Shown here: piece after piece, positions 1 through 64,000 of the stretch
How the letters are laid out: every line of letters starts with the position of its first letter
Position numbering within the stretch: the first letter of the stretch is position 1
Virus genome (UHGV): UHGV-0076293
DNA: 64,000 nt
From: a virus
Strand: one strand, 5' to 3'
The notes under the pieces: model-generated
The model's input: the letters and a program-made list of their open reading frames with translations, nothing else
The model's database searches: none
What the model was told of the DNA's origin: nothing
Translations under genes and position numbers: made by a program

Positions 1-2
1 CG

Positions 3-98
3 GCAGCGGCTGCGCCTACCAATAGCTTCGGTTCTTTCGGCAGCTTTGGTGCTCCTGACAATATTTCCACCACAGGCGGTGTATTCGGCGCTTTCGGC
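3..98 (+). CDS. 3' end of a gene running in from upstream (partial); C-terminus is Phe-Gly rich (...NSFGSFGSFGAPDNISTTGGVFGAFGE)
   Basis: Frame-3 open from window start to TAA at 96-98; composition matches FG-rich tail of the next gene. Confidence 0.4.
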
Positions 99-123
99 GA
101 GTAAAAATATCAAGGATTAATAA

Positions 124-1503
124 ATGAAAATTATTGAATTCTATAAATCGTTTCTTAAATCACAAGGATTCGATTTCGAGAACGATTTGCTTACCCGTGA
201 TGACGGTGAGCCAGCAGAATTTACCTACAACAAAGTGAAGCGCCGCCTGGCGCTTCCAACGTCAGCAATGATTAAGAAAGGAATGGAAGATGACGACGGA
301 CGTGAATGTCAGGCATTCCATCCTCTCTGTGAATCTGTGCTGGCCGGTGAATCGGGCACTATCCGTTTCTTGAAGAAATCCATCAATGCGAATTTGTTCA
401 TTCGTTCCTTTGCGTTGATTGATGCTATTCTGGAAACGGCTGCCAGTGGTAAAGCAATTCGTTCTGCGGCGTACAAGAAGTTCTTAACGGAACAGATTTG
501 TGAAGGGATGAAAGATCCGACGTTTGACGATCGTTTGGTAAAATCCTGGGAAGCAGTTAAACAATACGTTTATGGCTTATTGGAGCGCGATAAAAAGCAC
601 AAAGTTACCCAGCTCTTTATTGCATCTGATTTAGTTATCGACGGTGTGAAGTTTAACCGTGTGGCTAATTATCGCCATATGTTCGAAGAAGAATCCTTAG
701 ACGGTACAGCAATGTACTTCTCGGTGAAGCTTCAACGTAAACAGGATAAGGTGATTATTCATCGCCTGCTGACCACTGTGTTCGGTTGGTATCCAAGTGT
801 CACCGGTTCTAATGATTCCCGTCCGTACTTCGGGTCGTTAGCACGCGGTTGGGCACAGTACGTGGTAAACTACAATAACGTAGTGAAAGGGCTACGTGAC
901 CACACACCACTGCGTCCGTTGGACGATGAATGGATTTCACAGCTGGACAACATGGAGATTTACGATAATGTCATCCAGACCTTACCGTATAACACCGGTC
1001 CACGTTCAGACAATCCTGAGCGTGATACCAGTGCCCGTGAGTTCAGAATTGACAGATCGTCGGCAACGGAACAGATCCCGACGAAGAAGGCGTCTGATGC
1101 GGATAAGCCGAACCTGGACGATCCGGTAGAGTTCTTCCGTGCGCGTAAGCAACGGATGGCTCCAACGAACAGCTTCGGTAATCTTTCTCCAGCAATGCAG
1201 CGTTTTGTGGAAGAACACAACACAACTAACCTGGCTGGTACAGGAATGGTAGGACGGATTTCTGTAGTAGATGCTTTCGGTGGCGAGCGTAAGAACAGCG
1301 GTTTTGGTGACGTAGGTGGATTCGGACAACCGAACTCGCTGTCGAATACGTTTGGTGGTGGGCACTCTTTTGGCGGGGGTTCATCATTCGGAGGCAGTTC
1401 TTTCGGCAGCCAGCCTCAGTTTGGTTCACCTAGCGGATTTGGTAGTAGTACAAGCAACCCATTTGCCAGTGCTTCTACGAGTCCGTTTAAGAGCTCGTAC
1501 TAA
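124..1503 (+). CDS. hypothetical protein with ~70-aa Gly/Ser/Phe-rich (FG/FGG repeat) low-complexity C-terminal tail
   Basis: 459-aa ORF, ATG start; tail GFGDVGGFGQPNSLSNTFGGGHSFGGGSSFGGSSFGSQPQFGSPSGFGSS; intrinsic terminator directly downstream. Confidence 0.6.
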   Translation: MKIIEFYKSFLKSQGFDFENDLLTRDDGEPAEFTYNKVKRRLALPTSAMIKKGMEDDDGRECQAFHPLCESVLAGESGTIRFLKKSINANLFIRSFALIDAILETAASGKAIRSAAYKKFLTEQICEGMKDPTFDDRLVKSWEAVKQYVYGLLERDKKHKVTQLFIASDLVIDGVKFNRVANYRHMFEEESLDGTAMYFSVKLQRKQDKVIIHRLLTTVFGWYPSVTGSNDSRPYFGSLARGWAQYVVNYNNVVKGLRDHTPLRPLDDEWISQLDNMEIYDNVIQTLPYNTGPRSDNPERDTSAREFRIDRSSATEQIPTKKASDADKPNLDDPVEFFRARKQRMAPTNSFGNLSPAMQRFVEEHNTTNLAGTGMVGRISVVDAFGGERKNSGFGDVGGFGQPNSLSNTFGGGHSFGGGSSFGGSSFGSQPQFGSPSGFGSSTSNPFASASTSPFKSSY

Positions 1504-1513
1504 GGTAGTAAAA

Positions 1514-1541
1514 AGAAGGGACAGTGTCCCTTCTTTTTTTA
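1514..1541 (+). terminator. intrinsic terminator (agaaggga-cagtg-tcccttct + T7)
   Basis: 8-bp GC-containing stem, 5-nt loop, T-run; immediately after stop of 124-1503. Confidence 0.6.
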
Positions 1542-1862
1542 ATCGTCTACGATGGTGCTAAGAATACTGGCGACGACCCCGGCATCTGGAACTATCAGCT
1601 CTGTAATCTCAGGGGTGAAGTTCATAGGGTCTTCCAAGTTATTGAGTAGCATCATTGGGTAGATGATGTTTTCGGCATAACCTTTCAGTTTGCAATAAGC
1701 GTAGAAATTGTGAATCTCAGGATAACTGAATCGTGGGTCTACAGTTTCTACTTTAGTTTGTGGGTGTTTACGCAGAAAATCTGTGTAATCGTGCAGCACT
1801 TTCCAGGTGCTGGTATAGGGCGCAGGTATGATTTCTTTTAGGGTAATAAAATCTTCAAGCAT
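1539..1862 (-). CDS. hypothetical small protein (107 aa), convergent with upstream gene
   Basis: ORF with AGGAA RBS-like sequence 7 nt upstream of ATG on minus strand. Confidence 0.45.
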   Translation of the reverse strand: MLEDFITLKEIIPAPYTSTWKVLHDYTDFLRKHPQTKVETVDPRFSYPEIHNFYAYCKLKGYAENIIYPMMLLNNLEDPMNFTPEITELIVPDAGVVASILSTIVDD

Positions 1863-1883
1863 AGTTGTTCCTAAATTAAGTGA

Positions 1884-1896
1884 GATAGATATTATC
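1884..1896 (+). promoter_or_regulatory. AT-rich promoter-like element GATAGATATTATC (copy 1), ~30 nt upstream of RNAP beta-like gene
   Basis: Identical 13-mer recurs at 43886-43898, also ~35 nt upstream of a strong RBS/ATG. Confidence 0.3.
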
Positions 1897-1925
1897 CTAC
1901 CGAATCAACCTAAAGGAGCATTAAA

Positions 1926-4166
1926 ATGAAAACGCCAGTTGAGCTATTGAGCAGCGTCGCTGACCGTGAAGTCAATATCGCACAGGTATCAGGTGCAAGG
2001 GCATCGATGGTAGGTAACCATATGAAGTCCTCGGTCCCGATTGACCATCCTGAGCCGTCACCTCACTTTACGGGCGCAGATACCAATTACCACGATTTTC
2101 TGTTTAACGATATTGTGGAAGACAGTGGGAGCATCTGTCATTACACAACTAAGGAAGGTAGACAACGTCGCGCAACGTTTACCCGTTATGGTCGTCGTGG
2201 GGATTCCCGTGCGCTGGAACACGCGATATTCTTCCGTCGTGCAGAATGCCGTATCCCAGGCAAAACAATGATAGACGTCATCGAGATTAACTTTTATACT
2301 AATCACGATAACGTGTTCTCTTCCGAGAAATGGGAATCACCAAAACTGCGCAGTTTGTTACGTGGTGAAACCGACCAGTTAGAAAAGGATGAAATCCTGA
2401 CGACGATGCCGTGCATGGTGGATGGTGAATTCGCAGACAGTGTGGTGCTGCCGACAGTTACCATCTCACACCCAGACATTATCGAGGATTCCTACACGAT
2501 TTCCGAAGAAGCGGCACAGAAGCTTCACGGGTATGGGTTGAAGGTTATCGAGAAAACGTTGCGTGAAGACGAATTCTTACTGGATACCTACGGTTATAAC
2601 GATCCCGAGGGAAATCGTGTACCGCGCTATTTTCCAGACGTGGGTGAAGCAATTCGTGACGACGGCTTAGTTATTGCTTCTCGTCGTTTCGATGACCTGT
2701 ACGCAGCGATTGATGCAACCTTAGGAGAAACCCAACACGTTTCTCCGTTCTTCGATAACTGTGATTACGTGGATGCCGATCCGATACACTATAAAGCACG
2801 TTTGGAAAACAACCACGAACTGATGGAGCGCAGCGGAACACGCATTGTTGATATTCAGGTTTGGCGTGATGAAACGTCATGCGGTAATGGAACGAATAAC
2901 ATTAACTGTACTGAAGAGAACAAACGTGAGCTTGACAAATACGCATTGGCGTTAAAGGACTACTACAATGCGATTGTTCGCTTCTATTTCTCCGTGTCGA
3001 GAGATAAAAACGTTATCTGGTCTCCCAAAGCGTGTGTGTTGCTGGAGAAAGCTTTTGCATCCGAAACGTACGAAGTCTACGCAGAGTTTCGTGAAGAAAT
3101 TCGCGGGGTGATTGAAGACGCAATTCGTCGCGGCGAATACGGTAAAGAGAACGTAAGTCAACAGATTATCTCCAAATTGACTTCACCTGTTCAGCGTGGA
3201 TTAAGCGATCCCATCAATACGTACACAATTCGTATCGCGGTACGTTATCCGATCCCGGTGACGGTGTCTTCTAAGATTACCGACCGTTCGGGTACGAAAG
3301 GGATTGTGGGTCGTGTACTGCCAGTTGAACAGATGCCAATTAACGAGTTCGGCGAACGTGTTCACGTACTACGTTCAATGAACGCCGTAATTCGTCGTTC
3401 TACCTACGCCGCACTGTTCCACATGTATTGGTCAGCAGCATCCGAACAGCTGAAGATGCGTCTTAAACCGATGCTGGATGAAGGACGTATTGGTGAGTGT
3501 TGGGAAATCCTGATGGACTACCTTTCACGCTATAATCCAGAATGGGCGAACACGTTACAGGCTACGCATCCTACGGAGGATTTGCAGCGAGAACTCTTTA
3601 AAGAGATTTACGATTTCACCATCCGCATTTACCTACCTCACGAACTTGATGACACTCCGGTGGAAATCAGTGAACGTTTAGGTGAGTTTAAACCCCGTAA
3701 GTCGAAACTGCTTATTACCAATTACGATGGTAAACAGGAATGGACAAAAGACGAGTTTTACGTGGGTGGTGTAGAAACATTACGGCTTGATAAAACGGGA
3801 CGTGAATTCTCAAGTATTTCGTCGATGTACCTGAACTACCTGGGCACGATCGATGCGTCTAACCAAGGACGTGGTTCGTATCCGGTAAACTATAAAACGC
3901 TAAAATGGGCTGGTCCTTCGGAAGAACGACTATTAGCGGGTTATGGTCCAGGTAACTACGAAGAGGTTCACGATAGGGCAAATAACCCTGCTGTGCATCG
4001 AGAGATTTTAGTAGGGCTGTACCGATCTCAAACTCCTTCCAATCCGGGCGTACTGGTAGACCGGAATAAACTCCCATTAGGAGATTCGCAGATTGACAGA
4101 ATGATGAAAAACATTCACAGCTGTGAAGGGTTTGAATTGGTGAAAATGAAAAGGGGCGAAGAATAA
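1926..4166 (+). CDS. rpoB: multisubunit RNA polymerase beta-subunit-like protein (C-terminal catalytic module)
   Basis: SGTKGIVGRVLPVEQMPINEFGERVHVL..RSMN aligns with bacterial beta [50 protein letters not shown]; 746 aa. Confidence 0.7.
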   Translation: MKTPVELLSSVADREVNIAQVSGARASMVGNHMKSSVPIDHPEPSPHFTGADTNYHDFLFNDIVEDSGSICHYTTKEGRQRRATFTRYGRRGDSRALEHAIFFRRAECRIPGKTMIDVIEINFYTNHDNVFSSEKWESPKLRSLLRGETDQLEKDEILTTMPCMVDGEFADSVVLPTVTISHPDIIEDSYTISEEAAQKLHGYGLKVIEKTLREDEFLLDTYGYNDPEGNRVPRYFPDVGEAIRDDGLVIASRRFDDLYAAIDATLGETQHVSPFFDNCDYVDADPIHYKARLENNHELMERSGTRIVDIQVWRDETSCGNGTNNINCTEENKRELDKYALALKDYYNAIVRFYFSVSRDKNVIWSPKACVLLEKAFASETYEVYAEFREEIRGVIEDAIRRGEYGKENVSQQIISKLTSPVQRGLSDPINTYTIRIAVRYPIPVTVSSKITDRSGTKGIVGRVLPVEQMPINEFGERVHVLRSMNAVIRRSTYAALFHMYWSAASEQLKMRLKPMLDEGRIGECWEILMDYLSRYNPEWANTLQATHPTEDLQRELFKEIYDFTIRIYLPHELDDTPVEISERLGEFKPRKSKLLITNYDGKQEWTKDEFYVGGVETLRLDKTGREFSSISSMYLNYLGTIDASNQGRGSYPVNYKTLKWAGPSEERLLAGYGPGNYEEVHDRANNPAVHREILVGLYRSQTPSNPGVLVDRNKLPLGDSQIDRMMKNIHSCEGFELVKMKRGEE

Positions 4167-6265
4167 TGAAGGCGACTCCGGTTCACGTAAGAGACTTGTG
4201 CAAGTTGAATTCGGATCAGGTGTGGCTACTTCGGGGCGTTTACGACGTGTCCTTCGACGATGGGGTCACGTTGAGAATGTCTGGTCGACACATTAAGTTG
4301 AGCTGGCCGTATTGGGGATTAACCCAGTTTTATCCCCAAGTGCCAATCTCGTCGAACATGGCGTATAAGCATGGCGACACGGCAACTGACGATGCGCATC
4401 TGCGCTTTATGTCGTTGGCAGCTGTAGCAGCACGTAAGGCCGGAGTGGATCTGGCCGATACCCGTTACCTGTTATCACAACACGTTTATGCGAATGCGTT
4501 TAACCTGACGGTGAAAAACCTGTTGTCGTATTGTGTTACCATTGACTACGATACGATGATGGAGATTTATCAGCATGAAAACTTCAAGCTGATTATCGAA
4601 TGGTCTAAACTCTATCCGACGGGTTACGATGAGGAGGGTAACGATAAGGTAGAAGAAGCCTATCAACTCATTGAGAAAATCTTTAAAGATCCGAGACTCT
4701 CAAACAACCCAGTCGTCATGTCTGTGTTAGACCGCACACTGAAAATGGATCAGATTCTCCAGGCTTACATTCGTGGTAAGACTTCAGAGATTGACTCCCG
4801 TGTGTACTCTAACCAGGTATGGGAAGGTTTCTTCACTGGCTTGCATTCTGTTATCAGTCGACTGAAAGAAGCAGGTGCGACATCGCGTTCTCACCTGTAT
4901 AACACCGACAAGATTGCAGACGCAGAGTACGCATCGCGTAAGTTGCAGTTAGCGGCTAACGTGCTGATGTTCTTCGATTACGAAGACTGTGGTACACATC
5001 ACGTACACAGACACACCTTTACGAATTCGCCGTTGGAAGAAGCGAAATTCAAAGCGATGAAAGGAATGCGTTATCGCTTCGAAGGTACTGGTGGTCCGTG
5101 GTTACGATTCGAAGATGGTGAGTTTGAGAAAGTCTTGAACAAACCTATCGAGTTCCGTACCGCGATGTGTTGCAAAGGAATGTCACGACAGACTATCTGT
5201 GCAACGTGTATGGGTGACTTGATTTATAACCTGTCGCCTGGCACGTCACCGGGTCACCTTGCGTCAACCGCAATCTCGGAAAAGGGTACTCAAGGTATTC
5301 TGTCGACGAAACACCTTGACTTCCTGCGTTATCTGCTGAACTTGGTCTTGTCGCCAAGAATGCGTGATTATCTCACGGAGTATAAGCACAACTCCGTTAA
5401 AGGGATTAGTTTACTGGAGAAGCCGCAATACGGTACCTGGGATGAATACCAACTGGTAATTTCGGATGAAGTGTATTCAGAGATTAGCCAGATTGCGTAT
5501 CATGAAGACCTGGACGATATTGATGAAACGGCACTCCCGGAAATTAATGACCTTACGTTTGTTCGTTTAGATGCAGAAGGGAATATACTGGCAGAAGATC
5601 CGATTGACGTTCGAATGGGCGTGTGCGGTAACTTCTCTAAGTCGTTCCTTCGCTTCTTCTTGAAGAATCGTGATAAGCTCGTATTCCCCAGCAAGAAAAC
5701 GGTGCGTGTTCCGCTAAAAGGATGGAAACCGTCCTGGCCGATCCTAATTTATACGAATCGGTCTGAATCTATGGCGGAGTTTGTAGCAGGGTTAGAATTG
5801 ATTTTACGTTCGGTAGCATCGGACAAGTCAGATAACTTCGAACAGTTCTCGGACGAGTCAATGCGTTTGAGCAAGAAGAGTGGTAAGGTTAAACCGATTA
5901 CCCTCGTTCAGATGCGTGGTGCCACGGAAAAACAATGTACTCATGCGTTGTTCTACGTGTTCAAATATATCCAACGTAAGCTCAAAGGGATTCCGATGAC
6001 GCACATCGCGATTATGTTGGCAATCTCTCGTGTTGAGTCACCTACTAACCCATTCCCGGCAGTAGGGTTTGACAGTGAGGATGCCGATGCCGCAGAAGGA
6101 AAACGCTTCGAAGATCACAATACACTGATTGCGATGCGTTCTGCAATCCCGATGTTGTTGTTTGAGGGACAACAGAAGAACTTGGACAACGTACGTTTCT
6201 ATACGTCACGTAAACGTCCTGCTTCGTTGTACGACAATTCTGTCGCAGCAACGATTATTGAGTAA
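4166..6265 (+). CDS. rpoC: multisubunit RNA polymerase beta-prime-like protein (C-terminal module with Zn site and trigger-loop-like motif)
   Basis: CCKGMSRQTICATC (Cx6CxxC) followed ~25 aa later by AISEKGTQGILSTKH, resembling beta-prime C888/C895/C898 and GEPGTQLTMRTFH; ATG overlaps upstream stop (ATGA). Confidence 0.6.
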   Translation: MKATPVHVRDLCKLNSDQVWLLRGVYDVSFDDGVTLRMSGRHIKLSWPYWGLTQFYPQVPISSNMAYKHGDTATDDAHLRFMSLAAVAARKAGVDLADTRYLLSQHVYANAFNLTVKNLLSYCVTIDYDTMMEIYQHENFKLIIEWSKLYPTGYDEEGNDKVEEAYQLIEKIFKDPRLSNNPVVMSVLDRTLKMDQILQAYIRGKTSEIDSRVYSNQVWEGFFTGLHSVISRLKEAGATSRSHLYNTDKIADAEYASRKLQLAANVLMFFDYEDCGTHHVHRHTFTNSPLEEAKFKAMKGMRYRFEGTGGPWLRFEDGEFEKVLNKPIEFRTAMCCKGMSRQTICATCMGDLIYNLSPGTSPGHLASTAISEKGTQGILSTKHLDFLRYLLNLVLSPRMRDYLTEYKHNSVKGISLLEKPQYGTWDEYQLVISDEVYSEISQIAYHEDLDDIDETALPEINDLTFVRLDAEGNILAEDPIDVRMGVCGNFSKSFLRFFLKNRDKLVFPSKKTVRVPLKGWKPSWPILIYTNRSESMAEFVAGLELILRSVASDKSDNFEQFSDESMRLSKKSGKVKPITLVQMRGATEKQCTHALFYVFKYIQRKLKGIPMTHIAIMLAISRVESPTNPFPAVGFDSEDADAAEGKRFEDHNTLIAMRSAIPMLLFEGQQKNLDNVRFYTSRKRPASLYDNSVAATIIE

Positions 6266-6267
6266 AC

Positions 6268-6295
6268 GAGAGGGGCCTGCGCCCCTCTTTTTTTG
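6268..6295 (+). terminator. intrinsic terminator (aggggc-ctgc-gcccct + T8)
   Basis: GC stem-loop + T-run right after stop of 4166-6265. Confidence 0.65.
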
Positions 6296-6307
6296 TAAGA
6301 GGGGAGC

Positions 6308-8017
6308 ATGTACGAATTCCACATGACCTTTACCAGCATGGGGGTGAGGGTTGAAGTCCCGTGCCGACAGATAGAGTCGGCGATACTTAAGTGGGCAGAA
6401 GAACATATGCACGCTCCTAAGATGGGCAAGCAATACGGTCGTATATTCACTGAACGTGGCGATCCGTATTACGCGCATATACCTTCTCTCCGCTCGTTTA
6501 TCTTCCACAGGAACTTTTCTGAGCGTTTACGCATTATTATTAATCGTACGGCCACCGAATTTGGCATTGAGTATAAGCTTTACGAGCATTACTTAACGCA
6601 GGGAACACCTTATCGGTGTAAGTTTGAAAACTACGGCTTTAAGATGGTGGAGGACGATGAGAATTCACGTTTCTTTTACCAGAATGCTGTGGTTGAAACG
6701 GCTTGCGAACCAAATCGTTTTCAAACCATCTTTGAAATTGGTACAGGGATGGGTAAGTCGAAAACGAACATGAAAGTAATGGTACGTAAGGGTGTCAGGA
6801 CGCTACTGATTCACCGTCCGACGTACATCTCAAAATGGTTGTTTGATTTAACTGAAGACCCAACGGGTTTACGTGAGTCGAAAGATGATGTTTTGGTTAT
6901 CCAAGGCGTTCAGGCTATCTACGAAGCGTTAGAGATGGGGGAATCAGGCGAATTAGACAAACGTGGGATTAAGGTTATCATTATCTCGACGGTAACGTTG
7001 CAACGATTCCTTAAAGAGTACATTAACACTGCCGCAACTAACCCAGTGAACATTGATGATTTCTACAACACCTTAGGCGTTGGGTTCTTGTCAATGGATG
7101 AAGTGCATGAGCATTTTCATCTGGTGTACATGGCAGGAATAATGCTCAACCCACCACCGTCTGTTGAGATGTCTGCGACGTTACAGCCAGGTGAATCAAA
7201 AGCGTTTTTAGCCGAACGGTATCGAGAGCGTTTTCCACAAGAGTCACGTATATTCATTCCGATTATTCCTGCTGTACACGTTAAAGCGTTGTACTACAGC
7301 ATTGAGAATAAACGGTTTGCGTGGTGGGCGAATAAGATGACGCCGTATAACCACAAGCTATTCGAAGGTAAGTTAATAAGTGAGAACATGCACTTATCTT
7401 ACGCGGATATGGTGTGGGACGTCATCGAGCGAACGTATCTGGCGAGTTACCAGCCTGGTCAGAAAGTGCTGGTGTTGTTTGCAACCGTTGCGATGTGTGA
7501 GTTCTTTACAGAGTACGTGCGAGAGAAACTGGCACAGTCTGATAAGTTCCACGCGCTGATGGTTGCGAAATACAACGCGGGGGATTCGTATGACGACTTT
7601 ATTCAAGCGGATTTCTCGATTTCAACACCAGGGAAAGCAGGCACTGCGGTTGACAAACCGGGGTTGGTCCACATGTACATCACAACGCCTGTGGAAGACC
7701 AGCAGTTAAACCGTCAGATGGCCGGTCGCCCGCGTAAGATACTTCACAACGATTGGGGTGAACTCGATCCCGTTGTGTGGTTATTCCATTCACTCTCGAT
7801 AGGGAAACACTGTAATTACTTGAATGCGCGTCAAAAGTCGCTTAGTGATTCTGTGTTGTCGTTTAAGATAGCTTCTTCACCGTATGTTGTAAGGAAAACC
7901 AATGTTACTACCGCCGCAGCCGACCGAGCCAACAGCACCGTATGCCGGGCTGAACTTAGCAAGTTTTCTCGAAAAGGTTTTAAAGGCATACCCAGACGTC
8001 GAAAACGTCGTCGATAA
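6308..8017 (+). CDS. putative SF2 (DExH-type) helicase; frame ends in a polybasic tail (GIPRRRKRRR)
   Basis: Walker A-like GTGMGKSKT and DEVHEH (DExH) Walker B; 569-aa ORF; last ~116 nt overlap the next gene. Confidence 0.55.
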   Translation: MYEFHMTFTSMGVRVEVPCRQIESAILKWAEEHMHAPKMGKQYGRIFTERGDPYYAHIPSLRSFIFHRNFSERLRIIINRTATEFGIEYKLYEHYLTQGTPYRCKFENYGFKMVEDDENSRFFYQNAVVETACEPNRFQTIFEIGTGMGKSKTNMKVMVRKGVRTLLIHRPTYISKWLFDLTEDPTGLRESKDDVLVIQGVQAIYEALEMGESGELDKRGIKVIIISTVTLQRFLKEYINTAATNPVNIDDFYNTLGVGFLSMDEVHEHFHLVYMAGIMLNPPPSVEMSATLQPGESKAFLAERYRERFPQESRIFIPIIPAVHVKALYYSIENKRFAWWANKMTPYNHKLFEGKLISENMHLSYADMVWDVIERTYLASYQPGQKVLVLFATVAMCEFFTEYVREKLAQSDKFHALMVAKYNAGDSYDDFIQADFSISTPGKAGTAVDKPGLVHMYITTPVEDQQLNRQMAGRPRKILHNDWGELDPVVWLFHSLSIGKHCNYLNARQKSLSDSVLSFKIASSPYVVRKTNVTTAAADRANSTVCRAELSKFSRKGFKGIPRRRKRRR

Positions 8018-8285
8018 ACTGTGTACCGATCCAACATTGTCCGTAGCGTTCCACTACTATATGGTAACGGAACACTTCGCCGGTATGCAGATTTTCCAAC
8101 GTGGTAAATGTTATTACATTACGCGTAACTCCAGTATCCGCAATACCTCGGCCTACGAGCTTTACAGCTGGGTGCTGTGGTCTGAAAACCCTGCGGGCAA
8201 TATCGATGAAAACCCGAAGGTGGCTTATCGACTATACTCTGAGAAATGGCACAGTTGGGTAGCCGTTCCTCACGATAGCAATTAA
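7902..8285 (+). CDS. hypothetical protein (127 aa)
   Basis: ATG with AAGGAAAA RBS; followed by terminator. Confidence 0.45.
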   Translation: MLLPPQPTEPTAPYAGLNLASFLEKVLKAYPDVENVVDKLCTDPTLSVAFHYYMVTEHFAGMQIFQRGKCYYITRNSSIRNTSAYELYSWVLWSENPAGNIDENPKVAYRLYSEKWHSWVAVPHDSN

Positions 8286-8297
8286 AAAGTACAGAAC

Positions 8298-8332
8298 GGG
8301 TGTATATTGTGTACACCCTTTCTTTTTTTGTT
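8298..8332 (+). terminator. intrinsic terminator (gggtgta-loop-tacaccc + T-run)
   Basis: Hairpin + tttctttttttgtt. Confidence 0.6.
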
Positions 8333-8346
8333 AAAGGAATATTAAA

Positions 8347-8919
8347 ATGTCTCGTCGTAAGAAGAAACCCGCTTATAACCCACGTACTCTGGCGAAAAAA
8401 GAACTTCGCGAAAGCGTGAAATCAGTGTATAAACTACTGGTTATCTTTGAAGAACAGATGAAGATTCTGGCGGAGCGTATCGACAAAGAACGTGAAGTCT
8501 TGGAAGCTCTGGAGGAGCCAGAATACAAAGCCTTTGCTATTAAAGCGTTGGACGAAGCCAAAGCTGCGTTCGTTGGTCTGATGGCAGAAGGTAAAGAAAA
8601 ACTGGGTGCAAAACTTATTGAGATCGATAAGGTTGCGACCAATGCAAAAACCATGCTGGAAAACAACAGCTGGGCGTCTGTGAAAGACGAGTTTAGCGTG
8701 GAAAGCATGAACGTGACCACGTTAGAGACCGAAGCTGTGTGGCTGGGCAAAGATATCCAGGGCGCTGCCATTGAAATCCTGTCGCTGTATAACGGCCGAG
8801 CTGATTTTGTAAAACGCGCTATGCACCAGGGCCACACCTTTGCAGAAGCCTACGAACTGCTTCAACAAGCTGAAGCCGCAGTAAAACAACCCGACACTGA
8901 AGTCGTTACCGAGGTATAA
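8347..8919 (+). CDS. hypothetical, probably abundant small protein with polybasic N-terminus (MSRRKKKP...)
   Basis: 190-aa ORF, RBS AAAGGAA; codon choice appears strongly host-optimised by eye (ctg, cgt, gaa, aaa). Confidence 0.55.
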   Translation: MSRRKKKPAYNPRTLAKKELRESVKSVYKLLVIFEEQMKILAERIDKEREVLEALEEPEYKAFAIKALDEAKAAFVGLMAEGKEKLGAKLIEIDKVATNAKTMLENNSWASVKDEFSVESMNVTTLETEAVWLGKDIQGAAIEILSLYNGRADFVKRAMHQGHTFAEAYELLQQAEAAVKQPDTEVVTEV

Positions 8920-8921
8920 AG

Positions 8922-10880
8922 ATGTCTGATTCATTAGACCAACGTCCTGGCAATGGACGCCGTCGTCTACAGACGGAACCTGTACAGGTTCACATCCCTG
9001 AGCTCGACTACAGCACTATGTCAGCGGACGATGGGATTATGGCCATTAAACGTGCCAACCCACAACTGTCCTTTGCAGAAGCTGAAGAAGCGTACAAAGG
9101 ACTGAACGTGGTGAAAGAAGAACCTATTCTTCAACCGCCTACGTTCGAAGAAGAACCCCTTCCTGAATTTCTACAGACCGAACTGACAGGACAACCTGTC
9201 ATTGCTGAAGTTGTAGAGCGTAAAGAAGTGGTCGTTGAAGAACGTAAACCGGAACCTGTCCTGGTAGCGGAAAAAACGCGGGAAGAATATGTTCCACCGG
9301 CTCCTGAACCTCAGGCACCTGCGGCGGATCACGAACCAGAAGCGACGCCCGTAGTAAAAGAGAAAGCTTCTACCGAACGTATCAACTTTGGCGATCAACC
9401 TGTTCATGAAGAGTTCTCGGAATTGGAAGAGGATTCAGAAGCCAGTGTAATGGCAAGCTTCGGCACGCTTATCGGTCTTTGCCAGGACCCGAACCTCGTC
9501 GGAAATGATTTGAAGAAGTTCTTCTCAAGTATTCCGAAAAGCAAAGACGGGCGCATGTTGTTCAAGTCCGAAGAACAGCGCGATTTGTACGAACGTCTGT
9601 ATCGTGCCCTGAACATGTCCCCACCTCGTTTACAGAATAACCTGCAAGCGTTTGATGTGGCCCTGTCACGTGATGACACAGCTTGGGAGCAGCGAGTACA
9701 GTTGCCGGGGATGAATAAACCGGTAGGTCTGATCAGTACCCGTCTCAACCAGCAGACAGGTGCAATTGCAGCCCTGCGTCGTCGTCGTAAATCTGGTATT
9801 CCTAACTGGGTATGGTTACCTGCCACGGGTATCTTCGTCGGCTTCCGTGCACCGTTGGAGCGCGAGATTTGTGACTTCGATATTGAATTGGCGTTAGAAA
9901 CCGCGAAGATTGGGATGCAGACTTATGGTCTGATGCTCTCCGCATCTTCTGGTGTTTACTTAAGCCACATGATCGAATTCGCTTTACGGTTTGTTACCGA
10001 TTGCAGCTTAGACTGCGAAGGTAACGACATGAAGACCGTACTGATGGATACCATCGATATTGCTGACTACTGGTTACTGTTAATCGGCGTTATGCAAGCG
10101 AAGTTCCCAGGTGGTTTACCGTGGACGCTGATTTGTGGCCACGAAGGTTGCGGTCATCAGGAAGACGTTCGTCTGAACCTGGCACGCTGTATCCGTATGG
10201 GGACTTCTCTGTATACGGACATTCAGCGTAATCTGTGGGCACTTCAACGCGGTAAAGACGACGCGACGATCACCCGTGCTGACCAGCGTAAGTTCGTTGA
10301 AGAACACATTAAAGACCCATCAGCGATTTTCGAACAAGACGGTATTATCGTTAAGTTTGGTCGTTCTACCCTGGGTAAATTCTTCGACAACACCGAACGT
10401 TGGATTGAAGAAACTAACGCTGCCACGACCTCTGCGTTGGCAGAGAAGGGCACAGAACGTGAGCGTGAAGACCACTTACGCTTAACCGCTGAAGCTCGTC
10501 GTCTAACCCGTTACGCGCACATGGTTGAATCTATCACCGTTATGGAAGAAATCTACGACGGTGAAGAATCCCACGAAGAACCTATCGTAGAGAAAGATTA
10601 CGATAAGATCGTCCAGATGCTGGAAGAACTGTCGTCCGATCGTAAATACGTGGCTAACTTCGAAGGCGCTATTGCGACGTACAACGACCGTAGCCGTCTG
10701 GCGGTGTTCGGGTATATGGGTCAACGTTGCCCAGCGTGTGGTAAAGCCGATGAAGGCGAGAAAGAAGGCGTGTATCGTGGTATCGTAACGATTTCCCCGG
10801 ACCGCGTTTTTTTCGAGCTATCTCGAGTGGTGTTCGAGATTCAGCGGTTTATGAGGGATCAATTCGGCGTTACTGGCTAG
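8922..10880 (+). CDS. hypothetical protein (652 aa) with Pro/Glu-rich low-complexity N-terminal region
   Basis: Long ORF, GAGG RBS, 3-nt spacing from upstream gene. Confidence 0.55.
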   Translation: MSDSLDQRPGNGRRRLQTEPVQVHIPELDYSTMSADDGIMAIKRANPQLSFAEAEEAYKGLNVVKEEPILQPPTFEEEPLPEFLQTELTGQPVIAEVVERKEVVVEERKPEPVLVAEKTREEYVPPAPEPQAPAADHEPEATPVVKEKASTERINFGDQPVHEEFSELEEDSEASVMASFGTLIGLCQDPNLVGNDLKKFFSSIPKSKDGRMLFKSEEQRDLYERLYRALNMSPPRLQNNLQAFDVALSRDDTAWEQRVQLPGMNKPVGLISTRLNQQTGAIAALRRRRKSGIPNWVWLPATGIFVGFRAPLEREICDFDIELALETAKIGMQTYGLMLSASSGVYLSHMIEFALRFVTDCSLDCEGNDMKTVLMDTIDIADYWLLLIGVMQAKFPGGLPWTLICGHEGCGHQEDVRLNLARCIRMGTSLYTDIQRNLWALQRGKDDATITRADQRKFVEEHIKDPSAIFEQDGIIVKFGRSTLGKFFDNTERWIEETNAATTSALAEKGTEREREDHLRLTAEARRLTRYAHMVESITVMEEIYDGEESHEEPIVEKDYDKIVQMLEELSSDRKYVANFEGAIATYNDRSRLAVFGYMGQRCPACGKADEGEKEGVYRGIVTISPDRVFFELSRVVFEIQRFMRDQFGVTG

Positions 10881-10993
10881 ACCCGAGAGAGATTCCTTCA
10901 GACCACGTCATTAACACGCTTAAGTTAGACACCACCTCTTTATTCAAGCAACGCAGCACCCGCCCTATCACTTATCAAGAAGCGCATGACGAA

Positions 10994-11302
10994 TTGTTAG
11001 GTGCTTACGATTTGTCGATAGGGCTGGACACCGGTTCAAAGCACGTCGGCTTGTCAGATTTCGAAAACCCGGAATACGGGAGCTTACACGAAATCTGGAT
11101 GGAAGTTTATTTGCGTGAGCAGATAAATGAACATTATCGACTCTCATTTGACGAGTGGCTTAATCGTCCTCGTTGGGAGATTATGATGATGTTACGTGTG
11201 CTTAATCGCCGTAAAGCGTCGATTAAGAAAATCATGAGTGATGTTGCTGGCAGTGACCCAGAACTGCAAAATCTTGAGAAAGAGCTTAAGTTGAAAGGTT
11301 GA
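10994..11302 (+). CDS. hypothetical small protein; start uncertain (TTG at 10994 or internal ATG ~11098)
   Basis: ORF followed by strong terminator; no convincing RBS. Confidence 0.3.
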   Translation: MLGAYDLSIGLDTGSKHVGLSDFENPEYGSLHEIWMEVYLREQINEHYRLSFDEWLNRPRWEIMMMLRVLNRRKASIKKIMSDVAGSDPELQNLEKELKLKG

Positions 11303-11307
11303 ATTTA

Positions 11308-11350
11308 AGGGAGTCTATTAAGACTCCCTTAGCTTTTTCTTTTTTTTTTT
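11308..11350 (+). terminator. intrinsic terminator (aagggagtc-tatta-gactccctt + long T-run)
   Basis: 9-bp stem + ~18 T-rich nt. Confidence 0.65.
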
Positions 11351-11384
11351 GCTTTGGTATGAACCCCTTGTATTGGAAAAGGCT

Positions 11385-12236
11385 ATGATTGACATTTATA
11401 CAGATTACGCCGCCGTTCTTACCGTCAATCGTTCGGAGGAACGTGCTGCACCGTTTCTGGATTTAGTCACGCTTTGCATGGACTACGGATACGACGTTGC
11501 GTTAAGTGATGTATACTGGCAACCGTCTTCTGACCCGGCAGACGAAACGGTTCGATTAGAAGGCATTATCGTTAAGTGTGCGGTAGCGTTAGGTAACCGT
11601 CTAGGGATAGCGTTAAATCCCCAGGAAGTTTACCATAAACCCAAAGAAACCGTACGTATTCTGGACGGTATTACTTCCAAGTTTGAAGAGTTTGAAGACA
11701 CCGATACGCTTTATGGTATTGTGATGTCGGGCGAGACGCCGGAATACATTCTGGAAAGTATCTGTCGTTACGTTTACGGTGATGACAATATTCATTTCGA
11801 AGATTTGGTTGTTCGGGTGTCTCCTCGTGTAATGACAGTGATGAGGAACTACCTGTCTTCTGTGACCGTAGACGAACAATTAGCGGCAGGTAACGACAGA
11901 CGTTTGTCACGTATCGCTGATTACCTTCGTTTATATCCTCAAAACCCATCAGCGTTCGTATTCCTTAACTTACCAGACCTGCCTGATTTGACCGTGGTTC
12001 AGCAGTCGCTGGTCTTCGATGTTGAAGACTACACGGAAGCCGAGCTGTTGGAAATGTATGCAGTGGGCTTATCGATTATCGATAACGAGGATTACGAAGA
12101 TGCGTATAGTGCGTTATCAGAGAACTTGGAGAAGCTCAACAACGAAGGGTTAAAACCTATTCCTATCTTGCAACCTGCTCTGGAAAGCTTGAAGGAGATT
12201 TATAAGGTAGCGGAGGAAGATAATGACGAGATTTGA
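11385..12236 (+). CDS. hypothetical protein
   Basis: ORF; first ATG at 11385 (ORF track begins at TTG 11349); acidic C-terminus. Confidence 0.45.
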   Translation: MIDIYTDYAAVLTVNRSEERAAPFLDLVTLCMDYGYDVALSDVYWQPSSDPADETVRLEGIIVKCAVALGNRLGIALNPQEVYHKPKETVRILDGITSKFEEFEDTDTLYGIVMSGETPEYILESICRYVYGDDNIHFEDLVVRVSPRVMTVMRNYLSSVTVDEQLAAGNDRRLSRIADYLRLYPQNPSAFVFLNLPDLPDLTVVQQSLVFDVEDYTEAELLEMYAVGLSIIDNEDYEDAYSALSENLEKLNNEGLKPIPILQPALESLKEIYKVAEEDNDEI

Positions 12237-13524
12237 GTTTCTGGTGGCGGCTTGTAAAGCTGAAGCCTGGCGTCGTTTAGTGTGGCGTATTGCAATATTC
12301 AACATGTCAGTGTTCCCGTCGAAACGTGAAGAACCTGAAGCGTTCGATATTACGTATATTGACGGAATGCCGCACTATTACGCGGTAGAAGATGGGAAAG
12401 GTGATTGGCAGCCCATTACTGATGGCGTGAAAGACCAAGAACTGTTTATTCCCGAAGAACAGTTCGAATTGAAAGTCGATGACTACCCAGGATTAGAAGG
12501 GCCGATTCCTACCACTGTGGGACGTTATATCTTTAACTGGATTGTTATCTGGTATGCGTTTGGTACTCGCTTACCGTATATGGGCGTTTCACAAAACCCA
12601 TTAGAGTATCGTAAAGAGATGCACCGTCGTTGTTTGGATCACGAGACCGATGAACCTGAGAACGAAGGTGCTATTCGTCCGAGCATGATAGAACGCTTTG
12701 TAAGCGGCTTACACGAACTTGCACCGTTAACCGCTGGTATTGCACCAACAGGTACACTTAGAAGCCTTACGGTGCATCCTGATGCGTATAAAATACGTGA
12801 TGCGTTGCTGTTAAAGCATAAGGACGAGTTAGACGACCCAGCAGTGATTGTTAAGATAGAAAAAGCACTGGACGAACTGGATAAACAGTGGTTGTCAGGT
12901 GACCAATCTATCGAGTTCTATAACTCGCCGAAATCACGAATGCGTCGACGTAAGTTGATGTTGATGTACGGGATTGAATCATCTTTCCAGGAAGGGGGTA
13001 ACTATACGTTAATTCCTAACGCACTGGTGGAAGTTGATAAGGCGGGAATGGATAATCTGGTCGCGAAGTTTAACTCTATTCGTGAAGGCTCGTTCTCGCG
13101 TGGTGCAGAAACCGCGAAAGGTGGGGAACAGGTACGTATCATCCAGATGATTTTCCAGAACCACCGAATCGTTGCAGGTGACTGTGGGACGAAACTCACG
13201 CACCCTGTGGTTATCACAAAAGACAACGTAAAACGTTACGTTGGGATGAACGCGATGGTTAATGGGAAGTTAACCTCCCTGACGGAAGAGTTTCTGAATA
13301 GTCAGCTAGGGAAAGTTGTGCGCCTACGCCGACCCATCTTATGTCAATACGGCCACATCGACTGCTGTACTGCGTGCTCCTCCGAAGCGAAAGGTGAAGA
13401 ACCTCGCGCTATCGCGGCGGATATTTCGTCAGCGTTCTCTAACGTTATGTCCGTGGCAATGGCCGCAATGCACGGTAAAGAAACCGTCGTTCAAGAATAC
13501 GATCCGTTGATCCATATCACCTAA
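12223..13524 (+). CDS. hypothetical protein (433 aa)
   Basis: ORF overlapping upstream gene end by 14 nt (translational coupling). Confidence 0.5.
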   Translation: MTRFEFLVAACKAEAWRRLVWRIAIFNMSVFPSKREEPEAFDITYIDGMPHYYAVEDGKGDWQPITDGVKDQELFIPEEQFELKVDDYPGLEGPIPTTVGRYIFNWIVIWYAFGTRLPYMGVSQNPLEYRKEMHRRCLDHETDEPENEGAIRPSMIERFVSGLHELAPLTAGIAPTGTLRSLTVHPDAYKIRDALLLKHKDELDDPAVIVKIEKALDELDKQWLSGDQSIEFYNSPKSRMRRRKLMLMYGIESSFQEGGNYTLIPNALVEVDKAGMDNLVAKFNSIREGSFSRGAETAKGGEQVRIIQMIFQNHRIVAGDCGTKLTHPVVITKDNVKRYVGMNAMVNGKLTSLTEEFLNSQLGKVVRLRRPILCQYGHIDCCTACSSEAKGEEPRAIAADISSAFSNVMSVAMAAMHGKETVVQEYDPLIHIT

Positions 13525-13536
13525 GGATTATTAGTA

Positions 13537-14046
13537 ATGGCAACCAAAGACATTTCTACCCAAGATGCTCGCCCTGCTGCTGTTAAGCGCTCCGCAGAAG
13601 CGGCAGTAACTTATAGCCAAGATGACTCTTATCAGGTAAACCTTATTGCTGCACAGTTAGACGAAGCAGGGAATACCATCGGTACCAACAAACCGAAAAA
13701 CACGCCGGAAGCAGACGACGCTTTCCGTAAACTGCATCAGTCTTTCCGTAGCCTGTTTGAACTGCGTGGTCAGGCGTTTATCGACGCTTTTAACGTTTTC
13801 GTTGCTGCTGCGATTAAACACAAGCGTAGCATCTTCTATTACCCGAATGTGAACTACCACCTGGATTGGTTCCACGATTCTGCTGAACGTGAAACTTACG
13901 TGGTGTTTATCAACATGCTGGTACGTTTTGCTAACTCTCAAGATAAAGCAAACTTCGCACAGCGTGACAACGTTAACCGTCTGCTGCAACGCGTAGCTGA
14001 CCCAGAGCTGCAACAGCTGCTGGCATACTGCTTCAACGCGGCTTAA
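13537..14046 (+). CDS. hypothetical, probably abundant protein (169 aa)
   Basis: ATG with AAGGA RBS; codon usage appears host-optimised by eye; followed by conserved terminator element. Confidence 0.55.
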   Translation: MATKDISTQDARPAAVKRSAEAAVTYSQDDSYQVNLIAAQLDEAGNTIGTNKPKNTPEADDAFRKLHQSFRSLFELRGQAFIDAFNVFVAAAIKHKRSIFYYPNVNYHLDWFHDSAERETYVVFINMLVRFANSQDKANFAQRDNVNRLLQRVADPELQQLLAYCFNAA

Positions 14047-14049
14047 TAA

Positions 14050-14098
14050 GCTTTACCCTACTCCTCTCGGGAGTAGGGTAGCTTTTATTTTTTCTTAG
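14050..14098 (+). repeat. conserved ~45-nt terminator element, copy 1 (ccctactcc-tctcg-ggagtaggg-tagcttttattttttcttag)
   Basis: Near-identical copy at 19417-19465, differing only in loop bases; both between convergent genes. Confidence 0.7.
14056..14094 (+). terminator. intrinsic terminator within repeat copy 1
   Basis: 9-bp stem, 5-nt loop, T-rich tract. Confidence 0.65.
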
Positions 14099-15876
14099 TG
14101 AGTGGTTTTGATGTATTCAAACGGATCGGTAACGGCTTCTCCCTGACGACGTAAGAATGCTTCTAACACAACGTTCTTATCTGGCAGTAAGAAGAAGTCC
14201 GTTGCGATTTCCATTGCATTAACACGCCCTGCGGTAAGGTTAATCCCTACACGACGTCGTACTTCTTCAGGAACACCATGAATGCTCAGCAACTCGATTA
14301 ACGTTGTTTCACGAGACTGGTTCATCATGTTCGTTGCAGAAGGATACGCCTGGGTTAAGTCCGCATCTGCGGTTTGCCCACGGAATGCAGTGTAGAAATC
14401 ATCAAACTCTTTAATGATTCCTCGCAGACCGTTTTCCGCGTTCATACACGCAGTTAACGTAACAATCCAACCGTCCGTACCGATAACTTCTTCATCGAAA
14501 TCATTACGCATTGCACTGCCTACACAACCGATAACCAACCCTTGTTCATAAAGGTAATAGGTGTAAGCAATACAAATACGTTTTGGTAACGAAGGGAAGA
14601 TATCGTACATCGAATAACCCGCCAGTACGGAAATTGCCGAAGACAAGTCGTTCGTTTTTTTATCCAACAACACAATCATCAGGTTATCGAAGATGTTATA
14701 AACGCAGTATTCGAGCGGGAACTCTTTCTGTGCTTTTAAGTGCCATTCCAGTTTCTCCTCGTAAGGCAGTTCTGGCAAGTCTAACTTGTTTAAGCCCAGT
14801 TCAGTTTCCAGAATAGCGTTAAGTTTGTAAGAAGGACGTTGGCCTTCGTGAACACGCAGTGAACGAAACAGACACATTGCATCCACACAGTAGAACGATG
14901 CGGTACAATAAAGTACGTGCCACTGTTGTGAAGGTGCTTTGGTCAGTGATTTCGATTCCGTTTTCTTCGATGCTTCGTCTTTCTTGAAGTAAACACGACG
15001 GTATTGCTTCGGTACATCAGGATGACAAAAGACGTCTTCCGGTGGAATCCCTGCGGCTTCTAGCGCTTCTAACATACGTGAAATATCGAACTCGTGGTTC
15101 CATGCAACTAATAAGTCAGGTAGCCGAGGGTGAATCTCTTCAAACATGCGTTGAATACAGCAGCCAGAGTTTAAGCATTCGTAAACGAAGATTTTATATC
15201 CGGCAATAACGTCTTTGATTTCAGTATTAGGATTACCTTCTTTGTCTTTGCCACGAAAAGCAATTTTAGAAAGTAACTCCTTCGCACGTTTAATTAGTCG
15301 CGCTTCGAAGTTCTCACGACCACAACGCGTAACGTAGTCTTTCGTTGCGAAGAAATGAATTTCGTCATCCAAAACAAAACTCATAATCCAAGGGTCTCGA
15401 GATTTGTCTTCTTCTCGAGTTTCCACGTCGTATACACAAATACGGTTAGGTGAAACAGCGTTAGGCCATTTCTTTACATACCTTTCTTTAATCCAGCTGG
15501 TGATAGGTAAGTCAGCCCAGTAAACGTACGGAGAGGTACAGACTTGACGTAATGAACGTTTTTTGTCAGGAAATCTTGCCCCTAGACCCATTTGAATGGT
15601 TTGTGACATCATCACATCCGTGGTCATGTATTCCTGACACTTACTGCGTTCTTCGTATTCTTTCTTTTCTTGATGGTTACGGTGTTGTGGTAAAGTAATG
15701 TAGATAGGCCGTTTCAGATTTTCACGCATGACGATACGCGGGATGAATCTGCCATCTTTAGTATGGACGACCTCCTTTATGAGCACGAAGTCGTTTTCTT
15801 TCTGCTGATCGGTTGCGTACGAAACAAATTTGCACTCTTTGGCAATAACGTCTTCCGGTGCGTAATAGTTATTCAT
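14095..15876 (-). CDS. DnaQ-like 3'-5' exonuclease-domain protein, possibly the exonuclease part of a split family-B DNA polymerase
   Basis: Exo I-like VYDVETRE (DxE), Exo II-like AWNHEFDISRML, Exo III-like YCVYNIFD; start ambiguous (ATG at 15876 or 15975, TTG at 15990; the latter two overlap the divergent gene). Confidence 0.5.
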   Translation of the reverse strand: MNNYYAPEDVIAKECKFVSYATDQQKENDFVLIKEVVHTKDGRFIPRIVMRENLKRPIYITLPQHRNHQEKKEYEERSKCQEYMTTDVMMSQTIQMGLGARFPDKKRSLRQVCTSPYVYWADLPITSWIKERYVKKWPNAVSPNRICVYDVETREEDKSRDPWIMSFVLDDEIHFFATKDYVTRCGRENFEARLIKRAKELLSKIAFRGKDKEGNPNTEIKDVIAGYKIFVYECLNSGCCIQRMFEEIHPRLPDLLVAWNHEFDISRMLEALEAAGIPPEDVFCHPDVPKQYRRVYFKKDEASKKTESKSLTKAPSQQWHVLYCTASFYCVDAMCLFRSLRVHEGQRPSYKLNAILETELGLNKLDLPELPYEEKLEWHLKAQKEFPLEYCVYNIFDNLMIVLLDKKTNDLSSAISVLAGYSMYDIFPSLPKRICIAYTYYLYEQGLVIGCVGSAMRNDFDEEVIGTDGWIVTLTACMNAENGLRGIIKEFDDFYTAFRGQTADADLTQAYPSATNMMNQSRETTLIELLSIHGVPEEVRRRVGINLTAGRVNAMEIATDFFLLPDKNVVLEAFLRRQGEAVTDPFEYIKTTH

Positions 15877-15947
15877 GTTTTCACTCTCAAATCTAGCGGC
15901 TGCTATACTGATTTGTGGGTAATGTAATTTCTCAAAAGGAATCACAA

Positions 15948-17282
15948 ATGGGATATTGGCAAAATCACATTGCATCAGTTGCGGATGCAAAGGTTGTAGC
16001 CGCAGAATCGATTAAATTCCAAGATAAAAAGAAACTCGCAGAACTGGCAGACATTATTGCTAAATTTCGTGCAGCCGGAGACTTTAGTCCGGCCGGTTAC
16101 GAGAGTTCTGGTGTTTCTGATTGGGTATTTAAAACCAACGGTATTAGCATTAACTTTAAGAACGGTAGCGAACTCGGATTATTCGACGTTGCCTTCGCGG
16201 GTGTAGAACCGCCTAAACTGGACGCGAATAGTCCGGTAATTGCGTCAATGGCGCGTGCACTGTACGCAGGTAATAAAGACCTGGACATGTACAGTAAGTT
16301 TATTAAAGAAAACGAACTGAACAGCAGCATTGACGATTCCAGTGCGAAAATCAGCGGTGACTTGAGCAAAGTCAGTTCTCCGCTTTACCTGACTCCGGTG
16401 CTGTTGGGGAAACTGGAGCTCACCGATTTGGAGGTTGCTTCGGTAATCCTTCATGAAGTCGGTCACATTTATTATTACTTCCGTACGCTGATGCGTACCG
16501 TGGTAACGGATTTACTGGCAGACGCTGCGGCTAACCGAATCATGGAAAGCGAAGACCCAGCTGTTCGTTTACGTGTGGTTAAAGACGTTGAACGAATGCT
16601 GAACACGAAAGTGAATCAGCCAGAGACCATCTGCACTGAGTACAAGAAAGAAAACGTCTACATGCACCTGGTAACAGATTTGCTGTTAGACCGTCCGTTC
16701 ATTAGCGGTAGTCAAGGCTTTGCAAACCGTACCTGGGAACGTGCTGCTGACGACTTCGCTGCCCGCTTTGGTGCTGCCCCGTACTTAGCTTCTGCACTGT
16801 ACAAAATGGAAACCAGCCCGTTCTATCTACTGCGTAACTCGTCGTATATGAACATGGGTGTCCATTTGACGATTGAGTTGTTCCGTGTGACTGCGCTGAT
16901 TGCCCAAGCTGCCATTCCGATTCTTCCGGTTATCTCTGTTACGTTTGGGATGATTCTGAACGACCCAGATAACACCATCTACGATCCGCCGCAGGAACGT
17001 TTTGAAGCGATGCGCCGTACGCTGGTAGAAGAACTGAATACCATCAAAGACAAAAACACGAAAGCGGCTAACGAGCAACGTAAACGTATTCTGGATGGTA
17101 TCGCGGTAATTGATCGAATTCTACTCACGGTTAAAGACAAAGATAACCTGTATCAGTTTATCTGGAAGACGCTGACACCGAAAGGGCGTCGTGACCGTGC
17201 TGCGGTGGATTATCAGCGCGCTATCGGGAAGTATATGTCGAATGACCTCCGTATCGCATCTGCCATGTTTAACGTCGATTAA
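15948..17282 (+). CDS. putative zinc metallopeptidase (HExxH)
   Basis: VILHEVGHIYYYF zincin-like motif; ATG with AAGGAA RBS. Confidence 0.45.
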   Translation: MGYWQNHIASVADAKVVAAESIKFQDKKKLAELADIIAKFRAAGDFSPAGYESSGVSDWVFKTNGISINFKNGSELGLFDVAFAGVEPPKLDANSPVIASMARALYAGNKDLDMYSKFIKENELNSSIDDSSAKISGDLSKVSSPLYLTPVLLGKLELTDLEVASVILHEVGHIYYYFRTLMRTVVTDLLADAAANRIMESEDPAVRLRVVKDVERMLNTKVNQPETICTEYKKENVYMHLVTDLLLDRPFISGSQGFANRTWERAADDFAARFGAAPYLASALYKMETSPFYLLRNSSYMNMGVHLTIELFRVTALIAQAAIPILPVISVTFGMILNDPDNTIYDPPQERFEAMRRTLVEELNTIKDKNTKAANEQRKRILDGIAVIDRILLTVKDKDNLYQFIWKTLTPKGRRDRAAVDYQRAIGKYMSNDLRIASAMFNVD

Positions 17283-17296
17283 GTAAAGGTAAAACC

Positions 17297-17740
17297 ATGA
17301 CGCATAAAGTTTCTCTGAATTCGTTAGTTCTTGATTTTAAACGCGCTAACGAAGGTAAAGGTGTCCAGGCGCAGCGTGCCCTGACTGGCCTGGTTGCATT
17401 CTCGCTGGCGTATAATGCCGATATGCCAGACAACGGACCGTATGGTTCTAACGAAGTTTCACAAATCAAACTTCGTCCACTGATGAAAAACGTGGTATCC
17501 GACGTTAACGAACTTTACTGCGTTGACTTAGGCACTGTCGAAGACCTGACCGTTGCGTTGTTCTGTAATCGTTACGACAGCGCCTGGGGTGGACGTCGTG
17601 CAATTGAAAACTTCTCCGTACGTGAGATTTTCAACCAAGCCTTAGGTGATGATGTTTGGAACACTATCAACTTGTGGCTGGAACGTTTTGTCGACGCAGT
17701 GAAATTCTACATGGATGAAACGCGAGGCAAATTATCATGA
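17297..17740 (+). CDS. hypothetical protein (147 aa)
   Basis: ORF with AAAGG RBS. Confidence 0.45.
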   Translation: MTHKVSLNSLVLDFKRANEGKGVQAQRALTGLVAFSLAYNADMPDNGPYGSNEVSQIKLRPLMKNVVSDVNELYCVDLGTVEDLTVALFCNRYDSAWGGRRAIENFSVREIFNQALGDDVWNTINLWLERFVDAVKFYMDETRGKLS

Positions 17741-19410
17741 GTATGGAAATGACAGCAAACATTGCACAACCGCAATGGAAACTCGACGAACTTCCAACTA
17801 TTATCGAACAGCGAATGGAAGAACGTATCGATTCTGTCAGCCAGCTCAACCTCTACATGCAGCGTAACGAAGCCGATTTGATTTACGGTTCACGTATTAT
17901 CGCGCAGATTGAAGCGATTCTTCGTGAAGTTCGTAAAGCGGGTCTAAACCGCGACGTTGCCGTAGCGACGGAATCTTTGCGTCCGGGCACTATCCCGAAA
18001 GCGGTGCAGAGCATCCTGACGTCGAACTACAGCCGTACTCATCAGAAAGAAACCGTCATCGCGCTAGAGTCTTACGCGAACTTCGGTAAGATCAGTCTTA
18101 TCGTGATGGTAATGATGGGGATTATGAAAATCCTGAACTGGATTATCAGTAACGCTGTACCGTTTGCAGGGGCTGCTGACGTAGATGGGGACGAGTATCG
18201 TGACAAACTCTTAGAGAAGATCGATGCGGTTCCTTTCATTGAACGTCTGAAAATCACCGCGCTGAAAGAAGCGTATATGGACGCGTCGAAGGGACTGAAA
18301 GACGGTGAACTGAATAACCTGGAATTGGCTATTCTGATGGCCGATGAAGTCCTGACGAACATGAACGCAGAAGACCTGTTGAATAAGCTTAGCGCAGCTC
18401 TGGGACGTTCTCCGTTCGTAGGGATGTTTAAAGACTACACGAAACGTCGTCAGAATGAACAGCAGGTTATCCACGATATCCTCGATACGTTGCTGCGTAC
18501 TAATATCGGTTGTGCGGTATTCAGTCAGCAGGTTTGTGACGAAGTGTACAAAGCTTTACCGGCGGACGTTCGTAAAGCAGGTATCAACATTCCTAACGAA
18601 GCGTTCTACCGCCAGATGGGAAGAAACCTGGAGAGCTTCTCCGCAGGGTTAAAACGTTTAGATCAGTCGTTAAAAGACCTCAAGTCGTATTACTTCTCGG
18701 GTGACCGCACGCTGGGTACGGATCAAGAAAACCGCATTAGTGCAACGGGGATCGTTCAAGCACTGGCGTTGCTTAACGGCGAAATTGAAATAGCGTTAAC
18801 CGATTTTGCATCGTGTCGTGGTGCACCGCTACCAACGATAATGGTGAAATCCGATCGTGACTTAATCGGTTATTCGTCTCGAGAGTTCGGTAATGGATTC
18901 ATCATCGCTTCTGCAGGGGTTAACTCGTATTTCGGTTCTGCGGCTAACATGGAAATTATGCGCCAGGAACTGAGCTTTACCAGCGGTGATTCTCGTGAAT
19001 TGTTAGCGTGTCTGATTACGTTAGCTCGCAGCGGGATTACTAAAGGGCCAGCCGATACGTCTATTGACCGCTTCAAAGTGGTGGAGAAACAGATCGAGAA
19101 AGTGGTTAGCCAGTTGAAAGACATGTCACGCCAATCTCGTTCTGGTATGAACAGCAAAGCTTGGCAGATGATGGAACAAGCGTTCCGTGACGAAGCACAA
19201 CGTTCAGATCTGTACGAATTGGGCTTTGGTCGTGAATTGACGACGATGACCGTGATGGACCCAGATCGAAACGTGTGGGATTCTGTTGCGTTTACGACGG
19301 AACTGATTAAGTCCTGGACAACTGCCGCCGGTGCTCTGGCGACGATTCTGAAACGGGCTAAGAACAACCCGCTGGTAAAAGGTGGGAAGTTTAATAAACT
19401 CGTCGATTAA
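17737..19410 (+). CDS. hypothetical protein (557 aa)
   Basis: ORF; start overlaps upstream stop. Confidence 0.5.
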   Translation: MSMEMTANIAQPQWKLDELPTIIEQRMEERIDSVSQLNLYMQRNEADLIYGSRIIAQIEAILREVRKAGLNRDVAVATESLRPGTIPKAVQSILTSNYSRTHQKETVIALESYANFGKISLIVMVMMGIMKILNWIISNAVPFAGAADVDGDEYRDKLLEKIDAVPFIERLKITALKEAYMDASKGLKDGELNNLELAILMADEVLTNMNAEDLLNKLSAALGRSPFVGMFKDYTKRRQNEQQVIHDILDTLLRTNIGCAVFSQQVCDEVYKALPADVRKAGINIPNEAFYRQMGRNLESFSAGLKRLDQSLKDLKSYYFSGDRTLGTDQENRISATGIVQALALLNGEIEIALTDFASCRGAPLPTIMVKSDRDLIGYSSREFGNGFIIASAGVNSYFGSAANMEIMRQELSFTSGDSRELLACLITLARSGITKGPADTSIDRFKVVEKQIEKVVSQLKDMSRQSRSGMNSKAWQMMEQAFRDEAQRSDLYELGFGRELTTMTVMDPDRNVWDSVAFTTELIKSWTTAAGALATILKRAKNNPLVKGGKFNKLVD

Positions 19411-19416
19411 AAAAAG

Positions 19417-19465
19417 AAGTACCCTACTCCTTATCGGGAGTAGGGTAGCTTTTATTTTTTCTTAG
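19417..19465 (+). repeat. conserved ~45-nt terminator element, copy 2
   Basis: ccctactcc-ttatcg-ggagtaggg-tagcttttattttttcttag; stop codon of the convergent minus gene lies inside the repeat, as in copy 1. Confidence 0.7.
19422..19461 (+). terminator. intrinsic terminator within repeat copy 2
   Basis: Hairpin + T-tract. Confidence 0.65.
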
Positions 19466-22416
19466 TCTGCGCTGGTATCGTGACGGTTGTAAGCGATAAC
19501 AATATCGTCTTTCAGACCGATGTCACCACTGGCTTCAATATCCAGTTTCTTACCAATCGTTGCACGTGCAGCTTCGGATACTACAGTAAACAGACGCATG
19601 TCTTTGTCTGGCCCCATCGCATCCAACTCAACGCCGATAATCGACGTGTCAAGCGTTTCGCTGAGCTTATTACCAATCTCTGTTGCCGAGATAGTAAGAT
19701 GTGAACCCAAGTAGTCGTTGATAACTTGAGACGTTTTCTTACGAATCTGCGTTAACAGATCGCTGTTGCTACGGTTAGCCGCAGTCAGGTAATAACGAAC
19801 GGTAAACTGGTTTTCAGCCGGTATCGGCGTAACCACCCCGTCTTCGGTACGTGCATCGATATAACCCATCGTGGTGATAGGAACGAAATACCCTTCCGTA
19901 CGTTCTAACAACATCGGTTTTAACGTCGGTAGAACCACGGTCACGTAGTTAACGATATTCTCAATAACTGCGTTCAGATAGGATTTCGCAGACGCTGTGG
20001 TAGCGAATTTATAACGTGCGTCGAAGACCGCCATTTCACTACGGAACTTAATAGAACGAGATTTCGCAATCTTAGGATTACCGTACTCGTCTTTTACTAA
20101 GTCCCCTTCGTGGTGTAGGATAATCTGCTGGCCGGTTTCGTCAAGCTTAGGATCGCCTTTACGGTGTTCGTAAGTGATTTGTAGCGGTGGTGTACGGCCT
20201 GCGTCGTACGTGTAAACCGGAACCCCATTCTCATCACGTTTCACCACGTCAATTTCCCACGTCGCTAACACGTCTTTGTCGTAATACTCGTAGTTGATGC
20301 TGTCAGTAACAGCACGAGCTTTACGCCAATAGTACGTCATTGCTTTACCCAGTTCGATTTTGAATATCTCGTGAGTAATACCGATAGCGTCACGAGAAGG
20401 CGGTGTGATTAACGCATCCATCTCTACACGTTCGTAGTTCCCAGGGTAATAACCTGTACAACCGTAGAACAGGTTAAAATCTGTCAGCAGTGCGACAGGG
20501 GTTTCCGTTGGGTTACTTCCGTTAATACGGGTGTTGGTCAGTACCAGTTCGTCGTTACGGTCAACGTCCAGGTTAGTTTCCAGCAAGAACTCCCAAACAC
20601 GTTCGCTACCCTGCTTACCGACTAACGTACCGTTAATGTACGCCAAGGTGTTATCGGAATTACGAGGACGGAAAGACAGCTGTGCAAAGACTTGGTCATC
20701 AGCCAGTGCCTGGTAAGGTGCTTCTGACTTCGTAACCGTACGCAGCACATAACCCGCTTCCGTTTTCTCGATAGTGTAGTCAGCAGTAACGACGCTGAGC
20801 TCCGTCGAGACGTTGGTCGCAATAAAGCGTTTAGAGTTTAATACCGGTTTATCCAACTGGTAAATACGTACGTCAATCGCTTTGTTGTTAATGTCAACAA
20901 CGTAATGGAACGGTGTAAACAAATAACGGTTAGTGTTTGCTGCGTTAATCAGGTCTTCCTTACGCATGGTCTTCGCTAACACCGTCATTTCGGCATCTAC
21001 AGTTAGACTGGTATCCGTAAAGCGATAGAGTGTGTCAGGAAGAATGGTCAGGCGATTACCGTTGACTTTCACTGTCGGGAGATTAACCAGCTCGTTCCAG
21101 GAGAAATAGAACGGGGCAGTAATCGTCCCTATCGGTGAACTGACGTTAGCAATCGTCGATTCCAACATCGGTGCTGTCATGAAGTACGTACGACTGGTCA
21201 CGTAGTCGTTAGGTTTAGACAACGTGAGACCGTAATCAGAAACCGTAGCCTCAAGCTGCTTTTCTGTCACGGGCAGTTTACGTGCGCCCACGGCGTTGTT
21301 AACAACGCGAGTACGTAAATCACTGAACGAAAGCTGACTACGGCCACCCGATAGCATCTTCCCAGCTTTTGCTGCAAGCTGTTTAATAGAGAACGCTTTA
21401 ATCGGGTTGATATAGTTCGCGTCGTACTCTTCGTTTAAATCGCGTAGGCTGAAACTATACTCGTCGGACGGATACGCAGAGATGTCCAGCTCCAACGGCC
21501 CTAAGGTCGTATAGACGTCCATCCTGATAGTCCCACTGACGAGATTCTTCGCCATGTAAATAGACGGAATCGTACAACGGATATTGCCGTTACCCACCTG
21601 AATCAATGCCGTTGGTGTGTTCGGGTCGTAAACATCGCGACTGTGAGTGTGTTGAATCTCTACCCACTTGTTGCTGCCCGTTGCCTTCATCCAAACACGA
21701 ACATAGAAGAACTTGTTAGTGTAACTACGCGTCATGACAAACGTGTTGCTACCTTCGACGGTGTTACTTTCTTCTTTTACCGCATACTGCATCACTGGAA
21801 TATGGATAGCCAGCAGCTGTGAAGATGTTGTGTTAGCGGACGTTAGTTCCCATTCCAGTGCGTTCGTGGAAACTGGTGAAATCGGTGATTGTGTTTCAGT
21901 AATCCACAGTACCTGGAAAGCCGGGTTCTCGTTCGTTCCGTACGGGAGTACACGGATTTCAATCGGGTACTGGATAGCAAACGTGTAACCAGAAACCGTA
22001 AAGACCGTGTCACGTGGGATAACGACTTTACGAACCCCCGCGATTTGCAACGGATACGCTTTCGAGATTAAGCTGTCAACGTCAATTAACAGTAACAGTT
22101 CTGTAGTAGCAGGCTGCGCAAAGACGTCAACGTAATCCACGTCTGACATGTGTCGGAACAGGTCATCGTAAGTCTGTGCCATTGACGGGAACGTTTTAGG
22201 AATAGATTCCTGGAGTCCCATCAATGTAGCGTGCCCCATCATTGTTCCCATTTCTGCCAAATAAACGACAGGGTCGGTAGGGTCACGGAGATAAATCTGG
22301 CCATCGGCATCTTCAACATCTTGAAGCTGGTTTAGCAGCATTGTCTGCATCGCCGCAGGGTTGTGTGCGAACAGCAGAAGTTTCTTTGCCAAAGTATCGT
22401 AAGTTGTTGAACTCAT
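19462..22416 (-). CDS. large hypothetical protein (984 aa), likely virion/structural
   Basis: Long ORF; coupled to upstream minus gene (ATGA overlap). Confidence 0.55.
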   Translation of the reverse strand: MSSTTYDTLAKKLLLFAHNPAAMQTMLLNQLQDVEDADGQIYLRDPTDPVVYLAEMGTMMGHATLMGLQESIPKTFPSMAQTYDDLFRHMSDVDYVDVFAQPATTELLLLIDVDSLISKAYPLQIAGVRKVVIPRDTVFTVSGYTFAIQYPIEIRVLPYGTNENPAFQVLWITETQSPISPVSTNALEWELTSANTTSSQLLAIHIPVMQYAVKEESNTVEGSNTFVMTRSYTNKFFYVRVWMKATGSNKWVEIQHTHSRDVYDPNTPTALIQVGNGNIRCTIPSIYMAKNLVSGTIRMDVYTTLGPLELDISAYPSDEYSFSLRDLNEEYDANYINPIKAFSIKQLAAKAGKMLSGGRSQLSFSDLRTRVVNNAVGARKLPVTEKQLEATVSDYGLTLSKPNDYVTSRTYFMTAPMLESTIANVSSPIGTITAPFYFSWNELVNLPTVKVNGNRLTILPDTLYRFTDTSLTVDAEMTVLAKTMRKEDLINAANTNRYLFTPFHYVVDINNKAIDVRIYQLDKPVLNSKRFIATNVSTELSVVTADYTIEKTEAGYVLRTVTKSEAPYQALADDQVFAQLSFRPRNSDNTLAYINGTLVGKQGSERVWEFLLETNLDVDRNDELVLTNTRINGSNPTETPVALLTDFNLFYGCTGYYPGNYERVEMDALITPPSRDAIGITHEIFKIELGKAMTYYWRKARAVTDSINYEYYDKDVLATWEIDVVKRDENGVPVYTYDAGRTPPLQITYEHRKGDPKLDETGQQIILHHEGDLVKDEYGNPKIAKSRSIKFRSEMAVFDARYKFATTASAKSYLNAVIENIVNYVTVVLPTLKPMLLERTEGYFVPITTMGYIDARTEDGVVTPIPAENQFTVRYYLTAANRSNSDLLTQIRKKTSQVINDYLGSHLTISATEIGNKLSETLDTSIIGVELDAMGPDKDMRLFTVVSEAARATIGKKLDIEASGDIGLKDDIVIAYNRHDTSAD

Positions 22417-23720
22417 CAGTTAGTACCTGCCTCTGTAACAAGACCATTGACACTGTCAAGTAATCCTGCTTTCTTGAGAATATATTGATAGTCTGCTTGG
22501 TAGACATACCAGGTAAGCTTGCGCCGTACGGAATCGATATGTGGATAACCGTAATAGTTAAATAAAGGCAATAACTGTGGCGCGATAGGAACAAGTTGGC
22601 TGCTGGCCATCGGGATAAAATTCCCTGAAGCGACTGAGCCGGGTTGCGGGAGCATATCAGGGTTAAACATCCCAACAGTTTTATTGAACATCTCCATGTA
22701 AAGCGGATCGTTAAACCGTGCCCCGATTGCTTGCCAGTTGATGTTAATCGTCACGTCGTCGTTTAACTGCGGTTTTGAGTTATCGACGTTCGCCATTTGA
22801 CCCGCGTTATCGTTCATCGGCCAGGCTACACAAATTGTCCAGAAACGGGTAATGTTCCCTAACGCATCGTAGCGTAGACCGTAGATACGTGACTGGTAAT
22901 CAATGCGTCGTTGGATGGAGTTGCGCATCTTCGGACGGAACTTACCCATCTTAACACCCGCCATATACTCCAACCACACGCCCATCATTCTCATTAATGG
23001 GTCACCGTAGGGGTTGTTTAGGGACATTGACACAGAGAACGCGTTGTTGATTTCGTGCGTAGAATCAACCATACCCCATTGTTCACGCATCAGCCCTTCG
23101 CTGGCCATCCAGTTATCGACGGACTGATCGGGTGTTCCGCTTAAACTGATCAGCTGTGTACTGAGTATTGGTATGAACGCTTGTAGATTATCGAATCTTA
23201 CCTGCGGCATAAACGGAGTACCTAAGCGGTTTCTCCGTATCCCCGTTTTGCTCTCAACAGGAGAGTCCGAAAACCCTAGTTCGAAATCAGGGTCGAGAGC
23301 AGCAAGTATCGAATAATCTAAAGAGTCCTTCGGCTGCAATGCCATGTTTGACATTTTACGCGACTTGGCAATGTTGTCGTAGCACAGGTTGAAATCGGGC
23401 CGGGTAATAAATGTTAGACCACCGTATTCTCGGTTGATTGGCGTGGGGTTAGACGCCATCATATGGTTGAACCCCATGTAGGGGTTGGTCAAACGCTGCG
23501 CAGCAAGACCCAAACCTACAGTAAGGCGGATACGATCGTTCCATGCCGTAAGTTCGGTGTTTGCATCGTAAGGTGTTGCCGGATTGTTGTTGCTGAGTCG
23601 GTTATTAAAATACCCGGCAACAGAAGGCACCGCATCTGCGTTATTCGGATTGTGGAGAGAATCGTCGTAATCAGTATTCGGGTCATACCCCGGATCGTTC
23701 TTATCTGTCTCGTCACTCAT
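22416..23720 (-). CDS. hypothetical protein (434 aa), Asn/Pro-rich N-terminus
   Basis: ORF co-oriented and overlapping with 19462-22416. Confidence 0.5.
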   Translation of the reverse strand: MSDETDKNDPGYDPNTDYDDSLHNPNNADAVPSVAGYFNNRLSNNNPATPYDANTELTAWNDRIRLTVGLGLAAQRLTNPYMGFNHMMASNPTPINREYGGLTFITRPDFNLCYDNIAKSRKMSNMALQPKDSLDYSILAALDPDFELGFSDSPVESKTGIRRNRLGTPFMPQVRFDNLQAFIPILSTQLISLSGTPDQSVDNWMASEGLMREQWGMVDSTHEINNAFSVSMSLNNPYGDPLMRMMGVWLEYMAGVKMGKFRPKMRNSIQRRIDYQSRIYGLRYDALGNITRFWTICVAWPMNDNAGQMANVDNSKPQLNDDVTININWQAIGARFNDPLYMEMFNKTVGMFNPDMLPQPGSVASGNFIPMASSQLVPIAPQLLPLFNYYGYPHIDSVRRKLTWYVYQADYQYILKKAGLLDSVNGLVTEAGTN

Positions 23721-23746
23721 CTTTAACTCCGGAGTTCATTAGGAAA

Positions 23747-24853
23747 ATGTTAGAAAAAACGTTTGAGACAAGCGTTGTCTCTTTCCTCTCCAGACTTCCC
23801 ATGCTGTTTCGTTCGCGTGCGGAGTCGACGGAGGAATTTAACTCCGTGCTCTATAACGAGCACATTACCTTAGTCGAACAAAGCCTGCTGGGTTTAGATT
23901 ACCTTCCGGGAATTCTGGAGAAAATCCAAGTTTTGCTGGCAGGAAACCAACTTACCGCAATCTCCCTGTTAACGGGTGTGCCTGACGTTGATATTATCGG
24001 TACGCTGGATCAAGTAAGTACCCGTCGTAGCGCACTCGATAACGCAGTGCGTAGCGGCTCACGCTTAGCAGCACTGGCAGTCGGCGAATCTTCCCGCCTA
24101 GGATTACCATCATACGATAAAATCGGCATTGCTGTGGGCGAATCCACCCGCCGTGTCGCACAGGAATCCAAAGGTTCCGTTACTGGTGGTAAAGCAGACC
24201 CGATTAAACAACTGTTCGATCAGGAAGGACTGTCTAACGGGAAAATGTTCTCTGTAACGTTTGAACGTGACGGTAATAAAGTCGAACTTCCAATGCGTTT
24301 ACGTTTGGACGTTAAGTCTCTTCCGACCGACCAGATTGAAACACTGATTGCATTCAGCGACCAGACGAAAACGTTCTGGGAACGTTGGCTACGTGCGCGT
24401 GTAGGTGCACTGAGCTATGTTAAAGACATTGCGTTCTGTAACGACCTGGTAGAAGAATACCGTAAGAACCGTTATCGCGATAAGTCAGGTTACTATCGTA
24501 AGATGATGGAGAAGAAAAACGGCAACTGGCTGTCTGGCTTGCTGACGCTGGCACCGTCTATTAATAACGCTTCTTCTGTTATGGTGGTTTCTCAAGACAC
24601 TATCGACGGCCTGACTGCCCAGCTAGGCGGTGAGTTTGACGATTTCAATATTCGTCAGCGTGTCTTTAAAGACACCTTAACCGTCTATTACGTGGTAGTG
24701 GACACTGCGTGGAACCGCGTTACTATTTATACTCGTGGTCAGAACGGTTCTCAGGAACTTGATAAATCCGATTTCAGCAAAGCGAAGTCCGGTAGCGCCG
24801 ATGTGAACAAAATCATTGAAGCGTATCGCTCTGGCGCACAGCCAGTTCTTTAA
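23747..24853 (+). CDS. hypothetical protein (368 aa)
   Basis: ORF, AGGAAAA RBS; divergent from 23720 with only 26 nt between start codons. Confidence 0.5.
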   Translation: MLEKTFETSVVSFLSRLPMLFRSRAESTEEFNSVLYNEHITLVEQSLLGLDYLPGILEKIQVLLAGNQLTAISLLTGVPDVDIIGTLDQVSTRRSALDNAVRSGSRLAALAVGESSRLGLPSYDKIGIAVGESTRRVAQESKGSVTGGKADPIKQLFDQEGLSNGKMFSVTFERDGNKVELPMRLRLDVKSLPTDQIETLIAFSDQTKTFWERWLRARVGALSYVKDIAFCNDLVEEYRKNRYRDKSGYYRKMMEKKNGNWLSGLLTLAPSINNASSVMVVSQDTIDGLTAQLGGEFDDFNIRQRVFKDTLTVYYVVVDTAWNRVTIYTRGQNGSQELDKSDFSKAKSGSADVNKIIEAYRSGAQPVL

Positions 24854-24863
24854 GGGGTAAGGC

Positions 24864-25799
24864 ATGGCATTCCCGAATATGCTCGCTATGTTGTTGCCGA
24901 GCTTTGAAGCAACAAACTTGAAAAATCAGCTTTCGTCCAACTGTGATGCAATTGGCGAACAACTTTTACCACGTTTCCAGTCTTTACAAGAACTGGTAGC
25001 GTCGAAAGAAGGCAAACCGTTTAAATCGAAAACGGTACAAGAAATATCCGATGAAGTGGTTAACTACCTGCGGACTTCCGGTCTGGAAGCCAAAGGTCTC
25101 CGCAATCCATCGATGTTAGAGTACATCGTTTCCTCGATGGAAAACGTGTTGCAGTTGCGTTCTTTCTTAGACCAATGTATTGCGCGTGACATTGGTAAAT
25201 CGTTAGTCACGTCTTCAATGACGTTTAATAAATTAACGGTGCTCAGACTGCTTGACCTGATTGATTTCTTCACAGGTTACAGCGCTACGTTACTTAACTA
25301 CGTTACCGCAGAAGAGATTGCCGCTGTCGAAGGCTCGAATATTGAAGTGAAGGGCATCGGTCCGAATGACCTTCAATACCTCAATACTCGTTCGGTCTCT
25401 TACTGCATCGCCATCCGTGTTTTGGCAACGCCGGTAAATAAACTGAAAGCGGATTATGCCGAAATCCCAGAAGCGATTTTCAATGACGAAACTTACGGTG
25501 AGTTGGTTCAGCAGTTCGGTTCGGGCTCGACTGACCCGCTGGGAATGAGCAGTGTACCGTTCCCAATCTCACTGGTACTTCGCGTTCGTTTGAATATTGC
25601 TGAAAGGCAGATGGATAAATACGACGAGTGCGTAGAAGCAGCGAAAGCTGCGGAGTTGCGTATCCTGCTTTACAAAAAGCAATTAGCGGAAGGTAAGGGA
25701 GATGCGCACATCGAAAAACTCATCGAGCTAAGTGAAAAGCATCTGTTGGAACTCAAGCATAAGCGTGAGCGTCTTGAGAAGAAATACGGTTTAGTGTAA
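24864..25799 (+). CDS. hypothetical protein (311 aa)
   Basis: ORF with AAGGGG RBS. Confidence 0.5.
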   Translation: MAFPNMLAMLLPSFEATNLKNQLSSNCDAIGEQLLPRFQSLQELVASKEGKPFKSKTVQEISDEVVNYLRTSGLEAKGLRNPSMLEYIVSSMENVLQLRSFLDQCIARDIGKSLVTSSMTFNKLTVLRLLDLIDFFTGYSATLLNYVTAEEIAAVEGSNIEVKGIGPNDLQYLNTRSVSYCIAIRVLATPVNKLKADYAEIPEAIFNDETYGELVQQFGSGSTDPLGMSSVPFPISLVLRVRLNIAERQMDKYDECVEAAKAAELRILLYKKQLAEGKGDAHIEKLIELSEKHLLELKHKRERLEKKYGLV

Positions 25800-25816
25800 A
25801 CCGTTAGGAGAGCCTC

Positions 25817-26377
25817 ATGTTTGAGCACGATAGTCCCGATTTTAATGTGGCCGTAGAGCGCATTAAAACCTATATGTCGATTTTATCAAAAAACCCAATC
25901 GACACACACGATGACGAGCTTATTCACAAAACGCTGGAAGCGTGTGCGGTTGTATTACCGTACTTTCGTCTGTTAGCTGCTGACTCTGTGCAGCAGGTAT
26001 TATATGACGAATATCCGCAGGTCGGATTTACCTTTAATACGTTTTATAACGAAAGCGTAGCCTTCCTGCTTGATGGTAAACGACGCACCGTGACGTTAGG
26101 ACAGTGGTCCGTATTGCTGTCGTCGTACATGAATGATGTTCGCAATACGAAGAACGTTGAACAGACGGGCTCATTGGGTGCACGTCTTCTTGCTGCTGCG
26201 TTTGGTCGCCGGGGTACTGTACGTAATATGGGTTCCGCTCACCAGTCTGTTGAGTGTAGCAAACGTCTTTTATCTTATGCAGACCATGAACTGCTGGCAC
26301 GCTGGATGACACGCCCGAACGGGTTGTCCGACATGATCTCGTCGTTAGCAGTGTTTTTGAAAATCGCACGTCCCTAA
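25817..26377 (+). CDS. hypothetical protein (186 aa)
   Basis: ORF with AGGAGAG RBS. Confidence 0.5.
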   Translation: MFEHDSPDFNVAVERIKTYMSILSKNPIDTHDDELIHKTLEACAVVLPYFRLLAADSVQQVLYDEYPQVGFTFNTFYNESVAFLLDGKRRTVTLGQWSVLLSSYMNDVRNTKNVEQTGSLGARLLAAAFGRRGTVRNMGSAHQSVECSKRLLSYADHELLARWMTRPNGLSDMISSLAVFLKIARP

Positions 26378-26381
26378 GGGG

Positions 26382-26420
26382 GCCCCTCATTCTAGGGGCG
26401 TGTAATTGGGTTATATAACC
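26382..26420 (+). promoter_or_regulatory. GC stem-loop without U-tract (gcccct-cattct-aggggc) followed by 12-bp perfect palindrome GGTTATATAACC, upstream of abundant paralog 1
   Basis: Inverted repeats read directly; ~17 nt before ATG 26437. Confidence 0.3.
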
Positions 26421-26436
26421 AAAGGAAATAAACGAA

Positions 26437-27708
26437 ATGGCAAATTTCGCAAAAACTCGCGCCGCTCGTGAATCGATGGAAGCGGCCGATGAAGTAATCG
26501 ACGGTATCAGCAACGTTGAACCGGCAGAAGAGAACCTGGACGTCCAGCTTGCAGACGTAGCCTCTATCGACGGTCAGCTCGAACAGCTGGAAACCGACGG
26601 TGAAACCCTGGCTGCCGATACCGAGCGTACTGAAGACGCTATCGAGCAGGCGGAAGAAGCCGTTGCTAACGGTGAAGAAATGCCGGAAGAAGCGGTTGCC
26701 CTGCACGAAGTGGCACAGGAATCCATCGCACGTCGTTGGAACCTGGAACGTACCAAACTGGCTCGTGAATCCTATCGCCGTGGCCGTGGCATGACTGCTG
26801 CTGCGCAGGAAGGCTGGAAAGAAACCCTGAAAGGTCTTTACGAGCGTTTCATTCAGTTCTGTAAAGAAGTAATTGCGAAAATCAAAGACCTGAAGCTGAA
26901 ATATTTCAACGTCGGTAAGACCGCACAGAAACGTGCGAAGAAATATCAGGAAATGATCCGCAAGCTGGGCAAACAAGATAAAGACAACATTTCTGGCGGC
27001 TTTATCACCAAATTGTCCATCGAAGGTAAATTCGATGCTGCTGGCTCTATTGCCATCGCTAAAGAAGTGACCGCAGGTAAAGCGAAAGGTGCTATCAGTG
27101 CACTGGAAAAACAAGCTGGTGAAGCTGTGACTGCTGTTACCAAAGGTGACGATGACGCATTCAAAGCGATGCGTGGCGATCAGCCGGTTGAACTGTTTGG
27201 TAAAGCAGCGTCTAAACTGCATTCTCTGCCGAACTTTGAAAACGGCGACGCGTCTAAACTGCTGGCACTGCCGGGCAACGCTTACGTTCAGGCTGGTACT
27301 AAAGAACTGGCTGGCGGCCACAAGTTCACCGCAATTGCATTCATGAGCACCGGTGACGCTTCTGACGATAAAGAAGTGGCTACTCCGTCTGTTTCAGAAA
27401 TGGCTGGCGCGGCATCTGCTCTGGAAGCGATCGGTAAAGGCTTCGAAGCCGTACTGAAAGATTTCCGTGCTTACGATTCTGAAATCGTGAAACTGCAACA
27501 GGCTGCTGAAAAAGCGTCCAACGCGCTGAACAACGAAAAAGACGAAAGTAAGTGGGAAGGACTGCGTAATGCACGTCAGGCCGCTGATCAGTCTGTGAAG
27601 AACTACCAGACCCTGAACCGTGCCGTTAGCTACGTAGCTAACACCGTTATTAGCGGTCTGAACGGTTACCTGGGTGCTGGTATCGGCGCGTACAAAAAGT
27701 CTAAATAA
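26437..27708 (+). CDS. abundant hypothetical protein, paralog 1 (acidic N-terminal region; possibly a processed virion/inner-body-type protein)
   Basis: 423 aa; first 47 nt identical to paralog 2; C-terminus GLNGYLGAGIGAYKKSK; codon usage appears host-optimised by eye. Confidence 0.6.
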   Translation: MANFAKTRAARESMEAADEVIDGISNVEPAEENLDVQLADVASIDGQLEQLETDGETLAADTERTEDAIEQAEEAVANGEEMPEEAVALHEVAQESIARRWNLERTKLARESYRRGRGMTAAAQEGWKETLKGLYERFIQFCKEVIAKIKDLKLKYFNVGKTAQKRAKKYQEMIRKLGKQDKDNISGGFITKLSIEGKFDAAGSIAIAKEVTAGKAKGAISALEKQAGEAVTAVTKGDDDAFKAMRGDQPVELFGKAASKLHSLPNFENGDASKLLALPGNAYVQAGTKELAGGHKFTAIAFMSTGDASDDKEVATPSVSEMAGAASALEAIGKGFEAVLKDFRAYDSEIVKLQQAAEKASNALNNEKDESKWEGLRNARQAADQSVKNYQTLNRAVSYVANTVISGLNGYLGAGIGAYKKSK

Positions 27709-27746
27709 TTAGACTTACGCTCGTACAGTTCTTGAAATAAATCAAT

Positions 27747-27768
27747 AGGGGAACACGTCGTTCCCCTT
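27747..27768 (+). promoter_or_regulatory. GC stem-loop without U-tract (aggggaac-acgtc-gttcccct) upstream of paralog 2
   Basis: Hairpin read directly; analogous position to stem-loop before paralog 1. Confidence 0.3.
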
Positions 27769-27784
27769 AGAGGAAAAGCTTAAA

Positions 27785-29047
27785 ATGGCAAATTTCGCAA
27801 AAACTCGCGCCGCTCGTGAATCGATGGAAGCTACTGCTACTGTAGTTCCAGACGGCATCGAACTGCCAGCAGAATCTGTTGAAGGTACTCTGGCCGATAT
27901 CGAACATGATACCAAACCGATCGAAGCCCTGGACGCTGACGCTGAACTGCTGGCCGAAGACGGTGACGAAACTGATGCTCAACTGGATGTCCTGGATGAA
28001 GCTCAGGCCGCTGCTGACGGTGAAGGTGCAGGTGAAGACGGCGAAGACCCGATGGATGCCGAAGAAGATATGCCGGACGACGCAGCGACTGCGCTGGACG
28101 TTGCTCAGGAATCTATCCGTTCTCGTTGGAACTTCGAACACCGTTCTTCCGTTGCACACGAATCCTACGGTTCTCGTAACCGTCGCCAGGTTGCTCGTGA
28201 ATCCCTGTGGGAAGACATTAAAGCATTCCTGAAACGTATCTGGGAATGGCTGAAAGAACAAGGCCGTAAGATCAAAGATCGTTGGCTGAAATTCTCCAAC
28301 CAGGGTAAATCCATTCAGGCTCGTTCTAAGAAATACGACGAAGCTATTCGTAAACTGGGCAAACAGAAGAAAGATGAAATCTCTGGTGGCTTCATCAAGT
28401 CTCTGTCTGTCGACGGTAAATTCGTTGGTGACGATCTGCCGCGCCTGAAGAATATCCTGAACCACGTCTCCACCTACTACAGTGGTAACGTTCAGAGCTT
28501 CCTGAACAACGGTACGGATATGGTTGGTAACGTCGTTAAAGGCGATGGCGCTAAAGTTGAGAAACTGAAAGCAGATTTCGCTGCTCTGGCCAAAGAAGAC
28601 GTTAGCAAGTTCAAACTTGGTAACATGGCACTGAAGATGGAATACGACGAAGAAGGCGGATTTAGCTCCAGCTATGTGGAAGCTGAAAACCGTGCTGAAA
28701 CCAACGTGAAAACTCCGTCTGTTAGCGATCTGGCTAAGACCAATGCCTTCTTCAACGAAGTGGGTAAACAGATCGAGAAGAACGTTCTGGAATATCGTAA
28801 GACTGAACAGGCTCGCGAGAAATTCAGCCAGCAGATTGAGAAGCTGCTGAAAGAAATCGACAGCGTGAAGATCGACGAAAAACCGGAACTGACCGAATCT
28901 GTACGTACCGCACGTCGTTACATCAACAGCATTAACCAGGCAGTGTCTCTGGGCGAGAAAGTTATTTCCTCTACTCAGAAACATCTGGCTGGCGGTCTGA
29001 ACGGCTATATCTCCGCAGGTATCGCTGCTTACGAAAAATCTAAATAA
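27785..29047 (+). CDS. abundant hypothetical protein, paralog 2
   Basis: 420 aa; N-terminus MANFAKTRAARESMEA and C-terminus GLNGYISAGIAAYEKSK shared with paralog 1. Confidence 0.6.
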   Translation: MANFAKTRAARESMEATATVVPDGIELPAESVEGTLADIEHDTKPIEALDADAELLAEDGDETDAQLDVLDEAQAAADGEGAGEDGEDPMDAEEDMPDDAATALDVAQESIRSRWNFEHRSSVAHESYGSRNRRQVARESLWEDIKAFLKRIWEWLKEQGRKIKDRWLKFSNQGKSIQARSKKYDEAIRKLGKQKKDEISGGFIKSLSVDGKFVGDDLPRLKNILNHVSTYYSGNVQSFLNNGTDMVGNVVKGDGAKVEKLKADFAALAKEDVSKFKLGNMALKMEYDEEGGFSSSYVEAENRAETNVKTPSVSDLAKTNAFFNEVGKQIEKNVLEYRKTEQAREKFSQQIEKLLKEIDSVKIDEKPELTESVRTARRYINSINQAVSLGEKVISSTQKHLAGGLNGYISAGIAAYEKSK

Positions 29048-29065
29048 TCTCTGATTGTTTAGTAA

Positions 29066-29112
29066 GAGAACCACCCTGTAATGGGGTGGTTCTCCCTTTT
29101 CTTTTTTTTTTC
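29066..29112 (+). terminator. strong intrinsic terminator (gagaaccaccc-loop-gggtggttctc + T-run)
   Basis: 11-bp stem + >12 T. Confidence 0.75.
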
Positions 29113-29125
29113 GATTAAAAATAAA

Positions 29126-29166
29126 CTCAGATATATATTACCTTAGTGAGATTACGCTGTAATCTT
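29126..29166 (+). promoter_or_regulatory. conserved promoter-like element TCAGATATATATTACCTTAGTGAG (copy 1) followed by inverted repeat GATTAC-gctg-GTAATC
   Basis: Near-identical element at 37380-37404; contains TATATTAC; ~50 nt upstream of ATG 29202. Confidence 0.45.
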
Positions 29167-29201
29167 TTAACGACCTGTTTATTACGTTTAGGAGAATTAT
29201 C

Positions 29202-29843
29202 ATGACACGTTACAATTTAGCTGACTTCTGCGATTGTGCCTTTTCTGTTGAAGGTGACAAACTTGTAATGGCTGCGCCAAACGCAAGAGTCTTATCGTTG
29301 TATCAAGCCGAAGTTATTGCAATTTCGATTTGGTTAGCAAGGGCTATAGACGGCGGCTGTAAGGACCTTGATAAAGAAGTGTTGAAAGTCGGTCGTCGTG
29401 AATTTGTGTATAAAGCAGAAATCCAGAACCGTTTACCACAGACCTTTTTAAGCAGCTTGCTTAAAGATGTCAACACCCCAGTTGTCAGCCGAACATTTGA
29501 CGGGGTGAAATATTACTCTTTTGAAGATTCGCACGTTGCTATCTGTGAAGGCGAGAATAAGTTTTTTACGACCGTTATCTACTTTCGTATTGTTGAACCT
29601 ACGAAAGAAGAACTGGTTTGCAACACTGCGAACGATGTGGCCGGGATGCGTATGGACGATATCACCGGTTCACTATCTGGATTAAATGACATACCGCGTA
29701 TTGTGGAGCGAGTCTTGGAAGGAGACGATTACTTTAAGCTGCTTCCGCTGGTAGCAAGCGAAGAAACAGAACAGGAAAGCGCTTTCATTCAGGTTAACCT
29801 TACCGCTGCGCAGGCGGTAGATCGTTTCTTCGAAGCTTTATAA
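29202..29843 (+). CDS. hypothetical protein (213 aa)
   Basis: ORF with TAGGAGAA RBS. Confidence 0.55.
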   Translation: MTRYNLADFCDCAFSVEGDKLVMAAPNARVLSLYQAEVIAISIWLARAIDGGCKDLDKEVLKVGRREFVYKAEIQNRLPQTFLSSLLKDVNTPVVSRTFDGVKYYSFEDSHVAICEGENKFFTTVIYFRIVEPTKEELVCNTANDVAGMRMDDITGSLSGLNDIPRIVERVLEGDDYFKLLPLVASEETEQESAFIQVNLTAAQAVDRFFEAL

Positions 29844-29847
29844 TCAG

Positions 29848-29877
29848 AAAGCCCTCTACGGAGGGCTTTATTTTTTC
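29848..29877 (+). terminator. intrinsic terminator (aaagccctc-tacg-gagggcttt + T-run)
   Basis: Hairpin + T6. Confidence 0.65.
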
Positions 29878-29895
29878 GACCTTTAGGAGATAGAA

Positions 29896-30447
29896 ATGAA
29901 CAAATTTAATATCTTAGACGCTAAAGTCGTATCCGAGTCTTCTATTCAGCAAGAAATCTTTCGTGTTCAGTTCGGTGAGAAAGTTCTGAATATTCCGCGC
30001 CCAGTTATGATTGGCTTAGCGATATTCGTTAACAACAGCCATTGCAATGGTTCGGCGTTGTCAGTTCTTGAGTACGGTGGCTACCAGTTCTATATTCCAG
30101 AGCATCTCGAGTATAACCGTTTTATTGAACTTAAACCGTTCTATAAATTCATGCTTGATGCAGGGTATTCGATTCTAACCAAAACGTATATTCGTGACTA
30201 CTCGAAGTTAGAATCTTTCTATCGTGCCCGTGGTCTTCGTGTCCCGCAACCGTTTGACGGATACCAGACCCGCGTTGTGTTAACTGCGCCGTTAACGAAA
30301 GAACTGGCTTCCTATAAACTGGATATCGAGCAGAAACTACTGCGTGACGACTTACTGAAAATCTATAACCAGTTGTCCGTGGTACCTTCTTCAACTGTCT
30401 CGAACATTGAACCAGAGTACGGAATAAGACAATACAAGGAAGGTTAA
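29896..30447 (+). CDS. hypothetical protein (183 aa)
   Basis: ORF with TAGGAGA RBS. Confidence 0.5.
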   Translation: MNKFNILDAKVVSESSIQQEIFRVQFGEKVLNIPRPVMIGLAIFVNNSHCNGSALSVLEYGGYQFYIPEHLEYNRFIELKPFYKFMLDAGYSILTKTYIRDYSKLESFYRARGLRVPQPFDGYQTRVVLTAPLTKELASYKLDIEQKLLRDDLLKIYNQLSVVPSSTVSNIEPEYGIRQYKEG

Positions 30448-30448
30448 G

Positions 30449-30754
30449 ATGAAACCGAGAGCCGACCGAGTAGACGTAATACATTTTGAAGAGTGTGAAA
30501 CCGAGTATCAGGTTAAACGCACTGATTTACGTTTAGTTATTCCTAAGCTAAACGAACCTGAGTGGAACGGCGAGCTGATGGTACCGCTTGCCGAACCAAT
30601 TAAAACGGGGACAGGCGAGATTAATTATCTCCATTTAGAAGCCGCCGGACGCAAAGTAACCGTTTGGCATCTTGCTGACGGTTACAAAACCAGTCAGCTT
30701 ACACGTAAAGCATTTATTCGGAAATTAAGAAAGTCGATGGGAGTTGTGAAATGA
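30449..30754 (+). CDS. hypothetical protein (101 aa)
   Basis: ORF tightly packed between neighbours. Confidence 0.45.
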   Translation: MKPRADRVDVIHFEECETEYQVKRTDLRLVIPKLNEPEWNGELMVPLAEPIKTGTGEINYLHLEAAGRKVTVWHLADGYKTSQLTRKAFIRKLRKSMGVVK

Positions 30755-31287
30755 CAGTTACTGTATCTTTGATTGCAGCAGCGGGACTTAATAATGAAAT
30801 AGGGAAAGACAATAAACTCCCTTGGCATATTCCCGATGACTTGAAGAACTTCAAAGCACTTACGTCAGGTAAGGTTATCGTGATGGGACGTAAGACGTGG
30901 GAGTCGTTGGGATATAAACCCTTACCGAACCGTCACCATGTTATCTTAACACGAAAACAAGGCGGTGTTCCTGACATCGACGGTGTGTTGAACCTTAAAG
31001 GTGGCATGGGGTCGGTTATCGAGTTTCTCAAGAAAGAAGTCGTGGAGAAAGATTACCCGAAAGAAATCTTTATTATTGGCGGCGCAGAGATTTACCACCA
31101 AGCGATGCCTTATGCAGATAAGATTTACTTGTCTCGTGTTGAGGTTAAGGTAGAGGGCGCGGATGCGTTCTTCCCTGAAATCGATCGCGATGTCTTCAGA
31201 CTGAATTACAACCTGACACACTATTCGAAACCAGAAAGTGGTATTCCGCGTTGGCATTATCAGATTTGGAAAAGAGATGGGCGCTGA
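30751..31287 (+). CDS. folA: dihydrofolate reductase
   Basis: VSLIAAAGLNNEIGKDNKLPWHIPDDLKNFKALTSGKVIVMGRKTWESLG and IIGGAEIY match DHFR signature regions; 178 aa. Confidence 0.85.
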   Translation: MTVTVSLIAAAGLNNEIGKDNKLPWHIPDDLKNFKALTSGKVIVMGRKTWESLGYKPLPNRHHVILTRKQGGVPDIDGVLNLKGGMGSVIEFLKKEVVEKDYPKEIFIIGGAEIYHQAMPYADKIYLSRVEVKVEGADAFFPEIDRDVFRLNYNLTHYSKPESGIPRWHYQIWKRDGR

Positions 31288-31573
31288 GTTTGTAACCTTA
31301 GAAAAACTCTTTTTAGGCAGCGTCGCTAAAGGGAAGATAGCCCGTTTCACCTGGAACCGTACTCCCGTAAAATACGCGTTTCTACGTCGTTTACACTACG
31401 AGAAAAGCATCAAGCTGGTCTTGGTCGTGTTGTTCGAAAACAAACGCGGATTGTTGATTAATAATCGTCGTTTTGCGGCGGAGATCTGGGCGACCACATC
31501 TGGCGGCGAGGAAGCATCTGTTGGCTTTGCTAACGATGAGGTTATCTTTGAGGGTATACCTTATCTGTTATAG
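31275..31573 (+). CDS. hypothetical small protein
   Basis: ORF overlapping DHFR 3' end; ATG at 31275 (track begins 31238); terminator downstream. Confidence 0.35.
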
Positions 31574-31586
31574 CACAGATAAACAT

Positions 31587-31621
31587 AAAAGGGGACTTCG
31601 GTTCCCTTTTATTTTTTTTTC
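31587..31621 (+). terminator. intrinsic terminator (aaaagggga-cttcgg-ttccctttt + T-run)
   Basis: Imperfect hairpin + T9. Confidence 0.55.
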
Positions 31622-31662
31622 ATTTCGCGCCTGTGATATGACTATAACGAAGGAACAAGCCA

Positions 31663-33171
31663 ATGCAACAGTATTTTGAAATTCCGTCGTTAGACGCGAC
31701 CATTCGCAAACCGATAATCGATGGCGTTATACAACGTGTACTTAATGAATCAGGTATTGATAAAGCAGCGGTTGTTTTCCTTGATGAATTCAATAGCGCA
31801 CATCAACCCGATTCCACGTTAGGCGACGGTACAGAAGTTGAGTACAGCTCGCCTGAAAAGGTGTATGTTGAAGTAGAAGAAGAACGTGATGAGTGGGCCA
31901 GAATCAATCGTCAGGTTGGTCAGCAAGCCGAACCGTACTTCTTTGAAAACTCCGTCGATCAGGTACGCGCCTGGCCCGTTAGAACGATGTATAACGTAAC
32001 GGTGACGTTACGACGTACCAGTGCTTCTCGCGATGAGTTATTGCGCTGGACAAACCGTTTAGACTCGTTAGTGGACATGGGTCGGTATTCGACAATGACC
32101 GAGTCAGAAGCGTTTTATTATATTCCGAAACCGGCACTGAAGTTGCTGAATGCCTGTTATGTCGCCGCAGGGACTCGTGTACCGACGTTTGATGATTTTA
32201 AAGCCTATCTCAAAGCGTACTTTACACCCGACGTGTTTCGCGCTGCTAACGTTGCCGGTGGACAGGAATCTATTGCGGTTCGCTATGCACCTACTCGCTT
32301 AGAGACTGTATACGACGTTCAGACACCTGCCTGGGATAAAGACGAGAACCACTGGGAAGCTACATTCGTCGTGCGTTTCTCTTATCAACGTCCTGAAGAG
32401 ATTGTGGTTTCGTATCCGTATATCATCAACCAGACACCGCTTCCTGATGAATATTGGCCAGAGATAGATCCACCGTGGGTGTCTAACGAAGAACTGGTGT
32501 ATCGTCATCCGCAACAAAAGAATCTCGATTCAACGTGGTGGATTAACGAAACCCGTCAGTATATTCGTTTACCGTATCTACTGTCACCGACAGAACAGTT
32601 CCACCGTACACATTCCCCGTTAAAAGATAAACTCTTACACGTTTTCGGAACAGACGTTGTATTTGATGAAGACAATATGAGCTCACCGAAAGTGTTATCT
32701 GTGGAGGATTTACCGTACGAGTGGAATCCAGATTTGTTGCCGTATATCGAACACTGTCGTGCAATAGACCCTACCGGACAGACAGGTGTCTTCCGTGTGG
32801 AGCTGTTCGAAGAAGGACAAATCATCGAACCGCGTTTCTATCATTGGGAAGACAATACCTTCTTTTTGAAAGGACGTGATTTAAAAGTTAACAAGAGTTA
32901 CTACCTAACCGAATCGGTGATGTTCGACTGGCGAGGGATGAACCTGTGGCCACTCCAGCTCTATCCTAAAGCTGCGAAAGTGTTGATAGAATGGTTATTT
33001 CCGAAATGGGATGTACCGGACTGGTGGTGGGATAAACCCGTATTACCGCCTAGTGTTGTCGACGACATTAATAAACTGATTCCTAACGTAGAAGCCCGCG
33101 TCTTGCTGACGGTGCTGAACTCGACTGTGATTACCATGCGAGGGACAGAGAATGCTCAAAGCGAAGCGTGA
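31663..33171 (+). CDS. hypothetical protein (502 aa)
   Basis: ORF with AAGGAA RBS. Confidence 0.55.
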   Translation: MQQYFEIPSLDATIRKPIIDGVIQRVLNESGIDKAAVVFLDEFNSAHQPDSTLGDGTEVEYSSPEKVYVEVEEERDEWARINRQVGQQAEPYFFENSVDQVRAWPVRTMYNVTVTLRRTSASRDELLRWTNRLDSLVDMGRYSTMTESEAFYYIPKPALKLLNACYVAAGTRVPTFDDFKAYLKAYFTPDVFRAANVAGGQESIAVRYAPTRLETVYDVQTPAWDKDENHWEATFVVRFSYQRPEEIVVSYPYIINQTPLPDEYWPEIDPPWVSNEELVYRHPQQKNLDSTWWINETRQYIRLPYLLSPTEQFHRTHSPLKDKLLHVFGTDVVFDEDNMSSPKVLSVEDLPYEWNPDLLPYIEHCRAIDPTGQTGVFRVELFEEGQIIEPRFYHWEDNTFFLKGRDLKVNKSYYLTESVMFDWRGMNLWPLQLYPKAAKVLIEWLFPKWDVPDWWWDKPVLPPSVVDDINKLIPNVEARVLLTVLNSTVITMRGTENAQSEA

Positions 33172-34522
33172 TAAGCCGTCAACATTTGAACCCGTAGACC
33201 GGCCTATCCCCGAATTAAATAAACCACAGGACGGTGTAAAAGAAACCACCAATATCGTTACGCAACCCACACGTACAACTGTTACTGATTTAGACCGTAT
33301 TCCAAAGCAATACCTAATGAAGTATCTGGAAGGGTCAGCGTGGACGGTGGACTTCTTTAACTTCCTGAAAGGAAGAAACGACGCCAAGAAGTTTTTCGAT
33401 TCGAAAGTGCTTACACCTGACCAACAGGTGGAGAAAATCATCGGGTTGGAGCTGCGTGTAACGACACCGCTCGACCGTAGCCAAGACACCACGAACAAAA
33501 CGTTCAGCATGTCAGGCGCTGCAACAATTGCAAACTCGATTATCCCTAACGAGGGTTGCTTTTTCATCGCCCCTATCGGTGACGGTCGTTTCGCGTTGTT
33601 TAACGTTACCAACGTTGTGCGTATGTCGAATAACAAAGTCGCGACGTACAACATTGAATACACGTTACTTTTCGAAGTTGACCCAGAAACCGCAGAAACG
33701 ATTCGTCGTTGTACCGTACGTGAATACTACTACGTTGCAGAGCGTGCCTGGACAGGTGGTGATACACTTCTCACACCGAAAGAGTACCGTGCGTTCCTGG
33801 AAGTCGTTGACGCGATTGAAGACATTGAACAGACGTATGTAAAACGTTTCTACGACGGTGAAACGGCCACGTTGTTGTTCCCACACGATCGTCACAGCGA
33901 CGGTTTGCGTAGCCGTGCTTACTACGACGTGTTCTTAGCGCTGTTTGTGCGCGCGGTGGGGTTACGTACCGTAGGTAAGGATATTCAGATTTATCCGCAC
34001 CCACCGATGAACGTGGAAGACATTGAAACGGTGTGGACAGCGCTGCTGCAACAGTCGCCAACGTTCTTAGCAGATTACAAACGTGACAGCACGGTGTGGC
34101 AAACGAAAACTTTCCGTACGATGCAACATCGTAACTCGGTAACGTGGTCGTTGATCTCTGATACCCGGTTCTTTACGGAAGAGTTAAAGCCAGGTTACGG
34201 GATGGCGCAACGTTTCCCCGGTCAGTGGCCAGAATGGAAACCGTTTGAGCCGGTTGAAGTTGAAAACTATCGTGGGAACGAAGGGGAGTCTATTCCGGCC
34301 TTCCTACCGCTGTCCTTTAAACCGTATTTGCTGAGCGAGACGTTCTACGACGGTTCTTACAGTTCGTTGTTGGAATACGGCTTGTACTTGTACCTGCATA
34401 AACGTTCGCTACCGTCGGTAATTGCGTTAAAACTGTTTGAGGAAGTTTATAAGCTCCCGAAAGACGCACAGTTCTATTACATTCCGATGGTGTATCTGCT
34501 TTTAAGATATTCGAGGGATTAA
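33152..34522 (+). CDS. hypothetical protein (456 aa)
   Basis: ORF overlapping upstream gene end. Confidence 0.5.
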   Translation: MLKAKRDKPSTFEPVDRPIPELNKPQDGVKETTNIVTQPTRTTVTDLDRIPKQYLMKYLEGSAWTVDFFNFLKGRNDAKKFFDSKVLTPDQQVEKIIGLELRVTTPLDRSQDTTNKTFSMSGAATIANSIIPNEGCFFIAPIGDGRFALFNVTNVVRMSNNKVATYNIEYTLLFEVDPETAETIRRCTVREYYYVAERAWTGGDTLLTPKEYRAFLEVVDAIEDIEQTYVKRFYDGETATLLFPHDRHSDGLRSRAYYDVFLALFVRAVGLRTVGKDIQIYPHPPMNVEDIETVWTALLQQSPTFLADYKRDSTVWQTKTFRTMQHRNSVTWSLISDTRFFTEELKPGYGMAQRFPGQWPEWKPFEPVEVENYRGNEGESIPAFLPLSFKPYLLSETFYDGSYSSLLEYGLYLYLHKRSLPSVIALKLFEEVYKLPKDAQFYYIPMVYLLLRYSRD

Positions 34523-34523
34523 T

Positions 34524-35063
34524 GTGTCAGTGAAACGTAGTGCAGCATTTATGCTGTTCCATAAGTGGGTAGCATGGCGGGTTCCTGAATGGACAACCAT
34601 CACCCAGTATATGTCGCAAGAACACGGATTGTTCTTGCCGGATGACGAAAAGAAAGCACGAGCGATTTTGTTGAATAAGAAAACGGTCTATATGCGGCCA
34701 TTTGAAGTGGCGGTGTATGCAGAGACCGGTGCTGCGTTAGATGTTCACGATCCGAATGACGGTATTATCGTTTACGGATATATCATGGAACACCTAGCAG
34801 ATTGGTTACATTACATGCAAGAGCCTCATCTGACGACGCGTAAAGTGCCGATAGAAGGACTCCGTCAGTTCAACGCCTTAGCATGTAAACTCTTTCCCGT
34901 TGCTAACCGATACGGTTATTTTAAGAAACCGGAAGTGACGATGGCGACGTCGGTACAAGCGTTATTTGGAGAGGTGCGTTTAGAAACGCAGCAACACCGT
35001 TTTAACGATACGATAATGCGACGTATAGAAGCGATTTATCGTAAAAGGGGAGGTATACTGTAA
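34524..35063 (+). CDS. hypothetical protein (179 aa), GTG start
   Basis: GAGGGA RBS 5 nt upstream of GTG. Confidence 0.45.
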   Translation: MSVKRSAAFMLFHKWVAWRVPEWTTITQYMSQEHGLFLPDDEKKARAILLNKKTVYMRPFEVAVYAETGAALDVHDPNDGIIVYGYIMEHLADWLHYMQEPHLTTRKVPIEGLRQFNALACKLFPVANRYGYFKKPEVTMATSVQALFGEVRLETQQHRFNDTIMRRIEAIYRKRGGIL

Positions 35064-36382
35064 TGTCGTTTGGTCGGTTACAGAACATAGCAAACGTGCA
35101 CATTGCACAAGCGGCGGGATTACCGGCCATCGAATACGTACCTATCATTACGGTACGTGGCACAGTTATCAGCGTATTTAAAACGTTGTCGATAATCCAT
35201 GCCAGTAACTTCGCACAGGACTTAACGACTATCACCCATCTTACCGTGATGATACCGTTAAGCCAACAGCGTGTGTTAACGTCTTCCGCAGACGGGGATT
35301 TGTCCGTGAAAATTCTAATGCGGACAATGAACAAGAAAACCGTTGCGAAACTCGACTATCGGGGTATCGTCGTGAACAACCACGATCCCGATATGGAATC
35401 GCCCACGATGTTCTTAGGTGAGTCTGACCAGAAAGCGTTAGCGGTCGTCACCCTGGAGTTGATGGACGAGTCGATGTGGTTCTTACGTTGCCGTCAAGTC
35501 GGTGGGATTTATCACGAGACAGATGGTCTTAGTGTTGTTCGTGCACTGCTGGCAGATACGTTACCTACTGGTGATGCGCCAGAAGGCCAGTTGGTGGGTG
35601 TGGAGTACGAGGAAGAGGAGCAACAGCCCTATCGGGATATTTTGATTCCTGACTCGGAAAGTTTCCTGTCCGTGTTCGATTACCTTCAGAATCGTTACGG
35701 GGTTTATAGTCAAGGTCTGGGGGTGTTCCTCTACAAACACCGTTGGTATATTTTCCAACCTTGGGATTCTAAGAAGTTTTCATCAGCGAAGAATAAGCTG
35801 GTGATTATAAACCTGCCGAAAGAGAAAGCAGCGTATCTGAATAAGACCTGCCACATTGACGGTGACGTGATTTACCTGATATGTGGTGGCGATGTCCACA
35901 CCTTCGAAGATAAAGACTCCTTAGCACTAAACCAAGGTACCGGTTATCGTGTGGGGTCTATCCGTGCGTTGGATGGCCGTGCGTCTTCTTTCTCGTCAGG
36001 CGATGTTTCTGCTACAACGTCAGATTCGTTCGTGTCAGCGGCTGATCCGACGCAATATCCAGGTGGGGTGGTTAACGCACCAATAGACCCGAACCAACAC
36101 TTCTCGGACACAGATAAACCGCAACGGTCTAAGTTGGCGGCGGCGAAAGGGACGCTAACAGCAACAACCTGGAACGCATCAACGTACGGCTTACTCCGTC
36201 CGGGGATGGCAGTAAAATATATTTATGCGAATAACTATGGTGTATACACGCGTTACGGAACATTAGTTGCAGAAGTTTTCCAAGGTGCAATTGATGGTGG
36301 TTCAGCGGCTTCACCACGGTTTAATACCATTAGCCAGTTGACGTTGTGGCTGACTAATGAAAATTTTACATCCACAACGTAA
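35063..36382 (+). CDS. hypothetical protein (439 aa)
   Basis: ORF with GGGGAGG RBS; start overlaps upstream stop. Confidence 0.5.
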   Translation: MSFGRLQNIANVHIAQAAGLPAIEYVPIITVRGTVISVFKTLSIIHASNFAQDLTTITHLTVMIPLSQQRVLTSSADGDLSVKILMRTMNKKTVAKLDYRGIVVNNHDPDMESPTMFLGESDQKALAVVTLELMDESMWFLRCRQVGGIYHETDGLSVVRALLADTLPTGDAPEGQLVGVEYEEEEQQPYRDILIPDSESFLSVFDYLQNRYGVYSQGLGVFLYKHRWYIFQPWDSKKFSSAKNKLVIINLPKEKAAYLNKTCHIDGDVIYLICGGDVHTFEDKDSLALNQGTGYRVGSIRALDGRASSFSSGDVSATTSDSFVSAADPTQYPGGVVNAPIDPNQHFSDTDKPQRSKLAAAKGTLTATTWNASTYGLLRPGMAVKYIYANNYGVYTRYGTLVAEVFQGAIDGGSAASPRFNTISQLTLWLTNENFTSTT

Positions 36383-36414
36383 GTTATGTCGACAGCAACC
36401 TAAAGGATTTGTTA

Positions 36415-37215
36415 ATGAGCAATTTACTTACTTTCCGCATGTCTGGTCAAACGTTAATGCAGATTGACGAGTACGAAAAAGAACATTTCGCTAAACCGTC
36501 TAAACTGTTAGAACGTTGCTTAAAGGTTATTCCAGGCGGCGAGCATTGTCAGCTAGATTTCGTCATGGCGTCTTCTGCTGACAAAACGGTCTCTGTTATC
36601 TACACGGTTGACGGAGTACAGGGCCATCGCTTATTACCGATTGAAGAAAAAGGTTCTTTGGGTAATTTGTTGTTCTTGCACGCAATCACGACTGCGGTAG
36701 TGACGGGAGCACTGGAAGCGCAGTACGGTTTCGCGTATTGTTATTTCTACGCACAGAAGTTGGCGAATGCGGTAGTTCCAGGAGAACCAGAAACGTATCC
36801 GAAGTATATCGAACGTTTGCTTCCGACGCATTTTGCTGAGTCTGACGACTATGAGTTCAATGCTTTCCGTTTCACGATGGTTGGCGAAGCACGCGATCCT
36901 GAAAACACCATTGCGTTACGTGCTGTTGTTCGTTACGCAGTAATTTCGTCTGACAGCGGAATGGCAAGCAACTTCAACGAAGTGTTCCCGGTTATGCAAC
37001 TAGGTCCGTATATCACGTTTAATGCGTACGTACCGTTTACTTGTCAGTTAATCGGCCCGCAGGATAACGATTCTATCCTCCCGATTACTGAAGAGAAAGG
37101 TCTGCATATTCGTGACGCTGTAGAAGTCATCAATGATAAACGTTTTACGATCTCATCAAAAAGCGGTATTGCTGATGAAGAACTTGCGGTCGTGAACAAA
37201 ATGCAAGTGATGTAA
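36415..37215 (+). CDS. hypothetical protein
   Basis: ATG at 36415 with AAAGGA RBS (track begins at TTG 36409). Confidence 0.5.
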   Translation: MSNLLTFRMSGQTLMQIDEYEKEHFAKPSKLLERCLKVIPGGEHCQLDFVMASSADKTVSVIYTVDGVQGHRLLPIEEKGSLGNLLFLHAITTAVVTGALEAQYGFAYCYFYAQKLANAVVPGEPETYPKYIERLLPTHFAESDDYEFNAFRFTMVGEARDPENTIALRAVVRYAVISSDSGMASNFNEVFPVMQLGPYITFNAYVPFTCQLIGPQDNDSILPITEEKGLHIRDAVEVINDKRFTISSKSGIADEELAVVNKMQVM

Positions 37216-37220
37216 AATTA

Positions 37221-37258
37221 TCCCGTTACCTTTGTGGGTAACGGGATGTCCTTTTATT
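37221..37258 (+). terminator. intrinsic terminator (tcccgttacc-loop-ggtaacggga + T-rich)
   Basis: 10-bp stem + ttttattt. Confidence 0.65.
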
Positions 37259-37379
37259 TACTCGTAAATGCGTCTTAGACGCTGTTTTACACCTTAAGAC
37301 GATTAATGGTGTTTAAAAAATAAAAGGTCGTCAGAATGCGATACAGCGCGTTTTAGAGGGTGTTTTAATTAAAAATATT

Positions 37380-37415
37380 TTCAGATATATATTACTTAGG
37401 TGAGAGAATTACGTA
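37380..37415 (+). promoter_or_regulatory. conserved promoter-like element TCAGATATATATTACTTAGGTGAG (copy 2) followed by palindrome ATTACGTAAT
   Basis: Matches 29126-29150 at 23/24 positions; sits in the longest intergenic gap (37216-37452), ~50 nt before ATG 37453. Confidence 0.45.
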
Positions 37416-37452
37416 ATACTCATTTATCGAATACCTAATTAGGAGCTATATC

Positions 37453-37596
37453 ATGATTTCTGTAAAACACAAAAAAGCTATCTTCGCTGTTGTTATCGCT
37501 GTTGTTCTGGGTTGCCTGTACCTGGATATCGATAAAGGCTACGACACTTGCATCGACAACGGTAATTCCGTTGCGCAGTGCACTGGTCGTGGTTAA
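37453..37596 (+). CDS. small hydrophobic protein (47 aa), possible lipoprotein/membrane peptide
   Basis: Not in ORF track (<60 aa); AGGAG RBS; sequence MISVKHKKAIFAVVIAVVLGCLYLD... with lipobox-like VLGC; own terminator. Confidence 0.45.
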   Translation: MISVKHKKAIFAVVIAVVLGCLYLDIDKGYDTCIDNGNSVAQCTGRG

Positions 37597-37603
37597 TGTA
37601 TAA

Positions 37604-37632
37604 GGCACCTTCGGGTGCCCTTAATTTTTTTA
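37604..37632 (+). terminator. intrinsic terminator (ggcacc-ttcg-ggtgcc + T-run)
   Basis: Tetraloop hairpin + ttaattttttta. Confidence 0.6.
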
Positions 37633-37650
37633 TTAATTGGAGCATAAACG

Positions 37651-38466
37651 ATGATTACTATTAAAGATTATTTTCCGCGTGGGTTGAGCAATGAAAACTT
37701 CGTTCCAACTGAAGACATTGCCATCGTTGCAGAGTCCAGCGATAAGTCTTTTAAACTCTACTTGAGTACGGCAGCAGGAAAATCCACTCTTATCCTTCGT
37801 GAACCTGAAGTGATAAGCATCTGCTCGTTTGGGGGTGGTGTAGAAGGAACGATTAACTGGTTGAAATCCAGAATGCATCGTTTGCTTATCGTGAATACCG
37901 ATCCTGTGATTCGTTTACAGCAATTGAAATCGTTGAATGAAATTATCGTCGGATTATTGGAACATGAAACGTTTGGTAATGCTGAGATTGCGGAAGCGAT
38001 TAAATCTGTAGAACTAATCGAGTGGAGCGATATCGAATACGAACGTGCTGGGTTATTCGCAATGTACGGTGATGATAATCCCGTTGCGTTTGCACAAACG
38101 TTGGATAATGTTACCGTAACAGCGCGCGTATTGTTTGGTTTACAACGTGTTGAGTTTGAACTGAAACACGTCTACGTGAGCAATAAACCGGAGATGGTGG
38201 AGACATTGATTCGTGCTTTCGCATACCCGTTAGACGGTGAATGGGAACAGCAGATTAATGAAGCGTTAGAAGCCATGCATTTCCTGGCTGAAACGTTAAG
38301 GAAGGATGAGAAATTGAAAGGTCGTGTTTATCCAGAACACGATTTTGTTTGTGAAGAATGTGGAGCACAGTATCAAATCCGTGTTCCTTTAACCGGCCTA
38401 ACATTCCCGCAAGCCAACGTGCAATGTAAGGAATGTGGTCATGTTCAATACGTAGCGATTAAATAA
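37651..38466 (+). CDS. hypothetical protein with C-terminal zinc-ribbon (CEECG...CKECG)
   Basis: 271-aa ORF, GGAG RBS; two CxxC pairs 24 aa apart near C-terminus. Confidence 0.5.
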   Translation: MITIKDYFPRGLSNENFVPTEDIAIVAESSDKSFKLYLSTAAGKSTLILREPEVISICSFGGGVEGTINWLKSRMHRLLIVNTDPVIRLQQLKSLNEIIVGLLEHETFGNAEIAEAIKSVELIEWSDIEYERAGLFAMYGDDNPVAFAQTLDNVTVTARVLFGLQRVEFELKHVYVSNKPEMVETLIRAFAYPLDGEWEQQINEALEAMHFLAETLRKDEKLKGRVYPEHDFVCEECGAQYQIRVPLTGLTFPQANVQCKECGHVQYVAIK

Positions 38467-38472
38467 AAGCAA

Positions 38473-38516
38473 CCCCTAATCCCGAAAAGGATTAGGGGTA
38501 CACTTTATTTATTTTC
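38473..38516 (+). terminator. intrinsic terminator (cccctaatcc-cgaaaa-ggattagggg + T-rich)
   Basis: 10-bp stem + tttatttatttt. Confidence 0.65.
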
Positions 38517-38538
38517 GCTCTTAAAAGGAAATTGTGTC

Positions 38539-38694
38539 ATGAGAAATGTTAATGCAATGCTTAACCAGGCATTTGTTAACCAACAGCGTTTTCAGGAACG
38601 CTTAGCACAACTTAAAACACAACACAGACCACCACAACAAAGAGTGGTTAAGAGCAAGTTCGGCGAAATGGTTTTCGAAAGAAAATCTTTCTAA
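38539..38694 (+). CDS. small basic protein, member A of a 3-gene paralog array (51 aa)
   Basis: Not in ORF track; AAAAGGAA RBS; C-terminal half RVVKSKFGEMVFERKSF resembles the two downstream small ORFs. Confidence 0.45.
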   Translation: MRNVNAMLNQAFVNQQRFQERLAQLKTQHRPPQQRVVKSKFGEMVFERKSF

Positions 38695-38702
38695 TAACCG
38701 TT

Positions 38703-38727
38703 AGGGGTGTGACAGCACCCCTTTTTA
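38703..38727 (+). terminator. intrinsic terminator (aggggtg-tgacag-cacccct + T5)
   Basis: Hairpin + T-run. Confidence 0.55.
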
Positions 38728-38844
38728 CGCTTTAACTTTTCCAAAGAGAAGTTAAAGCAGTAAGGACTGTTGGCGCAGTCCTTACTTGTCATCGCTATTA
38801 CAGAAACGTGATAGCACAATTCTAATTTTTAGAGGCGATCAGAA

Positions 38845-39012
38845 ATGTTCGACAGTATTACACAAATTTTTAACACTACCGTAAACAATCACGCTCAGCA
38901 AGCGAAGTTTAATGAACGATTAAGGGAAGTTCAACAATTAGGATTAAATAAAAGATTAAAATCTTCCAATAATCCTCGAGTACAGATCTTCACCGAAAGG
39001 AGAAGTAACTGA
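38845..39012 (+). CDS. small basic protein, member B of paralog array (55 aa)
   Basis: Not in ORF track; ...QQLGLNKRLKSSNNPRVQIFTERRSN closely parallels member C. Confidence 0.45.
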   Translation: MFDSITQIFNTTVNNHAQQAKFNERLREVQQLGLNKRLKSSNNPRVQIFTERRSN

Positions 39013-39020
39013 TAAAAACA

Positions 39021-39050
39021 AGGTGAGCTGTTGGAGCAGCTCACCTTTTA
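39021..39050 (+). terminator. intrinsic terminator (aggtgagctg-ttggag-cagctcacct + tttt)
   Basis: 10-bp stem. Confidence 0.55.
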
Positions 39051-39108
39051 CAACGCCATTACGTTTCCGTAATGGATTTCTTTAATCACCCTACAAAGAG
39101 GGCTTACC

Positions 39109-39282
39109 ATGAACAATGGTTACTACTTTACTGACAAAATGCTTGCAGAACAATATGCAGCAAAAACCAATTTACAGCAACGTATCTACGAGTATAGTCA
39201 ACTCGGTGCGAATAAACGATTAAAACCATCAACCAACCGTTTCACACAGATAATCACTGAAAAAAGGAGTGAACGCTACTAA
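39109..39282 (+). CDS. small basic protein, member C of paralog array (57 aa)
   Basis: Not in ORF track; AAGAGGG RBS; ...SQLGANKRLKPSTNRFTQIITEKRSERY. Confidence 0.45.
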   Translation: MNNGYYFTDKMLAEQYAAKTNLQQRIYEYSQLGANKRLKPSTNRFTQIITEKRSERY

Positions 39283-39417
39283 CTAATAAAAGGGGGTGTG
39301 CTACCACCCCCTACTTAGTTCAGCAGTTGTCTTTCGTTCATAAATATTAGATGTCTTGTTTTTTTTTGCTTTTCGGGACGCATAAGGGGTCGTAGGGGGA
39401 GCCGAAGCTCCCCAGAC

Positions 39418-40980
39418 TCAAAAGAGTTCGTCACCCATACCGCCTGTAAAGACGTTAATCGACGATGCAGTCACTGTTTCTTCTTTATCGCAATCCCAAG
39501 GCAGAATGCCAACTTCACGGAAAGGTATTACTGTATAATGGTAAGCTTCTTTAGTATCGATAATTGTACGGTGTTTACCACGTTGTACTTCTAAGTAACT
39601 ATGCCCATTGACAACACGTTTGTTAAAATACATCTCACCGTCAGCTTCGTTATCCAAGCTGGAGCAGTTATCGTAAAGACCGCGACCTGGTAAGTTCTTA
39701 CAGAAACTTGCTGGGTCTAACGCTTTTAATTTTTTGCCTTCCGGTGAGATTTGGTGTGGCGCTAACAAGAAACCACGGTTACGTACTACCTGGATGTTTC
39801 GAGCGATACGATAAATTTCTTTAATGTCGCTACCGGCAATCCCGTTACCGTGACCTGCTTTACTGATAGTCCCGAAATAGTCTCCGCGAATCCCAGCTAC
39901 ATGATAACCTCGACGCTTTAAGTCCAGTATTAAGTCGTTTAAGTAATGTATTTTAAAATCTGAGTTTGTGTGTTTCTGAAAGATGTACTCCCAACCGTTA
40001 GCCCGCATTTTACTACAGAGGTAGTCCGACATTTTTGTGTTGTGTAAAGCTTTCTCTTCGTCGGTAGCGTTTTCAGAAGCAACCATAACCGGTGCTTCAC
40101 CTTCAAAATGACCGTAGAGCGCTTGGTACGCATACGCCAAGTTAACGTCCAGTTCGTTCTCTAAACTTAAATCGAGAATAACCGGCTGCAAATCACCTTT
40201 AACGTTTTCCATTACTTTTTCAGGCGTATTGAATACCGGAATACTGATAGACAACAACAGACTAAAAAGCGATTTACAGTTAAAGGGCAATGCAGGCATT
40301 AGCCAAAGTTCTTCGGTAATCCCTTTGTTACAACCCAGCATCTGGTTAATGGCTTTCCATCCGGTACGTAAACCATTACCCGCTGCTTTCTTACTGATTG
40401 AGTCGAACACATGTACGAACGGTGCACGGTTATCCGTAATAAGCTCACCAACTAGTGAGGGAATCTTATTATGAGAGCGTTCACTGAACGTAGAGAGACT
40501 ATCTCTGAGGTCGTTGAGCGCCGTTTGTAAATCAACGCGCGTTTCGGTTCCGTTCAGTGCGCCTAACGTACGACCTAATTTTTGTTTCAGTTGTACGCCT
40601 TGAATAGCTTGACGTAATTGGAAGTAGTATTGTGCTACTTGACGGTTAAGATGCTCGATGCGTGCTTCTGGTTCTTCTGGAATATCATCTTCCAGGAATT
40701 TGGTAATCGTATCGTATAGAGGACGTATTTGCGTAGTGGCCAGTTTCAAACGTTTCATGACGTTTGTGTGGTCGTAAGGCATACCGCCGTCTATGATGGA
40801 TGTGATGATATCCTTGATTTCGACGAGGGCGGCACGTTCGTCACCTTCCTCTACGTAATCAGGAAGCTTAGCCTCTAACAGCACTTTTCTTATGACCTCG
40901 TGATCCTTCTCAGGGTCGGTCAGCAGACTTTCAGTGTATAGTGTGGCTAATGCGGTTATCAACATCATTTTGTTATTCAT
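39418..40980 (-). CDS. hypothetical protein (520 aa)
   Basis: Long minus-strand ORF; start codon only 13 nt from divergent + gene. Confidence 0.5.
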   Translation of the reverse strand: MNNKMMLITALATLYTESLLTDPEKDHEVIRKVLLEAKLPDYVEEGDERAALVEIKDIITSIIDGGMPYDHTNVMKRLKLATTQIRPLYDTITKFLEDDIPEEPEARIEHLNRQVAQYYFQLRQAIQGVQLKQKLGRTLGALNGTETRVDLQTALNDLRDSLSTFSERSHNKIPSLVGELITDNRAPFVHVFDSISKKAAGNGLRTGWKAINQMLGCNKGITEELWLMPALPFNCKSLFSLLLSISIPVFNTPEKVMENVKGDLQPVILDLSLENELDVNLAYAYQALYGHFEGEAPVMVASENATDEEKALHNTKMSDYLCSKMRANGWEYIFQKHTNSDFKIHYLNDLILDLKRRGYHVAGIRGDYFGTISKAGHGNGIAGSDIKEIYRIARNIQVVRNRGFLLAPHQISPEGKKLKALDPASFCKNLPGRGLYDNCSSLDNEADGEMYFNKRVVNGHSYLEVQRGKHRTIIDTKEAYHYTVIPFREVGILPWDCDKEETVTASSINVFTGGMGDELF

Positions 40981-40993
40981 GGAGCATCCTTAA

Positions 40994-41518
40994 ATGCAAA
41001 TTCGTTTTAGTCCACCGTGGGAAGTTCAGCCTAACATAGATAAAGGCGCTGCCGTTAAAAGTGTAGAATTGCTCCAGGCAGGGTTCTTTAACTGGTTATA
41101 TGACTGTCCGAATGGTTTCAGTTCTATCATCTTACCTGAAGTAAGTCGTTCTGCTATTTATAAAGCGTTAATGGCTCCGCCTGTACTTCCAGGTAAATAT
41201 TATGATCAGGTGTTACGTCTGGTCGAATCAGGCGAAAAGGTTTCCCTTGACGATTTATATGGGGAAACAATTCCTTGTCGCTTACGCTGGGTCTTTACCC
41301 AACGTGGTGATACGATTGTGGCGTCATTTGCAGAAGCGAAGTCCGGTTCGGGTTTTTCTTCGGGTGAAGACCACGCTGCGAAAAAGATGTTCTGCGCAGA
41401 ACTTTTTAAATATATGCGTACCAAGACTCGCGTCGTGGATGACTGCTTCAGTACCTCAACGCAGTTTGCCGCTAACGAAGTGCTGACGCAATTATACGCA
41501 TGTCATTTATCTCATTAA
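40994..41518 (+). CDS. hypothetical protein (174 aa)
   Basis: ORF immediately upstream of putative capsid gene. Confidence 0.45.
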   Translation: MQIRFSPPWEVQPNIDKGAAVKSVELLQAGFFNWLYDCPNGFSSIILPEVSRSAIYKALMAPPVLPGKYYDQVLRLVESGEKVSLDDLYGETIPCRLRWVFTQRGDTIVASFAEAKSGSGFSSGEDHAAKKMFCAELFKYMRTKTRVVDDCFSTSTQFAANEVLTQLYACHLSH

Positions 41519-41530
41519 GGTATTAAACAA

Positions 41531-43816
41531 ATGAAAGATACCCGAATCTCTAATTTAGAGAAACTCGTAGAAGCCGGTACTAGTCTGGCCCAAAACGTCA
41601 TCGGCAACAACACCGCCAGCGAAATGTGGAAGACGATTGTTGCAGGCGAGTCCGTACGTAGCAACGCAAAAGTATTTGGCGCTCTGCGTGACGAAGCATC
41701 ACAGCACTATGCCAACGCTTTTGGCGGCAAGAAAATGTCTCATGCTGCGACCGTCGCTTCCGCAATGATTCTGGGCGTAGCTAACCACGGTAAAGACCTG
41801 CAAGAACGTGTTGCCCAGGAATACGCTAAGCCGGAATTCCACACCAAGTATAACCTGGATATTGGTATCCCTGGTGCGCAAGGTGGTGATTGGGGTCGTG
41901 AGCGTATGGTTGTTGCTCAGGAATACTACAGCAACAAAGACTACGACAAAAACCTGGGCCTGACCTGGACCCTGAACGTACGTGCTCTGGAAACTCAGTC
42001 CAAGTTTGCTGAAACACTGTTCCCGACCATTACCGTTGACACCAACGATGTTGGTATTACCGTACGTACTAAAGTGACTACCGTTTCTCGCGGTATCATG
42101 AACGCGCTGCTGAGCAAAGACGTCGTTGAAGATCATCGTCGTCCGCTGCACAACGCTCTGACTGACCACACCGTTCTCCAGGACGAAGCGATCAACATCG
42201 TTCCTTACGTAATGGAAACCGGTGAAAACCAGGAATACTTCGTAAGCGAAGATCTGGTTCCGAACGAAACCGTTCGCCTGGGCCGTGTACCTCCGTATCC
42301 GACTAACTACCTGAGCTTTGCAAACGACACACTGAACCTGTTCCAGCTGTCTGCGCATCCGGGTATTGTTCAGGAAGGTTACGATGAAACTGATGAAATC
42401 GCACCGGGTTGTGCTCTGGGCAGCCTGCTGATTTCTGTACGTAAACCGGCCGAAGAAGCGAAAGCGGGTAAATTCATCAAACTGCACGTTCGTGACATGC
42501 AGTTCGCAACCTTCCAGCGTCCTGCTGAAGGTGACGGCCGTGAACTGGTTCTGCAATTCCGTCGTACCGCGTTCTCTCTGAATGCGAAAACCACTGACTG
42601 GAAAGGCGACGCTATTCCGGCACTGCAAGCACTGGGCCAGAACTCCTACACCCTGCGCTACGTTATCACCATCACCATGTCCCTGTTCACCAGCGGCCAG
42701 TTCGGTGGTAAAGTAGACATTTCCGGCCACAAACTGGAAATCGAAGGTCTGTACGATGCAACTGGTAACAAAGTTGATACCAAGTCTGGTACCGGTAAAG
42801 TTATCCTGGACGGCCTGAAACTCGAGCTGATGGGCTGGCGCTTCGATGGTACTCGTACCAACGAAAACCGTCGTACCCAGGGTCTGCTGCTTGACCCAAT
42901 TTGGGAACAGGAAAACTACAAACTGCAATACGGTTCTCCGATTCTGACCAAGTCTCCGGTTGGTGTTGAATACGACGACACTGAACGTCTGGATGACCTG
43001 ATCTCTGCGGTGAACATCCGTAACGAACAGCTGGCTATTACTCAGACGCTGTCTTACACTGAAGCAGTACGTAACGCAGCCGCTGCGATGATCACTCCGT
43101 GGGACAAACCGGCTATCCGTGGTCTGGGCCGTCACTGGGTTGCTCCGTGGTTCAAAGAGTCTGACTACAAAGTCGATGAAGTTGTTCAGTCTCTGGATAC
43201 CAAAGAAGCGCTGATCAACGCTCGTCAGGGTCTGTTGCAGCGTATCGGTAGCCAGGTAACTCAGGCTATCCAGGATTCTCGTTTCATTCCTGCACTGCGC
43301 CTGCTGACTGCTGATCCGGACATTCTGCCGAAAGTTATCATCGCAACTGACGAACCGACTGCATCCATGCTGCTGCTGGTTCAGGGCGACCAACGTCTGC
43401 TGGGCGACCGTTATGAATACGAAGTCGTTACCACCAACGATGACCGCTGGCGTATCTACAACGCAGCTGACGATTCCTGGACTCGTCGTCTGCAATGGTT
43501 CCTGAAAGTTCCGACTGCGGACGATGGTTCCTACTGCGTACTGAACTGGGGTAACCACTTCTGGTCTCCGATCATGGTTACCAACATCAACATCCAGCGT
43601 AACGGTTCTACTTCTAAAGAACTGGCTGTACAGCCGCGTAACGCGCATATCTGCCACTGCCCGATCACTGGTCTGATTTGGGTTAAAGGCATCACCAAAC
43701 TGGTTGAAGAAAAACTGGCTTACAACGTTTCTGTAGAACAGAACGGCCAGAAACAAACCGAAGGTGGTGTAGCAGGTAATGTTGCTGGCGACGGTAAAGA
43801 CAAAGCTGGTAAATAA
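41531..43816 (+). CDS. abundant structural protein, putative jumbo-phage major capsid protein (761 aa; tail sheath not excluded)
   Basis: Size matches the ~750-aa capsid proteins of phiKZ-like phages; codon usage appears strongly optimised by eye; own strong terminator; no homology search possible. Confidence 0.45.
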   Translation: MKDTRISNLEKLVEAGTSLAQNVIGNNTASEMWKTIVAGESVRSNAKVFGALRDEASQHYANAFGGKKMSHAATVASAMILGVANHGKDLQERVAQEYAKPEFHTKYNLDIGIPGAQGGDWGRERMVVAQEYYSNKDYDKNLGLTWTLNVRALETQSKFAETLFPTITVDTNDVGITVRTKVTTVSRGIMNALLSKDVVEDHRRPLHNALTDHTVLQDEAINIVPYVMETGENQEYFVSEDLVPNETVRLGRVPPYPTNYLSFANDTLNLFQLSAHPGIVQEGYDETDEIAPGCALGSLLISVRKPAEEAKAGKFIKLHVRDMQFATFQRPAEGDGRELVLQFRRTAFSLNAKTTDWKGDAIPALQALGQNSYTLRYVITITMSLFTSGQFGGKVDISGHKLEIEGLYDATGNKVDTKSGTGKVILDGLKLELMGWRFDGTRTNENRRTQGLLLDPIWEQENYKLQYGSPILTKSPVGVEYDDTERLDDLISAVNIRNEQLAITQTLSYTEAVRNAAAAMITPWDKPAIRGLGRHWVAPWFKESDYKVDEVVQSLDTKEALINARQGLLQRIGSQVTQAIQDSRFIPALRLLTADPDILPKVIIATDEPTASMLLLVQGDQRLLGDRYEYEVVTTNDDRWRIYNAADDSWTRRLQWFLKVPTADDGSYCVLNWGNHFWSPIMVTNINIQRNGSTSKELAVQPRNAHICHCPITGLIWVKGITKLVEEKLAYNVSVEQNGQKQTEGGVAGNVAGDGKDKAGK

Positions 43817-43831
43817 TAACGAATAAAAAGT

Positions 43832-43870
43832 GTCTAAGCCCTTCGGGGCTTAGACCTTTTATTTTTTTCT
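43832..43870 (+). terminator. strong intrinsic terminator (gtctaagccc-ttcg-gggcttagac + long T-run)
   Basis: 10-bp stem, tetraloop, ~14 T-rich nt. Confidence 0.75.
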
Positions 43871-43885
43871 TTCTATTATTTTTTG

Positions 43886-43898
43886 GATAGATATTATC
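43886..43898 (+). promoter_or_regulatory. AT-rich promoter-like element GATAGATATTATC (copy 2)
   Basis: Identical to 1884-1896; ~35 nt upstream of strong RBS (AAAGGAGA) and ATG 43934. Confidence 0.3.
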
Positions 43899-43996
43899 AA
43901 AGGGAGACTGTCAGTTGGTTTAAAGGAGACTTTATGGAAAAAATACAGTTAAGACTAAAGATATGTACCATTATTAAAACTTAATCTGGCCCTTAC

Positions 43997-45007
43997 ATGA
44001 ACCGTCTTGATATTGATGTGGTACCCAGTATTACTGACCGCTCGTTGTATCAAAAGTCAGGACTACAAAAACTCATCACTTTTGAGAATAATACTGGTGT
44101 GCCAATTTACGTCACTGAAACCAGTGGCGGTAGCTTTATTTTAACTCCGTCCAAAAGCCCGGCTGATGAGCATGGGGTTGTTGTTTATGTAACGTATCAA
44201 TCATTCGGAAATCTGGCTAACCTGAACGGGTTTGCAGAAGTCTTACCAGAAAAACAATTCACTAAATTTTGTGCAGATTTAAAGGAGAAAGGAGAGGTCA
44301 CACTCCGATACGTGGTTGACGATATCGGTGCTTTATTACGTGGGGACTTGGTTGTATTGAAGCAGCTAGGATTCGCATTTTCAATTACACCAGTTCGATT
44401 AGAAAGTACGCCACCGAGCGTAAGACCAGGAGGTGAGAGAACTGAATTTACATTAGGTGTTATTGTTGTGCAGCGTTACGACGATCCCGAACTATATCGT
44501 TGGATTAGATTCTACGGAACGCGCATGGAAGTACAACCGGTACTATCACGGTATTACGAACCGGGTGTGTACATGGTAATAGGAGGAGGAGACAAAGTAG
44601 AAGGGAGCAGGATGATTCACTTTGAGTTCGATGACTTATTGTCACCGTTCCGTGTTTTTAAAGATAAAGAAACAGCCACTGCGTTTCGATGGCAAGAAAC
44701 GTTACCGGATATTCACGAGATAAAGGAAAAGCTGGAAAGTCAATACAGAGAAAAATTAGAAAGTTTGGATTCGGCAAAAGACAAACTGGAATTAGAACAC
44801 AAAAAACAACTACAGAATTTGGCTTTAGAAAAGGAGCGTTTGACTCTAGCGTATAAACAACAAGAACTAGAAGCAAAGTCTCGGGCAGAGGCACGAAAAG
44901 AATTCTACGAGACTCGTTCTTACATTCGTAAAGATGGGTCAGACCTATTTAAATCAGTCCCTGCGTATCTGGCGGCGGGTGTCGCATTTATAGGGATGCT
45001 AAAGTAA
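43997..45007 (+). CDS. hypothetical protein with C-terminal coiled-coil and terminal hydrophobic segment (336 aa)
   Basis: ORF; no RBS at its ATG; in frame with a 16-codon ORF (43934-43984) that has a strong RBS. Confidence 0.45.
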   Translation: MNRLDIDVVPSITDRSLYQKSGLQKLITFENNTGVPIYVTETSGGSFILTPSKSPADEHGVVVYVTYQSFGNLANLNGFAEVLPEKQFTKFCADLKEKGEVTLRYVVDDIGALLRGDLVVLKQLGFAFSITPVRLESTPPSVRPGGERTEFTLGVIVVQRYDDPELYRWIRFYGTRMEVQPVLSRYYEPGVYMVIGGGDKVEGSRMIHFEFDDLLSPFRVFKDKETATAFRWQETLPDIHEIKEKLESQYREKLESLDSAKDKLELEHKKQLQNLALEKERLTLAYKQQELEAKSRAEARKEFYETRSYIRKDGSDLFKSVPAYLAAGVAFIGMLK

Positions 45008-45017
45008 GGAGCGTGGC

Positions 45018-46793
45018 GTGTTTAAAGATGCAATCAGAAAGCTTAAAGAGGATGGCAAAATAGTACCCTTTAACCGAGCGATTGCGGAAGGTGTCGGTTA
45101 TACCCAGGCCAAAGATGGTATACACGAACGTGTTCAGATTATCTTGAAACGTGAGCTGGATTATCATCCTGTTGATAATCCGCGTGTTCCTGAAGGGCTG
45201 GCTGTATTAGGTGTACGGTTAATGTCGCCGTTTGAAACGTTCATCTATAAGCTGTCTCGTTCTGAGAGCAGCAGAATGGATAGACGCCGTGGTGTGATGT
45301 CCATTGCGAACACCGATGCGTATATGGTCATGTCAACATTCCGTATTCCAGGAGATTCTCGACCGATCTCAAGACCGATTAACTTACCCTTTATCCGTCG
45401 TGGTGGTTTAATGAACTATTACGGTACGACGTATCACGTTGCGCCGGTTATTCACCAGCCAGGTATCTGTCGCGAACACGGTGGGGTATTTGTTAACTTT
45501 GACTTTAAACGTAAAGCCTCGTTGAAATTCTGTAAGCAACCTGTCCGTGTGTTAGTCAACGGTAAAAAAGAGGAGCTATTCTTACCAGGAACCAAAAACC
45601 TGTTCAAAGCGAAGAACGCAACACATCCCGATACTGACGAGAAACCGTTAATGTATTGGTTGTTCGGACGTTACGGATTTAAAGAAGCGATTAAACGCTA
45701 TACTGGTGTTGACGTAGAAATTTATCCATCGTTTAAGATCCCAGAACTCGATCTCAACGAGAAAGTTGTAATCAGTTCCGGTGAATCGAAATATAACCGT
45801 TCGATAATGTACGCGGTTGTCGTACCCGCAGAAGCATTGCCGAACGTGGATAAAGTCGGTTGGGATCAAAACGAGCATTTATTGCTGGCTGCAATTGCTG
45901 CGTTCTTCAAAGCTGCTCACTACTATTGCAGTAAACAATCTATTAAGAACGGTAACGTCACACCGCTGCCGCCGCTGTTTACCGCAATTAACGAGTTAGC
46001 GATGGAAGACGATATTGCTAATCTGAACTCTGCTCCGATTTGGCGTGAGATTCTGGGAAGAAGTATCGTAGGACTGAAACCTTCCGATATTGAGTTAGCG
46101 CACAGTATGGCGAAACACTATACTGAATGTGATCGCTATGTTAACTCAACGTTCCGTGCAGAACTGAAGATGACCGATCCCGACATTCCAGACGATATGG
46201 ATATGTTTGATTTCTTCTGGTATGCAACGAAACTGATGGTACGTACCCGTTTGACCAAACAGGGCGACATTCCGTCGATGTACGGAAAACGTTTAACCGT
46301 AACTGACTACTTACTGTTAGGTGACCGTGGGTTTACACCAACGGTAGCGGCTATTCGTTTCCAGCTGGGACAAACGGAGAACCGTTCGCCGGAATCCTGC
46401 GCGAATATGATTCGTAGCGCACTCAATAAAGAAATTGTCACGAGTCTGGTACTGCGTAATATCACCGGTAATGGCGGTGTAAGTTATTTTAACGCATCAA
46501 CAGAATCCATGGTGTTAGGAGTATCCACACACGCGATCAGTCAAACTGAAACGGAATCTAAACGCAACAGCAAGGGCGGTAAAACGGTTAACCTTAACGA
46601 CCGTACGAAACACGCTTCTGCATCGCATCTGGAGTGCGGTAACGTTTATTATATTCCGAAATCGTCCCCGTTCAAATGGGGTGTCCTTAACCCGTATATG
46701 AAAACTAACCGTCAGTTAGTGATGGTTCGTAATCCAAAACTTGACGAGTTAATCCAAGCAACTGAAGAAGACATTGCGAAGATTGGCCGTTAA
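45018..46793 (+). CDS. hypothetical protein (591 aa), GTG start
   Basis: TAAGGAG RBS 7 nt upstream of GTG. Confidence 0.5.
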   Translation: MFKDAIRKLKEDGKIVPFNRAIAEGVGYTQAKDGIHERVQIILKRELDYHPVDNPRVPEGLAVLGVRLMSPFETFIYKLSRSESSRMDRRRGVMSIANTDAYMVMSTFRIPGDSRPISRPINLPFIRRGGLMNYYGTTYHVAPVIHQPGICREHGGVFVNFDFKRKASLKFCKQPVRVLVNGKKEELFLPGTKNLFKAKNATHPDTDEKPLMYWLFGRYGFKEAIKRYTGVDVEIYPSFKIPELDLNEKVVISSGESKYNRSIMYAVVVPAEALPNVDKVGWDQNEHLLLAAIAAFFKAAHYYCSKQSIKNGNVTPLPPLFTAINELAMEDDIANLNSAPIWREILGRSIVGLKPSDIELAHSMAKHYTECDRYVNSTFRAELKMTDPDIPDDMDMFDFFWYATKLMVRTRLTKQGDIPSMYGKRLTVTDYLLLGDRGFTPTVAAIRFQLGQTENRSPESCANMIRSALNKEIVTSLVLRNITGNGGVSYFNASTESMVLGVSTHAISQTETESKRNSKGGKTVNLNDRTKHASASHLECGNVYYIPKSSPFKWGVLNPYMKTNRQLVMVRNPKLDELIQATEEDIAKIGR

Positions 46794-46832
46794 CCACGAA
46801 AGACGTATTAAGACCTATTAGGAGAATTAAGA

Positions 46833-48443
46833 ATGGCAAGCTACAGCGAAACTCGTGAATTTATCTTGAAAGTTGTAATGGCTAAACAGGATCAGCTGTT
46901 GAACTATCTCGTCGATGCGATGAATGCGAAAGGGATAAAAGAAGATCCGTTTGTTAATGCAGCGTGCATTGTAGGTAACTGGTATCTGCAAAACCGTCGT
47001 CCTAACGACCAGACTAACGTTGCGGTTATCGAAACCTTTAAGGCAACGCTGTATAGCCGTCTGTTAGGTTTAGGCCTGACGCCGTTGCAGCCGGACATTC
47101 ATAGCGCGTTAGAGAAAGCGTTTGTGCTGGCGAATCAACTTGCAGAAGAAGCTCGTCGTGCCGGGCAGGGTGGATTCGGTGTACGTACTGAACCAGTTAA
47201 CTTCGGTATTCAGAATTCACAGAATGCGCAACCAACCGCACCGATTCAGGGTTCTTCTGTACCAATGGCCAGCTATACTCCGGCAGGTGTAACAGTGCAA
47301 CCTGTACAACCCGCTCCGGTATTCGGCGGTACTCCGCAACCTCAACCTCAGCCGCAATCGCAGCCTGCTATTATTCAGCCGGCTGTTCCGCAGGAAGTGA
47401 TGAACAAAAGCAAGCCTGTGGATATGAATAAGGAAACGATGGATGATATCATTCAACGTGCTAACCGTCCTCACCATGACATTTTGCGGGTAGAAATTGT
47501 GGAAGACTATTTAGATCACGAGCTGAAAGAAAAGATTCAGCAAAACGTTGTTTCGCCGAAAGAAGCTAACACACGCGTCAAGAATTCTGTGTATGCAGAA
47601 CATCGTGACTGGGGTGATAAGGTTAGTGAACTGGTTGAAGATAACGACAAACAATATTGCTCGTATGACGATGCGGGTATCATGGTGAAAGTCGAAAGCG
47701 AATATCGTCTGTATCCGATGGCACAGACTGAAACTTCTGCGGTGTATCTCCAGGAGTTTTATAGTTCGGTTCGCCAGATTATCGACGATCTCGATACCGT
47801 ACGTGATATTGACGATATTGAAAAGCTGATGGAGCGTGTTTCTAATGACGTCTTCAGACTGCGTGACCTTGCACAACGTTTGTTAATGTACTTCCTCACC
47901 AAATCTGATGAGAATGAAACGTATCGTAGCGAATGTTCAATGTTTACTCGTCGTTTCATTGCAACATTAACTGTGCTGGTTCACAACGCCATCTCCGTGG
48001 CATCTGCTTACGGTAAAGACGTTCCGGGTACGAAATTCGTACAGTTGGAATGCTGCCTGGATGACATGACCTACTTTAAAGAGACAGTGTATGGTCGTAC
48101 CATCGGTGAAAATGGTGTGAGCAAGTCTGCGGATTATTTCCGTGAAATGTTCCTGCTGATCGCGCGTTCTCTGCGTAAGCTGCACATTCGTCTGACCTGC
48201 GATAATAAAGCCATTGAACTGTCTCAGGTAACGTACACGATTTCTCTGCAAGCAGATTATCAATCCGCTAACGATCGACATATCGTGGAAATCTCTTCGT
48301 TCGGTAACAGCTTCGAACCGATTGTTTCAATCTACGAAGTCATTAACCAGAAAGCACCAGAAGCGTTCATTAAACTTAAGACTCCGTCTCATGTTTACTC
48401 GCTGCTGAGCACAGGTGACGTTACTGCACCAGTTCGTTATTAA
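46833..48443 (+). CDS. hypothetical protein (536 aa) with Pro/Gln-rich linker (PQPQPQPQSQP)
   Basis: ORF with TAGGAGAA RBS. Confidence 0.5.
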   Translation: MASYSETREFILKVVMAKQDQLLNYLVDAMNAKGIKEDPFVNAACIVGNWYLQNRRPNDQTNVAVIETFKATLYSRLLGLGLTPLQPDIHSALEKAFVLANQLAEEARRAGQGGFGVRTEPVNFGIQNSQNAQPTAPIQGSSVPMASYTPAGVTVQPVQPAPVFGGTPQPQPQPQSQPAIIQPAVPQEVMNKSKPVDMNKETMDDIIQRANRPHHDILRVEIVEDYLDHELKEKIQQNVVSPKEANTRVKNSVYAEHRDWGDKVSELVEDNDKQYCSYDDAGIMVKVESEYRLYPMAQTETSAVYLQEFYSSVRQIIDDLDTVRDIDDIEKLMERVSNDVFRLRDLAQRLLMYFLTKSDENETYRSECSMFTRRFIATLTVLVHNAISVASAYGKDVPGTKFVQLECCLDDMTYFKETVYGRTIGENGVSKSADYFREMFLLIARSLRKLHIRLTCDNKAIELSQVTYTISLQADYQSANDRHIVEISSFGNSFEPIVSIYEVINQKAPEAFIKLKTPSHVYSLLSTGDVTAPVRY

Positions 48444-48486
48444 GTTTGGATTGGGGGTGGAAACATCCCCATTTTAAGGAGTGCGT

Positions 48487-48735
48487 ATGGCCGCTTATGT
48501 TGATTACAGTAAAGCCAAGATAGAGCTAAACGTAATTGATACCGTAGAGCGTTTAAAGCAACAACTTTCTTTGGAGTTATATCAACTTCGCGTCCGTATT
48601 CACGAGCGTGAACAACTTATTGAGAAACATCCATTATTTATCGACGAGAAGCAGGTAAAACTTATCACTGCGGAGTTAGAAGTTATGGCCGCAGAGAAAC
48701 TGTTACTCGAAGAACGTATCGCTGCTATTGGTTAA
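48487..48735 (+). CDS. small coiled-coil protein (83 aa)
   Basis: ATG with TAAGGAG RBS (track begins at GTG 48481); terminator downstream. Confidence 0.45.
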   Translation: MAAYVDYSKAKIELNVIDTVERLKQQLSLELYQLRVRIHEREQLIEKHPLFIDEKQVKLITAELEVMAAEKLLLEERIAAIG

Positions 48736-48744
48736 TCACCACGC

Positions 48745-48778
48745 AAGGAGAGCTTCGGCTCTCCTCCTTTATTTTTAT
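48745..48778 (+). terminator. intrinsic terminator (ggagagc-ttcg-gctctcc + T-rich)
   Basis: Tetraloop hairpin + tttatttttatt. Confidence 0.6.
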
Positions 48779-48823
48779 TCCCCAATTTATTATAGCTGCC
48801 CACTATAGTGAGGGAATGAGGAA

Positions 48824-49129
48824 ATGATTAAATATGTTGTTATTAATGTAAACTACGAACGTAGTCCACGTTTTCGCTTCGAATTACCTGAAACCGAAGC
48901 AACCATGGAGTTTAATCGCTACTTTTTACAGCATTCAAACACCAAAGTCAATCGCGGTAGATACTGGCTTATCTACTATAATGCACGTAATGAGTTATTG
49001 GAAGCCGTTAAGAAATCAGGTCAGTCAGAACTGTTAGCGAAACTGATGGCGTTTGATAACGATCCTTTAGCGATAGGAATTATGTTAGACCTTGTTATTA
49101 ATAAAGACCATATAGCATGGTCCGATTAA
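48824..49129 (+). CDS. hypothetical protein (101 aa)
   Basis: ORF with GAGGAA RBS. Confidence 0.45.
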   Translation: MIKYVVINVNYERSPRFRFELPETEATMEFNRYFLQHSNTKVNRGRYWLIYYNARNELLEAVKKSGQSELLAKLMAFDNDPLAIGIMLDLVINKDHIAWSD

Positions 49130-49139
49130 AGAAAAGCTA

Positions 49140-49186
49140 CTCCGACCCCAGAAGGGTCGGAGTAAGCTCGAATTAATTTTTTTTTT
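49140..49186. terminator. possibly bidirectional terminator between convergent genes (ctccgaccc-cagaa-gggtcggag, T-run on + side)
   Basis: 9-bp stem; T10 13 nt downstream on +; T-rich on the minus side as well. Confidence 0.45.
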
Positions 49187-49191
49187 GCTAT

Positions 49192-51909
49192 TTAGAGAGT
49201 TTCATCGGTGTTGTCATCTGCACCGGTATCCGTCTCGTCTGTGCCTTCAGTTGAAACGTCTTCTTCCGTTGTCGTATCGGTTTCCGTCGTTTCGTCATCA
49301 GTCATGTCCAAGTCTTCATCACCGCCCAGATCGTCACCACCTAAGTCCTCATCGCCTCCTAAGCCGCCGTCGTCTTCAGAGCCGCCACCGAAGTCGCTAC
49401 CCCCGCCGAAGTTATTGGCGTCCTCAGGATTCAGATCAGCTGCTTTTGCCAATGTTTCGACTTTCCCTGTTACACGTTTTGCTAACTGAATCAATGTCTT
49501 AGACGCAGAAGCAATTTCGTCAGAGATCATCTTCACATTTTCACCGCGTTTCTCTTCATCGTAAATCAGGTCGAACATATCGTTCTCAATGCCCTGATTA
49601 CGTAGCCAGTGGCGCGCGTAGAAGGTCTTAACCATCGTCTTGAGGTCATCAGGCGACATTTCAATACCTTCGTTCTGAAGCATATTAGCAATGTCATCCG
49701 TGACCACCAGATCTGCAAGTTTCTCGATAAATTCATAGCGTTTATCGAAGAGATCAGCTTGAGATGCTGTTGCAGAAGTATCAGGCGGTGGCAAGGTGAC
49801 CTTCATACCGTTGATAAACTTCGCCATATACTCTGACGTTTGTTTTGTCATCTCTTCGCTAGATACATTCGGATTCTGCTCACGGATATACTCAACGATA
49901 ATACGGATGAGTTCTGCTTGCAGTTTCGGTGAAGCTTGCAGACTGTTTGTAACGTAGCGCGTAAGCGGGGTTGAGAGGATTTCCTGTTTCTTCACAATCT
50001 GTTGAGTAACCAACAGCGATTTAGAATAAATCTGAGAAGCAAACTCCAGGTTCTCCGGGGTAAGTACAAGGTCAGGATCAACACACGCGATGTGACACGT
50101 ACGGCGTAACAGGTTCTCGTCAATTTGTTGATCAGGAACTTTATACTCCGGCGTGGTATCAGACACAGACACTTTGTGGCTGGCGTAGTAATCGTTACCC
50201 GTTACGTTAAAGGCAATCCCCGCGTTAGCTCCCATTGCCCAAGCATCGTTAATATCCCCCCACATCGGTAAACGACGGTTGTAGGAGTTAAGGATATCCG
50301 ATTTGGTTTGGTCGACAGTTTTTTGACCGTTTGCATCATCTGGTGATAGCTCAATGTCGTACTGCATGTGACGTGCCGAGTTCAGTACAGATGAGTTCAT
50401 TGTCGCAAACAACAGCGCCATCCTGACGGTGGAGATGATAAAGGAGCGTTCAGTGATAGAAACCCCGATACCGTCTTCGTTAAAATCCGTTGCAAAATAG
50501 CATAGGTTATTAACCGGAATGTAAACCACCTGAGTATGACGTTTTGCGAGATGACGCGCTAACAGAATACGACCGAATGTTTCGGTAATATTCATGCTGA
50601 TTTCTGCGCCACCTAGTGCCTGACTTAATGCGCGGGCAAATTCGTTTTCAGCGATTTCACCGCAACGTGTACTTAAACGGTTGGCGATTTCCGGGGTAAT
50701 GCGAGAAGTGTTCCCTAGGCCCAGATTAGAACGGTTAATGATGCTGTCCGTCATCCCGTCGTTATTCAGGTAGTTCATAAAGTTCGCATCGCCGTACAGC
50801 GAGGAGCGAGCATTGATGAAGTTACCCATGTCATCTACGATGGTCAGATAACCGATAGGGTTACGAACGTCATCGCCAATTACCAGTGGCAGCGTTGACT
50901 CTGCGGGCAGTAAACGTTCGATGTATTCGATTTTGTTATTCTCATCCATTGAGATAATAGGAATATCACCGTACGTTTGTGTTTTCGGTGTTGACTTATA
51001 CGCCTCGTTTAAATCACCCAAGTTAATGAACCCTTTTTCAGCGGCGTCACGCTGACGGTCATCGAAAGATTGGTTAGGGTCGAACGGACTGCCACCGTTT
51101 GGTGTAGACGGCTTTTCATATGCGGCTTGCTCTAATTGCCCGTACAATCCCGTACGTGCGTTCTCATGCGCAATACGACGATACAAATCTGGCAGCATGG
51201 TAATGCGCGGGTTATCGGTAATCGTGATTTCCATCTGGAATTTATCCGAGAACATCGAATCGTGCTTACCGAAATCGATTTTCAACGTCTGAGGACCAGT
51301 AACGGCTCCGTGTAAACGGTTGAGAATTGATTCCACACCAACTCGCTGCCCTTCTTTCGGCGCATTAATAGGCCCGAGAATACCAAGCTGTTGTTCGAAG
51401 AACGCCGTTTGGGAACGACGAACAGATTCAGTAGCGACCTTTGTATTCAGACCGAATAATTGGTCGAAGCCGGTATCCGAGATTATCATCACTGGACTTG
51501 CGCCTTTGGTTTTTAACGCATCGTAAATCCACTGATATAATTTCTTAGGTAGCTGACGAATGTTATCGTGATAATCACGGGTCGGTGTCAGTAGTGCGTT
51601 ACGCAGATCGATGGGGATGTCCGCGATGTTGTCGTAAATCAACGTCGTGTTGATTAAGTCTTTTGTTGATAGCAGGCTCGAAGTTGCAATAGTAACGATT
51701 GTTTCGAGTTCAGGTAACGCATCAAAGATACGTTCCGCATTTTTGATAGTACGAATACGTGAACTCGCAATTGCCGTGAGTTCTTGACGTGTTGGCGTAG
51801 AACCACCCTCGCTACGCGTACCGCGTTGTTGCTGAGGTGCTGGGCCCGTAGTTTTACGAAGAATTGCAGCTACGGCGGGGTCGCCCGTTAATTTACTAAT
51901 ATCGTCCAT
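49192..51909 (-). CDS. large hypothetical protein (905 aa) with Asp/Glu/Gly-rich repetitive C-terminal tail; possibly portal or other virion protein
   Basis: Long ORF, GGAGA RBS; C-terminus GGGSEDDGGLGGDEDLGGDDLGGDEDL...TDETDTGADDNTDETL. Confidence 0.5.
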   Translation of the reverse strand: MDDISKLTGDPAVAAILRKTTGPAPQQQRGTRSEGGSTPTRQELTAIASSRIRTIKNAERIFDALPELETIVTIATSSLLSTKDLINTTLIYDNIADIPIDLRNALLTPTRDYHDNIRQLPKKLYQWIYDALKTKGASPVMIISDTGFDQLFGLNTKVATESVRRSQTAFFEQQLGILGPINAPKEGQRVGVESILNRLHGAVTGPQTLKIDFGKHDSMFSDKFQMEITITDNPRITMLPDLYRRIAHENARTGLYGQLEQAAYEKPSTPNGGSPFDPNQSFDDRQRDAAEKGFINLGDLNEAYKSTPKTQTYGDIPIISMDENNKIEYIERLLPAESTLPLVIGDDVRNPIGYLTIVDDMGNFINARSSLYGDANFMNYLNNDGMTDSIINRSNLGLGNTSRITPEIANRLSTRCGEIAENEFARALSQALGGAEISMNITETFGRILLARHLAKRHTQVVYIPVNNLCYFATDFNEDGIGVSITERSFIISTVRMALLFATMNSSVLNSARHMQYDIELSPDDANGQKTVDQTKSDILNSYNRRLPMWGDINDAWAMGANAGIAFNVTGNDYYASHKVSVSDTTPEYKVPDQQIDENLLRRTCHIACVDPDLVLTPENLEFASQIYSKSLLVTQQIVKKQEILSTPLTRYVTNSLQASPKLQAELIRIIVEYIREQNPNVSSEEMTKQTSEYMAKFINGMKVTLPPPDTSATASQADLFDKRYEFIEKLADLVVTDDIANMLQNEGIEMSPDDLKTMVKTFYARHWLRNQGIENDMFDLIYDEEKRGENVKMISDEIASASKTLIQLAKRVTGKVETLAKAADLNPEDANNFGGGSDFGGGSEDDGGLGGDEDLGGDDLGGDEDLDMTDDETTETDTTTEEDVSTEGTDETDTGADDNTDETL

Positions 51910-51920
51910 TGGGGTCTCCG

Positions 51921-54104
51921 ATGCAGAGATTTAACATATTTCGTGAACAGAACATCGCGTTGGCGAAATCACTGATTATTAAATCAGAATCAATCGCACA
52001 ACAGATGAATCTGGCAATAACCGAGAACGGCGGTTTCGTTTCCGATAACCGAAGTACGTGGCGATACTACCTGCATTTAGCAGGACAACGTCACGAATGG
52101 GATAAGCCCATTTACATAACGTCGCTCGACACGCAAGAGCAGATAGAATTAACGACAGCCAACCTGTCCCGTCATAAAAAGACCTCAAACGTATTTCGTT
52201 CGAACGGCGAGTACATTGAGGAGCTGATCAGAACGTATCCTGACTACGCGATTTATATCCGAGGTGTGTTTAATCCGGTGGATATAAACTACGCCATCCG
52301 TGTGGCTGATTGTTCTATTCTCTATTACGACAGTTCATTAGTGGAGTCGCAAGAGACGTCACTGATGTCGAGATTGGAAGACAGAATAAGGGCAGCTCAC
52401 GTTCGCTATATGTCAGAAGGGTGGAAAGTTCACAACGATGCGTTCGTGTTAGCATTCTACTGTATTCTGTATCCGCAGCTACCCGGCATTATCGGCTATA
52501 TCCGTTCTTCTTTACAGCATACCACGGAAACACACTCGTTTTACGTGACAGAGTTCTTAGCATCGCACCAAGAACTTCACGAGTTTATGCCGTATCTGAC
52601 CCAGAAACAGAAATTCATTCTTTATCGGAACATTCGTTACTGGGAACGTAACTCAGGGAAAGAGGAGATTTTCGACTGGCAGATTGATGCTTTGCTGACA
52701 GGTTGGGGGATGCCTGCGGTTGGGTATAATGTTGCACAACAGATACACGAACCGAAGGATGATGACGACTCCACGTTAACACCGTTACCGATTGGTTATC
52801 AGCAATCGCTTAACTATACGGAAAAGGATTCTGGTCGAGACCTTGACATTGTAACGACGACGGACATTATCCAGAAGGAAGTCGCGTTAGCGTACAATAA
52901 CCCGGCGTACGAACCGGAGTATCAGGAAGACTTAGATACCCGTTTAAGTTTAACGCAATACCCTAACCTGAAAACCAAACTCATTGAAGTTACAGCAGTC
53001 GACCCAGAAGCGATTGAGCGCTTCGAGTATCTGCATAACCTCTTTAACGAATGGGTACATCTCGTCGCGAAAGGGAAATACAACATTTACCACGAGATTC
53101 TTAACCCAACAAACGGGGATACCCTAAAGCTTAGCTCAAAAGAGTTACTGGCGCTGTTCTTGTACGCGGCGTATAAAGGGTATTCTGACGTTGCGTTAGA
53201 AGAGATTCCTGTGTTCAACGTGTTCGGGGTGTTAATCAAACGCTGGGTTTCGTTCGATGAAATGGAACAACATTTAATTCCGAGTTGGGAAAACCGTTTC
53301 GATGCGTTGATTAACTATTATACCGATACACACACAGAAGTCGTCGGAACGATTCTTAGTGCTGATGAACTTTACGACACGGTTAATGAAATCATTACCC
53401 AGAAACGTCGTCGTTGGCGTTATAGTCAAAACCGACGTAAGATTCCTGACCGTGCAGCGGGCTTGATGCTGTTTAACTACCATTACCGTGATTATCGTTG
53501 CGATTTAAAACTGAACTATCGTAATTACGATGAGTTCTTTAAAACGTTTGGGTTAGATTATACGTTGGTTTCGGCGGAGACGTGGCAAGATATTGCTATT
53601 GACGCATTTAACACCGCAACTAACCTGGAAACCCGCGCAACGATTTCACAGTCTGAGATTCAGCGTGCGATGGTACGTCTGATGACGAAGTTGTCATCCT
53701 ACACCGTACATTTTGCTGCACGAATGGGGTCAGATTCTTACGACGTTATGGACCCGCTCTGTCCTATCTTAGGGGATATCCCTATGAGTGGGGAGGGGTC
53801 GGTTACCATTATTGAACCCCTCTTAGGCGTACAGCAAGTTACGCGTCACCAGTATATATCCACCGACACTGTGTTACCGGCAGCGCCTGTTATTAAAGAA
53901 CTGTCGATGCCGCAGCACATCAAACTCAGGATGAACATTTACATGGGCATCCGAGTGAAAGTAACACAGCAGGTTGTGGTGGATATTAACGAGCCGACTA
54001 CCGGGGTTGTTAAAGTGAAATCTTCGCTTGACGATTGGACGTTAAACGAACAGGTGAAAATTAACGATCTTGACGGCTTCACGCTTGACCAGCTACCTAA
54101 GTGA
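51921..54104 (+). CDS. hypothetical protein (~727 aa)
   Basis: ATG at 51921 (track begins at TTG 51909); divergent from 49192-51909 with ~11 nt between start codons. Confidence 0.5.
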   Translation: MQRFNIFREQNIALAKSLIIKSESIAQQMNLAITENGGFVSDNRSTWRYYLHLAGQRHEWDKPIYITSLDTQEQIELTTANLSRHKKTSNVFRSNGEYIEELIRTYPDYAIYIRGVFNPVDINYAIRVADCSILYYDSSLVESQETSLMSRLEDRIRAAHVRYMSEGWKVHNDAFVLAFYCILYPQLPGIIGYIRSSLQHTTETHSFYVTEFLASHQELHEFMPYLTQKQKFILYRNIRYWERNSGKEEIFDWQIDALLTGWGMPAVGYNVAQQIHEPKDDDDSTLTPLPIGYQQSLNYTEKDSGRDLDIVTTTDIIQKEVALAYNNPAYEPEYQEDLDTRLSLTQYPNLKTKLIEVTAVDPEAIERFEYLHNLFNEWVHLVAKGKYNIYHEILNPTNGDTLKLSSKELLALFLYAAYKGYSDVALEEIPVFNVFGVLIKRWVSFDEMEQHLIPSWENRFDALINYYTDTHTEVVGTILSADELYDTVNEIITQKRRRWRYSQNRRKIPDRAAGLMLFNYHYRDYRCDLKLNYRNYDEFFKTFGLDYTLVSAETWQDIAIDAFNTATNLETRATISQSEIQRAMVRLMTKLSSYTVHFAARMGSDSYDVMDPLCPILGDIPMSGEGSVTIIEPLLGVQQVTRHQYISTDTVLPAAPVIKELSMPQHIKLRMNIYMGIRVKVTQQVVVDINEPTTGVVKVKSSLDDWTLNEQVKINDLDGFTLDQLPK

Positions 54105-54111
54105 GAAAACC

Positions 54112-54639
54112 ATGGCATATCGCGTCGACTTAACGAAAACTCCGAAACAAATTCTGGTAGATCGTATTAACTACGTTTTCGGGGTATCCTATACCACTGA
54201 CAACATCGATTTTAACGATAAAGGTGTGCAACCACTGACAAAAGATGAAGCCCGTCGTTACGGACTGGAATCGAAAGTGGCTGCTGACTTTAAAAACGGT
54301 GTTGCAGGGAACCAGGAATTTATCTTAACCCGTGTTGACCTGGCAACGTTCTTAGCTGACGAACCGGTTACGGTACCGAAAGGCGAAGTAACCAGCAGCC
54401 AAGAACTGGCAGACTATATCGTTGCTCAGACCGGTATTGATTTGACTGAAGACGACATTATGATCGAGCCTATCAGTGAGGAACTCGATTCTTATGATGT
54501 TCGCTTAGTCCCGAATCACTTATCTTTTAAAGGAACGATTCCGGTCGTATTTACTGACCCCACACCACGTACGTTGGCGTCTCTCGTGACGAAACTTGCG
54601 CTGGACGGGTTCCGCCCTGGAGAATTAATCAATGTCTAA
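54112..54639 (+). CDS. hypothetical protein
   Basis: ATG at 54112 (track begins at TTG 54070). Confidence 0.45.
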   Translation: MAYRVDLTKTPKQILVDRINYVFGVSYTTDNIDFNDKGVQPLTKDEARRYGLESKVAADFKNGVAGNQEFILTRVDLATFLADEPVTVPKGEVTSSQELADYIVAQTGIDLTEDDIMIEPISEELDSYDVRLVPNHLSFKGTIPVVFTDPTPRTLASLVTKLALDGFRPGELINV

Positions 54640-55519
54640 TGTCAAAGTTTACGACGGTAAACTCTCGACGGTAACACTTAATGCGATGCGTCTGGCTACC
54701 GCATTAATTACCGGTGCCGATGTGCAATACCCACAGAAGTCCACACTGAATGAGTTTTATAAGCTCATGCAAACTCCAGTGCCGGACGGTAAAGCACGTC
54801 CCCATTTGCAGTACATGGCGATTGGTAACCGTGGCCACATGGTCGACACATCAGATGTTGTTGCTGATGTTGTTCCTGTAGCTAAAGAACCTATCGCGTC
54901 CGGGATGTTTTCACGCGTTCCGTTTGTCCTGCGTACTAAAGACAACGATTTGTCTGATGAACAGCGTAAGAACTACGCTTTCCGTACTCTGGAAACCATC
55001 AACAAACGTGAGTATTGGGCGTACTATTTAAAACGCATTGACATGCGTGCAGTAAAAACTACCGACTACGACATTAAGCGTGAGAACGGTGTTGAAACTG
55101 TAGAAGACTTTGTTTATACGGATACTGAACTGAACCCGGTACCGAAAGTGTTGCCGGACTACGATTACGACGATGACGGTACCGTTGCAATTCCTGATGG
55201 CCGTTATGTGGAATCAGGCGCAGACCTGGTTATTCCGTGGACGGACTTTGACGTTCAGGAGTACATGAACGTGACCAGCATTATGCGCGGTAGCCCTCGT
55301 AGTTCGATTATCTCTGAACTGGCACTGTGCTCTGGTTTAGACCAGGTAACGTCCGGTGACTCTGCCACAGGTTCGAAGTTCAGCTACACTGAAGCTATCG
55401 GTGTACAAGCCCTGTATTACATTTCGATGTTTACTAACCTGGCGCAGACGAACGATAAGCTGTCACTGACAATCCGTATCGGTCAACCTGCACCGTTCTT
55501 CTTAGGGACAGCGAATTAA
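54632..55519 (+). CDS. hypothetical protein (295 aa)
   Basis: ORF overlapping upstream stop. Confidence 0.5.
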   Translation: MSNVKVYDGKLSTVTLNAMRLATALITGADVQYPQKSTLNEFYKLMQTPVPDGKARPHLQYMAIGNRGHMVDTSDVVADVVPVAKEPIASGMFSRVPFVLRTKDNDLSDEQRKNYAFRTLETINKREYWAYYLKRIDMRAVKTTDYDIKRENGVETVEDFVYTDTELNPVPKVLPDYDYDDDGTVAIPDGRYVESGADLVIPWTDFDVQEYMNVTSIMRGSPRSSIISELALCSGLDQVTSGDSATGSKFSYTEAIGVQALYYISMFTNLAQTNDKLSLTIRIGQPAPFFLGTAN

Positions 55520-56163
55520 TGTTGATTCCTGAGCCGAGACTTCCCGATAAGATGGTCAGGATCGCGGCGATAGACCCCGGTACGAGCCATCTCGGGATGG
55601 CGGTGCTGGATTGGGAATATGGCAGCGACCAAGCCGAAGTGGTGTGGGCTGATACCATGCACGTATTAGACCCAACACATCCAAGTGCGTTTGCAGAGTG
55701 TGTCGGTAAACGCGACGATCGCTTAGTAAAACTCGAAGCGTGCTACCGTGAGTTTCTTCGGATTGCGCGTCCGACGTTTGTTGCAACAGAAACGCCGTTT
55801 ATGCGGCGGGCAAAACTCTCCGCGTACGAATCTGGCGTAGAGTTACAGCTGATGTTAAGACGAGCGTTATGGGACGTGTTTCCAGAGAAGGTGCTACACG
55901 GGTTCAATCCGATTATTGTAAAATCATTCGTTGGTGTGGAAGCGAAAGGAACGGACAAAACAGATATGTTTCGTGCCGTAACGAAGTTGTATCGCGACCA
56001 CGCGTTGTTTGACATTACAACGTTGGATGAGCACAGTATCGATGCCGTGGCGGTGGGGAATATCTTTGTCAGGGTAAACCTGTTAAACTTGAATAGTCTC
56101 CTACCGCCAAAACAAAAGTCTGCTAAGACAGCAAAACGGCGGAGAAGACGTCGGAGGAAATAG
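55519..56163 (+). CDS. ruvC: RuvC-like Holliday junction resolvase with poly-Arg C-terminal tail (KTAKRRRRRRRK)
   Basis: IAAIDPGTSHLGMAV vs RuvC ILGIDPGSRVTGYGV; ETPFM vs EQVFM; DEHSIDAVAVG vs ADAADALAIA. Confidence 0.6.
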   Translation: MLIPEPRLPDKMVRIAAIDPGTSHLGMAVLDWEYGSDQAEVVWADTMHVLDPTHPSAFAECVGKRDDRLVKLEACYREFLRIARPTFVATETPFMRRAKLSAYESGVELQLMLRRALWDVFPEKVLHGFNPIIVKSFVGVEAKGTDKTDMFRAVTKLYRDHALFDITTLDEHSIDAVAVGNIFVRVNLLNLNSLLPPKQKSAKTAKRRRRRRRK

Positions 56164-56165
56164 CG

Positions 56166-56744
56166 ATGTCGCAACCAACACAAGACGTGTCAGCAGCAAT
56201 TCTTGACATTCTTATCCAAGCAGGGAACAGAAAGTTAAGTAAAGAGCAGTCCGAAGAACTGTCTAAGATTCTCAAAGACAACTTCGGTGACGAAGTCTCT
56301 GTAGACGTAACACGGTCGGGTACAAAGATTCTGTCGGAGTTACGTCCAACGCTTCTTGAGAACCTTGGAAAGATGGCGGAAAACTTTCAGCAGCAAGCCA
56401 CAAATGCTGTAGAGAGTTTAGGTGACGAAGTAAGCAAAGAAACGATGTTGACACTGTGGCCGAAACTTGCTGGCGCACAGAAGTTCATTATTGTTCTGCT
56501 TGCATTCGCCACTGTTGTCGTGACAGGCTTCTTAGCGTACGACACTCATCAGAACTTTCCAAAAGACAGCATGGAAGTGTTGTTTGTATCCTTACTTCCG
56601 CTGTTCGGATTGGTAGTGTTCGCAACGTGGCCAATTAAAACATTGGCTTACAAGTCGTTGGAGATTGCTACCAAAGTTGTCGAGAAGAAACTTGAGAAAT
56701 CAGGTCAGGTCATCGCGAAGACAGAAACAAAGACAACGAAATAA
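56166..56744 (+). CDS. membrane protein with two predicted TM helices (192 aa)
   Basis: Hydrophobic stretches FIIVLLAFATVVVTGFLAY and VLFVSLLPLFGLVVFATWPI; followed by terminator. Confidence 0.5.
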   Translation: MSQPTQDVSAAILDILIQAGNRKLSKEQSEELSKILKDNFGDEVSVDVTRSGTKILSELRPTLLENLGKMAENFQQQATNAVESLGDEVSKETMLTLWPKLAGAQKFIIVLLAFATVVVTGFLAYDTHQNFPKDSMEVLFVSLLPLFGLVVFATWPIKTLAYKSLEIATKVVEKKLEKSGQVIAKTETKTTK

Positions 56745-56748
56745 AACC

Positions 56749-56786
56749 AACCTCTACCTTCGGGTAGAGGTTTTCTTCTTTTTATT
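56749..56786 (+). terminator. intrinsic terminator (cctctacc-ttcg-ggtagagg + T-run)
   Basis: Tetraloop hairpin + ttttcttctttttatttt. Confidence 0.7.
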
Positions 56787-56832
56787 TTACAATTTTTGAT
56801 CATACTGTGAGACTTCTAGCGAGGAGATTTAG

Positions 56833-57519
56833 ATGAAGGAATTGCAATTAAGAAAGCGTACTACTCTTATCCCCCTTAAGGAACTAAAACAGTGTCCCGT
56901 TTTCTACTCACCGAAAGATCACCTAGATTTATCTAAAGAGAAAAAGATTATTATTTCTGCCTTCCGAGAAGTAATCAATCTTCGTTATTTCGCGGCACCA
57001 ATGGATTGTGCTATCGAACATGCTATGTTGGATGGAAGAACGTCGCTTACAGTTTACGATTTGTTAGAAGAAAAGAATATCGGTATTGAAACTGGTATAC
57101 TGAGAGTAAACAAAAATGAGTTATTAGAAAGTCAAAAACAACTAATGACAGGTGTTCAATTACTCTTAGAGCAATATGGCTTCTATTCGGAAAAACCAAC
57201 TTCTGCGGTATCTACGCAACCCATCATCTGTGACCATGGGTTTGAGGTAGAATGGAAAACAATTCGAGGGCAAGATTTTATTTTAATACATTGGTTCGTT
57301 CCCTATCTTTGGAAAGAGCGTACCACAGTTTATGCTTTACTTGAATTCGCTGTCTACTGGAGCATTTATAAAAAAGAACGTGCTACTGCAATGAAAACGG
57401 TAATGACCACGCCGTTAAATCAACTTTTTACCTCTGGGTTAGAAACAGATTTTAACGAACTATGTACAACTATTTTCAAGATGGAGTATGGCTATGCACC
57501 AGTTGGATATAACCGCTGA
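56833..57519 (+). CDS. hypothetical protein (228 aa)
   Basis: ORF with GAGGAG RBS. Confidence 0.5.
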   Translation: MKELQLRKRTTLIPLKELKQCPVFYSPKDHLDLSKEKKIIISAFREVINLRYFAAPMDCAIEHAMLDGRTSLTVYDLLEEKNIGIETGILRVNKNELLESQKQLMTGVQLLLEQYGFYSEKPTSAVSTQPIICDHGFEVEWKTIRGQDFILIHWFVPYLWKERTTVYALLEFAVYWSIYKKERATAMKTVMTTPLNQLFTSGLETDFNELCTTIFKMEYGYAPVGYNR

Positions 57520-57970
57520 TAAAATCTCCGCTAAATTTCCACAATTACGTGAATACATCAACGACTTAAATTCAATTCGGGAAACACCGGTTAGAATTAC
57601 GTTAGCAGTTGAAGATGATATTACTCACGGTATTGCGATCTGGGAGCCGGGTAATCTTATTTATCTGGTGGTGGCGGAAGGTTCTCGACGTTTCGGTGTT
57701 GGTTCGTTTTTATTGCAATACGTTCAATTGAATTCCGATCGTCAAATGGTGACGTGCCGTGTCCACCCTTCGAACATTGACGGCCTGTGTTTCTTTTCGA
57801 AAAAGGGCTACCAGATTGACCGTTGGTATATCGCCAGCGACTCTCGTCGGTATTTTCGTATGACGAACGGTAACGTTGTTTCGTCATACGCCCCGCCGGA
57901 AGAAGGATATTTGGTGGATTTTATCGAAAACACGCCCATCTTTCTCTCTGTTGCGGATAAAATTTATTAA
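57488..57970 (+). CDS. GNAT-family N-acetyltransferase (putative)
   Basis: LVVAEGSRRFGVGSFLLQYV fits the GNAT acetyl-CoA binding motif A (R-x-x-G-x-G/A); 160 aa. Confidence 0.45.
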   Translation: MAMHQLDITADKISAKFPQLREYINDLNSIRETPVRITLAVEDDITHGIAIWEPGNLIYLVVAEGSRRFGVGSFLLQYVQLNSDRQMVTCRVHPSNIDGLCFFSKKGYQIDRWYIASDSRRYFRMTNGNVVSSYAPPEEGYLVDFIENTPIFLSVADKIY

Positions 57971-57986
57971 CCGTTGAGAGTCTAAA

Positions 57987-58463
57987 ATGATACGTGTCGA
58001 ATATGAGACGCGGTGCTTAGAAGACAATCGAGCAAAAGCATTACGTTGTGTTGAAATCGTCCCCGCACACGAACTGGATATTCAAGCTGGTAAGGTTCGG
58101 GGCGTTCCGGTTAAGATCGTACAACACAGCCATTGTTCGCAATATAAAGAGAAAGCTGTCCCAGTAGTACGTTCCAGTAAACGAGAAGACTTTTCAGAAC
58201 TCCGTAAGTGTTTTCAACGACACTACCGCCGGAGTAAATGGAAGGTGTTGGTATTAATGTTAGTCGACGATTTCATTAAAGACCTGGTTTGGGAAGAAGT
58301 GCTTAAAGAGCGTGGTTTTCAACCCAAACCGTTCTCGTATCACTGGGAACGTTTCAAAAAGAAATACCACGAGTCATTGCGTTGGTCTCCGAACACACGG
58401 AATATGATGCCACGTTTGGAATCAATGCCTTGGCTTCGTGTTTATCTCGATGAGGTAAACTGA
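57987..58463 (+). CDS. hypothetical protein (158 aa)
   Basis: ORF. Confidence 0.45.
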   Translation: MIRVEYETRCLEDNRAKALRCVEIVPAHELDIQAGKVRGVPVKIVQHSHCSQYKEKAVPVVRSSKREDFSELRKCFQRHYRRSKWKVLVLMLVDDFIKDLVWEEVLKERGFQPKPFSYHWERFKKKYHESLRWSPNTRNMMPRLESMPWLRVYLDEVN

Positions 58464-58852
58464 TGAAACGTTTTATTACTCCCTTTCTAATGTTACTTTC
58501 GTTTTCCGTATTAGCGGATTTTAAACCTTACGATATCAGTCGTTACGAACCCGCTGTTCCTGGCGATAAACCGGTTGTGTTTAAAGCAGGTGACCAACCC
58601 GTCACTGTGGTTCAAAACGATGAGTTTGCAGTGGTGAACTACGGCAAAACGGAGTTATGCCCTGCGGGTGGATTTTATCTGGTGAACATCAAACGTCGGA
58701 CTTACCAGTTTGTTGATCCGGGTAGCTGCTCTGCAACGGTTAAGGTAACGTTAGAAACCGTACCTTACACGAATAAAAACATTAATATACAACGTTTAAC
58801 CTTTTATGCGGGTGATGAAATCACAGCACGTTATCCGTTATACGGGTATTAG
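58463..58852 (+). CDS. secreted/periplasmic small protein (N-terminal signal peptide)
   Basis: MKRFITPFLMLLSFSVLADF: basic n-region, hydrophobic core, cleavage-like LA-D; GAGG RBS. Confidence 0.5.
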   Translation: MKRFITPFLMLLSFSVLADFKPYDISRYEPAVPGDKPVVFKAGDQPVTVVQNDEFAVVNYGKTELCPAGGFYLVNIKRRTYQFVDPGSCSATVKVTLETVPYTNKNINIQRLTFYAGDEITARYPLYGY

Positions 58853-58875
58853 TGATTAGCCCCCACGGAGTTCGT

Positions 58876-59514
58876 ATGTCTTTTGTAATTGATTTCGACG
58901 TTGGCCACAGACAGAACTTACTTAATCTCGTTAGTTATTGTAACAGCGACAGTGTACGGAAAAAGCTTTCGGCTGAAAAGGTAGACGTTACGCTCGTCGG
59001 TGCCCCAACACCTGAAGGGCGCTATAAGGTAAAGTTAACGAACCGTAACGACATAAACGATGCGGTACTGATTACCTACACAAAGCTTCAACTGAACGAC
59101 TTCCTTGAGATTCCCGCCAAGTATCTGGATTGGTTTGATTTCGAAAACGGTCAACCTAAGAACTACGATACGTGGGCAGCTTCCGCTAAAGTCGCTGTAG
59201 AGAAAATGTGCCAAGACCGAGGTATGGTGTTATCGCGCGCTTGGGACACCGGTTCACAGTGTCATGTTGAGTTTGACGAGTCTATCGAACGGTATGTGGT
59301 TGTTTACGAGTGCGACTCTTTTATTTATAGTGCGAGAAACCGATTCATCTTACCTCTACACTTAGGGCAGGTGATTAACGACACGACATTAGACGGTCTT
59401 AATTACAATAACGAACTGAACAAGAAACCATTGGCGGATTTGGACGGTGAGTTAGAAGTGTGGATGGGTCAGGCGTTGGCTGAGACAGTAGTCTTAAGCG
59501 GCCTGGAAGTGTAA
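58876..59514 (+). CDS. hypothetical protein
   Basis: ATG at 58876 with ACGGAG RBS (track begins 58852). Confidence 0.45.
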   Translation: MSFVIDFDVGHRQNLLNLVSYCNSDSVRKKLSAEKVDVTLVGAPTPEGRYKVKLTNRNDINDAVLITYTKLQLNDFLEIPAKYLDWFDFENGQPKNYDTWAASAKVAVEKMCQDRGMVLSRAWDTGSQCHVEFDESIERYVVVYECDSFIYSARNRFILPLHLGQVINDTTLDGLNYNNELNKKPLADLDGELEVWMGQALAETVVLSGLEV

Positions 59515-59526
59515 TAGTAACGGTGT

Positions 59527-59569
59527 GTAGAGAGAGCTTTCGGGCTCTCTCTACTTTTCTTTTTTTTTT
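59527..59569 (+). terminator. strong intrinsic terminator (gtagagagagc-tttcg-ggctctctctac + T-run)
   Basis: 11-bp stem + T13. Confidence 0.75.
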
Positions 59570-59598
59570 CATTATCGACGGTCTTTATGGAGGTGACT

Positions 59599-60153
59599 AT
59601 GAAAGAATATAGAATTGCGATCATCGGGTCTCGAGAAACACCGGAAGACGTTATGCAGGAAATGTTAGAAACGTTACGGGAAGGGTTTCGAATCTTACGA
59701 AAGAAAGGCTACACGATTACCACCCGTTCTGGAGGGTGTTATAAAGGCCCAGACCAACTTCAGTTTATGATAGCACGTACCGAGGACGTTAAGAGCGTTT
59801 GTTATCTGCCGGATGAAAAGAAAATGTGGTTAGGGAAAATACACCCTAAGGTAGAGTTTCGTTATATCCCACAAGACGTTCAGTATCGTGCAGTTGTTGC
59901 TTCACTCCACCCAAACCCAGATAAGCTCTCACCGATTGCCTGGGCGTTACACGGTCGTAATCTGAACATCATCGCAGGTGACCGCTTAGACGAACCGGTA
60001 GACGCAGTATATTACTTTAGCGACCACGACAAACACGGAAACGCAAAGGGTGGTACTGCGATGGGTGTAAAATACGCGAAGTCAATCGACGTTCCTTGTT
60101 ACTATCATACCGCCGATCGAGATAAGTGGTTGGAAAGTCTTCGTTTATTATGA
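59599..60153 (+). CDS. DprA/Smf-like (SLOG-type Rossmann) protein, putative
   Basis: IAIIGSRETP...TRSGGCYKGPD...GGT resembles DprA/SLOG GSR, SGxAxGxD and GGT motifs; ATG 59599 with GGAGGTGA RBS (track begins 59587). Confidence 0.35.
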   Translation: MKEYRIAIIGSRETPEDVMQEMLETLREGFRILRKKGYTITTRSGGCYKGPDQLQFMIARTEDVKSVCYLPDEKKMWLGKIHPKVEFRYIPQDVQYRAVVASLHPNPDKLSPIAWALHGRNLNIIAGDRLDEPVDAVYYFSDHDKHGNAKGGTAMGVKYAKSIDVPCYYHTADRDKWLESLRLL

Positions 60154-60276
60154 ACTTGACTTTAACCGCGTAGTTGAGTTCAGCGATTCACCGTGTGATG
60201 GGAACAGAAGTTACTGCGTATCCGTTAGCAGGGTGAACTGGGTAAAAGTAAGATCAAAGCAAACGAGTAAATTATC

Positions 60277-61410
60277 ATGTCAACGTTAGATAGCGACTTA
60301 GAAGTGCTTTGTGACGATTACGACCGACTCGTAGCGTTAGAATCCATTGGAGTAAAAGACAATTATCCGGCTATCGTTGCTATCCGTAAACGTTGGCTTT
60401 TGGATGATGTGGTTGTTGCGTCAGAGTCTGCGGCCATGATGCATCGTGCGCAGTTTTTGTCAGACACGGAACCTGATAAAGGGATTGGCAAAGCGGCGGC
60501 GCGACTCACCGGTCGTGCGGTTCGTGGCGTAAGTCGGGTAGCAGGACGTGCTGCCAGTGCAGGTGCAAAAGCATCAGCGAACTTTGCAGGTAAACATTCC
60601 AAACAACTTGCTTTACGTTTTGTGGATTTTGCTGAGGCTGCCGGTAAAGAAGTCATTAAGGAATTAAAAGAAGCGACGTCTAAAACGACGACCTTAGAAC
60701 GCAAACTGCAAAAGTTAACCGCACGTCTAAGTTTAATCGGTGACAAAGACACTTTAAAACCGGTTGACTGCGACACGGGAAGTTGGACGACCAAAGTCTG
60801 TTTAGAAGACAAACCTAACGTAAAAGCATGTATTGAGTTCAGTAAGAACCTGAACGCAATGGATGCGATGGTCAACGAGTATACCGTTAAAACACGCACC
60901 ATTATCGGTAAGAGCAAGAAAGTTACCGAGAGTGGTTTGGAGAAAGTAGGCCGGTCAACGAACTGGGCGATTAAACGTAGCGCAGGATTGTTCGGTATTA
61001 TTGATCCGTTTAAAACGGTGAAAGCATATCCGTGGCCAGGTAACGTGGTGGTCGTTGAACACGACAGCGGTAAGATTGAGTGGGCGATTGCCCGTGATGG
61101 TGATTTTGGCCACACAATCAAATCGCTGAACTTACACGAAATCGGTTCAGCACTCGATGCCGTTAGAAACATTATCCGTGCTTTACGTCAGCGTGGTACG
61201 AAACGACGTAGCGTTGGTTATACCGGTATTTACGATGAAATTCAGCGAATGAAAAAAGAACTGAAATCGTTAGACGGTCGTGAGTTACGTGACGCTACCG
61301 TTCGGTATAAGAACGCACTGCGTTTAGAAGATGCGTTTACTACCTCGTTAGTGCGTGTTGCGGAAGGCTTACTGGAATGGTGCAGGTTGTCGCTGATTGA
61401 GGTTAAATAA
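60277..61410 (+). CDS. hypothetical protein (377 aa)
   Basis: ORF; Ala/Arg-rich region ARLTGRAVRGVSRVAGRAASAGAKASA. Confidence 0.5.
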   Translation: MSTLDSDLEVLCDDYDRLVALESIGVKDNYPAIVAIRKRWLLDDVVVASESAAMMHRAQFLSDTEPDKGIGKAAARLTGRAVRGVSRVAGRAASAGAKASANFAGKHSKQLALRFVDFAEAAGKEVIKELKEATSKTTTLERKLQKLTARLSLIGDKDTLKPVDCDTGSWTTKVCLEDKPNVKACIEFSKNLNAMDAMVNEYTVKTRTIIGKSKKVTESGLEKVGRSTNWAIKRSAGLFGIIDPFKTVKAYPWPGNVVVVEHDSGKIEWAIARDGDFGHTIKSLNLHEIGSALDAVRNIIRALRQRGTKRRSVGYTGIYDEIQRMKKELKSLDGRELRDATVRYKNALRLEDAFTTSLVRVAEGLLEWCRLSLIEVK

Positions 61411-61877
61411 TGCGTATCACTATTATTCTCAAACCCGACAGTAAATACGGAAAGTTATACGGCGACCAGGTACTCAAACTGCACAACATGCTGTTCGCAG
61501 AAGAGAAAGTGCGTATTAGTCAGTTAACCGGCCGTGACACGTTCAACCCCATCGAACGTTTAGAAGAGATTTGGCCTCAAGATTATCTCTGTGCGTGTGC
61601 GGTAGGTGACAACGAACAGCTTCTGGGATTTATGACGTTCTCATTGGGTTCTTGCTCAAAAGACACGTTTGTTTACATCGGGAATTACTATGTGATTCCT
61701 GAAGCACGTTCTCAAGGGGTAGGGCGTGCGCTTATGGACAAAGTCCGTGAATACGGAAAGTCCAAAGGTTGTGGTTGGATGAGTCTGGATGTGTTAGACA
61801 ACAACGTTAAAGCTATCTCCTTGTATGAGAAAATGGGATTCCGTACCGAATGCAGGGAAATGATAAAGGAAATCTAA
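61410..61877 (+). CDS. GNAT-family N-acetyltransferase
   Basis: YVIPEARSQGVGRALMDKVREYGKSKGCGWMSLDVLDNNVKAISLYEKMGF: canonical GNAT motif A/B; 155 aa. Confidence 0.65.
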   Translation: MRITIILKPDSKYGKLYGDQVLKLHNMLFAEEKVRISQLTGRDTFNPIERLEEIWPQDYLCACAVGDNEQLLGFMTFSLGSCSKDTFVYIGNYYVIPEARSQGVGRALMDKVREYGKSKGCGWMSLDVLDNNVKAISLYEKMGFRTECREMIKEI

Positions 61878-61878
61878 A

Positions 61879-62511
61879 ATGGCTGCAAGATTCGTACCGT
61901 TTCACGACGGGTCTAGATATACTTTTGGTGTAGAGCGTTACGCTGTGGGTTTTCGTCCTGGTTGGAGAGTGGTACGAATCGATAAAACGTGTTGGTGTTT
62001 ACCGACCAGCATTTTTGATTACTTTACACCTGAAGCTTTAACGCGGTTTGTTTCTCTGGGTTCACCCACGCAACGTGCTGCGTGGGAAAAGAATATTCGT
62101 TGCCGTTATTTGGGTAAAACACGAAACGCGACGGTACGTGGTGTTTATCATGTAGGGAGTCGTTGGTTACACGTTGAGCCAACACATCCCCGTTGTGCCG
62201 TCACGCCCTTTAACGGTGAATATCATGGTCAGGTGTATACGGGGTTACATTTTGCGTTCCCGGATAACCCTGACCTTAATTATTTTCTGGCTACCCCGAA
62301 AGACGTTACATTAGCCACGTTCTATAAATACCTTTTGTTCTATCCTGCCTACGTCGTTGCAGAATACGAACACAAAGCATTTCCTCTGCCTTACGGTAGA
62401 GACAGGAGATTAGCAGGATGTTCTATCGAGAACTTCAGCAATACACCGACGCTCTCCGAAAAGCGACCATTGATGCTCACAACAACCTCAGAGATGTCGT
62501 TAGCGTTATAG
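61879..62511 (+). CDS. hypothetical protein; 3' end overlaps the next gene by ~94 nt
   Basis: ORF; low-complexity C-terminal extension in the overlap. Confidence 0.45.
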   Translation: MAARFVPFHDGSRYTFGVERYAVGFRPGWRVVRIDKTCWCLPTSIFDYFTPEALTRFVSLGSPTQRAAWEKNIRCRYLGKTRNATVRGVYHVGSRWLHVEPTHPRCAVTPFNGEYHGQVYTGLHFAFPDNPDLNYFLATPKDVTLATFYKYLLFYPAYVVAEYEHKAFPLPYGRDRRLAGCSIENFSNTPTLSEKRPLMLTTTSEMSLAL

Positions 62512-62789
62512 AACAGTGTTCGGATGTATTGTATGCGGAAACGATTGAAACGCCAACCCACGACGGTGTGAAATCGCTCCAGCTACACGTTTGTAGTAAA
62601 CACGGCAGTCTGTCGTTAAACTTCCGTGTAGGTTTAGATTATTACATGGTTCGTAAGAGCTATTTAAGTTGTGACGGTGACCTCTATCCGGTTGTCTGGA
62701 ACAACGATTATTCTAAGTTTGTTTATCCACTTGAAGAACACCGACGCACGGTTTATGAATTTGTGAAAGCTGTTCTCGAGGGGTTCTAA
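62418..62789 (+). CDS. hypothetical protein (123 aa)
   Basis: ATG with GGAGA RBS. Confidence 0.45.
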   Translation: MFYRELQQYTDALRKATIDAHNNLRDVVSVIEQCSDVLYAETIETPTHDGVKSLQLHVCSKHGSLSLNFRVGLDYYMVRKSYLSCDGDLYPVVWNNDYSKFVYPLEEHRRTVYEFVKAVLEGF

Positions 62790-62802
62790 AGAGGGTATTG
62801 TG

Positions 62803-63408
62803 ATGTCAGAGATGATTCTCGACTCATTACTGCTGATTACGGTGGCGTATATCAACAAAACCGGTAAGCTACCAAAGCGTGGGGTGACGATTGAACGGGA
62901 GGGGTTTAAGCACCGCTACCCGTTAACGAAAGTTCTCGATTTGGCAGCGCGGTTAGCGAAGATGCGTAGACCGACGTCAGACGCAGCACCGAAGTACGTA
63001 TTAGTGGTACTTCAACGTGCGATTTCTGAAGTTCGTCGTGCGCGTCGTCGTGCCTCGTTTCGCTTTTATCCAAACTCTACGCAACAGGTTGTGGGGGTCT
63101 ATAACGAAATGGTTGTTGATTTACGTACCGAACACTGTAACGTTACGGGACTTGCGTATAACCGCCTCAAACGCATTCTGGACAACTCAGACGCGTTTAC
63201 CACACCGCAAGAAGGCCAAGCGGCTTTAGCGCTTCTACGTGGCGCTGAGCTCGTTATTGTGGACACCGCAGTACAGGCCGCAAGAATGCAGCACTATCTT
63301 GCTAAGCAAGGGTTAGTTATACTGTGTGTACCGTCTGCACAGGCTGCTAATCTTACCGCACCGGAAACGTCAGAAGTGTGGAGTGGTCCGATTGTTGACC
63401 ATCAATAA
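62803..63408 (+). CDS. hypothetical protein
   Basis: ATG at 62803 with AGAGGG RBS (track begins at GTG 62800). Confidence 0.5.
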   Translation: MSEMILDSLLLITVAYINKTGKLPKRGVTIEREGFKHRYPLTKVLDLAARLAKMRRPTSDAAPKYVLVVLQRAISEVRRARRRASFRFYPNSTQQVVGVYNEMVVDLRTEHCNVTGLAYNRLKRILDNSDAFTTPQEGQAALALLRGAELVIVDTAVQAARMQHYLAKQGLVILCVPSAQAANLTAPETSEVWSGPIVDHQ

Positions 63409-63415
63409 AACCTTA

Positions 63416-63449
63416 CCCCTACCGTTAGGTAGGGGCGGGTTTCTTTTTT
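63416..63449 (+). terminator. intrinsic terminator (cccctacc-gtta-ggtagggg + T-run)
   Basis: 8-bp stem + tttcttttttat. Confidence 0.65.
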
Positions 63450-63546
63450 ATCCTAAAATTTATTACAACCAATAGCTATTATGTGAACGCCGGTATGGAA
63501 TAAAGAAGTATCGGTTTAAATTTTTGTGCGTAAAGGTAAAACAATA

Positions 63547-64000
63547 ATGCTTAAGACAGTGTCTATTGATGGCCCTGACTTTTCTGGGAAATCGACGTTG
63601 TGCAAAATAGTAAAAGGTATGCTGGAATCTGCGGGGTTAAAGGTCTGCATCCGTAATCACCCTACGACGGAGACCGAAGCGGGTATCCGCGCACGCAGTT
63701 TAGTCGTTCAGTCCGCAGCAAAAGCAAAAATTGCTGAAGCGATGTGCGACGATTTCCTCCACACGCTAGACCATGTTGTTGACGATTACGATGTTGTTAT
63801 TTTCGACAGGTTCTGTCCCTCTACAATCGTTTACCAGGGCGTCGACGGTAAAGACGAAGTTTTCCGACGCAAGCTAACGCGTCATTTCCACGCGCCAGAT
63901 TTATACGTTTGGACAGATGTGGATTACGACGGCGCAGTAGCACGCTTTAAGAAACGAGTAGAAGAACAAGGTAAGAATTGGGACGATGAAGTTCTTACCG
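63547..64000 (+). CDS. tmk: thymidylate (dTMP) kinase, 3' end beyond window
   Basis: P-loop GPDFSGKST and VIFDRFCPSTIVYQG matching Tmk P-loop and DR(Y/F)..S..AYQG region; ORF runs to window end. Confidence 0.7.
   Translation, partial: MLKTVSIDGPDFSGKSTLCKIVKGMLESAGLKVCIRNHPTTETEAGIRARSLVVQSAAKAKIAEAMCDDFLHTLDHVVDDYDVVIFDRFCPSTIVYQGVDGKDEVFRRKLTRHFHAPDLYVWTDVDYDGAVARFKKRVEEQGKNWDDEVLT

What the first reader, a model, noticed from the sequence alone, without database searches (positions are those of the whole stretch)
1884..43898. Second recurring AT-rich 13-mer GATAGATATTATC upstream of the RNAP beta-like gene and of the gene block after the capsid terminator
An identical 13-mer lies ~30-35 nt upstream of the strong RBS/ATG at 1926 and at 43934. 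It differs from the TCAGATATATATTAC element, suggesting a second promoter class (different temporal class or polymerase).
Basis: seen in the sequence. Interest (0 to 1): 0.4.

Follow-up and report, generated by a model that had tools for sequence, protein, structure and literature searches.

The report
Second early-promoter subclass of jumbo phage
The repeated 13-mer is real and is the conserved core of a promoter-like element placed in front of a giant phage's own (non-virion) RNA polymerase genes. It is an in-register variant of the phage's main early promoter, not an unrelated second signal.

Summary
GATAGATATTATC occurs exactly twice, at 1884 and 43886, both on the + strand. The window comes from a new SPN3US/Erskinevirus-like nucleus-forming jumbo phage.

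- **Genes served.** Both copies lie just downstream of a terminator or divergent gene and upstream of operons for non-virion RNA polymerase (nvRNAP) subunits, homologs of phiKZ gp71-73/gp74 and gp123.
- **Conservation.** The motif is kept at the orthologous sites in phages of six genera. It occurs 6-7 times per genome in Asesino and SPN3US, against 0 in shuffles, always on the + strand.
- **Relation to the other element.** It is in register with TCAGATATATATTAC: GATA[G/T]ATATTA[T/C], with the same A/T-rich upstream flank and the same GTG about 16 nt downstream. That element in turn closely matches phiKZ early (virion-RNAP) promoters.
- **Two stable subclasses.** TTAC sites ("class 1") carry TAGGTGAGA, a 5' hairpin and a leader of about 70 nt. 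TTATC sites ("class 2", this finding) have short, unstructured leaders. Class is kept at 33 of 34 orthologous comparisons.
- **Class-2 targets in Asesino.** They precede chmA (chimallin) with nvRNAP beta'1, the nvRNAP beta and gp123-like genes, the gp68-like gene (assigned by synteny) and the DNA-polymerase operon.

The best reading is a second subclass of virion-RNAP early promoter. A different polymerase is unlikely. A different strength or timing is plausible but untested, because no transcription start map exists for this clade.

The parts
1884..1896 (+). Class-2 promoter core GATAGATATTATC (copy A). The extended element runs about 1872-1905, including the upstream TAAA.
   Evidence: Exact match. 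ATAnATnTTATC is invariant at the orthologous position in 7 phages of 6 genera. Generic matrix score 28.3 bits.
43886..43898 (+). Class-2 promoter core GATAGATATTATC (copy B). The extended element runs about 43874-43907.
   Evidence: Exact match. By leader similarity it is orthologous to the first of two post-capsid sites in SPN3US (72487) and Asesino (73982). Generic matrix score 24.9 bits.
1510..1540 (.). Bidirectional intrinsic terminator (arms 1510-1522 and 1526-1538, with an A-tract and a T-tract). It insulates the nvRNAP operon from upstream + strand transcription.
   Evidence: Read from the sequence and the inverted 13-mers. The simple terminator scan did not call it.
1926..4166 (+). nvRNAP beta-like subunit gene (homolog of phiKZ gp71-73), first gene downstream of copy A.
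   Evidence: Matches PDB 7OGP chain C at E=1e-30 and AR9 nvRNAP 7S00_C at 3.7e-16. 76.7% aa identity to the Asesino homolog.
4166..6265 (+). nvRNAP subunit gene (homolog of phiKZ gp74), same operon.
   Evidence: Matches PDB 7OGP chain D at E=7e-33.
43832..43866 (+). Intrinsic terminator of the major capsid gene, about 20 nt upstream of copy B.
   Evidence: Terminator scan: 10-bp stem with 6 GC pairs plus a T-tract.
43934..43984 (+). 16-codon mini-ORF with a Shine-Dalgarno sequence, probably a remnant of a variable gene. It is 27 codons in SPN3US; Asesino annotates gp92 (810 nt) at the same start.
   Evidence: Translation and comparison of the three regions; annotation.
43997..45007 (+). First full gene downstream of copy B (conserved, function unknown, phrog_7286).
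   Evidence: ORF list. PHROG hit at E=3e-121. No PDB relative.
45018..46793 (+). nvRNAP subunit gene (homolog of phiKZ gp123), second gene downstream of copy B.
   Evidence: Matches PDB 7OGP chain E at E=9.7e-18.
29130..29142 (+). Used as the comparator.
37384..37396 (+). Class-1 promoter core GATATATATTACT, followed by TAGGTGAGA and a weak or ambiguous leader hairpin. Used as the comparator.

Best explanation
The 13-mer is the -10-like core of a second subclass ('class 2', ending TTATC) of the phage's early promoters. The RNA polymerase carried in the virion (vRNAP) reads these promoters immediately after DNA injection.

In the window, copy A restarts transcription after a bidirectional terminator and a divergent gene. 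It drives the operon that begins with the nvRNAP gp71-73-like and gp74-like genes. Copy B restarts transcription after the capsid-gene terminator. It drives a conserved gene of unknown function followed by the nvRNAP gp123-like gene.

The inferred transcription start lies a few nucleotides downstream of the 13-mer, near the GTG/GA that sits 16-18 nt after the first G. This gives a short, unstructured leader of about 25-35 nt.

Class 2 shares overall architecture with class 1, so the same enzyme most likely recognises both. The shared architecture is AAA..TTTCA-GATAnATATTA, and class 1 closely matches the phiKZ early promoter. The class-specific bases (C or T at position 12, and G at position 5 in this lineage) and the class-specific leaders probably set a different strength, timing or mRNA fate.

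Shown here:
- the motif, its conservation and its enrichment;
- the two stable subclasses;
- the identity of the downstream genes.

Inferred:
- promoter activity;
- the position of the transcription start;
- which polymerase reads it;
- any kinetic difference between the classes.
For: - **Conservation.** ATAnATnTTATC is invariant upstream of the nvRNAP beta ortholog in 7 phages of 6 genera. The rest of that 65-74 nt spacer, apart from the Shine-Dalgarno sequence and ATG, is variable.
- **Enrichment.** There are 2, 7 and 6 exact copies in the window, Asesino and SPN3US, against 0 in shuffles. All are on the + strand. 24 of 24 generic-matrix hits in Asesino are on the + strand.
- **Placement.** Sites lie directly after terminators and 42-55 nt before a Shine-Dalgarno sequence plus ATG.
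- **Downstream genes.** In the window these are nvRNAP subunits. In Asesino class-2 sites precede:
  - chmA gp039 with nvRNAP beta'1 gp040 (identities from PMC11724907);
  - the gp68-like gene (by synteny);
  - the nvRNAP beta and gp123-like genes;
  - the operon that holds the DNA polymerase gp35.
- **Literature on vRNAP targets.** vRNAP transcribes chmA and the nvRNAP genes in phiKZ and Goslar (PMC12908238, PMC13282480, PMC10612078, bioRxiv 10.1101/2023.09.20.558163).
- **Homology to phiKZ.** phiKZ early promoters upstream of gp54 and gp68 read aaaaatttgAGATyTATATTACtaa..TG. This is close to class 1, and class 2 is in the same register.
- **No alternative promoter.** No class-1 site lies upstream of any of the four nvRNAP gene clusters (gp40, gp47, gp51-52, gp94) in Asesino. 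Without class 2, nvRNAP would have no recognisable early promoter.
- **Site count.** Class 1 plus class 2 come to about 21-24 sites per genome, similar to the 28-32 early promoters of phiKZ (PMC8244752).
- **Distinct subclass.** Positions 5 and 12 covary (p=1.6e-7). Position 12 is associated with GTGAGA (p=3.7e-5). Leader hairpin z-scores average -2.4 for class 1 and +0.1 for class 2 (p=9e-6). Class is kept at 33 of 34 orthologous comparisons, counted by hand.
Against: - No transcription start map, RNA-seq or in vitro transcription exists for any SPN3US-like phage in the library searched. Promoter activity and the reading polymerase are therefore inferred.
- The window itself has only two copies.
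- The sites in the different genomes are orthologous, not independent, so the Fisher and Mann-Whitney p-values overstate the effective sample size.
- The G at position 5, part of the 13-mer as reported, is not conserved in Machinavirus and Derbicusvirus. Only part of the 13-mer is therefore deeply constrained.
- In phiKZ the orthologous genes gp54 and gp68 use the canonical TTAC form. The class split is thus not universal, and its functional meaning is unknown.
- The genes downstream of class 2 (replication, transcription) resemble the 'middle' genes of other phages.
Confidence: 0.6

Rival explanations
1. Class 2 is a middle or delayed-early promoter. It would be read by nvRNAP, possibly with an extra factor, or by both polymerases in turn. 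That would give replication and transcription genes prolonged expression, as with the AR9 'continuously expressed' genes.
For: - The class is discrete and evolutionarily stable, with its own leader type.
- The downstream genes are the replication and transcription set that is 'middle' in many phages.
- In AR9 four of five nvRNAP subunit genes are continuously expressed from tandem early and late promoters (PMC5312081).
- phiKZ gp54 has an early primary and a middle secondary start site (PMC8244752).
- chmA carries two tandem class-2 sites in three genera.
Against: - nvRNAP cannot produce its own first copies, and no class-1 site lies upstream of the nvRNAP genes.
- Class 2 shares register and flanks with the promoter type read by vRNAP.
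- The phiKZ middle motif (TACT centred at -22 after an A-rich repeat) and late motif (TATG at -3..+1) are not present in the element (PMC8244752, PMC7598289; sequences).
Confidence: 0.17
2. There is no functional distinction. TTATC and TTAC sites would be interchangeable, degenerate versions of one early promoter, and the exact 13-mer repeat would simply reflect recent common ancestry of two sites.
For: - The two forms share 10-11 of 13 core positions and the same flanks.
- The class-2 matrix scores class-1 sites as highly as class-2 sites.
- A few intermediates exist: SPN3US 4428 GATAGATATTACC, SPN3US 238182 GATATATGTTATC, and the TCATC variants.
Against: - Position 12 is the same at 33 of 34 orthologous comparisons across genomes whose intergenic flanks have largely diverged.
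- Class correlates with a whole leader module, with leader length and with gene set.
Confidence: 0.13
3. Host sigma-70 RNA polymerase reads the element as an extended -10 type promoter. aGaTATTAT resembles TGnTATAAT, and class 1 lacks the final T.
For: In this lineage positions 7-12 read TATTAT, with a G two bases upstream.
Against: - No -35 partner exists, and the sigma-70 scan gives no hit at either site.
- The base that would be the essential A at -11 (position 8) is G at conserved orthologous sites: GATAGATGTTATC/T in SPN3US and Asesino, and several TGTTAT sites in pEa_SNUABM_38.
- Conservation spans about 25-38 nt, more than sigma-70 needs.
- Chimallivirus transcription is independent of host RNAP, and the injected DNA is enclosed in a vesicle and later in the phage nucleus (PMC13282480, PMC12908238).
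Confidence: 0.04
4. The element is an operator for a phage DNA-binding regulator (GATA-N5-TATC partial palindrome) and not a polymerase recognition element.
For: The 13-mer has 4-nt inverted ends, GATA and TATC. An HTH protein gene lies downstream of a class-1 site in Asesino (gp118).
Against: - The left arm is not conserved at orthologous sites: CATAG.., GACAG.., and AACAT.., CATAT.. in pEa_SNUABM_38. The right part stays conserved, so the palindrome is not under selection.
- The fixed strand and the fixed distance to start codons fit a promoter better.
Confidence: 0.04
5. The repeat is a chance repeat of an AT-rich 13-mer.
For: A 64-kb window contains many repeated 13-mers (212).
Against: The motif is conserved at orthologous sites in six genera, and occurs 6-7 times per genome in relatives against 0 in shuffles.
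Confidence: 0.01

Closest known systems
phiKZ early promoters, read by virion RNAP (Ceyssens 2014; Wicke 2021, PMC8244752; review PMC7598289)
   Same: - AT-rich, -10-like core with an A/T-rich tract upstream.
- About 20-30 sites per genome.
- Located upstream of chmA and the nvRNAP genes.
- phiKZ sites read ..aaatttgAGATyTATATTACtaa..TG, nearly the same as class 1 here. Class 2 is in the same register.
   Different: - Class 2 ends TTATC instead of TTAC and, in this lineage, has G at position 5.
- In phiKZ the chmA and gp68 promoters have the canonical TTAC form.
- No start-site mapping exists here.
AR9 early promoters and the 'continuously expressed' scheme (PMC5312081)
   Same: nvRNAP subunit genes and replication genes form a set with its own promoter arrangement, distinct from that of pure early genes.
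   Different: AR9 achieves this with tandem early and late promoters of unrelated sequence in uracil-containing DNA. Here the distinction is a one- to two-base variant of the same motif plus a different leader.
phiKZ middle promoters (TACT at about -22 preceded by an A-rich repeat; reading polymerase unknown)
   Same: A second, non-late promoter class associated with genes expressed after the very first wave.
   Different: No sequence resemblance. The phiKZ middle class includes the vRNAP subunit genes (PMC10612078), whereas class 2 here precedes the nvRNAP genes.
T7 class II versus class III promoters (recalled from general knowledge, not tested here)
   Same: One phage polymerase and one consensus. 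Subclasses differ at a few positions, serve different gene sets, and differ in strength and timing.
   Different: T7 uses a single-subunit RNAP and an unrelated sequence. This is an analogy of logic only.
Bacterial sigma-70 extended -10 promoters
   Same: The TATTAT hexamer, with a G two bases upstream, in this lineage.
   Different: No -35 element. The position equivalent to -11 is not conserved as A. The conserved block is much longer.

Membership tests
Chimalliviridae / phiKZ-like virion-RNAP early promoter | A highly conserved AT-rich core of about 10 nt that recurs upstream of many operons in one genome | tested here: met
   There are 2 class-2 and 2 class-1 sites in the window, and 21-24 sites per genome in Asesino and SPN3US. 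Shuffles give about 0.
Chimalliviridae / phiKZ-like virion-RNAP early promoter | Sequence similarity to the experimentally defined phiKZ early consensus (AGATyTATATTAC with an upstream A/T tract) | tested here: inconclusive
   Class 1 matches closely. Class 2 matches in register but has T instead of C at the last core position.
Chimalliviridae / phiKZ-like virion-RNAP early promoter | Located upstream of genes known to be vRNAP-dependent (chmA, nvRNAP subunits) | tested here: met
   The window genes are homologs of gp71-73, gp74 and gp123. In Asesino the sites precede chmA gp039 and nvRNAP beta'1 gp040 (PMC11724907).
Chimalliviridae / phiKZ-like virion-RNAP early promoter | Core centred at about -10 relative to a mapped primary transcription start | not testable with these tools
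   No transcription start data were found for SPN3US-like phages.
Chimalliviridae / phiKZ-like virion-RNAP early promoter | Transcription immediately after infection, independent of protein synthesis and of host RNAP | not testable with these tools
   This needs RNA-seq with chloramphenicol and rifampicin, or in vitro transcription with vRNAP.
phiKZ middle promoter | TACT motif centred about 22 nt upstream of the start, preceded by an A-rich repeat | tested here: not met
   No TACT is present in or around the element at either site. An A-rich tract is present but is shared with class 1.
phiKZ late (nvRNAP) promoter | TATG at -3 to +1 | tested here: not met
   No conserved TATG lies between the motif and the Shine-Dalgarno sequence. 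The only TATG at site B is the start codon context.
Bacterial sigma-70 promoter | -35 and -10 hexamers with 16-18 nt spacing, or an extended -10 with conserved A-11 and T-7 | tested here: not met
   The scan finds no sigma-70 site at either copy. Position 8 (the would-be A-11) is G at several conserved orthologous sites.

The most novel reading that the evidence does not exclude
In SPN3US-like chimalliviruses a single C-to-T change at the 3' end of the early-promoter core, together with loss of the structured class-1 leader, defines a genuine second regulatory tier. This tier is dedicated to chmA, the nvRNAP subunits and the replication genes. It could be read by vRNAP only with a co-injected or early factor. 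Alternatively it could be handed over to nvRNAP, forming an autocatalytic loop. On this reading it would be the sequence-defined counterpart of the unexplained 'middle' class of phiKZ.
Probability: 0.2. Interest if true: 0.65.

Novelty: new variant of a known kind. Interest (0 to 1): 0.4.

Why it matters
Which polymerase reads the non-early, non-late genes of nucleus-forming jumbo phages, and how the switch is made, is an open question (PMC10612078). This clade offers two sharply defined promoter variants that have been stable over evolution. They differ at one or two core bases and in their leaders, and they divide the genome into two gene sets:
- chmA, the nvRNAP subunits and the replication genes;
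- other early operons.

That makes the question directly testable with base-swap templates and one time-resolved 5'-end map. In practical terms, the two matrices give a ready promoter annotation for SPN3US-, Erskinevirus- and related phages.

Tried and rejected
- **IMG/VR scan.** An exact-match scan for AGATAGATATTATC returned 120+ loci, mostly unrelated chance hits on a 14-mer. Only the Huxley and phiEaH2 contigs were relevant, so the scan was not used further.
- **Motif strings in the literature.** A search for the motif strings found only unrelated primer sequences.
- **Papers not held.** Three could not be read: Lavysh 2016 Virology (early-motif predictions for phiKZ-like phages), Ceyssens 2014 J Virol, and Weintraub 2019 J Virol (SPN3US time-resolved proteome). 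Supplementary start-site tables for phiKZ are not held either. I therefore cannot exclude that a combined early-motif logo for SPN3US has already been published.
- **PDB sequence searches.** Searches with ORFs 43997-45007, 46833-48443 and 12223-13524 gave nothing useful.
- **Rfam.** No family matches in the window.
- **Hypotheses rejected.** The sigma-70 reading, the palindromic-operator reading and the chance-repeat reading were all examined and rejected. The reasons are given under rival explanations.
Full report
**1. The observation**

GATAGATATTATC occurs exactly twice in the window, at 1884-1896 and 43886-43898, both on the + strand. Copy A ends 29 nt before the ATG at 1926. Copy B ends 35 nt before an ATG at 43934. 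Both ATGs are preceded by AGGAG.

The window contains 212 repeated 13-mers of all kinds. A repeated 13-mer alone is therefore weak evidence, and the case rests on the comparative results in section 4. The ATG at 43934 opens only a 16-codon ORF; the first full gene starts at 43997.

**2. Source genome**

The window is about 72-75% identical in nucleotide sequence to Erwinia phages Stratton and Asesino (Erskinevirus) and to Salmonella phage SPN3US (Seoulvirus). The best protein identity for the gene at 1926 is 76.7%, to Asesino. The window therefore comes from a new lineage of the SPN3US-like nucleus-forming jumbo phages (Chimalliviridae). These phages carry two multisubunit RNA polymerases:
- a virion enzyme (vRNAP), injected with the DNA, that reads early promoters;
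- a non-virion enzyme (nvRNAP), made from early genes, that reads later genes (PMC7598289, PMC13282480, PMC12908238).

**3. What lies around the two copies**

Copy A:
- The ORF at 1926-4166 matches phiKZ gp71-73 in the solved nvRNAP structure (7OGP_C, E=1e-30).
- The ORF at 4166-6265 matches gp74 (7OGP_D, E=7e-33).
- Upstream lie a divergent minus-strand gene (1539-1862) and a perfect bidirectional terminator at 1510-1538. The operon therefore needs its own promoter.

Copy B:
- It lies about 20 nt after the T-tract of the major-capsid-gene terminator (43832-43855).
- It precedes a conserved gene of unknown function (43997-45007) and the gp123-like nvRNAP subunit gene (45018-46793; 7OGP_E, E=9.7e-18).

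Both copies thus precede nvRNAP subunit operons.

**4. Conservation and enrichment**

- At the position orthologous to copy A, Stratton, Asesino, SPN3US and Kwan carry AGATAGATATTATC. Huxley has GAATATATATTATC and pEa_SNUABM_38 has GCATATATGTTATC.
- In the alignment of the seven spacers, ATAnATnTTATC is invariant. Otherwise only the Shine-Dalgarno sequence and ATG are conserved.
- After the capsid terminator, Asesino and SPN3US each have two copies. The leader of window copy B aligns with the first of these, and the second is missing from the window.
- Genome-wide, the exact 13-mer occurs 7 times in Asesino and 6 times in SPN3US, against 0 in 30 dinucleotide shuffles each. All copies are on the + strand.
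- Nearly all copies lie 42-55 nt before a Shine-Dalgarno sequence and the ATG of an annotated gene.
- A matrix built only from Asesino and SPN3US sites finds exactly four hits in the window, at 24.9-32.2 bits. Nothing else scores above 8 bits.

**5. Relation to the 'first' motif**

TCAGATATATATTAC (29127 and 37381) and the 13-mer align without gaps:
- class 1: GATATATATTAC[C/T]
- class 2: GATAGATATTATC

They share an upstream AAA..TTTCA flank and a GTG 16 nt after the first G (consensus lines). The class-2 matrix scores the class-1 sites as highly as the class-2 sites.

phiKZ early promoters upstream of gp54 (chimallin), gp58.1, gp68 and gp76 read aaaaatttgAGATyTATATTACtaa..TG. Class 1 is therefore clearly the counterpart of the experimentally defined vRNAP promoter, and class 2 is a variant of it.

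**6. The two forms are nevertheless discrete classes**

The figures below come from 62 sites in four genomes.
- Position 5 against position 12 gives G/T 34, T/C 17, T/T 10 and G/C 1 (Fisher p=1.6e-7).
- C at position 12 goes with GTGAGA downstream (p=3.7e-5).
- Class-1 leaders fold into a 5'-proximal hairpin, with mean z of -2.37 against shuffles. Class-2 leaders do not, with mean z of +0.12 (Mann-Whitney p=9e-6).
- The distance from motif start to ATG is 66-79 nt for 16 of 17 class-1 sites and mostly 42-55 nt for class-2 sites.
- At orthologous positions the class is kept in:
  - 20 of 20 Asesino-SPN3US pairs;
  - 4 of 4 window sites;
  - 9 of 10 comparisons with the more distant pEa_SNUABM_38.
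  I counted these by hand.
- In pEa_SNUABM_38 the G at position 5 is not conserved. The deep discriminator is therefore TTAC against TTAT.

These sites are related by descent, so the p-values overstate independence. The stability of class at orthologous sites whose flanks have diverged is the stronger argument.

**7. Gene sets**

In Asesino, class-2 sites precede:
- chmA gp039 with nvRNAP beta'1 gp040 (identities from PMC11724907), served by tandem sites;
- the gp68-like gene (by synteny with phiKZ);
- the nvRNAP beta genes gp51-52;
- gp93 and the gp123-like gene gp94;
- the operon holding DNA polymerase gp35, among others.

Class-1 sites precede other operons, many of them made of small hypothetical genes. 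No class-1 site lies upstream of any nvRNAP gene.

vRNAP is reported to transcribe chmA and the nvRNAP genes in phiKZ and Goslar (PMC12908238, PMC13282480, bioRxiv 10.1101/2023.09.20.558163). nvRNAP also cannot make its own first copies. The most economical reading is that vRNAP reads class 2 as well.

**8. Rival explanations**

- *Middle-type promoter read by nvRNAP or by both enzymes.* This is not excluded. AR9 nvRNAP genes are 'continuously expressed', and phiKZ gp54 has an early and a middle start (PMC5312081, PMC8244752). Two points count against it. It does not solve the bootstrapping problem, and the phiKZ middle (TACT at -22) and late (TATG) motifs are absent.
- *Neutral degeneracy of a single promoter.* This is contradicted by class stability and by the class-specific leaders.
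- *Host sigma-70.* This is contradicted by three points:
  - there is no -35 element;
  - G occupies the would-be -11 position at conserved sites;
  - conservation extends over about 25-38 nt.
- *Palindromic operator.* The left arm is not conserved across orthologs.

**9. Verdict**

The element is a second, discrete promoter subclass, but it belongs to the same family as the first motif and is most probably read by the same virion polymerase. It is dedicated to the genes that build the second polymerase, the phage nucleus and the replication apparatus.

No start-site data were found for this clade, so activity, start site, polymerase and kinetics remain inferences. I could not read the paper that predicted early motifs across phiKZ-like phages. 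A merged logo may therefore already be published, but I found no description of the split into two subclasses.

Noticed in passing
window 29130-29202 and 37384-37455; Asesino and SPN3US class-1 sites: Class-1 promoters come with a complete conserved leader. It consists of TAGGTGAGA, a 5'-proximal hairpin whose sequence differs between sites and orthologs while pairing is kept, an AATCGACyATTA-like box, and then the Shine-Dalgarno sequence. Motif start to ATG is 66-79 nt in 16 of 17 sites. The leader might stabilise early mRNAs or mark them for export. Rfam has no match.
   Followed up: partly
window 14053-14098 and 19421-19466: Two nearly identical bidirectional terminators lie between convergent genes. 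Each reads TACCCTACTCC-loop-GGAGTAGGGTA followed by GCTTTTATTTTTTCTTAGT. This is a repeated terminator module.
   Followed up: no
window 43934-43996: The Shine-Dalgarno sequence plus ATG after copy B heads only a 16-codon ORF. The same start heads 27 codons in SPN3US, and Asesino annotates gp92 (810 nt) there. The second post-capsid class-2 site of SPN3US and Asesino is absent from the window. This suggests gene decay or a deletion that fused the first promoter to the downstream operon.
   Followed up: partly
Asesino 16338 and 16430; SPN3US 15615 and 15708; pEa_SNUABM_38 15079 and 15156 (L123, L128, L138): The chimallin gene chmA is preceded by two tandem class-2 sites about 80-90 nt apart in all three genera, with a long leader. 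phiKZ gp54 is reported to have both a primary and a secondary start site.
   Followed up: no
Asesino 25973, SPN3US 25227, pEa_SNUABM_38 24491: A class-2 site lies inside the 3' part of the gp68-like gene, about 300 nt before the next gene. It is conserved in three genera together with part of the following sequence (ctcaagcataccgtg in Asesino and pEa_SNUABM_38; only partly in SPN3US). It is probably an internal promoter.
   Followed up: no
Asesino 162910, SPN3US 161920, pEa_SNUABM_38 55791; phiKZ L137 about 18050-18080: A minor third variant of the core ends in TCATC or TCAT. phiKZ has AGATCTATATCAT upstream of gp70.1/gp71 (nvRNAP beta).
   Followed up: no
whole window: The phage is not in the phage collection searched. 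The closest relatives are about 72-75% identical in nucleotide sequence, and the nvRNAP beta protein is 76.7% identical to that of Asesino. It is probably a new species or genus of SPN3US-like chimallivirus.
   Followed up: partly

What the first reader, a model, noticed from the sequence alone, without database searches (positions are those of the whole stretch)
1926..6265. Adjacent split genes for beta-like and beta-prime-like C-terminal modules of a multisubunit RNA polymerase
ORF 1926-4166 carries the beta-subunit active-site-proximal motif (GxKG..P.EQMP..E.G..V.L...SMN). ORF 4166-6265 carries a beta-prime-like Cx6CxxC zinc site followed by a trigger-loop-like S.EKGTQ....T.H motif. The genes are translationally coupled (ATGA). 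Split, highly divergent msRNAP subunits are the hallmark of phiKZ-like jumbo phages that transcribe independently of the host; the N-terminal modules and any fifth subunit must lie outside these two ORFs.
Basis: partly seen in the sequence, partly recalled or inferred. Interest (0 to 1): 0.55.

Follow-up and report, generated by a model that had tools for sequence, protein, structure and literature searches.

The report
Jumbo-phage non-virion RNA polymerase subunit genes

Summary
ORFs 1926-4166 (746 aa) and 4166-6265 (699 aa) exist as stated and carry the described motifs. Two details need correcting. The junction is TAATG, a 1-nt overlap, not an ATGA overlap. The zinc site is C275 plus CC-x8-C-xx-C, not Cx6CxxC.

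The two proteins are orthologues of phiKZ gp71-73 (PDB 7OGP_C, E 1e-30) and gp74 (7OGP_D, E 7e-33). These are the beta-C and beta'-C subunits of the non-virion RNA polymerase (nvRNAP), not of the virion enzyme. An AlphaFold model of ORF2 matches gp74, then the AR9 nvRNAP, then bacterial beta'.

The other subunits were located. Beta-N (gp123-like) lies inside the window at 45018-46793. The gp68-like fifth subunit and beta'-N lie just left of the window in near-identical relatives. In those relatives beta'-N is split inside NA|DFDGD by a 350-nt group I intron. A virion-set paralogue (gp80-like) lies at 12223-13524.

The host element is a ~222 kb jumbo phage. It is filed as a "plasmid" or as "hypothetical proteins" in many Salmonella, E. 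coli, Shigella and Enterobacter assemblies. This is a new, unannotated member of a well-known kind. Interest is low.

The parts
1912..1918 (+). Shine-Dalgarno-like AAAGGAG, 7 nt upstream of the ORF1 ATG. It lies in the 63-nt intergenic region 1863-1925, which must also hold the promoter of the ORF1-ORF2 unit. The promoter itself was not identified.
   Evidence: Read directly from the sequence. The intergenic region is identical in relative L006, 0 differences in 63 nt. That conservation is not statistically significant on its own.
1926..4166 (+). Gene for the nvRNAP beta C-terminal subunit (746 aa), the orthologue of phiKZ gp71-73. It is uninterrupted here.
   Evidence: phrog_3295 E 1e-254. 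Pfam Rpb2_6 25.3 bits, above the gathering score of 23.4. 7OGP_C E 1e-30, AR9 7S00_C E 4e-16, bacterial beta chains E ~1e-5. 58 synonymous and 0 non-synonymous differences against L006.
2484..2507 (+). EDSYTISE (aa 187-194), the counterpart of the conserved beta 'NFEDSILVSE' segment of the beta double-psi beta-barrel region.
   Evidence: Position. It aligns with 'iedgfvan' in gp71-73 and 'ledaivise' in AR9. The E. coli motif is quoted from my own knowledge.
3270..3383 (+). Active-site-proximal beta motif S-K450-ITDRSGT-K458-G...EQMP...SMN. The two lysines are spaced 8 residues apart, like phiKZ K386/K394.
   Evidence: The role of the phiKZ lysines comes from PMC8287921. In phiKZ this site is split by the gp72 intron at HGG|KG. 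Here it is intact.
4151..4168 (+). Junction between the two genes: AAGGGG Shine-Dalgarno-like element, ORF1 stop TAA (4164-4166) and ORF2 start ATG (4166-4168), with a 1-nt TAATG overlap.
   Evidence: Read directly from the sequence.
4166..6265 (+). Gene for the nvRNAP beta' C-terminal subunit (699 aa), the orthologue of phiKZ gp74.
   Evidence: phrog_3015 E 8e-222. 7OGP_D E 7e-33, AR9 7S00_D E 6e-4. AlphaFold2 model with pLDDT 78.8. Foldseek hits: 8QUE_D 2.4e-33, 7S01_D 4e-18, bacterial beta' about 1e-11. 44 synonymous and 3 non-synonymous differences against L006.
4928..4996 (+). C-terminal end of the bridge helix (YASRKLQL, aa 255-262) leading into DCGT (aa 274-277, first zinc-ligand cysteine C275).
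   Evidence: A251, E254, R258, K259, Q261, L262, D274 and C275 are invariant or at least 90% conserved. This segment aligns with the region of gp74 that holds the bridge helix L242-Y279.
5168..5209 (+). Zinc-finger cysteines CCKGMSRQTICATC (C336-x8-C345-x2-C348).
   Evidence: The gp74 zinc finger is described in PMC8287921.
5276..5314 (+). Trigger-loop/helix segment SEKGTQGILSTKH (aa 371-383).
   Evidence: Q376, I378 and L379-D385 are at least 90% conserved. The model predicts a long helix 362-392 whose tip has low confidence.
6268..6296 (+). Intrinsic-terminator-like hairpin with a 9-bp stem (6 G-C pairs) and a T run, starting 3 nt after the ORF2 stop. This is the likely end of the bicistronic unit.
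   Evidence: It is identical in L006. This is a consensus match only. Its function is inferred.
45018..46793 (+). Gene for the nvRNAP beta N-terminal subunit (591 aa, GTG start), the orthologue of phiKZ gp123. It sits just after the major head protein gene, as in phiKZ.
   Evidence: phrog_2943 E 1e-170. 7OGP_E E 9.7e-18. Synteny with phiKZ gp120-gp123.

Best explanation
ORF1 and ORF2 encode the beta-C (gp71-73-like) and beta'-C (gp74-like) subunits of the non-virion multisubunit RNA polymerase of a roughly 222 kb phiKZ-related (Erskinevirus/Seoulvirus-like) enterobacterial jumbo phage.

The inferred mechanism follows phiKZ. The two genes form a bicistronic, probably translationally coupled unit that ends at a hairpin terminator. 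They are expected to be expressed early, by the injected virion RNAP. Their products assemble with beta-N (window 45018-46793), beta'-N (carrying DFDGD) and a gp68-like sigma-like fifth subunit, both encoded just left of the window. The result is a five-subunit, alpha- and omega-less enzyme.

ORF1 contributes one double-psi beta-barrel with the two conserved lysines, plus the flap and clamp parts. ORF2 contributes the bridge helix, the trigger loop and a zinc finger. The enzyme then transcribes late (and possibly middle) phage genes independently of host RNAP.

Shown here: orthology, motif conservation, fold, presence of all five subunit genes in the lineage, and purifying selection. Inferred: expression timing, complex assembly, promoter class, and independence from the host.
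For: PHROG RNAP families at E 1e-254 and 8e-222.
Pfam Rpb2_6 above its gathering score.
phmmer hits to the solved phiKZ nvRNAP chains gp71-73 (E 1e-30) and gp74 (E 7e-33), to the AR9 nvRNAP chains, and for ORF1 to about 50 bacterial beta chains over residues 429-516.
The ORF2 AlphaFold2 model has pLDDT 78.8. Its best Foldseek hits are gp74 (2.4e-33), the AR9 beta'-C chain (4e-18) and bacterial beta' (about 1e-11, probability 1.00).
Gene order is the same as in phiKZ: gp70-like, beta-C, beta'-C, helicase ... gp79/gp80-like.
The remaining subunits were found: the gp123 homologue in the window, the gp68 homologue (E 7e-10) and the gp55 homologue (E 3e-39). The DFDGD motif of the gp55 homologue is restored by splicing out a group I intron (Rfam 63.7 bits). 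The spliced product is colinear with SPN3US gp243.
There are 102 synonymous against 3 non-synonymous differences across the two genes compared with a relative about 2.5% divergent.
Subunit roles are taken from PMC8287921 and PMC4666361.
Against: There is no direct biochemical or expression evidence for this phage.
ORF2's direct sequence link to cellular beta' is weak (Pfam Rpb1_5 E 0.13). It rests on transitive homology through gp74 and on a predicted structure.
The beta'-N and gp68-like genes were seen only in relatives that are 97-98% identical, not in the window itself.
No promoter was identified, and sigma-70-like sites are no more frequent than in shuffled sequence.
The catalytic beta'-N gene needs intron splicing, which was not demonstrated.
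Confidence: 0.95

Rival explanations
1. The two ORFs are subunits of the virion-packaged RNAP (vRNAP), which is injected with the DNA to transcribe early genes, rather than of the non-virion enzyme.
For: Both enzyme sets are split beta/beta' homologues, and PHROG labels all of them 'RNA polymerase beta subunit'. ORF2 shares the Zn-motif region weakly with gp80 (E 0.002).
Against: The best matches are the nvRNAP chains gp71-73 and gp74. ORF1 against the vRNAP subunit gp178 is not significant (E 0.065). A distinct gp80 orthologue (E 2e-47) is encoded at 12223-13524. The locus is syntenic with the phiKZ gp68-gp75 early locus.
Confidence: 0.02
2. The genes are decayed or non-functional RNAP relics, or have been exapted for a non-polymerase role, carried on a plasmid-like element.
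For: The element is deposited as a non-mobilizable 'plasmid', and the genes are named 'hypothetical protein' in hundreds of bacterial assemblies. Divergence from cellular RNAP is very high.
Against: All catalytic and structural motifs are intact and conserved across 39 homologues down to about 20% identity. The synonymous to non-synonymous ratio is 102:3. The complete five-gene set is present in the lineage. The element encodes a major head protein, internal head proteins, a head protease and DNA polymerases, so it is a phage genome.
Confidence: 0.02
3. The motif matches are chance similarities in unrelated large proteins.
For: Pairwise identity to phiKZ is only about 20%. Pfam Rpb1_5 is not significant for ORF2.
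Against: E-values of 1e-30 and 7e-33 to solved RNAP chains over more than 500 residues. Foldseek probability 1.00 to more than 200 RNAP chains. PHROG E-values below 1e-220.
Confidence: 0.005

Closest known systems
phiKZ non-virion RNA polymerase (gp55, gp68, gp71-73, gp74, gp123; PDB 7OGP, 7OGR, 8QUE, 9RJS)
   Same: Same five-gene set and the same split points. Local gene order is the same: gp70-like, beta-C, beta'-C, helicase. The beta lysines, bridge helix, Zn finger and trigger loop are conserved. DFDGD is carried on the separate beta'-N subunit. A gp68-like fifth subunit is present.
   Different: Only about 17-24% identity in structural alignments, and 27% for beta'-N. The beta-C gene is uninterrupted here, whereas phiKZ has the gp72 HNH intron inside HGG|KG. 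In relatives of this phage the beta'-N intron is a 350-nt intron with no endonuclease gene, whereas in phiKZ an HNH gene (gp56) follows gp55. The host range is Enterobacteriaceae rather than Pseudomonas.
RNAP subunit genes of Erwinia phages Stratton/phiEaH2 (Erskinevirus) and Salmonella phage SPN3US (Seoulvirus)
   Same: Closest sequenced phages. The gene pair gp49/gp50 of Stratton has the same lengths and the same abutting arrangement, and is already annotated 'putative DNA-directed RNA polymerase beta subunit'. ORF2 homologues show 64-67% amino-acid identity.
   Different: Only about 71.5% nucleotide identity, so this is a distinct lineage that is absent from the phage-isolate collection. 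SPN3US beta'-N (gp243) has no intron.
Bacillus phage AR9 non-virion RNAP (PDB 7S00, 7S01, 7UM0)
   Same: Split beta/beta' architecture. ORF1 and ORF2 hit AR9 chains C and D (E 4e-16 and 6e-4 by sequence, 4e-18 by fold).
   Different: Much more distant. AR9 uses gp226 to recognise deoxyuridine-containing template-strand promoters (PMC9209446). No evidence for such a subunit or for uracil-DNA was sought or seen here.
Bacterial RNAP beta (RpoB) and beta' (RpoC)
   Same: ORF1 residues 429-516 align with the region of beta that holds the active-site lysines (E about 1e-5; Pfam Rpb2_6). The ORF2 fold matches the C-terminal half of beta' (E about 1e-11).
   Different: Each subunit is split into two genes. 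There are no alpha or omega subunits. Sequence identity is about 12-14%. Sigma is replaced by an integral gp68-like subunit.

Membership tests
phiKZ-type non-virion multisubunit RNAP (nvRNAP) | A beta C-terminal subunit orthologous to gp71-73, with the DPBB lysine pair | tested here: met
   7OGP_C E 1e-30. K450 and K458 have the same 8-residue spacing as K386/K394. phrog_3295 E 1e-254.
phiKZ-type non-virion multisubunit RNAP (nvRNAP) | A beta' C-terminal subunit orthologous to gp74, with bridge helix, trigger loop and Zn finger | tested here: met
   7OGP_D E 7e-33. Foldseek 8QUE_D 2.4e-33. Conserved YASRKL, DCGT, CCx8CxxC and SEKGTQ....T.H.
phiKZ-type non-virion multisubunit RNAP (nvRNAP) | A beta N-terminal subunit (gp123-like) | tested here: met
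   Window 45018-46793 against 7OGP_E, E 9.7e-18. phrog_2943.
phiKZ-type non-virion multisubunit RNAP (nvRNAP) | A beta' N-terminal subunit (gp55-like) carrying the catalytic DFDGD | tested here: met
   Not in the window. In relatives 97-98% identical to the window: L010 40192-41559 plus 41910-42149, E 3e-39 against gp55. DFDGD is present in exon 2, and also at L006:62. The spliced product is colinear with SPN3US gp243.
phiKZ-type non-virion multisubunit RNAP (nvRNAP) | A gp68-like fifth (sigma-like) subunit | tested here: met
   Not in the window. L006 4813-6441 (equivalent to window -3262..-1634) against 7OGP_B, E 7e-10. phrog_3209.
phiKZ-type non-virion multisubunit RNAP (nvRNAP) | Subunits are early-gene products and are absent from virions | not testable with these tools
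   Requires transcriptomics and virion proteomics. Supported only by orthology and synteny with the phiKZ early locus.
phiKZ-type non-virion multisubunit RNAP (nvRNAP) | Rifampicin-resistant transcription from late phage promoters by the five-subunit complex | not testable with these tools
   This is a biochemical property (PMC4666361).
phiKZ-type virion RNAP (vRNAP: gp178, gp149, gp180, gp80) | Orthology of ORF1 and ORF2 to the virion-set polypeptides | tested here: not met
   ORF1 against gp178, E 0.065. ORF2 against gp80, E 0.002 over 50 residues only. The true gp80 orthologue is window 12223-13524.
Cellular bacterial RpoB/RpoC | Full-length single-polypeptide beta and beta' with the complete Pfam domain series | tested here: not met
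   Only Rpb2_6 passes for ORF1. Rpb1_5 is sub-threshold for ORF2. The subunits are split across four genes.

The most novel reading that the evidence does not exclude
In this lineage the nvRNAP genes sit in a conserved block with two proteins that carry nucleoporin-like FG-repeat disordered tails. One is the gp70 homologue at window 124-1503. The other is the positional counterpart of the import factor Imp1/gp69, whose gene ends at about window 100. In addition, the catalytic beta'-N gene must be spliced. The unexcluded novel reading has two parts. First, FG-tail proteins may form or gate a selective permeability barrier for nvRNAP import into a phage nucleus. Second, splicing of the catalytic subunit may throttle late transcription. 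Either could contribute to the persistent, plasmid-like carriage of this jumbo phage in enterobacterial isolates.
Probability: 0.05. Interest if true: 0.7.

Novelty: new member of a known kind. Interest (0 to 1): 0.15.

Why it matters
Scientifically it adds little. Split nvRNAPs of phiKZ-like phages are structurally and biochemically characterised, and close relatives are already annotated as RNAP subunits.

The practical value is in annotation. These exact proteins occur in more than 200 public Salmonella, E. coli, Shigella and Enterobacter assemblies and metagenomes. There they are labelled 'hypothetical protein', on contigs sometimes filed as plasmids. Recognising them as nvRNAP subunits flags those contigs as genomes of a host-transcription-independent jumbo phage. 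Such phages are of current interest as 'persistent' virulent phages in bacterial isolates.

Tried and rejected
- A local phmmer comparison against phiKZ failed because loci L002-L005 were not exported to the sandbox. Protein comparison was used instead.
- The gp180 (vRNAP) candidate L010:3361-4818 showed no BLASTP similarity to phiKZ gp180 (E 0.68). Apart from the gp80 orthologue, the rest of the virion set was not located.
- The positional chimallin candidate (L010:38265-40103) had no significant match to phiKZ gp54 or to any solved chimallin. It is 55% identical to the SPN3US protein at the equivalent locus. That accession differs from the one a preprint cites as SPN3US chimallin, so nucleus formation remains an inference from position and literature.
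- The positional Imp1/gp69 counterpart showed no BLASTP similarity to phiKZ gp69 (E 0.99).
- The upstream ORF 124-1503 was considered as the fifth subunit and rejected. It has no PDB hit and is homologous to gp70, not gp68.
- Rfam found no structured RNA or intron in the window at gathering thresholds.
- Sigma-70 promoter-like sites around the genes are no more frequent than in shuffled sequence.
- Twenty further mid-size window ORFs were scanned and contained no additional RNAP modules.
- One 2026 preprint on nvRNAP import could not be opened.


Full report
OBSERVATION. The ORF listing confirms two abutting + strand ORFs at exactly the stated coordinates: 1926-4166 (746 aa) and 4166-6265 (699 aa). 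ORF1 contains S449-K-ITDRSGT-K-G459, then EQMP (468-471) and SMN (484-486). It also contains an upstream EDSYTISE (187-194). ORF2 contains YASRKLQL (255-262), DCGT (274-277), CCKGMSRQTICATC (335-348) and SEKGTQGILSTKH (371-383). Two details in the finding are inexact. First, the junction reads GAA TAA TG. The stop is TAA at 4164-4166 and the start is ATG at 4166-4168, so this is a 1-nt TAATG overlap and not an ATGA overlap. An AAGGGG Shine-Dalgarno-like element lies 9 nt upstream. Second, the cysteine spacing is C336-x8-C345-x2-C348, not Cx6CxxC. The probable fourth ligand is C275.

IDENTITY. Pfam gives RNA_pol_Rpb2_6 for ORF1, at 25.3 bits against a gathering score of 23.4. For ORF2 it gives only a sub-threshold Rpb1_5 match (E 0.13). 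PHROGs places ORF1 in phrog_3295 (E 1e-254) and ORF2 in phrog_3015 (E 8e-222). Both families are annotated 'RNA polymerase beta subunit'. Against all PDB sequences, ORF1's best hit is chain C of 7OGP, which is phiKZ gp71-73 (E 1e-30). Next come chain C of the AR9 nvRNAP (E 4e-16) and about 50 bacterial beta subunits over residues 429-516 (E 1e-5 and weaker). ORF2's best hit is 7OGP chain D, phiKZ gp74 (E 7e-33, residues 7-556), followed by AR9 chain D (E 6e-4).

I collected 47 homologues and aligned 39 of them. C275, C336, C345, C348 and the trigger-loop residues Q376-D385 are at least 90% conserved in that alignment. AlphaFold2 gave a model with mean pLDDT 78.8. Foldseek against the PDB returned phiKZ gp74 (8QUE_D, 2.4e-33), AR9 beta'-C (7S01_D, 4e-18) and then more than 200 bacterial beta' chains (about 1e-11, probability 1.00).

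According to the cryo-EM paper on the phiKZ nvRNAP, gp71-73 carries a DPBB with the two conserved lysines K386/K394. The same paper shows that gp74 carries the bridge helix, trigger helix and a Zn finger (PMC8287921). The window proteins conserve each of these elements.

NON-VIRION VERSUS VIRION SET. phiKZ-like phages encode two split RNAPs (PMC4666361). ORF1 and ORF2 are not significantly similar to the virion subunits gp178 and gp80. A separate window ORF, 12223-13524 (phrog_2962), is the gp80 orthologue (27% identity, E 2e-47). Gene order matches the phiKZ gp68-gp80 region: a gp70 homologue (window 124-1503, E 1e-13), then beta-C, beta'-C, a helicase, and later gp79/gp80 equivalents. The focal genes therefore belong to the non-virion enzyme.

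THE OTHER SUBUNITS. Beta-N lies inside the window at 45018-46793. It belongs to phrog_2943 and hits 7OGP_E, phiKZ gp123, at E 1e-17. As in phiKZ, it sits just downstream of the major head protein gene. No other RNAP module was found among 45 window ORFs scanned.

The exact ORF1 protein occurs on contigs of about 220-226 kb. One of these, L006, is colinear with the window, with L006 position equal to window position plus 8075, and is about 3% divergent. On L006 the gene at 4813-6441, equivalent to window -3262..-1634, is the gp68 homologue (7OGP_B, E 7e-10).

In the complete record NZ_CP134650.1 (98.6% identical over the focal genes), the gene after the chimallin-position gene is the gp55 homologue (E 3e-39). 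Its reading frame ends ...IKAPNA and then runs into non-homologous sequence. DFDGDQLQV... resumes 350 nt downstream. Rfam identifies the intervening sequence as a group I intron (RF00028, 63.7 bits, E 9e-16). Exon 1 ends in U and the intron ends in G. The conceptually spliced 535-aa protein aligns without gaps across the junction with the uninterrupted SPN3US gp243 (67% identity).

phiKZ shows the same pattern. Its annotated gp55 stops at KAPN, and the structure paper places DFDGD at 417-421. Its gp71/gp73 exons are split inside HGG|KG. In the window ORF1 is intact at that site, and Rfam finds no intron anywhere in the window. Group I introns in chimallivirus RNAP genes are an established phenomenon (PMC11620839).

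FUNCTIONAL STATE AND EXPRESSION UNIT. Between the window and L006, ORF1 has 58 synonymous and 0 non-synonymous codon differences. ORF2 has 44 synonymous and 3 non-synonymous. This indicates strong purifying selection. A GC-rich 9-bp hairpin followed by a T run starts 3 nt after the ORF2 stop (6268-6296). A bidirectional hairpin at 1515-1533 separates the gp70-like gene from the small minus-strand ORF 1539-1862. ORF1 and ORF2 therefore most likely form a bicistronic unit driven from the 63-nt intergenic region 1863-1925, which includes an AAAGGAG ribosome-binding site. No promoter could be assigned, and sigma-70-type matches are at background level. That is expected if the genes are read by the phage's virion RNAP.

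MECHANISM (inferred by orthology). The virion RNAP transcribes these early genes. Beta-C, beta'-C, beta-N, spliced beta'-N and the gp68-like subunit then assemble into a five-subunit enzyme without alpha or omega. In that enzyme gp68 occupies the sigma position and is needed for promoter binding (PMC8287921). The enzyme transcribes late genes independently of host RNAP (PMC4666361).

CONTEXT. The nearest phage isolates are Erwinia phages Stratton and phiEaH2 (Erskinevirus), at only about 71.5% nucleotide identity. The exact proteins, however, are present in clusters of 181-310 sequences from Salmonella, E. coli, Shigella and Enterobacter assemblies and from metagenomes. Nearly all are named 'hypothetical protein'. 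In complete genomes the element is filed as a roughly 222 kb plasmid. The occurrence of such jumbo phages in isolate assemblies has been described (bioRxiv 10.1101/2024.12.31.630880; PMC12768965).

VERDICT. The genes are new, unannotated members of a well-characterised enzyme family. Interest is low. The side observations are the FG-rich tails on the neighbouring proteins, the intron in the catalytic motif, and the plasmid-like carriage of the phage. These are more unusual than the RNAP genes themselves, but they lie outside the finding and are only partly explored.

Noticed in passing
window 124-1503 (+), and window 1-102 (frame 3; end of the upstream gene, equivalent to L006:6475-8178): Both proteins encoded just upstream of the nvRNAP pair end in FG/GS-rich low-complexity tails. 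The gp70 homologue has 9 FG dipeptides in its last ~76 residues (...FGGGHSFGGGSSFGGSSFGSQPQFGSPSGFGSS...). The upstream protein ends NSFGSFGSFGAPDNISTTGGVFGAFGE. In Erwinia phage Stratton the equivalent tails are GGL repeats, and phiKZ gp70 has a Q/M/P/N-rich tail. The upstream protein occupies the position of the import factor Imp1/gp69, but BLASTP against phiKZ gp69 is not significant. The resemblance to nucleoporin FG repeats is untested.
   Followed up: partly
window 12223-13524 (+): Orthologue of phiKZ gp80, a beta'-like subunit of the virion-packaged RNAP (27% identity, E 2e-47; phrog_2962). The window therefore holds parts of both phage RNAPs.
   Followed up: yes
L010 (NZ_CP134650.1) 41560-41909; exon 2 also at L006:62-301 (about window -8013..-7774): A 350-nt group I intron without a homing endonuclease gene interrupts the nvRNAP beta'-N gene exactly within the catalytic NA|DFDGD motif (Rfam RF00028, 63.7 bits). 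The orthologue in SPN3US is uninterrupted.
   Followed up: yes
whole window; NZ_CP173450.1 and NZ_CP134650.1: The window belongs to a roughly 222 kb jumbo phage genome that is deposited as a circular, non-mobilizable 'plasmid' in complete E. coli and Enterobacter ludwigii genomes. It also occurs on 220-226 kb contigs in many Salmonella and Shigella assemblies and metagenomes, and is absent from the phage-isolate collection. This is consistent with published 'persistent virulent phage' reports.
   Followed up: partly
window 1515-1533 (both strands): A perfect 8-bp hairpin (GAAGGGAC-AGT-GTCCCTTC) flanked by an A run and a T run, lying between the convergent gp70-like gene and the minus-strand ORF 1539-1862. 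It looks like a bidirectional terminator. The terminator scan did not list it, probably because the A/T runs extend the stem.
   Followed up: no
window 26437-27708, 27785-29047 and 60277-61410 (+): Three paralogous internal head protein genes (phrog_2497), matching the phiKZ gp92-96 paralogue family.
   Followed up: no
window 14095-15990 (-) and L010 34577-36874: Two separate DNA polymerase genes, as in phiKZ gp50 and gp82. The window copy belongs to phrog_3011 and lies on the minus strand.
   Followed up: no
L010 38265-40103 (outside the window, about 10 kb to the left): The gene in the chimallin position, between the DNA polymerase and beta'-N genes, has no detectable sequence similarity to phiKZ gp54 or to any solved chimallin. 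It is 55% identical to the SPN3US protein at the same locus.
   Followed up: partly

What the first reader, a model, noticed from the sequence alone, without database searches (positions are those of the whole stretch)
6308..8285. Helicase frame runs 116 nt into the next gene and ends in a polybasic tail
The DExH helicase ORF continues past the RBS-preceded ATG at 7902 and terminates at 8017 with ...KGFKGIPRRRKRRR. Either a genuine long out-of-frame overlap, a recoding event, or a sequencing/assembly frameshift. The poly-Arg ending parallels the RuvC-like protein tail at 55519-56163.
Basis: seen in the sequence. Interest (0 to 1): 0.4.

Follow-up and report, generated by a model that had tools for sequence, protein, structure and literature searches.

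The report
Helicase basic tail overprinted on neighbour gene
In this giant Salmonella-type phage, the last 39 residues of a DNA helicase (a floppy, arginine-rich tail) are encoded in a second reading frame over the start of the next gene; the arrangement is real and conserved, and is an ordinary but clean example of how viruses add a new protein segment by reading through into a neighbouring gene.

Summary
ORF 6308-8017 (569 aa, SF2 DExH helicase) overlaps ORF 7902-8285 (127 aa) by 116 nt, in a different frame, and ends IPRRRKRRR*.

It is not a sequencing error or recoding. About 20 distinct relatives have the same ATG, the same stop and a 113-116 nt overlap. They include SPN3US, Asesino, Caitlin, Huxley, CR5, Derbicus, Wellington, IMG/VR contigs and contigs in Salmonella assemblies. 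Deeper metagenomic lineages (42-46% identity) have the overlap too.

Vibrio-phage outgroups end the helicase exactly where the window's downstream ATG lies. Two nested lineages lost the tail. Two others carry a long basic tail without any overlap.

With the downstream protein held fixed and its synonymous codons redrawn, the second frame would carry premature stops in 25-95% of draws. Its net charge would be +1 to +5, against +8 to +13 observed. Lineages without read-through match this null. The tail is therefore selected to stay open and basic.

AlphaFold2 folds the helicase to about residue 530 and leaves the tail disordered. The core resembles XPB and T4 UvsW.

The most likely role of the tail is an electrostatic DNA tether; this is inferred, not shown. 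This is a new member of a known kind, and interest is modest.

The parts
6308..8017 (+). SF2 DExH helicase gene (569 aa): folded core to about residue 530, plus a 39-residue C-terminal tail
   Evidence: The ORF is. It matches phrog_16 'DNA helicase' at E = 3.6e-51 and is 75% identical to Asesino gp53 and 73% to SPN3US gp36. Walker A G147/G149/K150, D264-E265-x-H267, S289-A290-T291 and Q470...G473-R474-x-R476 are invariant or nearly so in 33 homologs. The AlphaFold2 model has mean pLDDT 87.8. Top Foldseek PDB matches are XPB/Ssl2 and T4 UvsW, E about 1e-13 to 1e-14.
7892..7895 (+). Shine-Dalgarno-like AGGA for the downstream gene, inside helicase codons V528-R529-K530
   Evidence: Read directly from the sequence. 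An (A/C)GGA motif at the same distance from the ATG is present in all aligned in-group lineages.
7902..8017 (+). Dual-coding stretch of 116 nt. In the helicase frame it encodes tail residues 532-569. In the downstream frame it encodes codons 1-38 and the first two bases of codon 39.
   Evidence: The overlap is 113 or 116 nt, with the same ATG and the same TAA, in about 20 distinct sequences. Synonymous differences in the downstream gene are 0.44 here against 0.57 in the rest of that gene. Simulations are, and natural controls.
7988..8014 (+). Polybasic end of the helicase (IPRRRKRRR), read from the same bases as the downstream motif Y-P-D-V-E-N-V-V-D
   Evidence: Helicase codon position 1 is the wobble base of the previous downstream codon, so each Arg depends on a C or A wobble before a G-starting codon. 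The window uses GTC (14-17% of Val codons) three times here.
7902..8285 (+). Downstream gene (127 aa; phrog_9835; function unknown), the older frame of the overlap
   Evidence: It matches phrog_9835 at E = 2.1e-60. Its N-terminal motif LKAYPxVEDV is also present in Vibrio phages, where there is no overlap. AlphaFold2 gives pLDDT 73.5 with helices at 19-29, 33-42 and 46-56 followed by a beta sheet. No PDB fold match was found. The SPN3US homolog gp37 (127 aa) was detected by mass spectrometry in virions (PMC5105663, Table 5).
6268..6289 (+). Terminator-like hairpin upstream of the helicase gene
   Evidence: This is a consensus match only; the number of such sites in the region is not above the shuffle expectation.
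8298..8318 (+). Terminator-like hairpin after the downstream gene. Together with 6268-6289 it brackets a two-gene unit.
   Evidence: Consensus match only.
55519..56163 (+). RuvC-like gene with a polybasic C-terminus (KRRRRRRRK*). This is a compositional parallel, not an overlap.
   Evidence: The tail is polybasic in Asesino, CR5, Machina, SPFM17 and Vibrio phage pVa-21. The next gene starts at 56166, and its GGAGGA lies inside the R-R codons.

Best explanation
This is a genuine, evolutionarily old dual-coding overlap.

The helicase gene (XPB/UvsW-like SF2 DExH enzyme) reads 116 nt past the start codon of the next gene, in a different frame. This adds a 39-residue, intrinsically disordered, strongly basic C-terminal tail (13 R+K, 2 D+E).

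The downstream gene is the older frame. Its N-terminal helices and the motif YPxVEDV exist in relatives that have no overlap.

The run of arginines is the shifted reading of that acidic, Val/Gly/Ala-rich motif. Every downstream codon that starts with G gives CGN or AGR in the helicase frame when the preceding wobble base is C or A.

The second frame is mildly basic by construction. Selection acting on the downstream gene's wobble bases has kept it free of stops and pushed it to a net charge of +8 to +13.

Both proteins are made from one bicistronic message. The downstream gene initiates at its own AGGA-N6-ATG inside the helicase coding region (inferred).

The most likely job of the tail is a non-specific electrostatic tether to DNA that raises the helicase's affinity or residence on its substrate. 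This last step is inferred, at roughly 45%.
For: **Shown**
- The same ATG, the same stop and a 113-116 nt overlap occur in about 20 distinct sequences spanning at least 6 genera and 51-99% helicase identity.
- The overlap, in the same relative frame, is also present in deeper lineages at 42-46% identity: L033, L034, L035 and L039.
- The Vibrio-phage outgroup ends the helicase at ...FIIK*, which aligns with the window's ...VVRK. Its next gene starts after a 7-nt spacer and carries LKAYPSVEDVIDK.
- In an NJ tree with 200 bootstraps, tail-less P0100 joins the core tailed clade in 197/200 replicates. Tail-less P0101 joins the tailed P0103+P0105 in 162/200. Both are therefore secondary losses.
- Two lineages, L032 and L038, carry basic tails of 58-63 aa (18-22 R+K) with no overlap. 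The basic tail is therefore kept independently of how it is encoded.
- With the downstream protein fixed, redrawn codons give net charge +1.2 to +4.7 (sd about 2), against +8 to +13 observed. P is 0.002 or less in 9 of 10 lineages and 0.03 in L034. Premature stops appear in 25-95% of draws. A next-base-aware control for the window gives P = 0.003-0.007.
- Natural controls agree. In five lineages without read-through, the same frame has 3-5 stops in 40 codons and net charge +3 to +5.
- Over the same bases, the downstream frame is 65% identical between genera and the tail 37%. This is as expected for an older, structured frame and a younger frame constrained only in composition.
- The tail is predicted disordered: pLDDT is below 50 for residues 543-569, while the core averages 87.8.
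- The SPN3US homolog of the downstream gene (gp37, 127 aa) was seen by mass spectrometry (PMC5105663).

**Inferred**
- The DNA-tether role rests on composition, disorder and the enzyme class.
Against: - No direct evidence shows that the tail is present on the mature helicase in any of these phages. Tryptic proteomics cannot see an Arg-rich C-terminus.
- Two nested lineages and the outgroup do without the tail, so it is dispensable in some backgrounds.
- The second frame is intrinsically somewhat basic. It even reads ...SRRRHR* in Vibrio phages, where it is not translated. Part of the polybasic character is therefore a by-product.
- The simulations vary wobble bases only and treat lineages as independent. 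Synonymous sites are near saturation between genera (0.57-0.69 differences) but not fully so.
- The tree is neighbour-joining on 524 columns, not a likelihood analysis.
- The DNA-binding role is untested.
Confidence: 0.72

Rival explanations
1. Neutral read-through. The helicase lost its stop codon, and the extension is translated junk that persists because it is harmless. Its arginines are only the shifted reading of the conserved downstream motif.
For: The untranslated second frame in Vibrio phages already reads ...LPVSRRRHR*. L036 reads ...RRRDR* at the same place. The tail sequence is poorly conserved, 37% between genera. Two lineages lost the tail. Proteins from overlapping genes are in general enriched in high-degeneracy residues such as Arg (PMC6195259, abstract).
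Against: Stops reachable by silent changes in the downstream gene would appear in 25-95% of random codon draws, yet none is seen in about 20 distinct overlapping lineages. Net charge is 2-5 sd above the null in nearly every lineage. Lineages without read-through show 3-5 stops and net charge +3 to +5. Non-overlapping basic tails in L032 and L038 cannot be a by-product of a second frame.
Confidence: 0.17
2. The overlap exists mainly to regulate the downstream gene. Ribosomes finishing the helicase run over the downstream start and its first 38 codons, slowed by a polybasic, rare-codon run (AGA, CGA). This sets the ratio of a low-abundance virion protein to the helicase. The tail peptide itself is incidental.
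For: The downstream RBS and ATG lie inside translated helicase sequence. The two genes are bracketed by terminator-like hairpins. The SPN3US homolog is a low-abundance virion-associated protein with 6 spectra. Tail-less L036 uses the classical ATGA coupling instead.
Against: This does not explain why non-overlapping lineages also carry long basic tails. It also does not explain why composition, rather than only openness, is held above the null. No conserved RNA structure is present: RNAalifold gives -6.96 kcal/mol with a covariation term of -0.1. Nothing was measured.
Confidence: 0.08
3. The polybasic C-termini of the helicase and the RuvC-like nuclease are a shared sorting signal, either for entry into the phage nucleus or for packaging with DNA into the capsid, rather than DNA-binding tethers.
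For: In the whole SPN3US genome, only these two proteins have 7 or more R/K in their last 10 residues. Both are DNA enzymes, and both tails are restricted to one branch of the phiKZ-like phages; they are absent in PhiPA3. In PhiPA3, predicted helicases and endonucleases localise inside the phage nucleus (PMC10643120).
Against: Other proteins that work on the phage DNA (DNA polymerases, RNA polymerase subunits, the DnaB-like helicase) have no such tail, so it cannot be a general import signal. Neither the helicase nor the RuvC-like protein came up in the parts of the SPN3US virion study that I read. I did not read its full supplementary virion table (Table S4), so their presence there is not excluded. 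No localisation data exist for this clade.
Confidence: 0.06
4. Sequencing or assembly frameshift, or programmed recoding (frameshift or read-through that fuses the helicase to the downstream protein).
For: None was found beyond the fact that long out-of-frame overlaps are unusual: 84% of viral gene overlaps are under 50 nt (PMC7017920, abstract). L037 has both genes in one frame, separated by a single TGA.
Against: The frame relation is identical in independent isolate genomes and metagenome assemblies. No conserved slippery site exists: GTT TTA AAG in the window is ATT CTA AAG, GTT CTA AGG or GTT TTA CGG elsewhere. Both ORFs are complete with their own start and stop. Separate genes occur in tail-less lineages in three different relative frames.
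Confidence: 0.02

Closest known systems
SPN3US gp36 (helicase) / gp37 pair and its annotated orthologs in Asesino, phiEaH2, Caitlin, Huxley and Derbicus
   Same: These are orthologous genes in the same order: RNA polymerase beta subunit, helicase, small protein. They share the same ATG, the same stop and a 113-116 nt overlap, and the helicase ends SRRRRRR*. RefSeq already annotates the overlap.
   Different: The window is a distinct species-level lineage: 73-75% helicase identity and no megablast hit in the phage collection. Its overlap is 116 nt rather than 113, and its tail ends RRRKRRR. I found no paper that discusses the overlap.
Gene overlap created by loss of a stop codon / overprinting in viruses (Delaye et al. 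2008, PMC2268670; Pavesi et al. 2018, PMC6195259)
   Same: A contiguous gene in another frame is entered after the upstream stop is lost. The new stretch is disordered, rich in high-degeneracy residues (Arg, Ser) and less conserved than the older frame.
   Different: Only a C-terminal extension was born, not a whole new protein. The genome is a roughly 240-kb dsDNA phage with no obvious pressure to save space. At least two related lineages carry an equivalent basic tail without any overlap.
XPB/Ssl2 (TFIIH) and phage T4 UvsW SF2 helicases/translocases
   Same: These are the best structural matches of the predicted core: 9pd3_A, 5tnu_A and 2oca at E = 4e-14 to 3e-13. The Walker A, DExH, SAT and Q..GR.R motifs are conserved.
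   Different: Sequence identity is only 10-13%. There is no Pfam, NCBIfam or PDB sequence hit. The polybasic tail lies outside the folded region on which the match rests. From my own knowledge, T4 uvsW is followed by a small separate ORF, uvsW.1, once misread as part of uvsW. That is a loose positional analogy only.
Basic C-terminal tails of SF2 helicases, e.g. DEAD-box CYT-19 and Mss116p (from my own knowledge, not checked here)
   Same: An unstructured Arg/Lys-rich C-terminal extension follows the second RecA-like domain and is thought to tether the core non-specifically to nucleic acid.
   Different: Those are RNA chaperones with tested tails. Here the substrate is presumed to be DNA, nothing has been tested, and the tail is encoded in an overlap.
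RuvC-like protein of the same phage (window 55519-56163; SPN3US gp85)
   Same: It has a lineage-restricted, conserved polybasic C-terminus on a DNA-processing enzyme.
   Different: Its tail is not dual-coding: the stop is at 56163 and the next ATG at 56166. It is also present in the Vibrio-phage outgroup, which lacks the helicase tail.

Membership tests
SF2 (DExH) helicase | Walker A GxGK(S/T), motif II DExH, motif III SAT, motif VI Q..GR..R | tested here: met
   G147, G149, K150, D264, E265, H267, T291, Q470, R474 and R476 are invariant. S289, A290 and G473 are at least 90% conserved in 33 homologs.
SF2 (DExH) helicase | Two RecA-like domains; fold match to solved SF2 enzymes | tested here: met
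   The AlphaFold2 model has pLDDT 87.8. Foldseek against the PDB gives 469 matches at E <= 0.001, led by XPB/Ssl2 and T4 UvsW.
SF2 (DExH) helicase | ATP-dependent unwinding or translocation | not testable with these tools
   This needs biochemistry.
Same-strand dual-coding gene overlap (overprinted extension) | Both frames open over the shared stretch in all members that have it | tested here: met
   About 20 distinct in-group sequences and 4 deeper lineages meet this. Openness would be lost in 25-95% of synonymous redraws.
Same-strand dual-coding gene overlap (overprinted extension) | Constraint on the second frame beyond what the first frame imposes | tested here: met
   Synonymous differences in the downstream gene are 0.44 in the overlap against 0.57 outside it. 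Charge and stop-codon simulations are, and natural controls.
Same-strand dual-coding gene overlap (overprinted extension) | An older frame can be identified from relatives without the overlap | tested here: met
   The downstream N-terminus is conserved in Vibrio phages, L036 and L037, where the helicase stops earlier. Identity between genera is 65% for the downstream frame and 37% for the tail.
Same-strand dual-coding gene overlap (overprinted extension) | Both products shown to be expressed with the shared residues | tested here: inconclusive
   SPN3US gp37 (annotated at 127 aa) was detected with 6 spectra, but the peptides were not listed. There are no data on the helicase C-terminus.
Programmed ribosomal frameshift / read-through | Conserved slippery site or leaky stop, with a stimulatory RNA structure | tested here: not met
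   The heptamer is not conserved. The consensus fold is -6.96 kcal/mol with no covariation.
Intein-containing helicase alleles | In-frame Hint/LAGLIDADG insertion in the P-loop | tested here: not met
   The window protein is 569 aa with an intact GTGMGKS. Many homologs carry a 344-352 aa insertion after K150.

The most novel reading that the evidence does not exclude
A functional, disordered, DNA-binding (or sorting) module was born de novo in a giant dsDNA phage by reading a helicase through into the 5' end of a virion-protein gene, and has since been held by selection acting only on the neighbour's wobble bases. The same lineage independently gave its RuvC-like resolvase a polybasic C-terminus. 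On this reading the two tails form a shared, lineage-specific device that co-targets a branch-migration-type helicase and a junction resolvase to the replicating or packaged phage DNA.
Probability: 0.15. Interest if true: 0.5.

Novelty: new member of a known kind. Interest (0 to 1): 0.3.

Why it matters
For annotation, the long overlap should be kept. Gene callers often truncate the downstream gene to 82-105 aa to avoid the overlap, which loses three predicted helices of a virion-associated protein.

For evolution, the locus is a well-sampled natural series. It includes an outgroup without the tail, many lineages with an overlap-encoded tail, two secondary losses and two lineages with a non-overlapping tail. 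It shows how a disordered basic extension can arise from the shifted reading of an acidic motif and then be maintained through a neighbour's synonymous sites.

For phage biology, it flags two DNA-processing enzymes (an XPB/UvsW-like helicase and a RuvC-like nuclease) whose polybasic C-termini could be tested for DNA tethering or localisation in SPN3US-like phages. None of this overturns current understanding.

Tried and rejected
- Megablast of the region against phage genomes gave no hit. Pfam and NCBIfam gave no hit for either protein. A PDB sequence-profile search gave no hit.
- Fold search of the downstream protein against the PDB gave nothing significant; the best E was 0.5. Its function stays unknown.
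- **Conserved RNA structure as the cause of the synonymous constraint.** RNAalifold on 12 lineages gave -6.96 kcal/mol and a covariation term of -0.1. Only a short GACGTC...GACGTC-type hairpin made of invariant bases appeared. Rejected as the main explanation.
- **Recoding.** T_TTA_AAG in the downstream frame would shift -1 into the helicase frame, but it is not conserved. Rejected.
- **Polybasic C-termini as a general mark of nucleus-resident proteins.** A whole-genome scan of SPN3US found only the helicase and the RuvC-like protein. Rejected as a general signal.
- **Polybasic reading as purely a by-product.** It is partly true: the Vibrio and L036 alternative frames read RRRHR and RRRDR. It is insufficient, given and the non-overlapping tails.
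- One bootstrap run with Biopython's distance calculator timed out. I redid it with my own distance function.
- An ungapped comparison of the 120 aa upstream of the tail (value 0.23) is an indel artefact and is not used.
Full report
**1. The observation**

The window holds an ORF at 6308-8017 on the + strand. It is 569 aa and ends ...KGFKGIPRRRKRRR, followed by TAA (8015-8017). A second ORF runs from 7902 to 8285 (127 aa). Its ATG lies 6 nt after AGGA at 7892-7895.

The overlap is 116 nt. Each downstream codon begins at position 2 of a helicase codon. Position 1 of each helicase codon is therefore the wobble base of the preceding downstream codon.

The RuvC-like ORF 55519-56163 ends KRRRRRRRK*. 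These two are the only ORFs of at least 60 aa in the window with 6 or more basic residues among their last ten.

**2. What the genes are**

The window comes from an SPN3US/Asesino-like giant phage.
- There is no nucleotide-level match in the phage collection.
- The helicase is 75% identical to Erwinia phage Asesino gp53 and 73% to Salmonella phage SPN3US.
- It is 92% identical to a protein cluster of 293 member sequences that NCBI names as from Salmonella enterica.
- An IMG/VR contig carries a 99%-identical copy of the downstream gene.

The upstream gene is an RNA polymerase beta-subunit fragment (phrog_3015). The helicase matches phrog_16 (E = 3.6e-51) and the downstream protein matches phrog_9835, of unknown function.

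The helicase has the SF2 signature: GTGMGKS, DEVHEH, SAT and Q..GRPR. The key residues are invariant in 33 homologs. Its AlphaFold2 model (mean pLDDT 87.8) resembles XPB/Ssl2 and T4 UvsW most closely.

Terminator-like hairpins at 6268-6289 and 8298-8318 bracket the two genes. These are consensus matches only.

**3. The overlap is real and conserved**

About 20 distinct relatives have the same arrangement: the same ATG, the same TAA, a 113 or 116 nt overlap and a helicase ending in 5-7 basic residues out of nine. They are:
- Asesino, SPN3US, EC001, Caitlin and ChrisDB;
- Huxley, pEa_SNUABM_6, pEa_SNUABM_11, CR5 and Derbicus;
- Kwan and Wellington;
- seven IMG/VR contigs.

RefSeq annotates the overlap in SPN3US, Asesino, Caitlin and Derbicus. 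In SPN3US it is the longest annotated overlap in the genome; the next longest are 74, 56, 55 and 50 nt.

This rules out a sequencing or assembly frameshift. No recoding is needed, and the one slippery-like heptamer in the window is not conserved.

**4. Which frame is older**

In Vibrio phages pVp-JHP1101 and pVa-21 (32% helicase identity) the helicase ends ...SFKILNSKFIIK*. This aligns with the window's ...SFKIASSPYVVRK. The next gene begins after a 7-nt spacer.

That gene already has ...LDEFLHFVLKAYPSVEDVIDK..., the counterpart of the window's ...LASFLEKVLKAYPDVENVVDK. The downstream frame is therefore the older one, and the helicase tail is an extension laid over it.

Between genera, the downstream frame is 65% identical over the shared bases and the tail only 37%.

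The downstream protein model places helices at residues 19-29 and 33-42 inside the overlap. Its SPN3US homolog, gp37 (127 aa), was detected by mass spectrometry in purified virions with 6 spectra. It was absent from tailless and vRNAP-less particles (PMC5105663, Table 5; the gene numbering was confirmed from that paper's supplementary table).

**5. Wider distribution**

The protein search returned 120 homologs. I inspected their C-termini and, for eight of them, the encoding contigs.

| State | Lineages (helicase identity to window) |
|---|---|
| Overlap-encoded basic tail, same relative frame, stop position variable | L033 (46%), L034 (43%), L035 (42%), L039 (44%) |
| Basic tail of 58-63 aa, no overlap; in L038 a terminator-like hairpin follows the helicase stop | L032 (37%), L038 (42%) |
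| No tail | L036 (49%; ATGA junction, one base out of register with the tailed lineages), L037 (48%), Vibrio group, P0115, P0118, P0119 |

I built a neighbour-joining tree of the helicase core with 200 bootstraps.
- All tailed lineages, together with L036 and L037, form a clade that excludes the Vibrio group (200/200).
- P0100 (the L036 protein) joins the core tailed clade (197/200).
- P0101 (the L037 protein) joins the tailed P0103+P0105 (162/200).

The two tail-less members are therefore secondary losses. The overlap-encoded tail predates the split of lineages that are now only about 42% identical.

**6. Is the tail selected, or only a by-product?**

The arginines come from reading Y-P-(G/D)-V-E-(D/N)-V-(A/V) one base early. 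Any G-starting codon preceded by a C or A wobble gives CGN or AGR.

Part of this is intrinsic. The untranslated equivalent frame reads ...SRRRHR* in Vibrio phages and ...RRRDR* in L036.

Three results show more than a by-product.

- **Codon redraws.** I held the downstream protein fixed and redrew its synonymous codons from local usage.
  - The redrawn helicase frame has net charge +1.2 to +4.7 (sd about 2) over the last 36 residues, against +8 to +13 observed.
  - P is 0.002 or less in nine of ten lineages and 0.03 in L034.
  - A premature stop appears in 25-95% of draws.
  - With next-base-aware usage from 50 window ORFs, the window still gives P = 0.003-0.007, with 87% of draws hitting a stop.
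- **Natural controls.** Five lineages without read-through show exactly the null behaviour: 3-5 stops in 40 codons and net charge +3 to +5.
- **Non-overlapping tails.** The long basic tails of L032 and L038 cannot be by-products of a second frame.

Synonymous differences in the downstream gene are also lower inside the overlap than outside it, 0.44 against 0.57. A conserved RNA structure does not explain this.

There are caveats. Only wobble positions were varied, the lineages are not fully independent, and the tree is distance-based.

**7. Mechanism**

*Shown.* The overlap is real, old and maintained. The tail is compositionally constrained (8-22 R+K against 0-6 D+E across lineages). It is predicted disordered, with pLDDT below 50 for residues 543-569.

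*Inferred.* Both proteins are made from one message, and the downstream gene initiates independently at its internal AGGA-N6-ATG. Termination-reinitiation is unlikely because the helicase stop lies 116 nt beyond the ATG. The tail most plausibly acts as a non-specific electrostatic tether to DNA for an XPB/UvsW-like motor.

Rival readings are listed separately with their tests: a neutral extension, regulation of the downstream gene, and a sorting signal.

**8. The RuvC-like parallel**

The RuvC-like tail is conserved as polybasic in Asesino, CR5, Machina, SPFM17 and also in Vibrio phage pVa-21. It is not dual-coding.

In the entire SPN3US genome, only the helicase and the RuvC-like protein have 7 or more basic residues in their last ten. 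The PhiPA3 orthologs of both proteins lack such tails.

The parallel is real but involves just two proteins. It fits DNA tethering better than a general import tag, because the polymerases and RNA polymerase subunits lack such tails.

**9. Comparison and novelty**

The kind is known: gene overlap created by stop-codon loss or overprinting, yielding a disordered, Arg-rich, fast-evolving product (PMC2268670, PMC6195259). In viruses, 84% of overlaps are under 50 nt, but 53% of viruses have at least one of 50 nt or more (PMC7017920).

The orthologous overlap is already annotated in public genomes, though I found no discussion of it in the searches I ran. The window is a new member of a known kind.

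What this analysis adds is the polarity of the event, its age, the two losses, the non-overlapping variants, and evidence that selection holds the tail open and basic.

**10. Verdict**

Interest is modest, at 0.3.

Noticed in passing
L008 (EC001) 1501-4245; L026 (Kwan); L015; L038; L039; P0046, P0061 and others. Window equivalent: after residue K150, about nt 6755-6757.: Many helicase homologs carry a 344-352 aa intein inserted in the Walker-A loop, GTGMGK|S. The insertions have Hint and LAGLIDADG domains (PF05203, PF14528, PF05204) and end ...THN|S. The window copy is intein-free.
   Followed up: partly
window 7902-8285 (homolog: SPN3US gp37, NC_027402.1 34997-35380): The downstream protein's SPN3US homolog was detected by mass spectrometry in purified virions (6 spectra). 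It was absent from tailless particles and from particles lacking the virion RNA polymerase subunit gp241 (PMC5105663, Table 5). Its fold has no significant PDB match.
   Followed up: partly
window 55519-56163 and 56166: The RuvC-like protein's polybasic end (CGG AGG AAA TAG) contains the GGAGGA ribosome-binding site of the next gene. Part of that tail's Arg content is therefore tied to a translation signal. The tail is conserved as basic even in Vibrio phage pVa-21.
   Followed up: partly
window 6268-6289 and 8298-8318: G+C-rich hairpins followed by T runs flank the helicase and small-gene pair, which suggests a two-gene transcription unit. The count of such sites in the region is not above the shuffle expectation.
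   Followed up: no
CR5 L005 (annotated 3269-3463), Phobos L027 (2118-2378), pEa_SNUABM_11 L030 (2121-2342); P0124-P0127: Public annotations and gene callers often start the downstream gene at an internal codon, giving 64-105 aa, apparently to avoid the long overlap. The full 125-127 aa frame with the conserved ATG and AGGA is open in the loci checked (CR5 and pEa_SNUABM_11).
   Followed up: partly
window 7994-8011 (GACGTCGAAAACGTCGTC): A short palindromic stretch, GACGT-CGAAA-ACGTC, forms a 5-bp hairpin in the poly-Arg coding stretch. It is conserved because the bases are conserved, with no compensatory changes.
   Followed up: partly
L036 4096-4099; L037 4070-4084: The two tail-less nested lineages lost the tail in different ways. 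L036 has an ATGA stop/start junction one base out of register with the tailed lineages. L037 has a TGA followed by 9 nt, with the downstream gene in the same frame as the helicase.
   Followed up: yes
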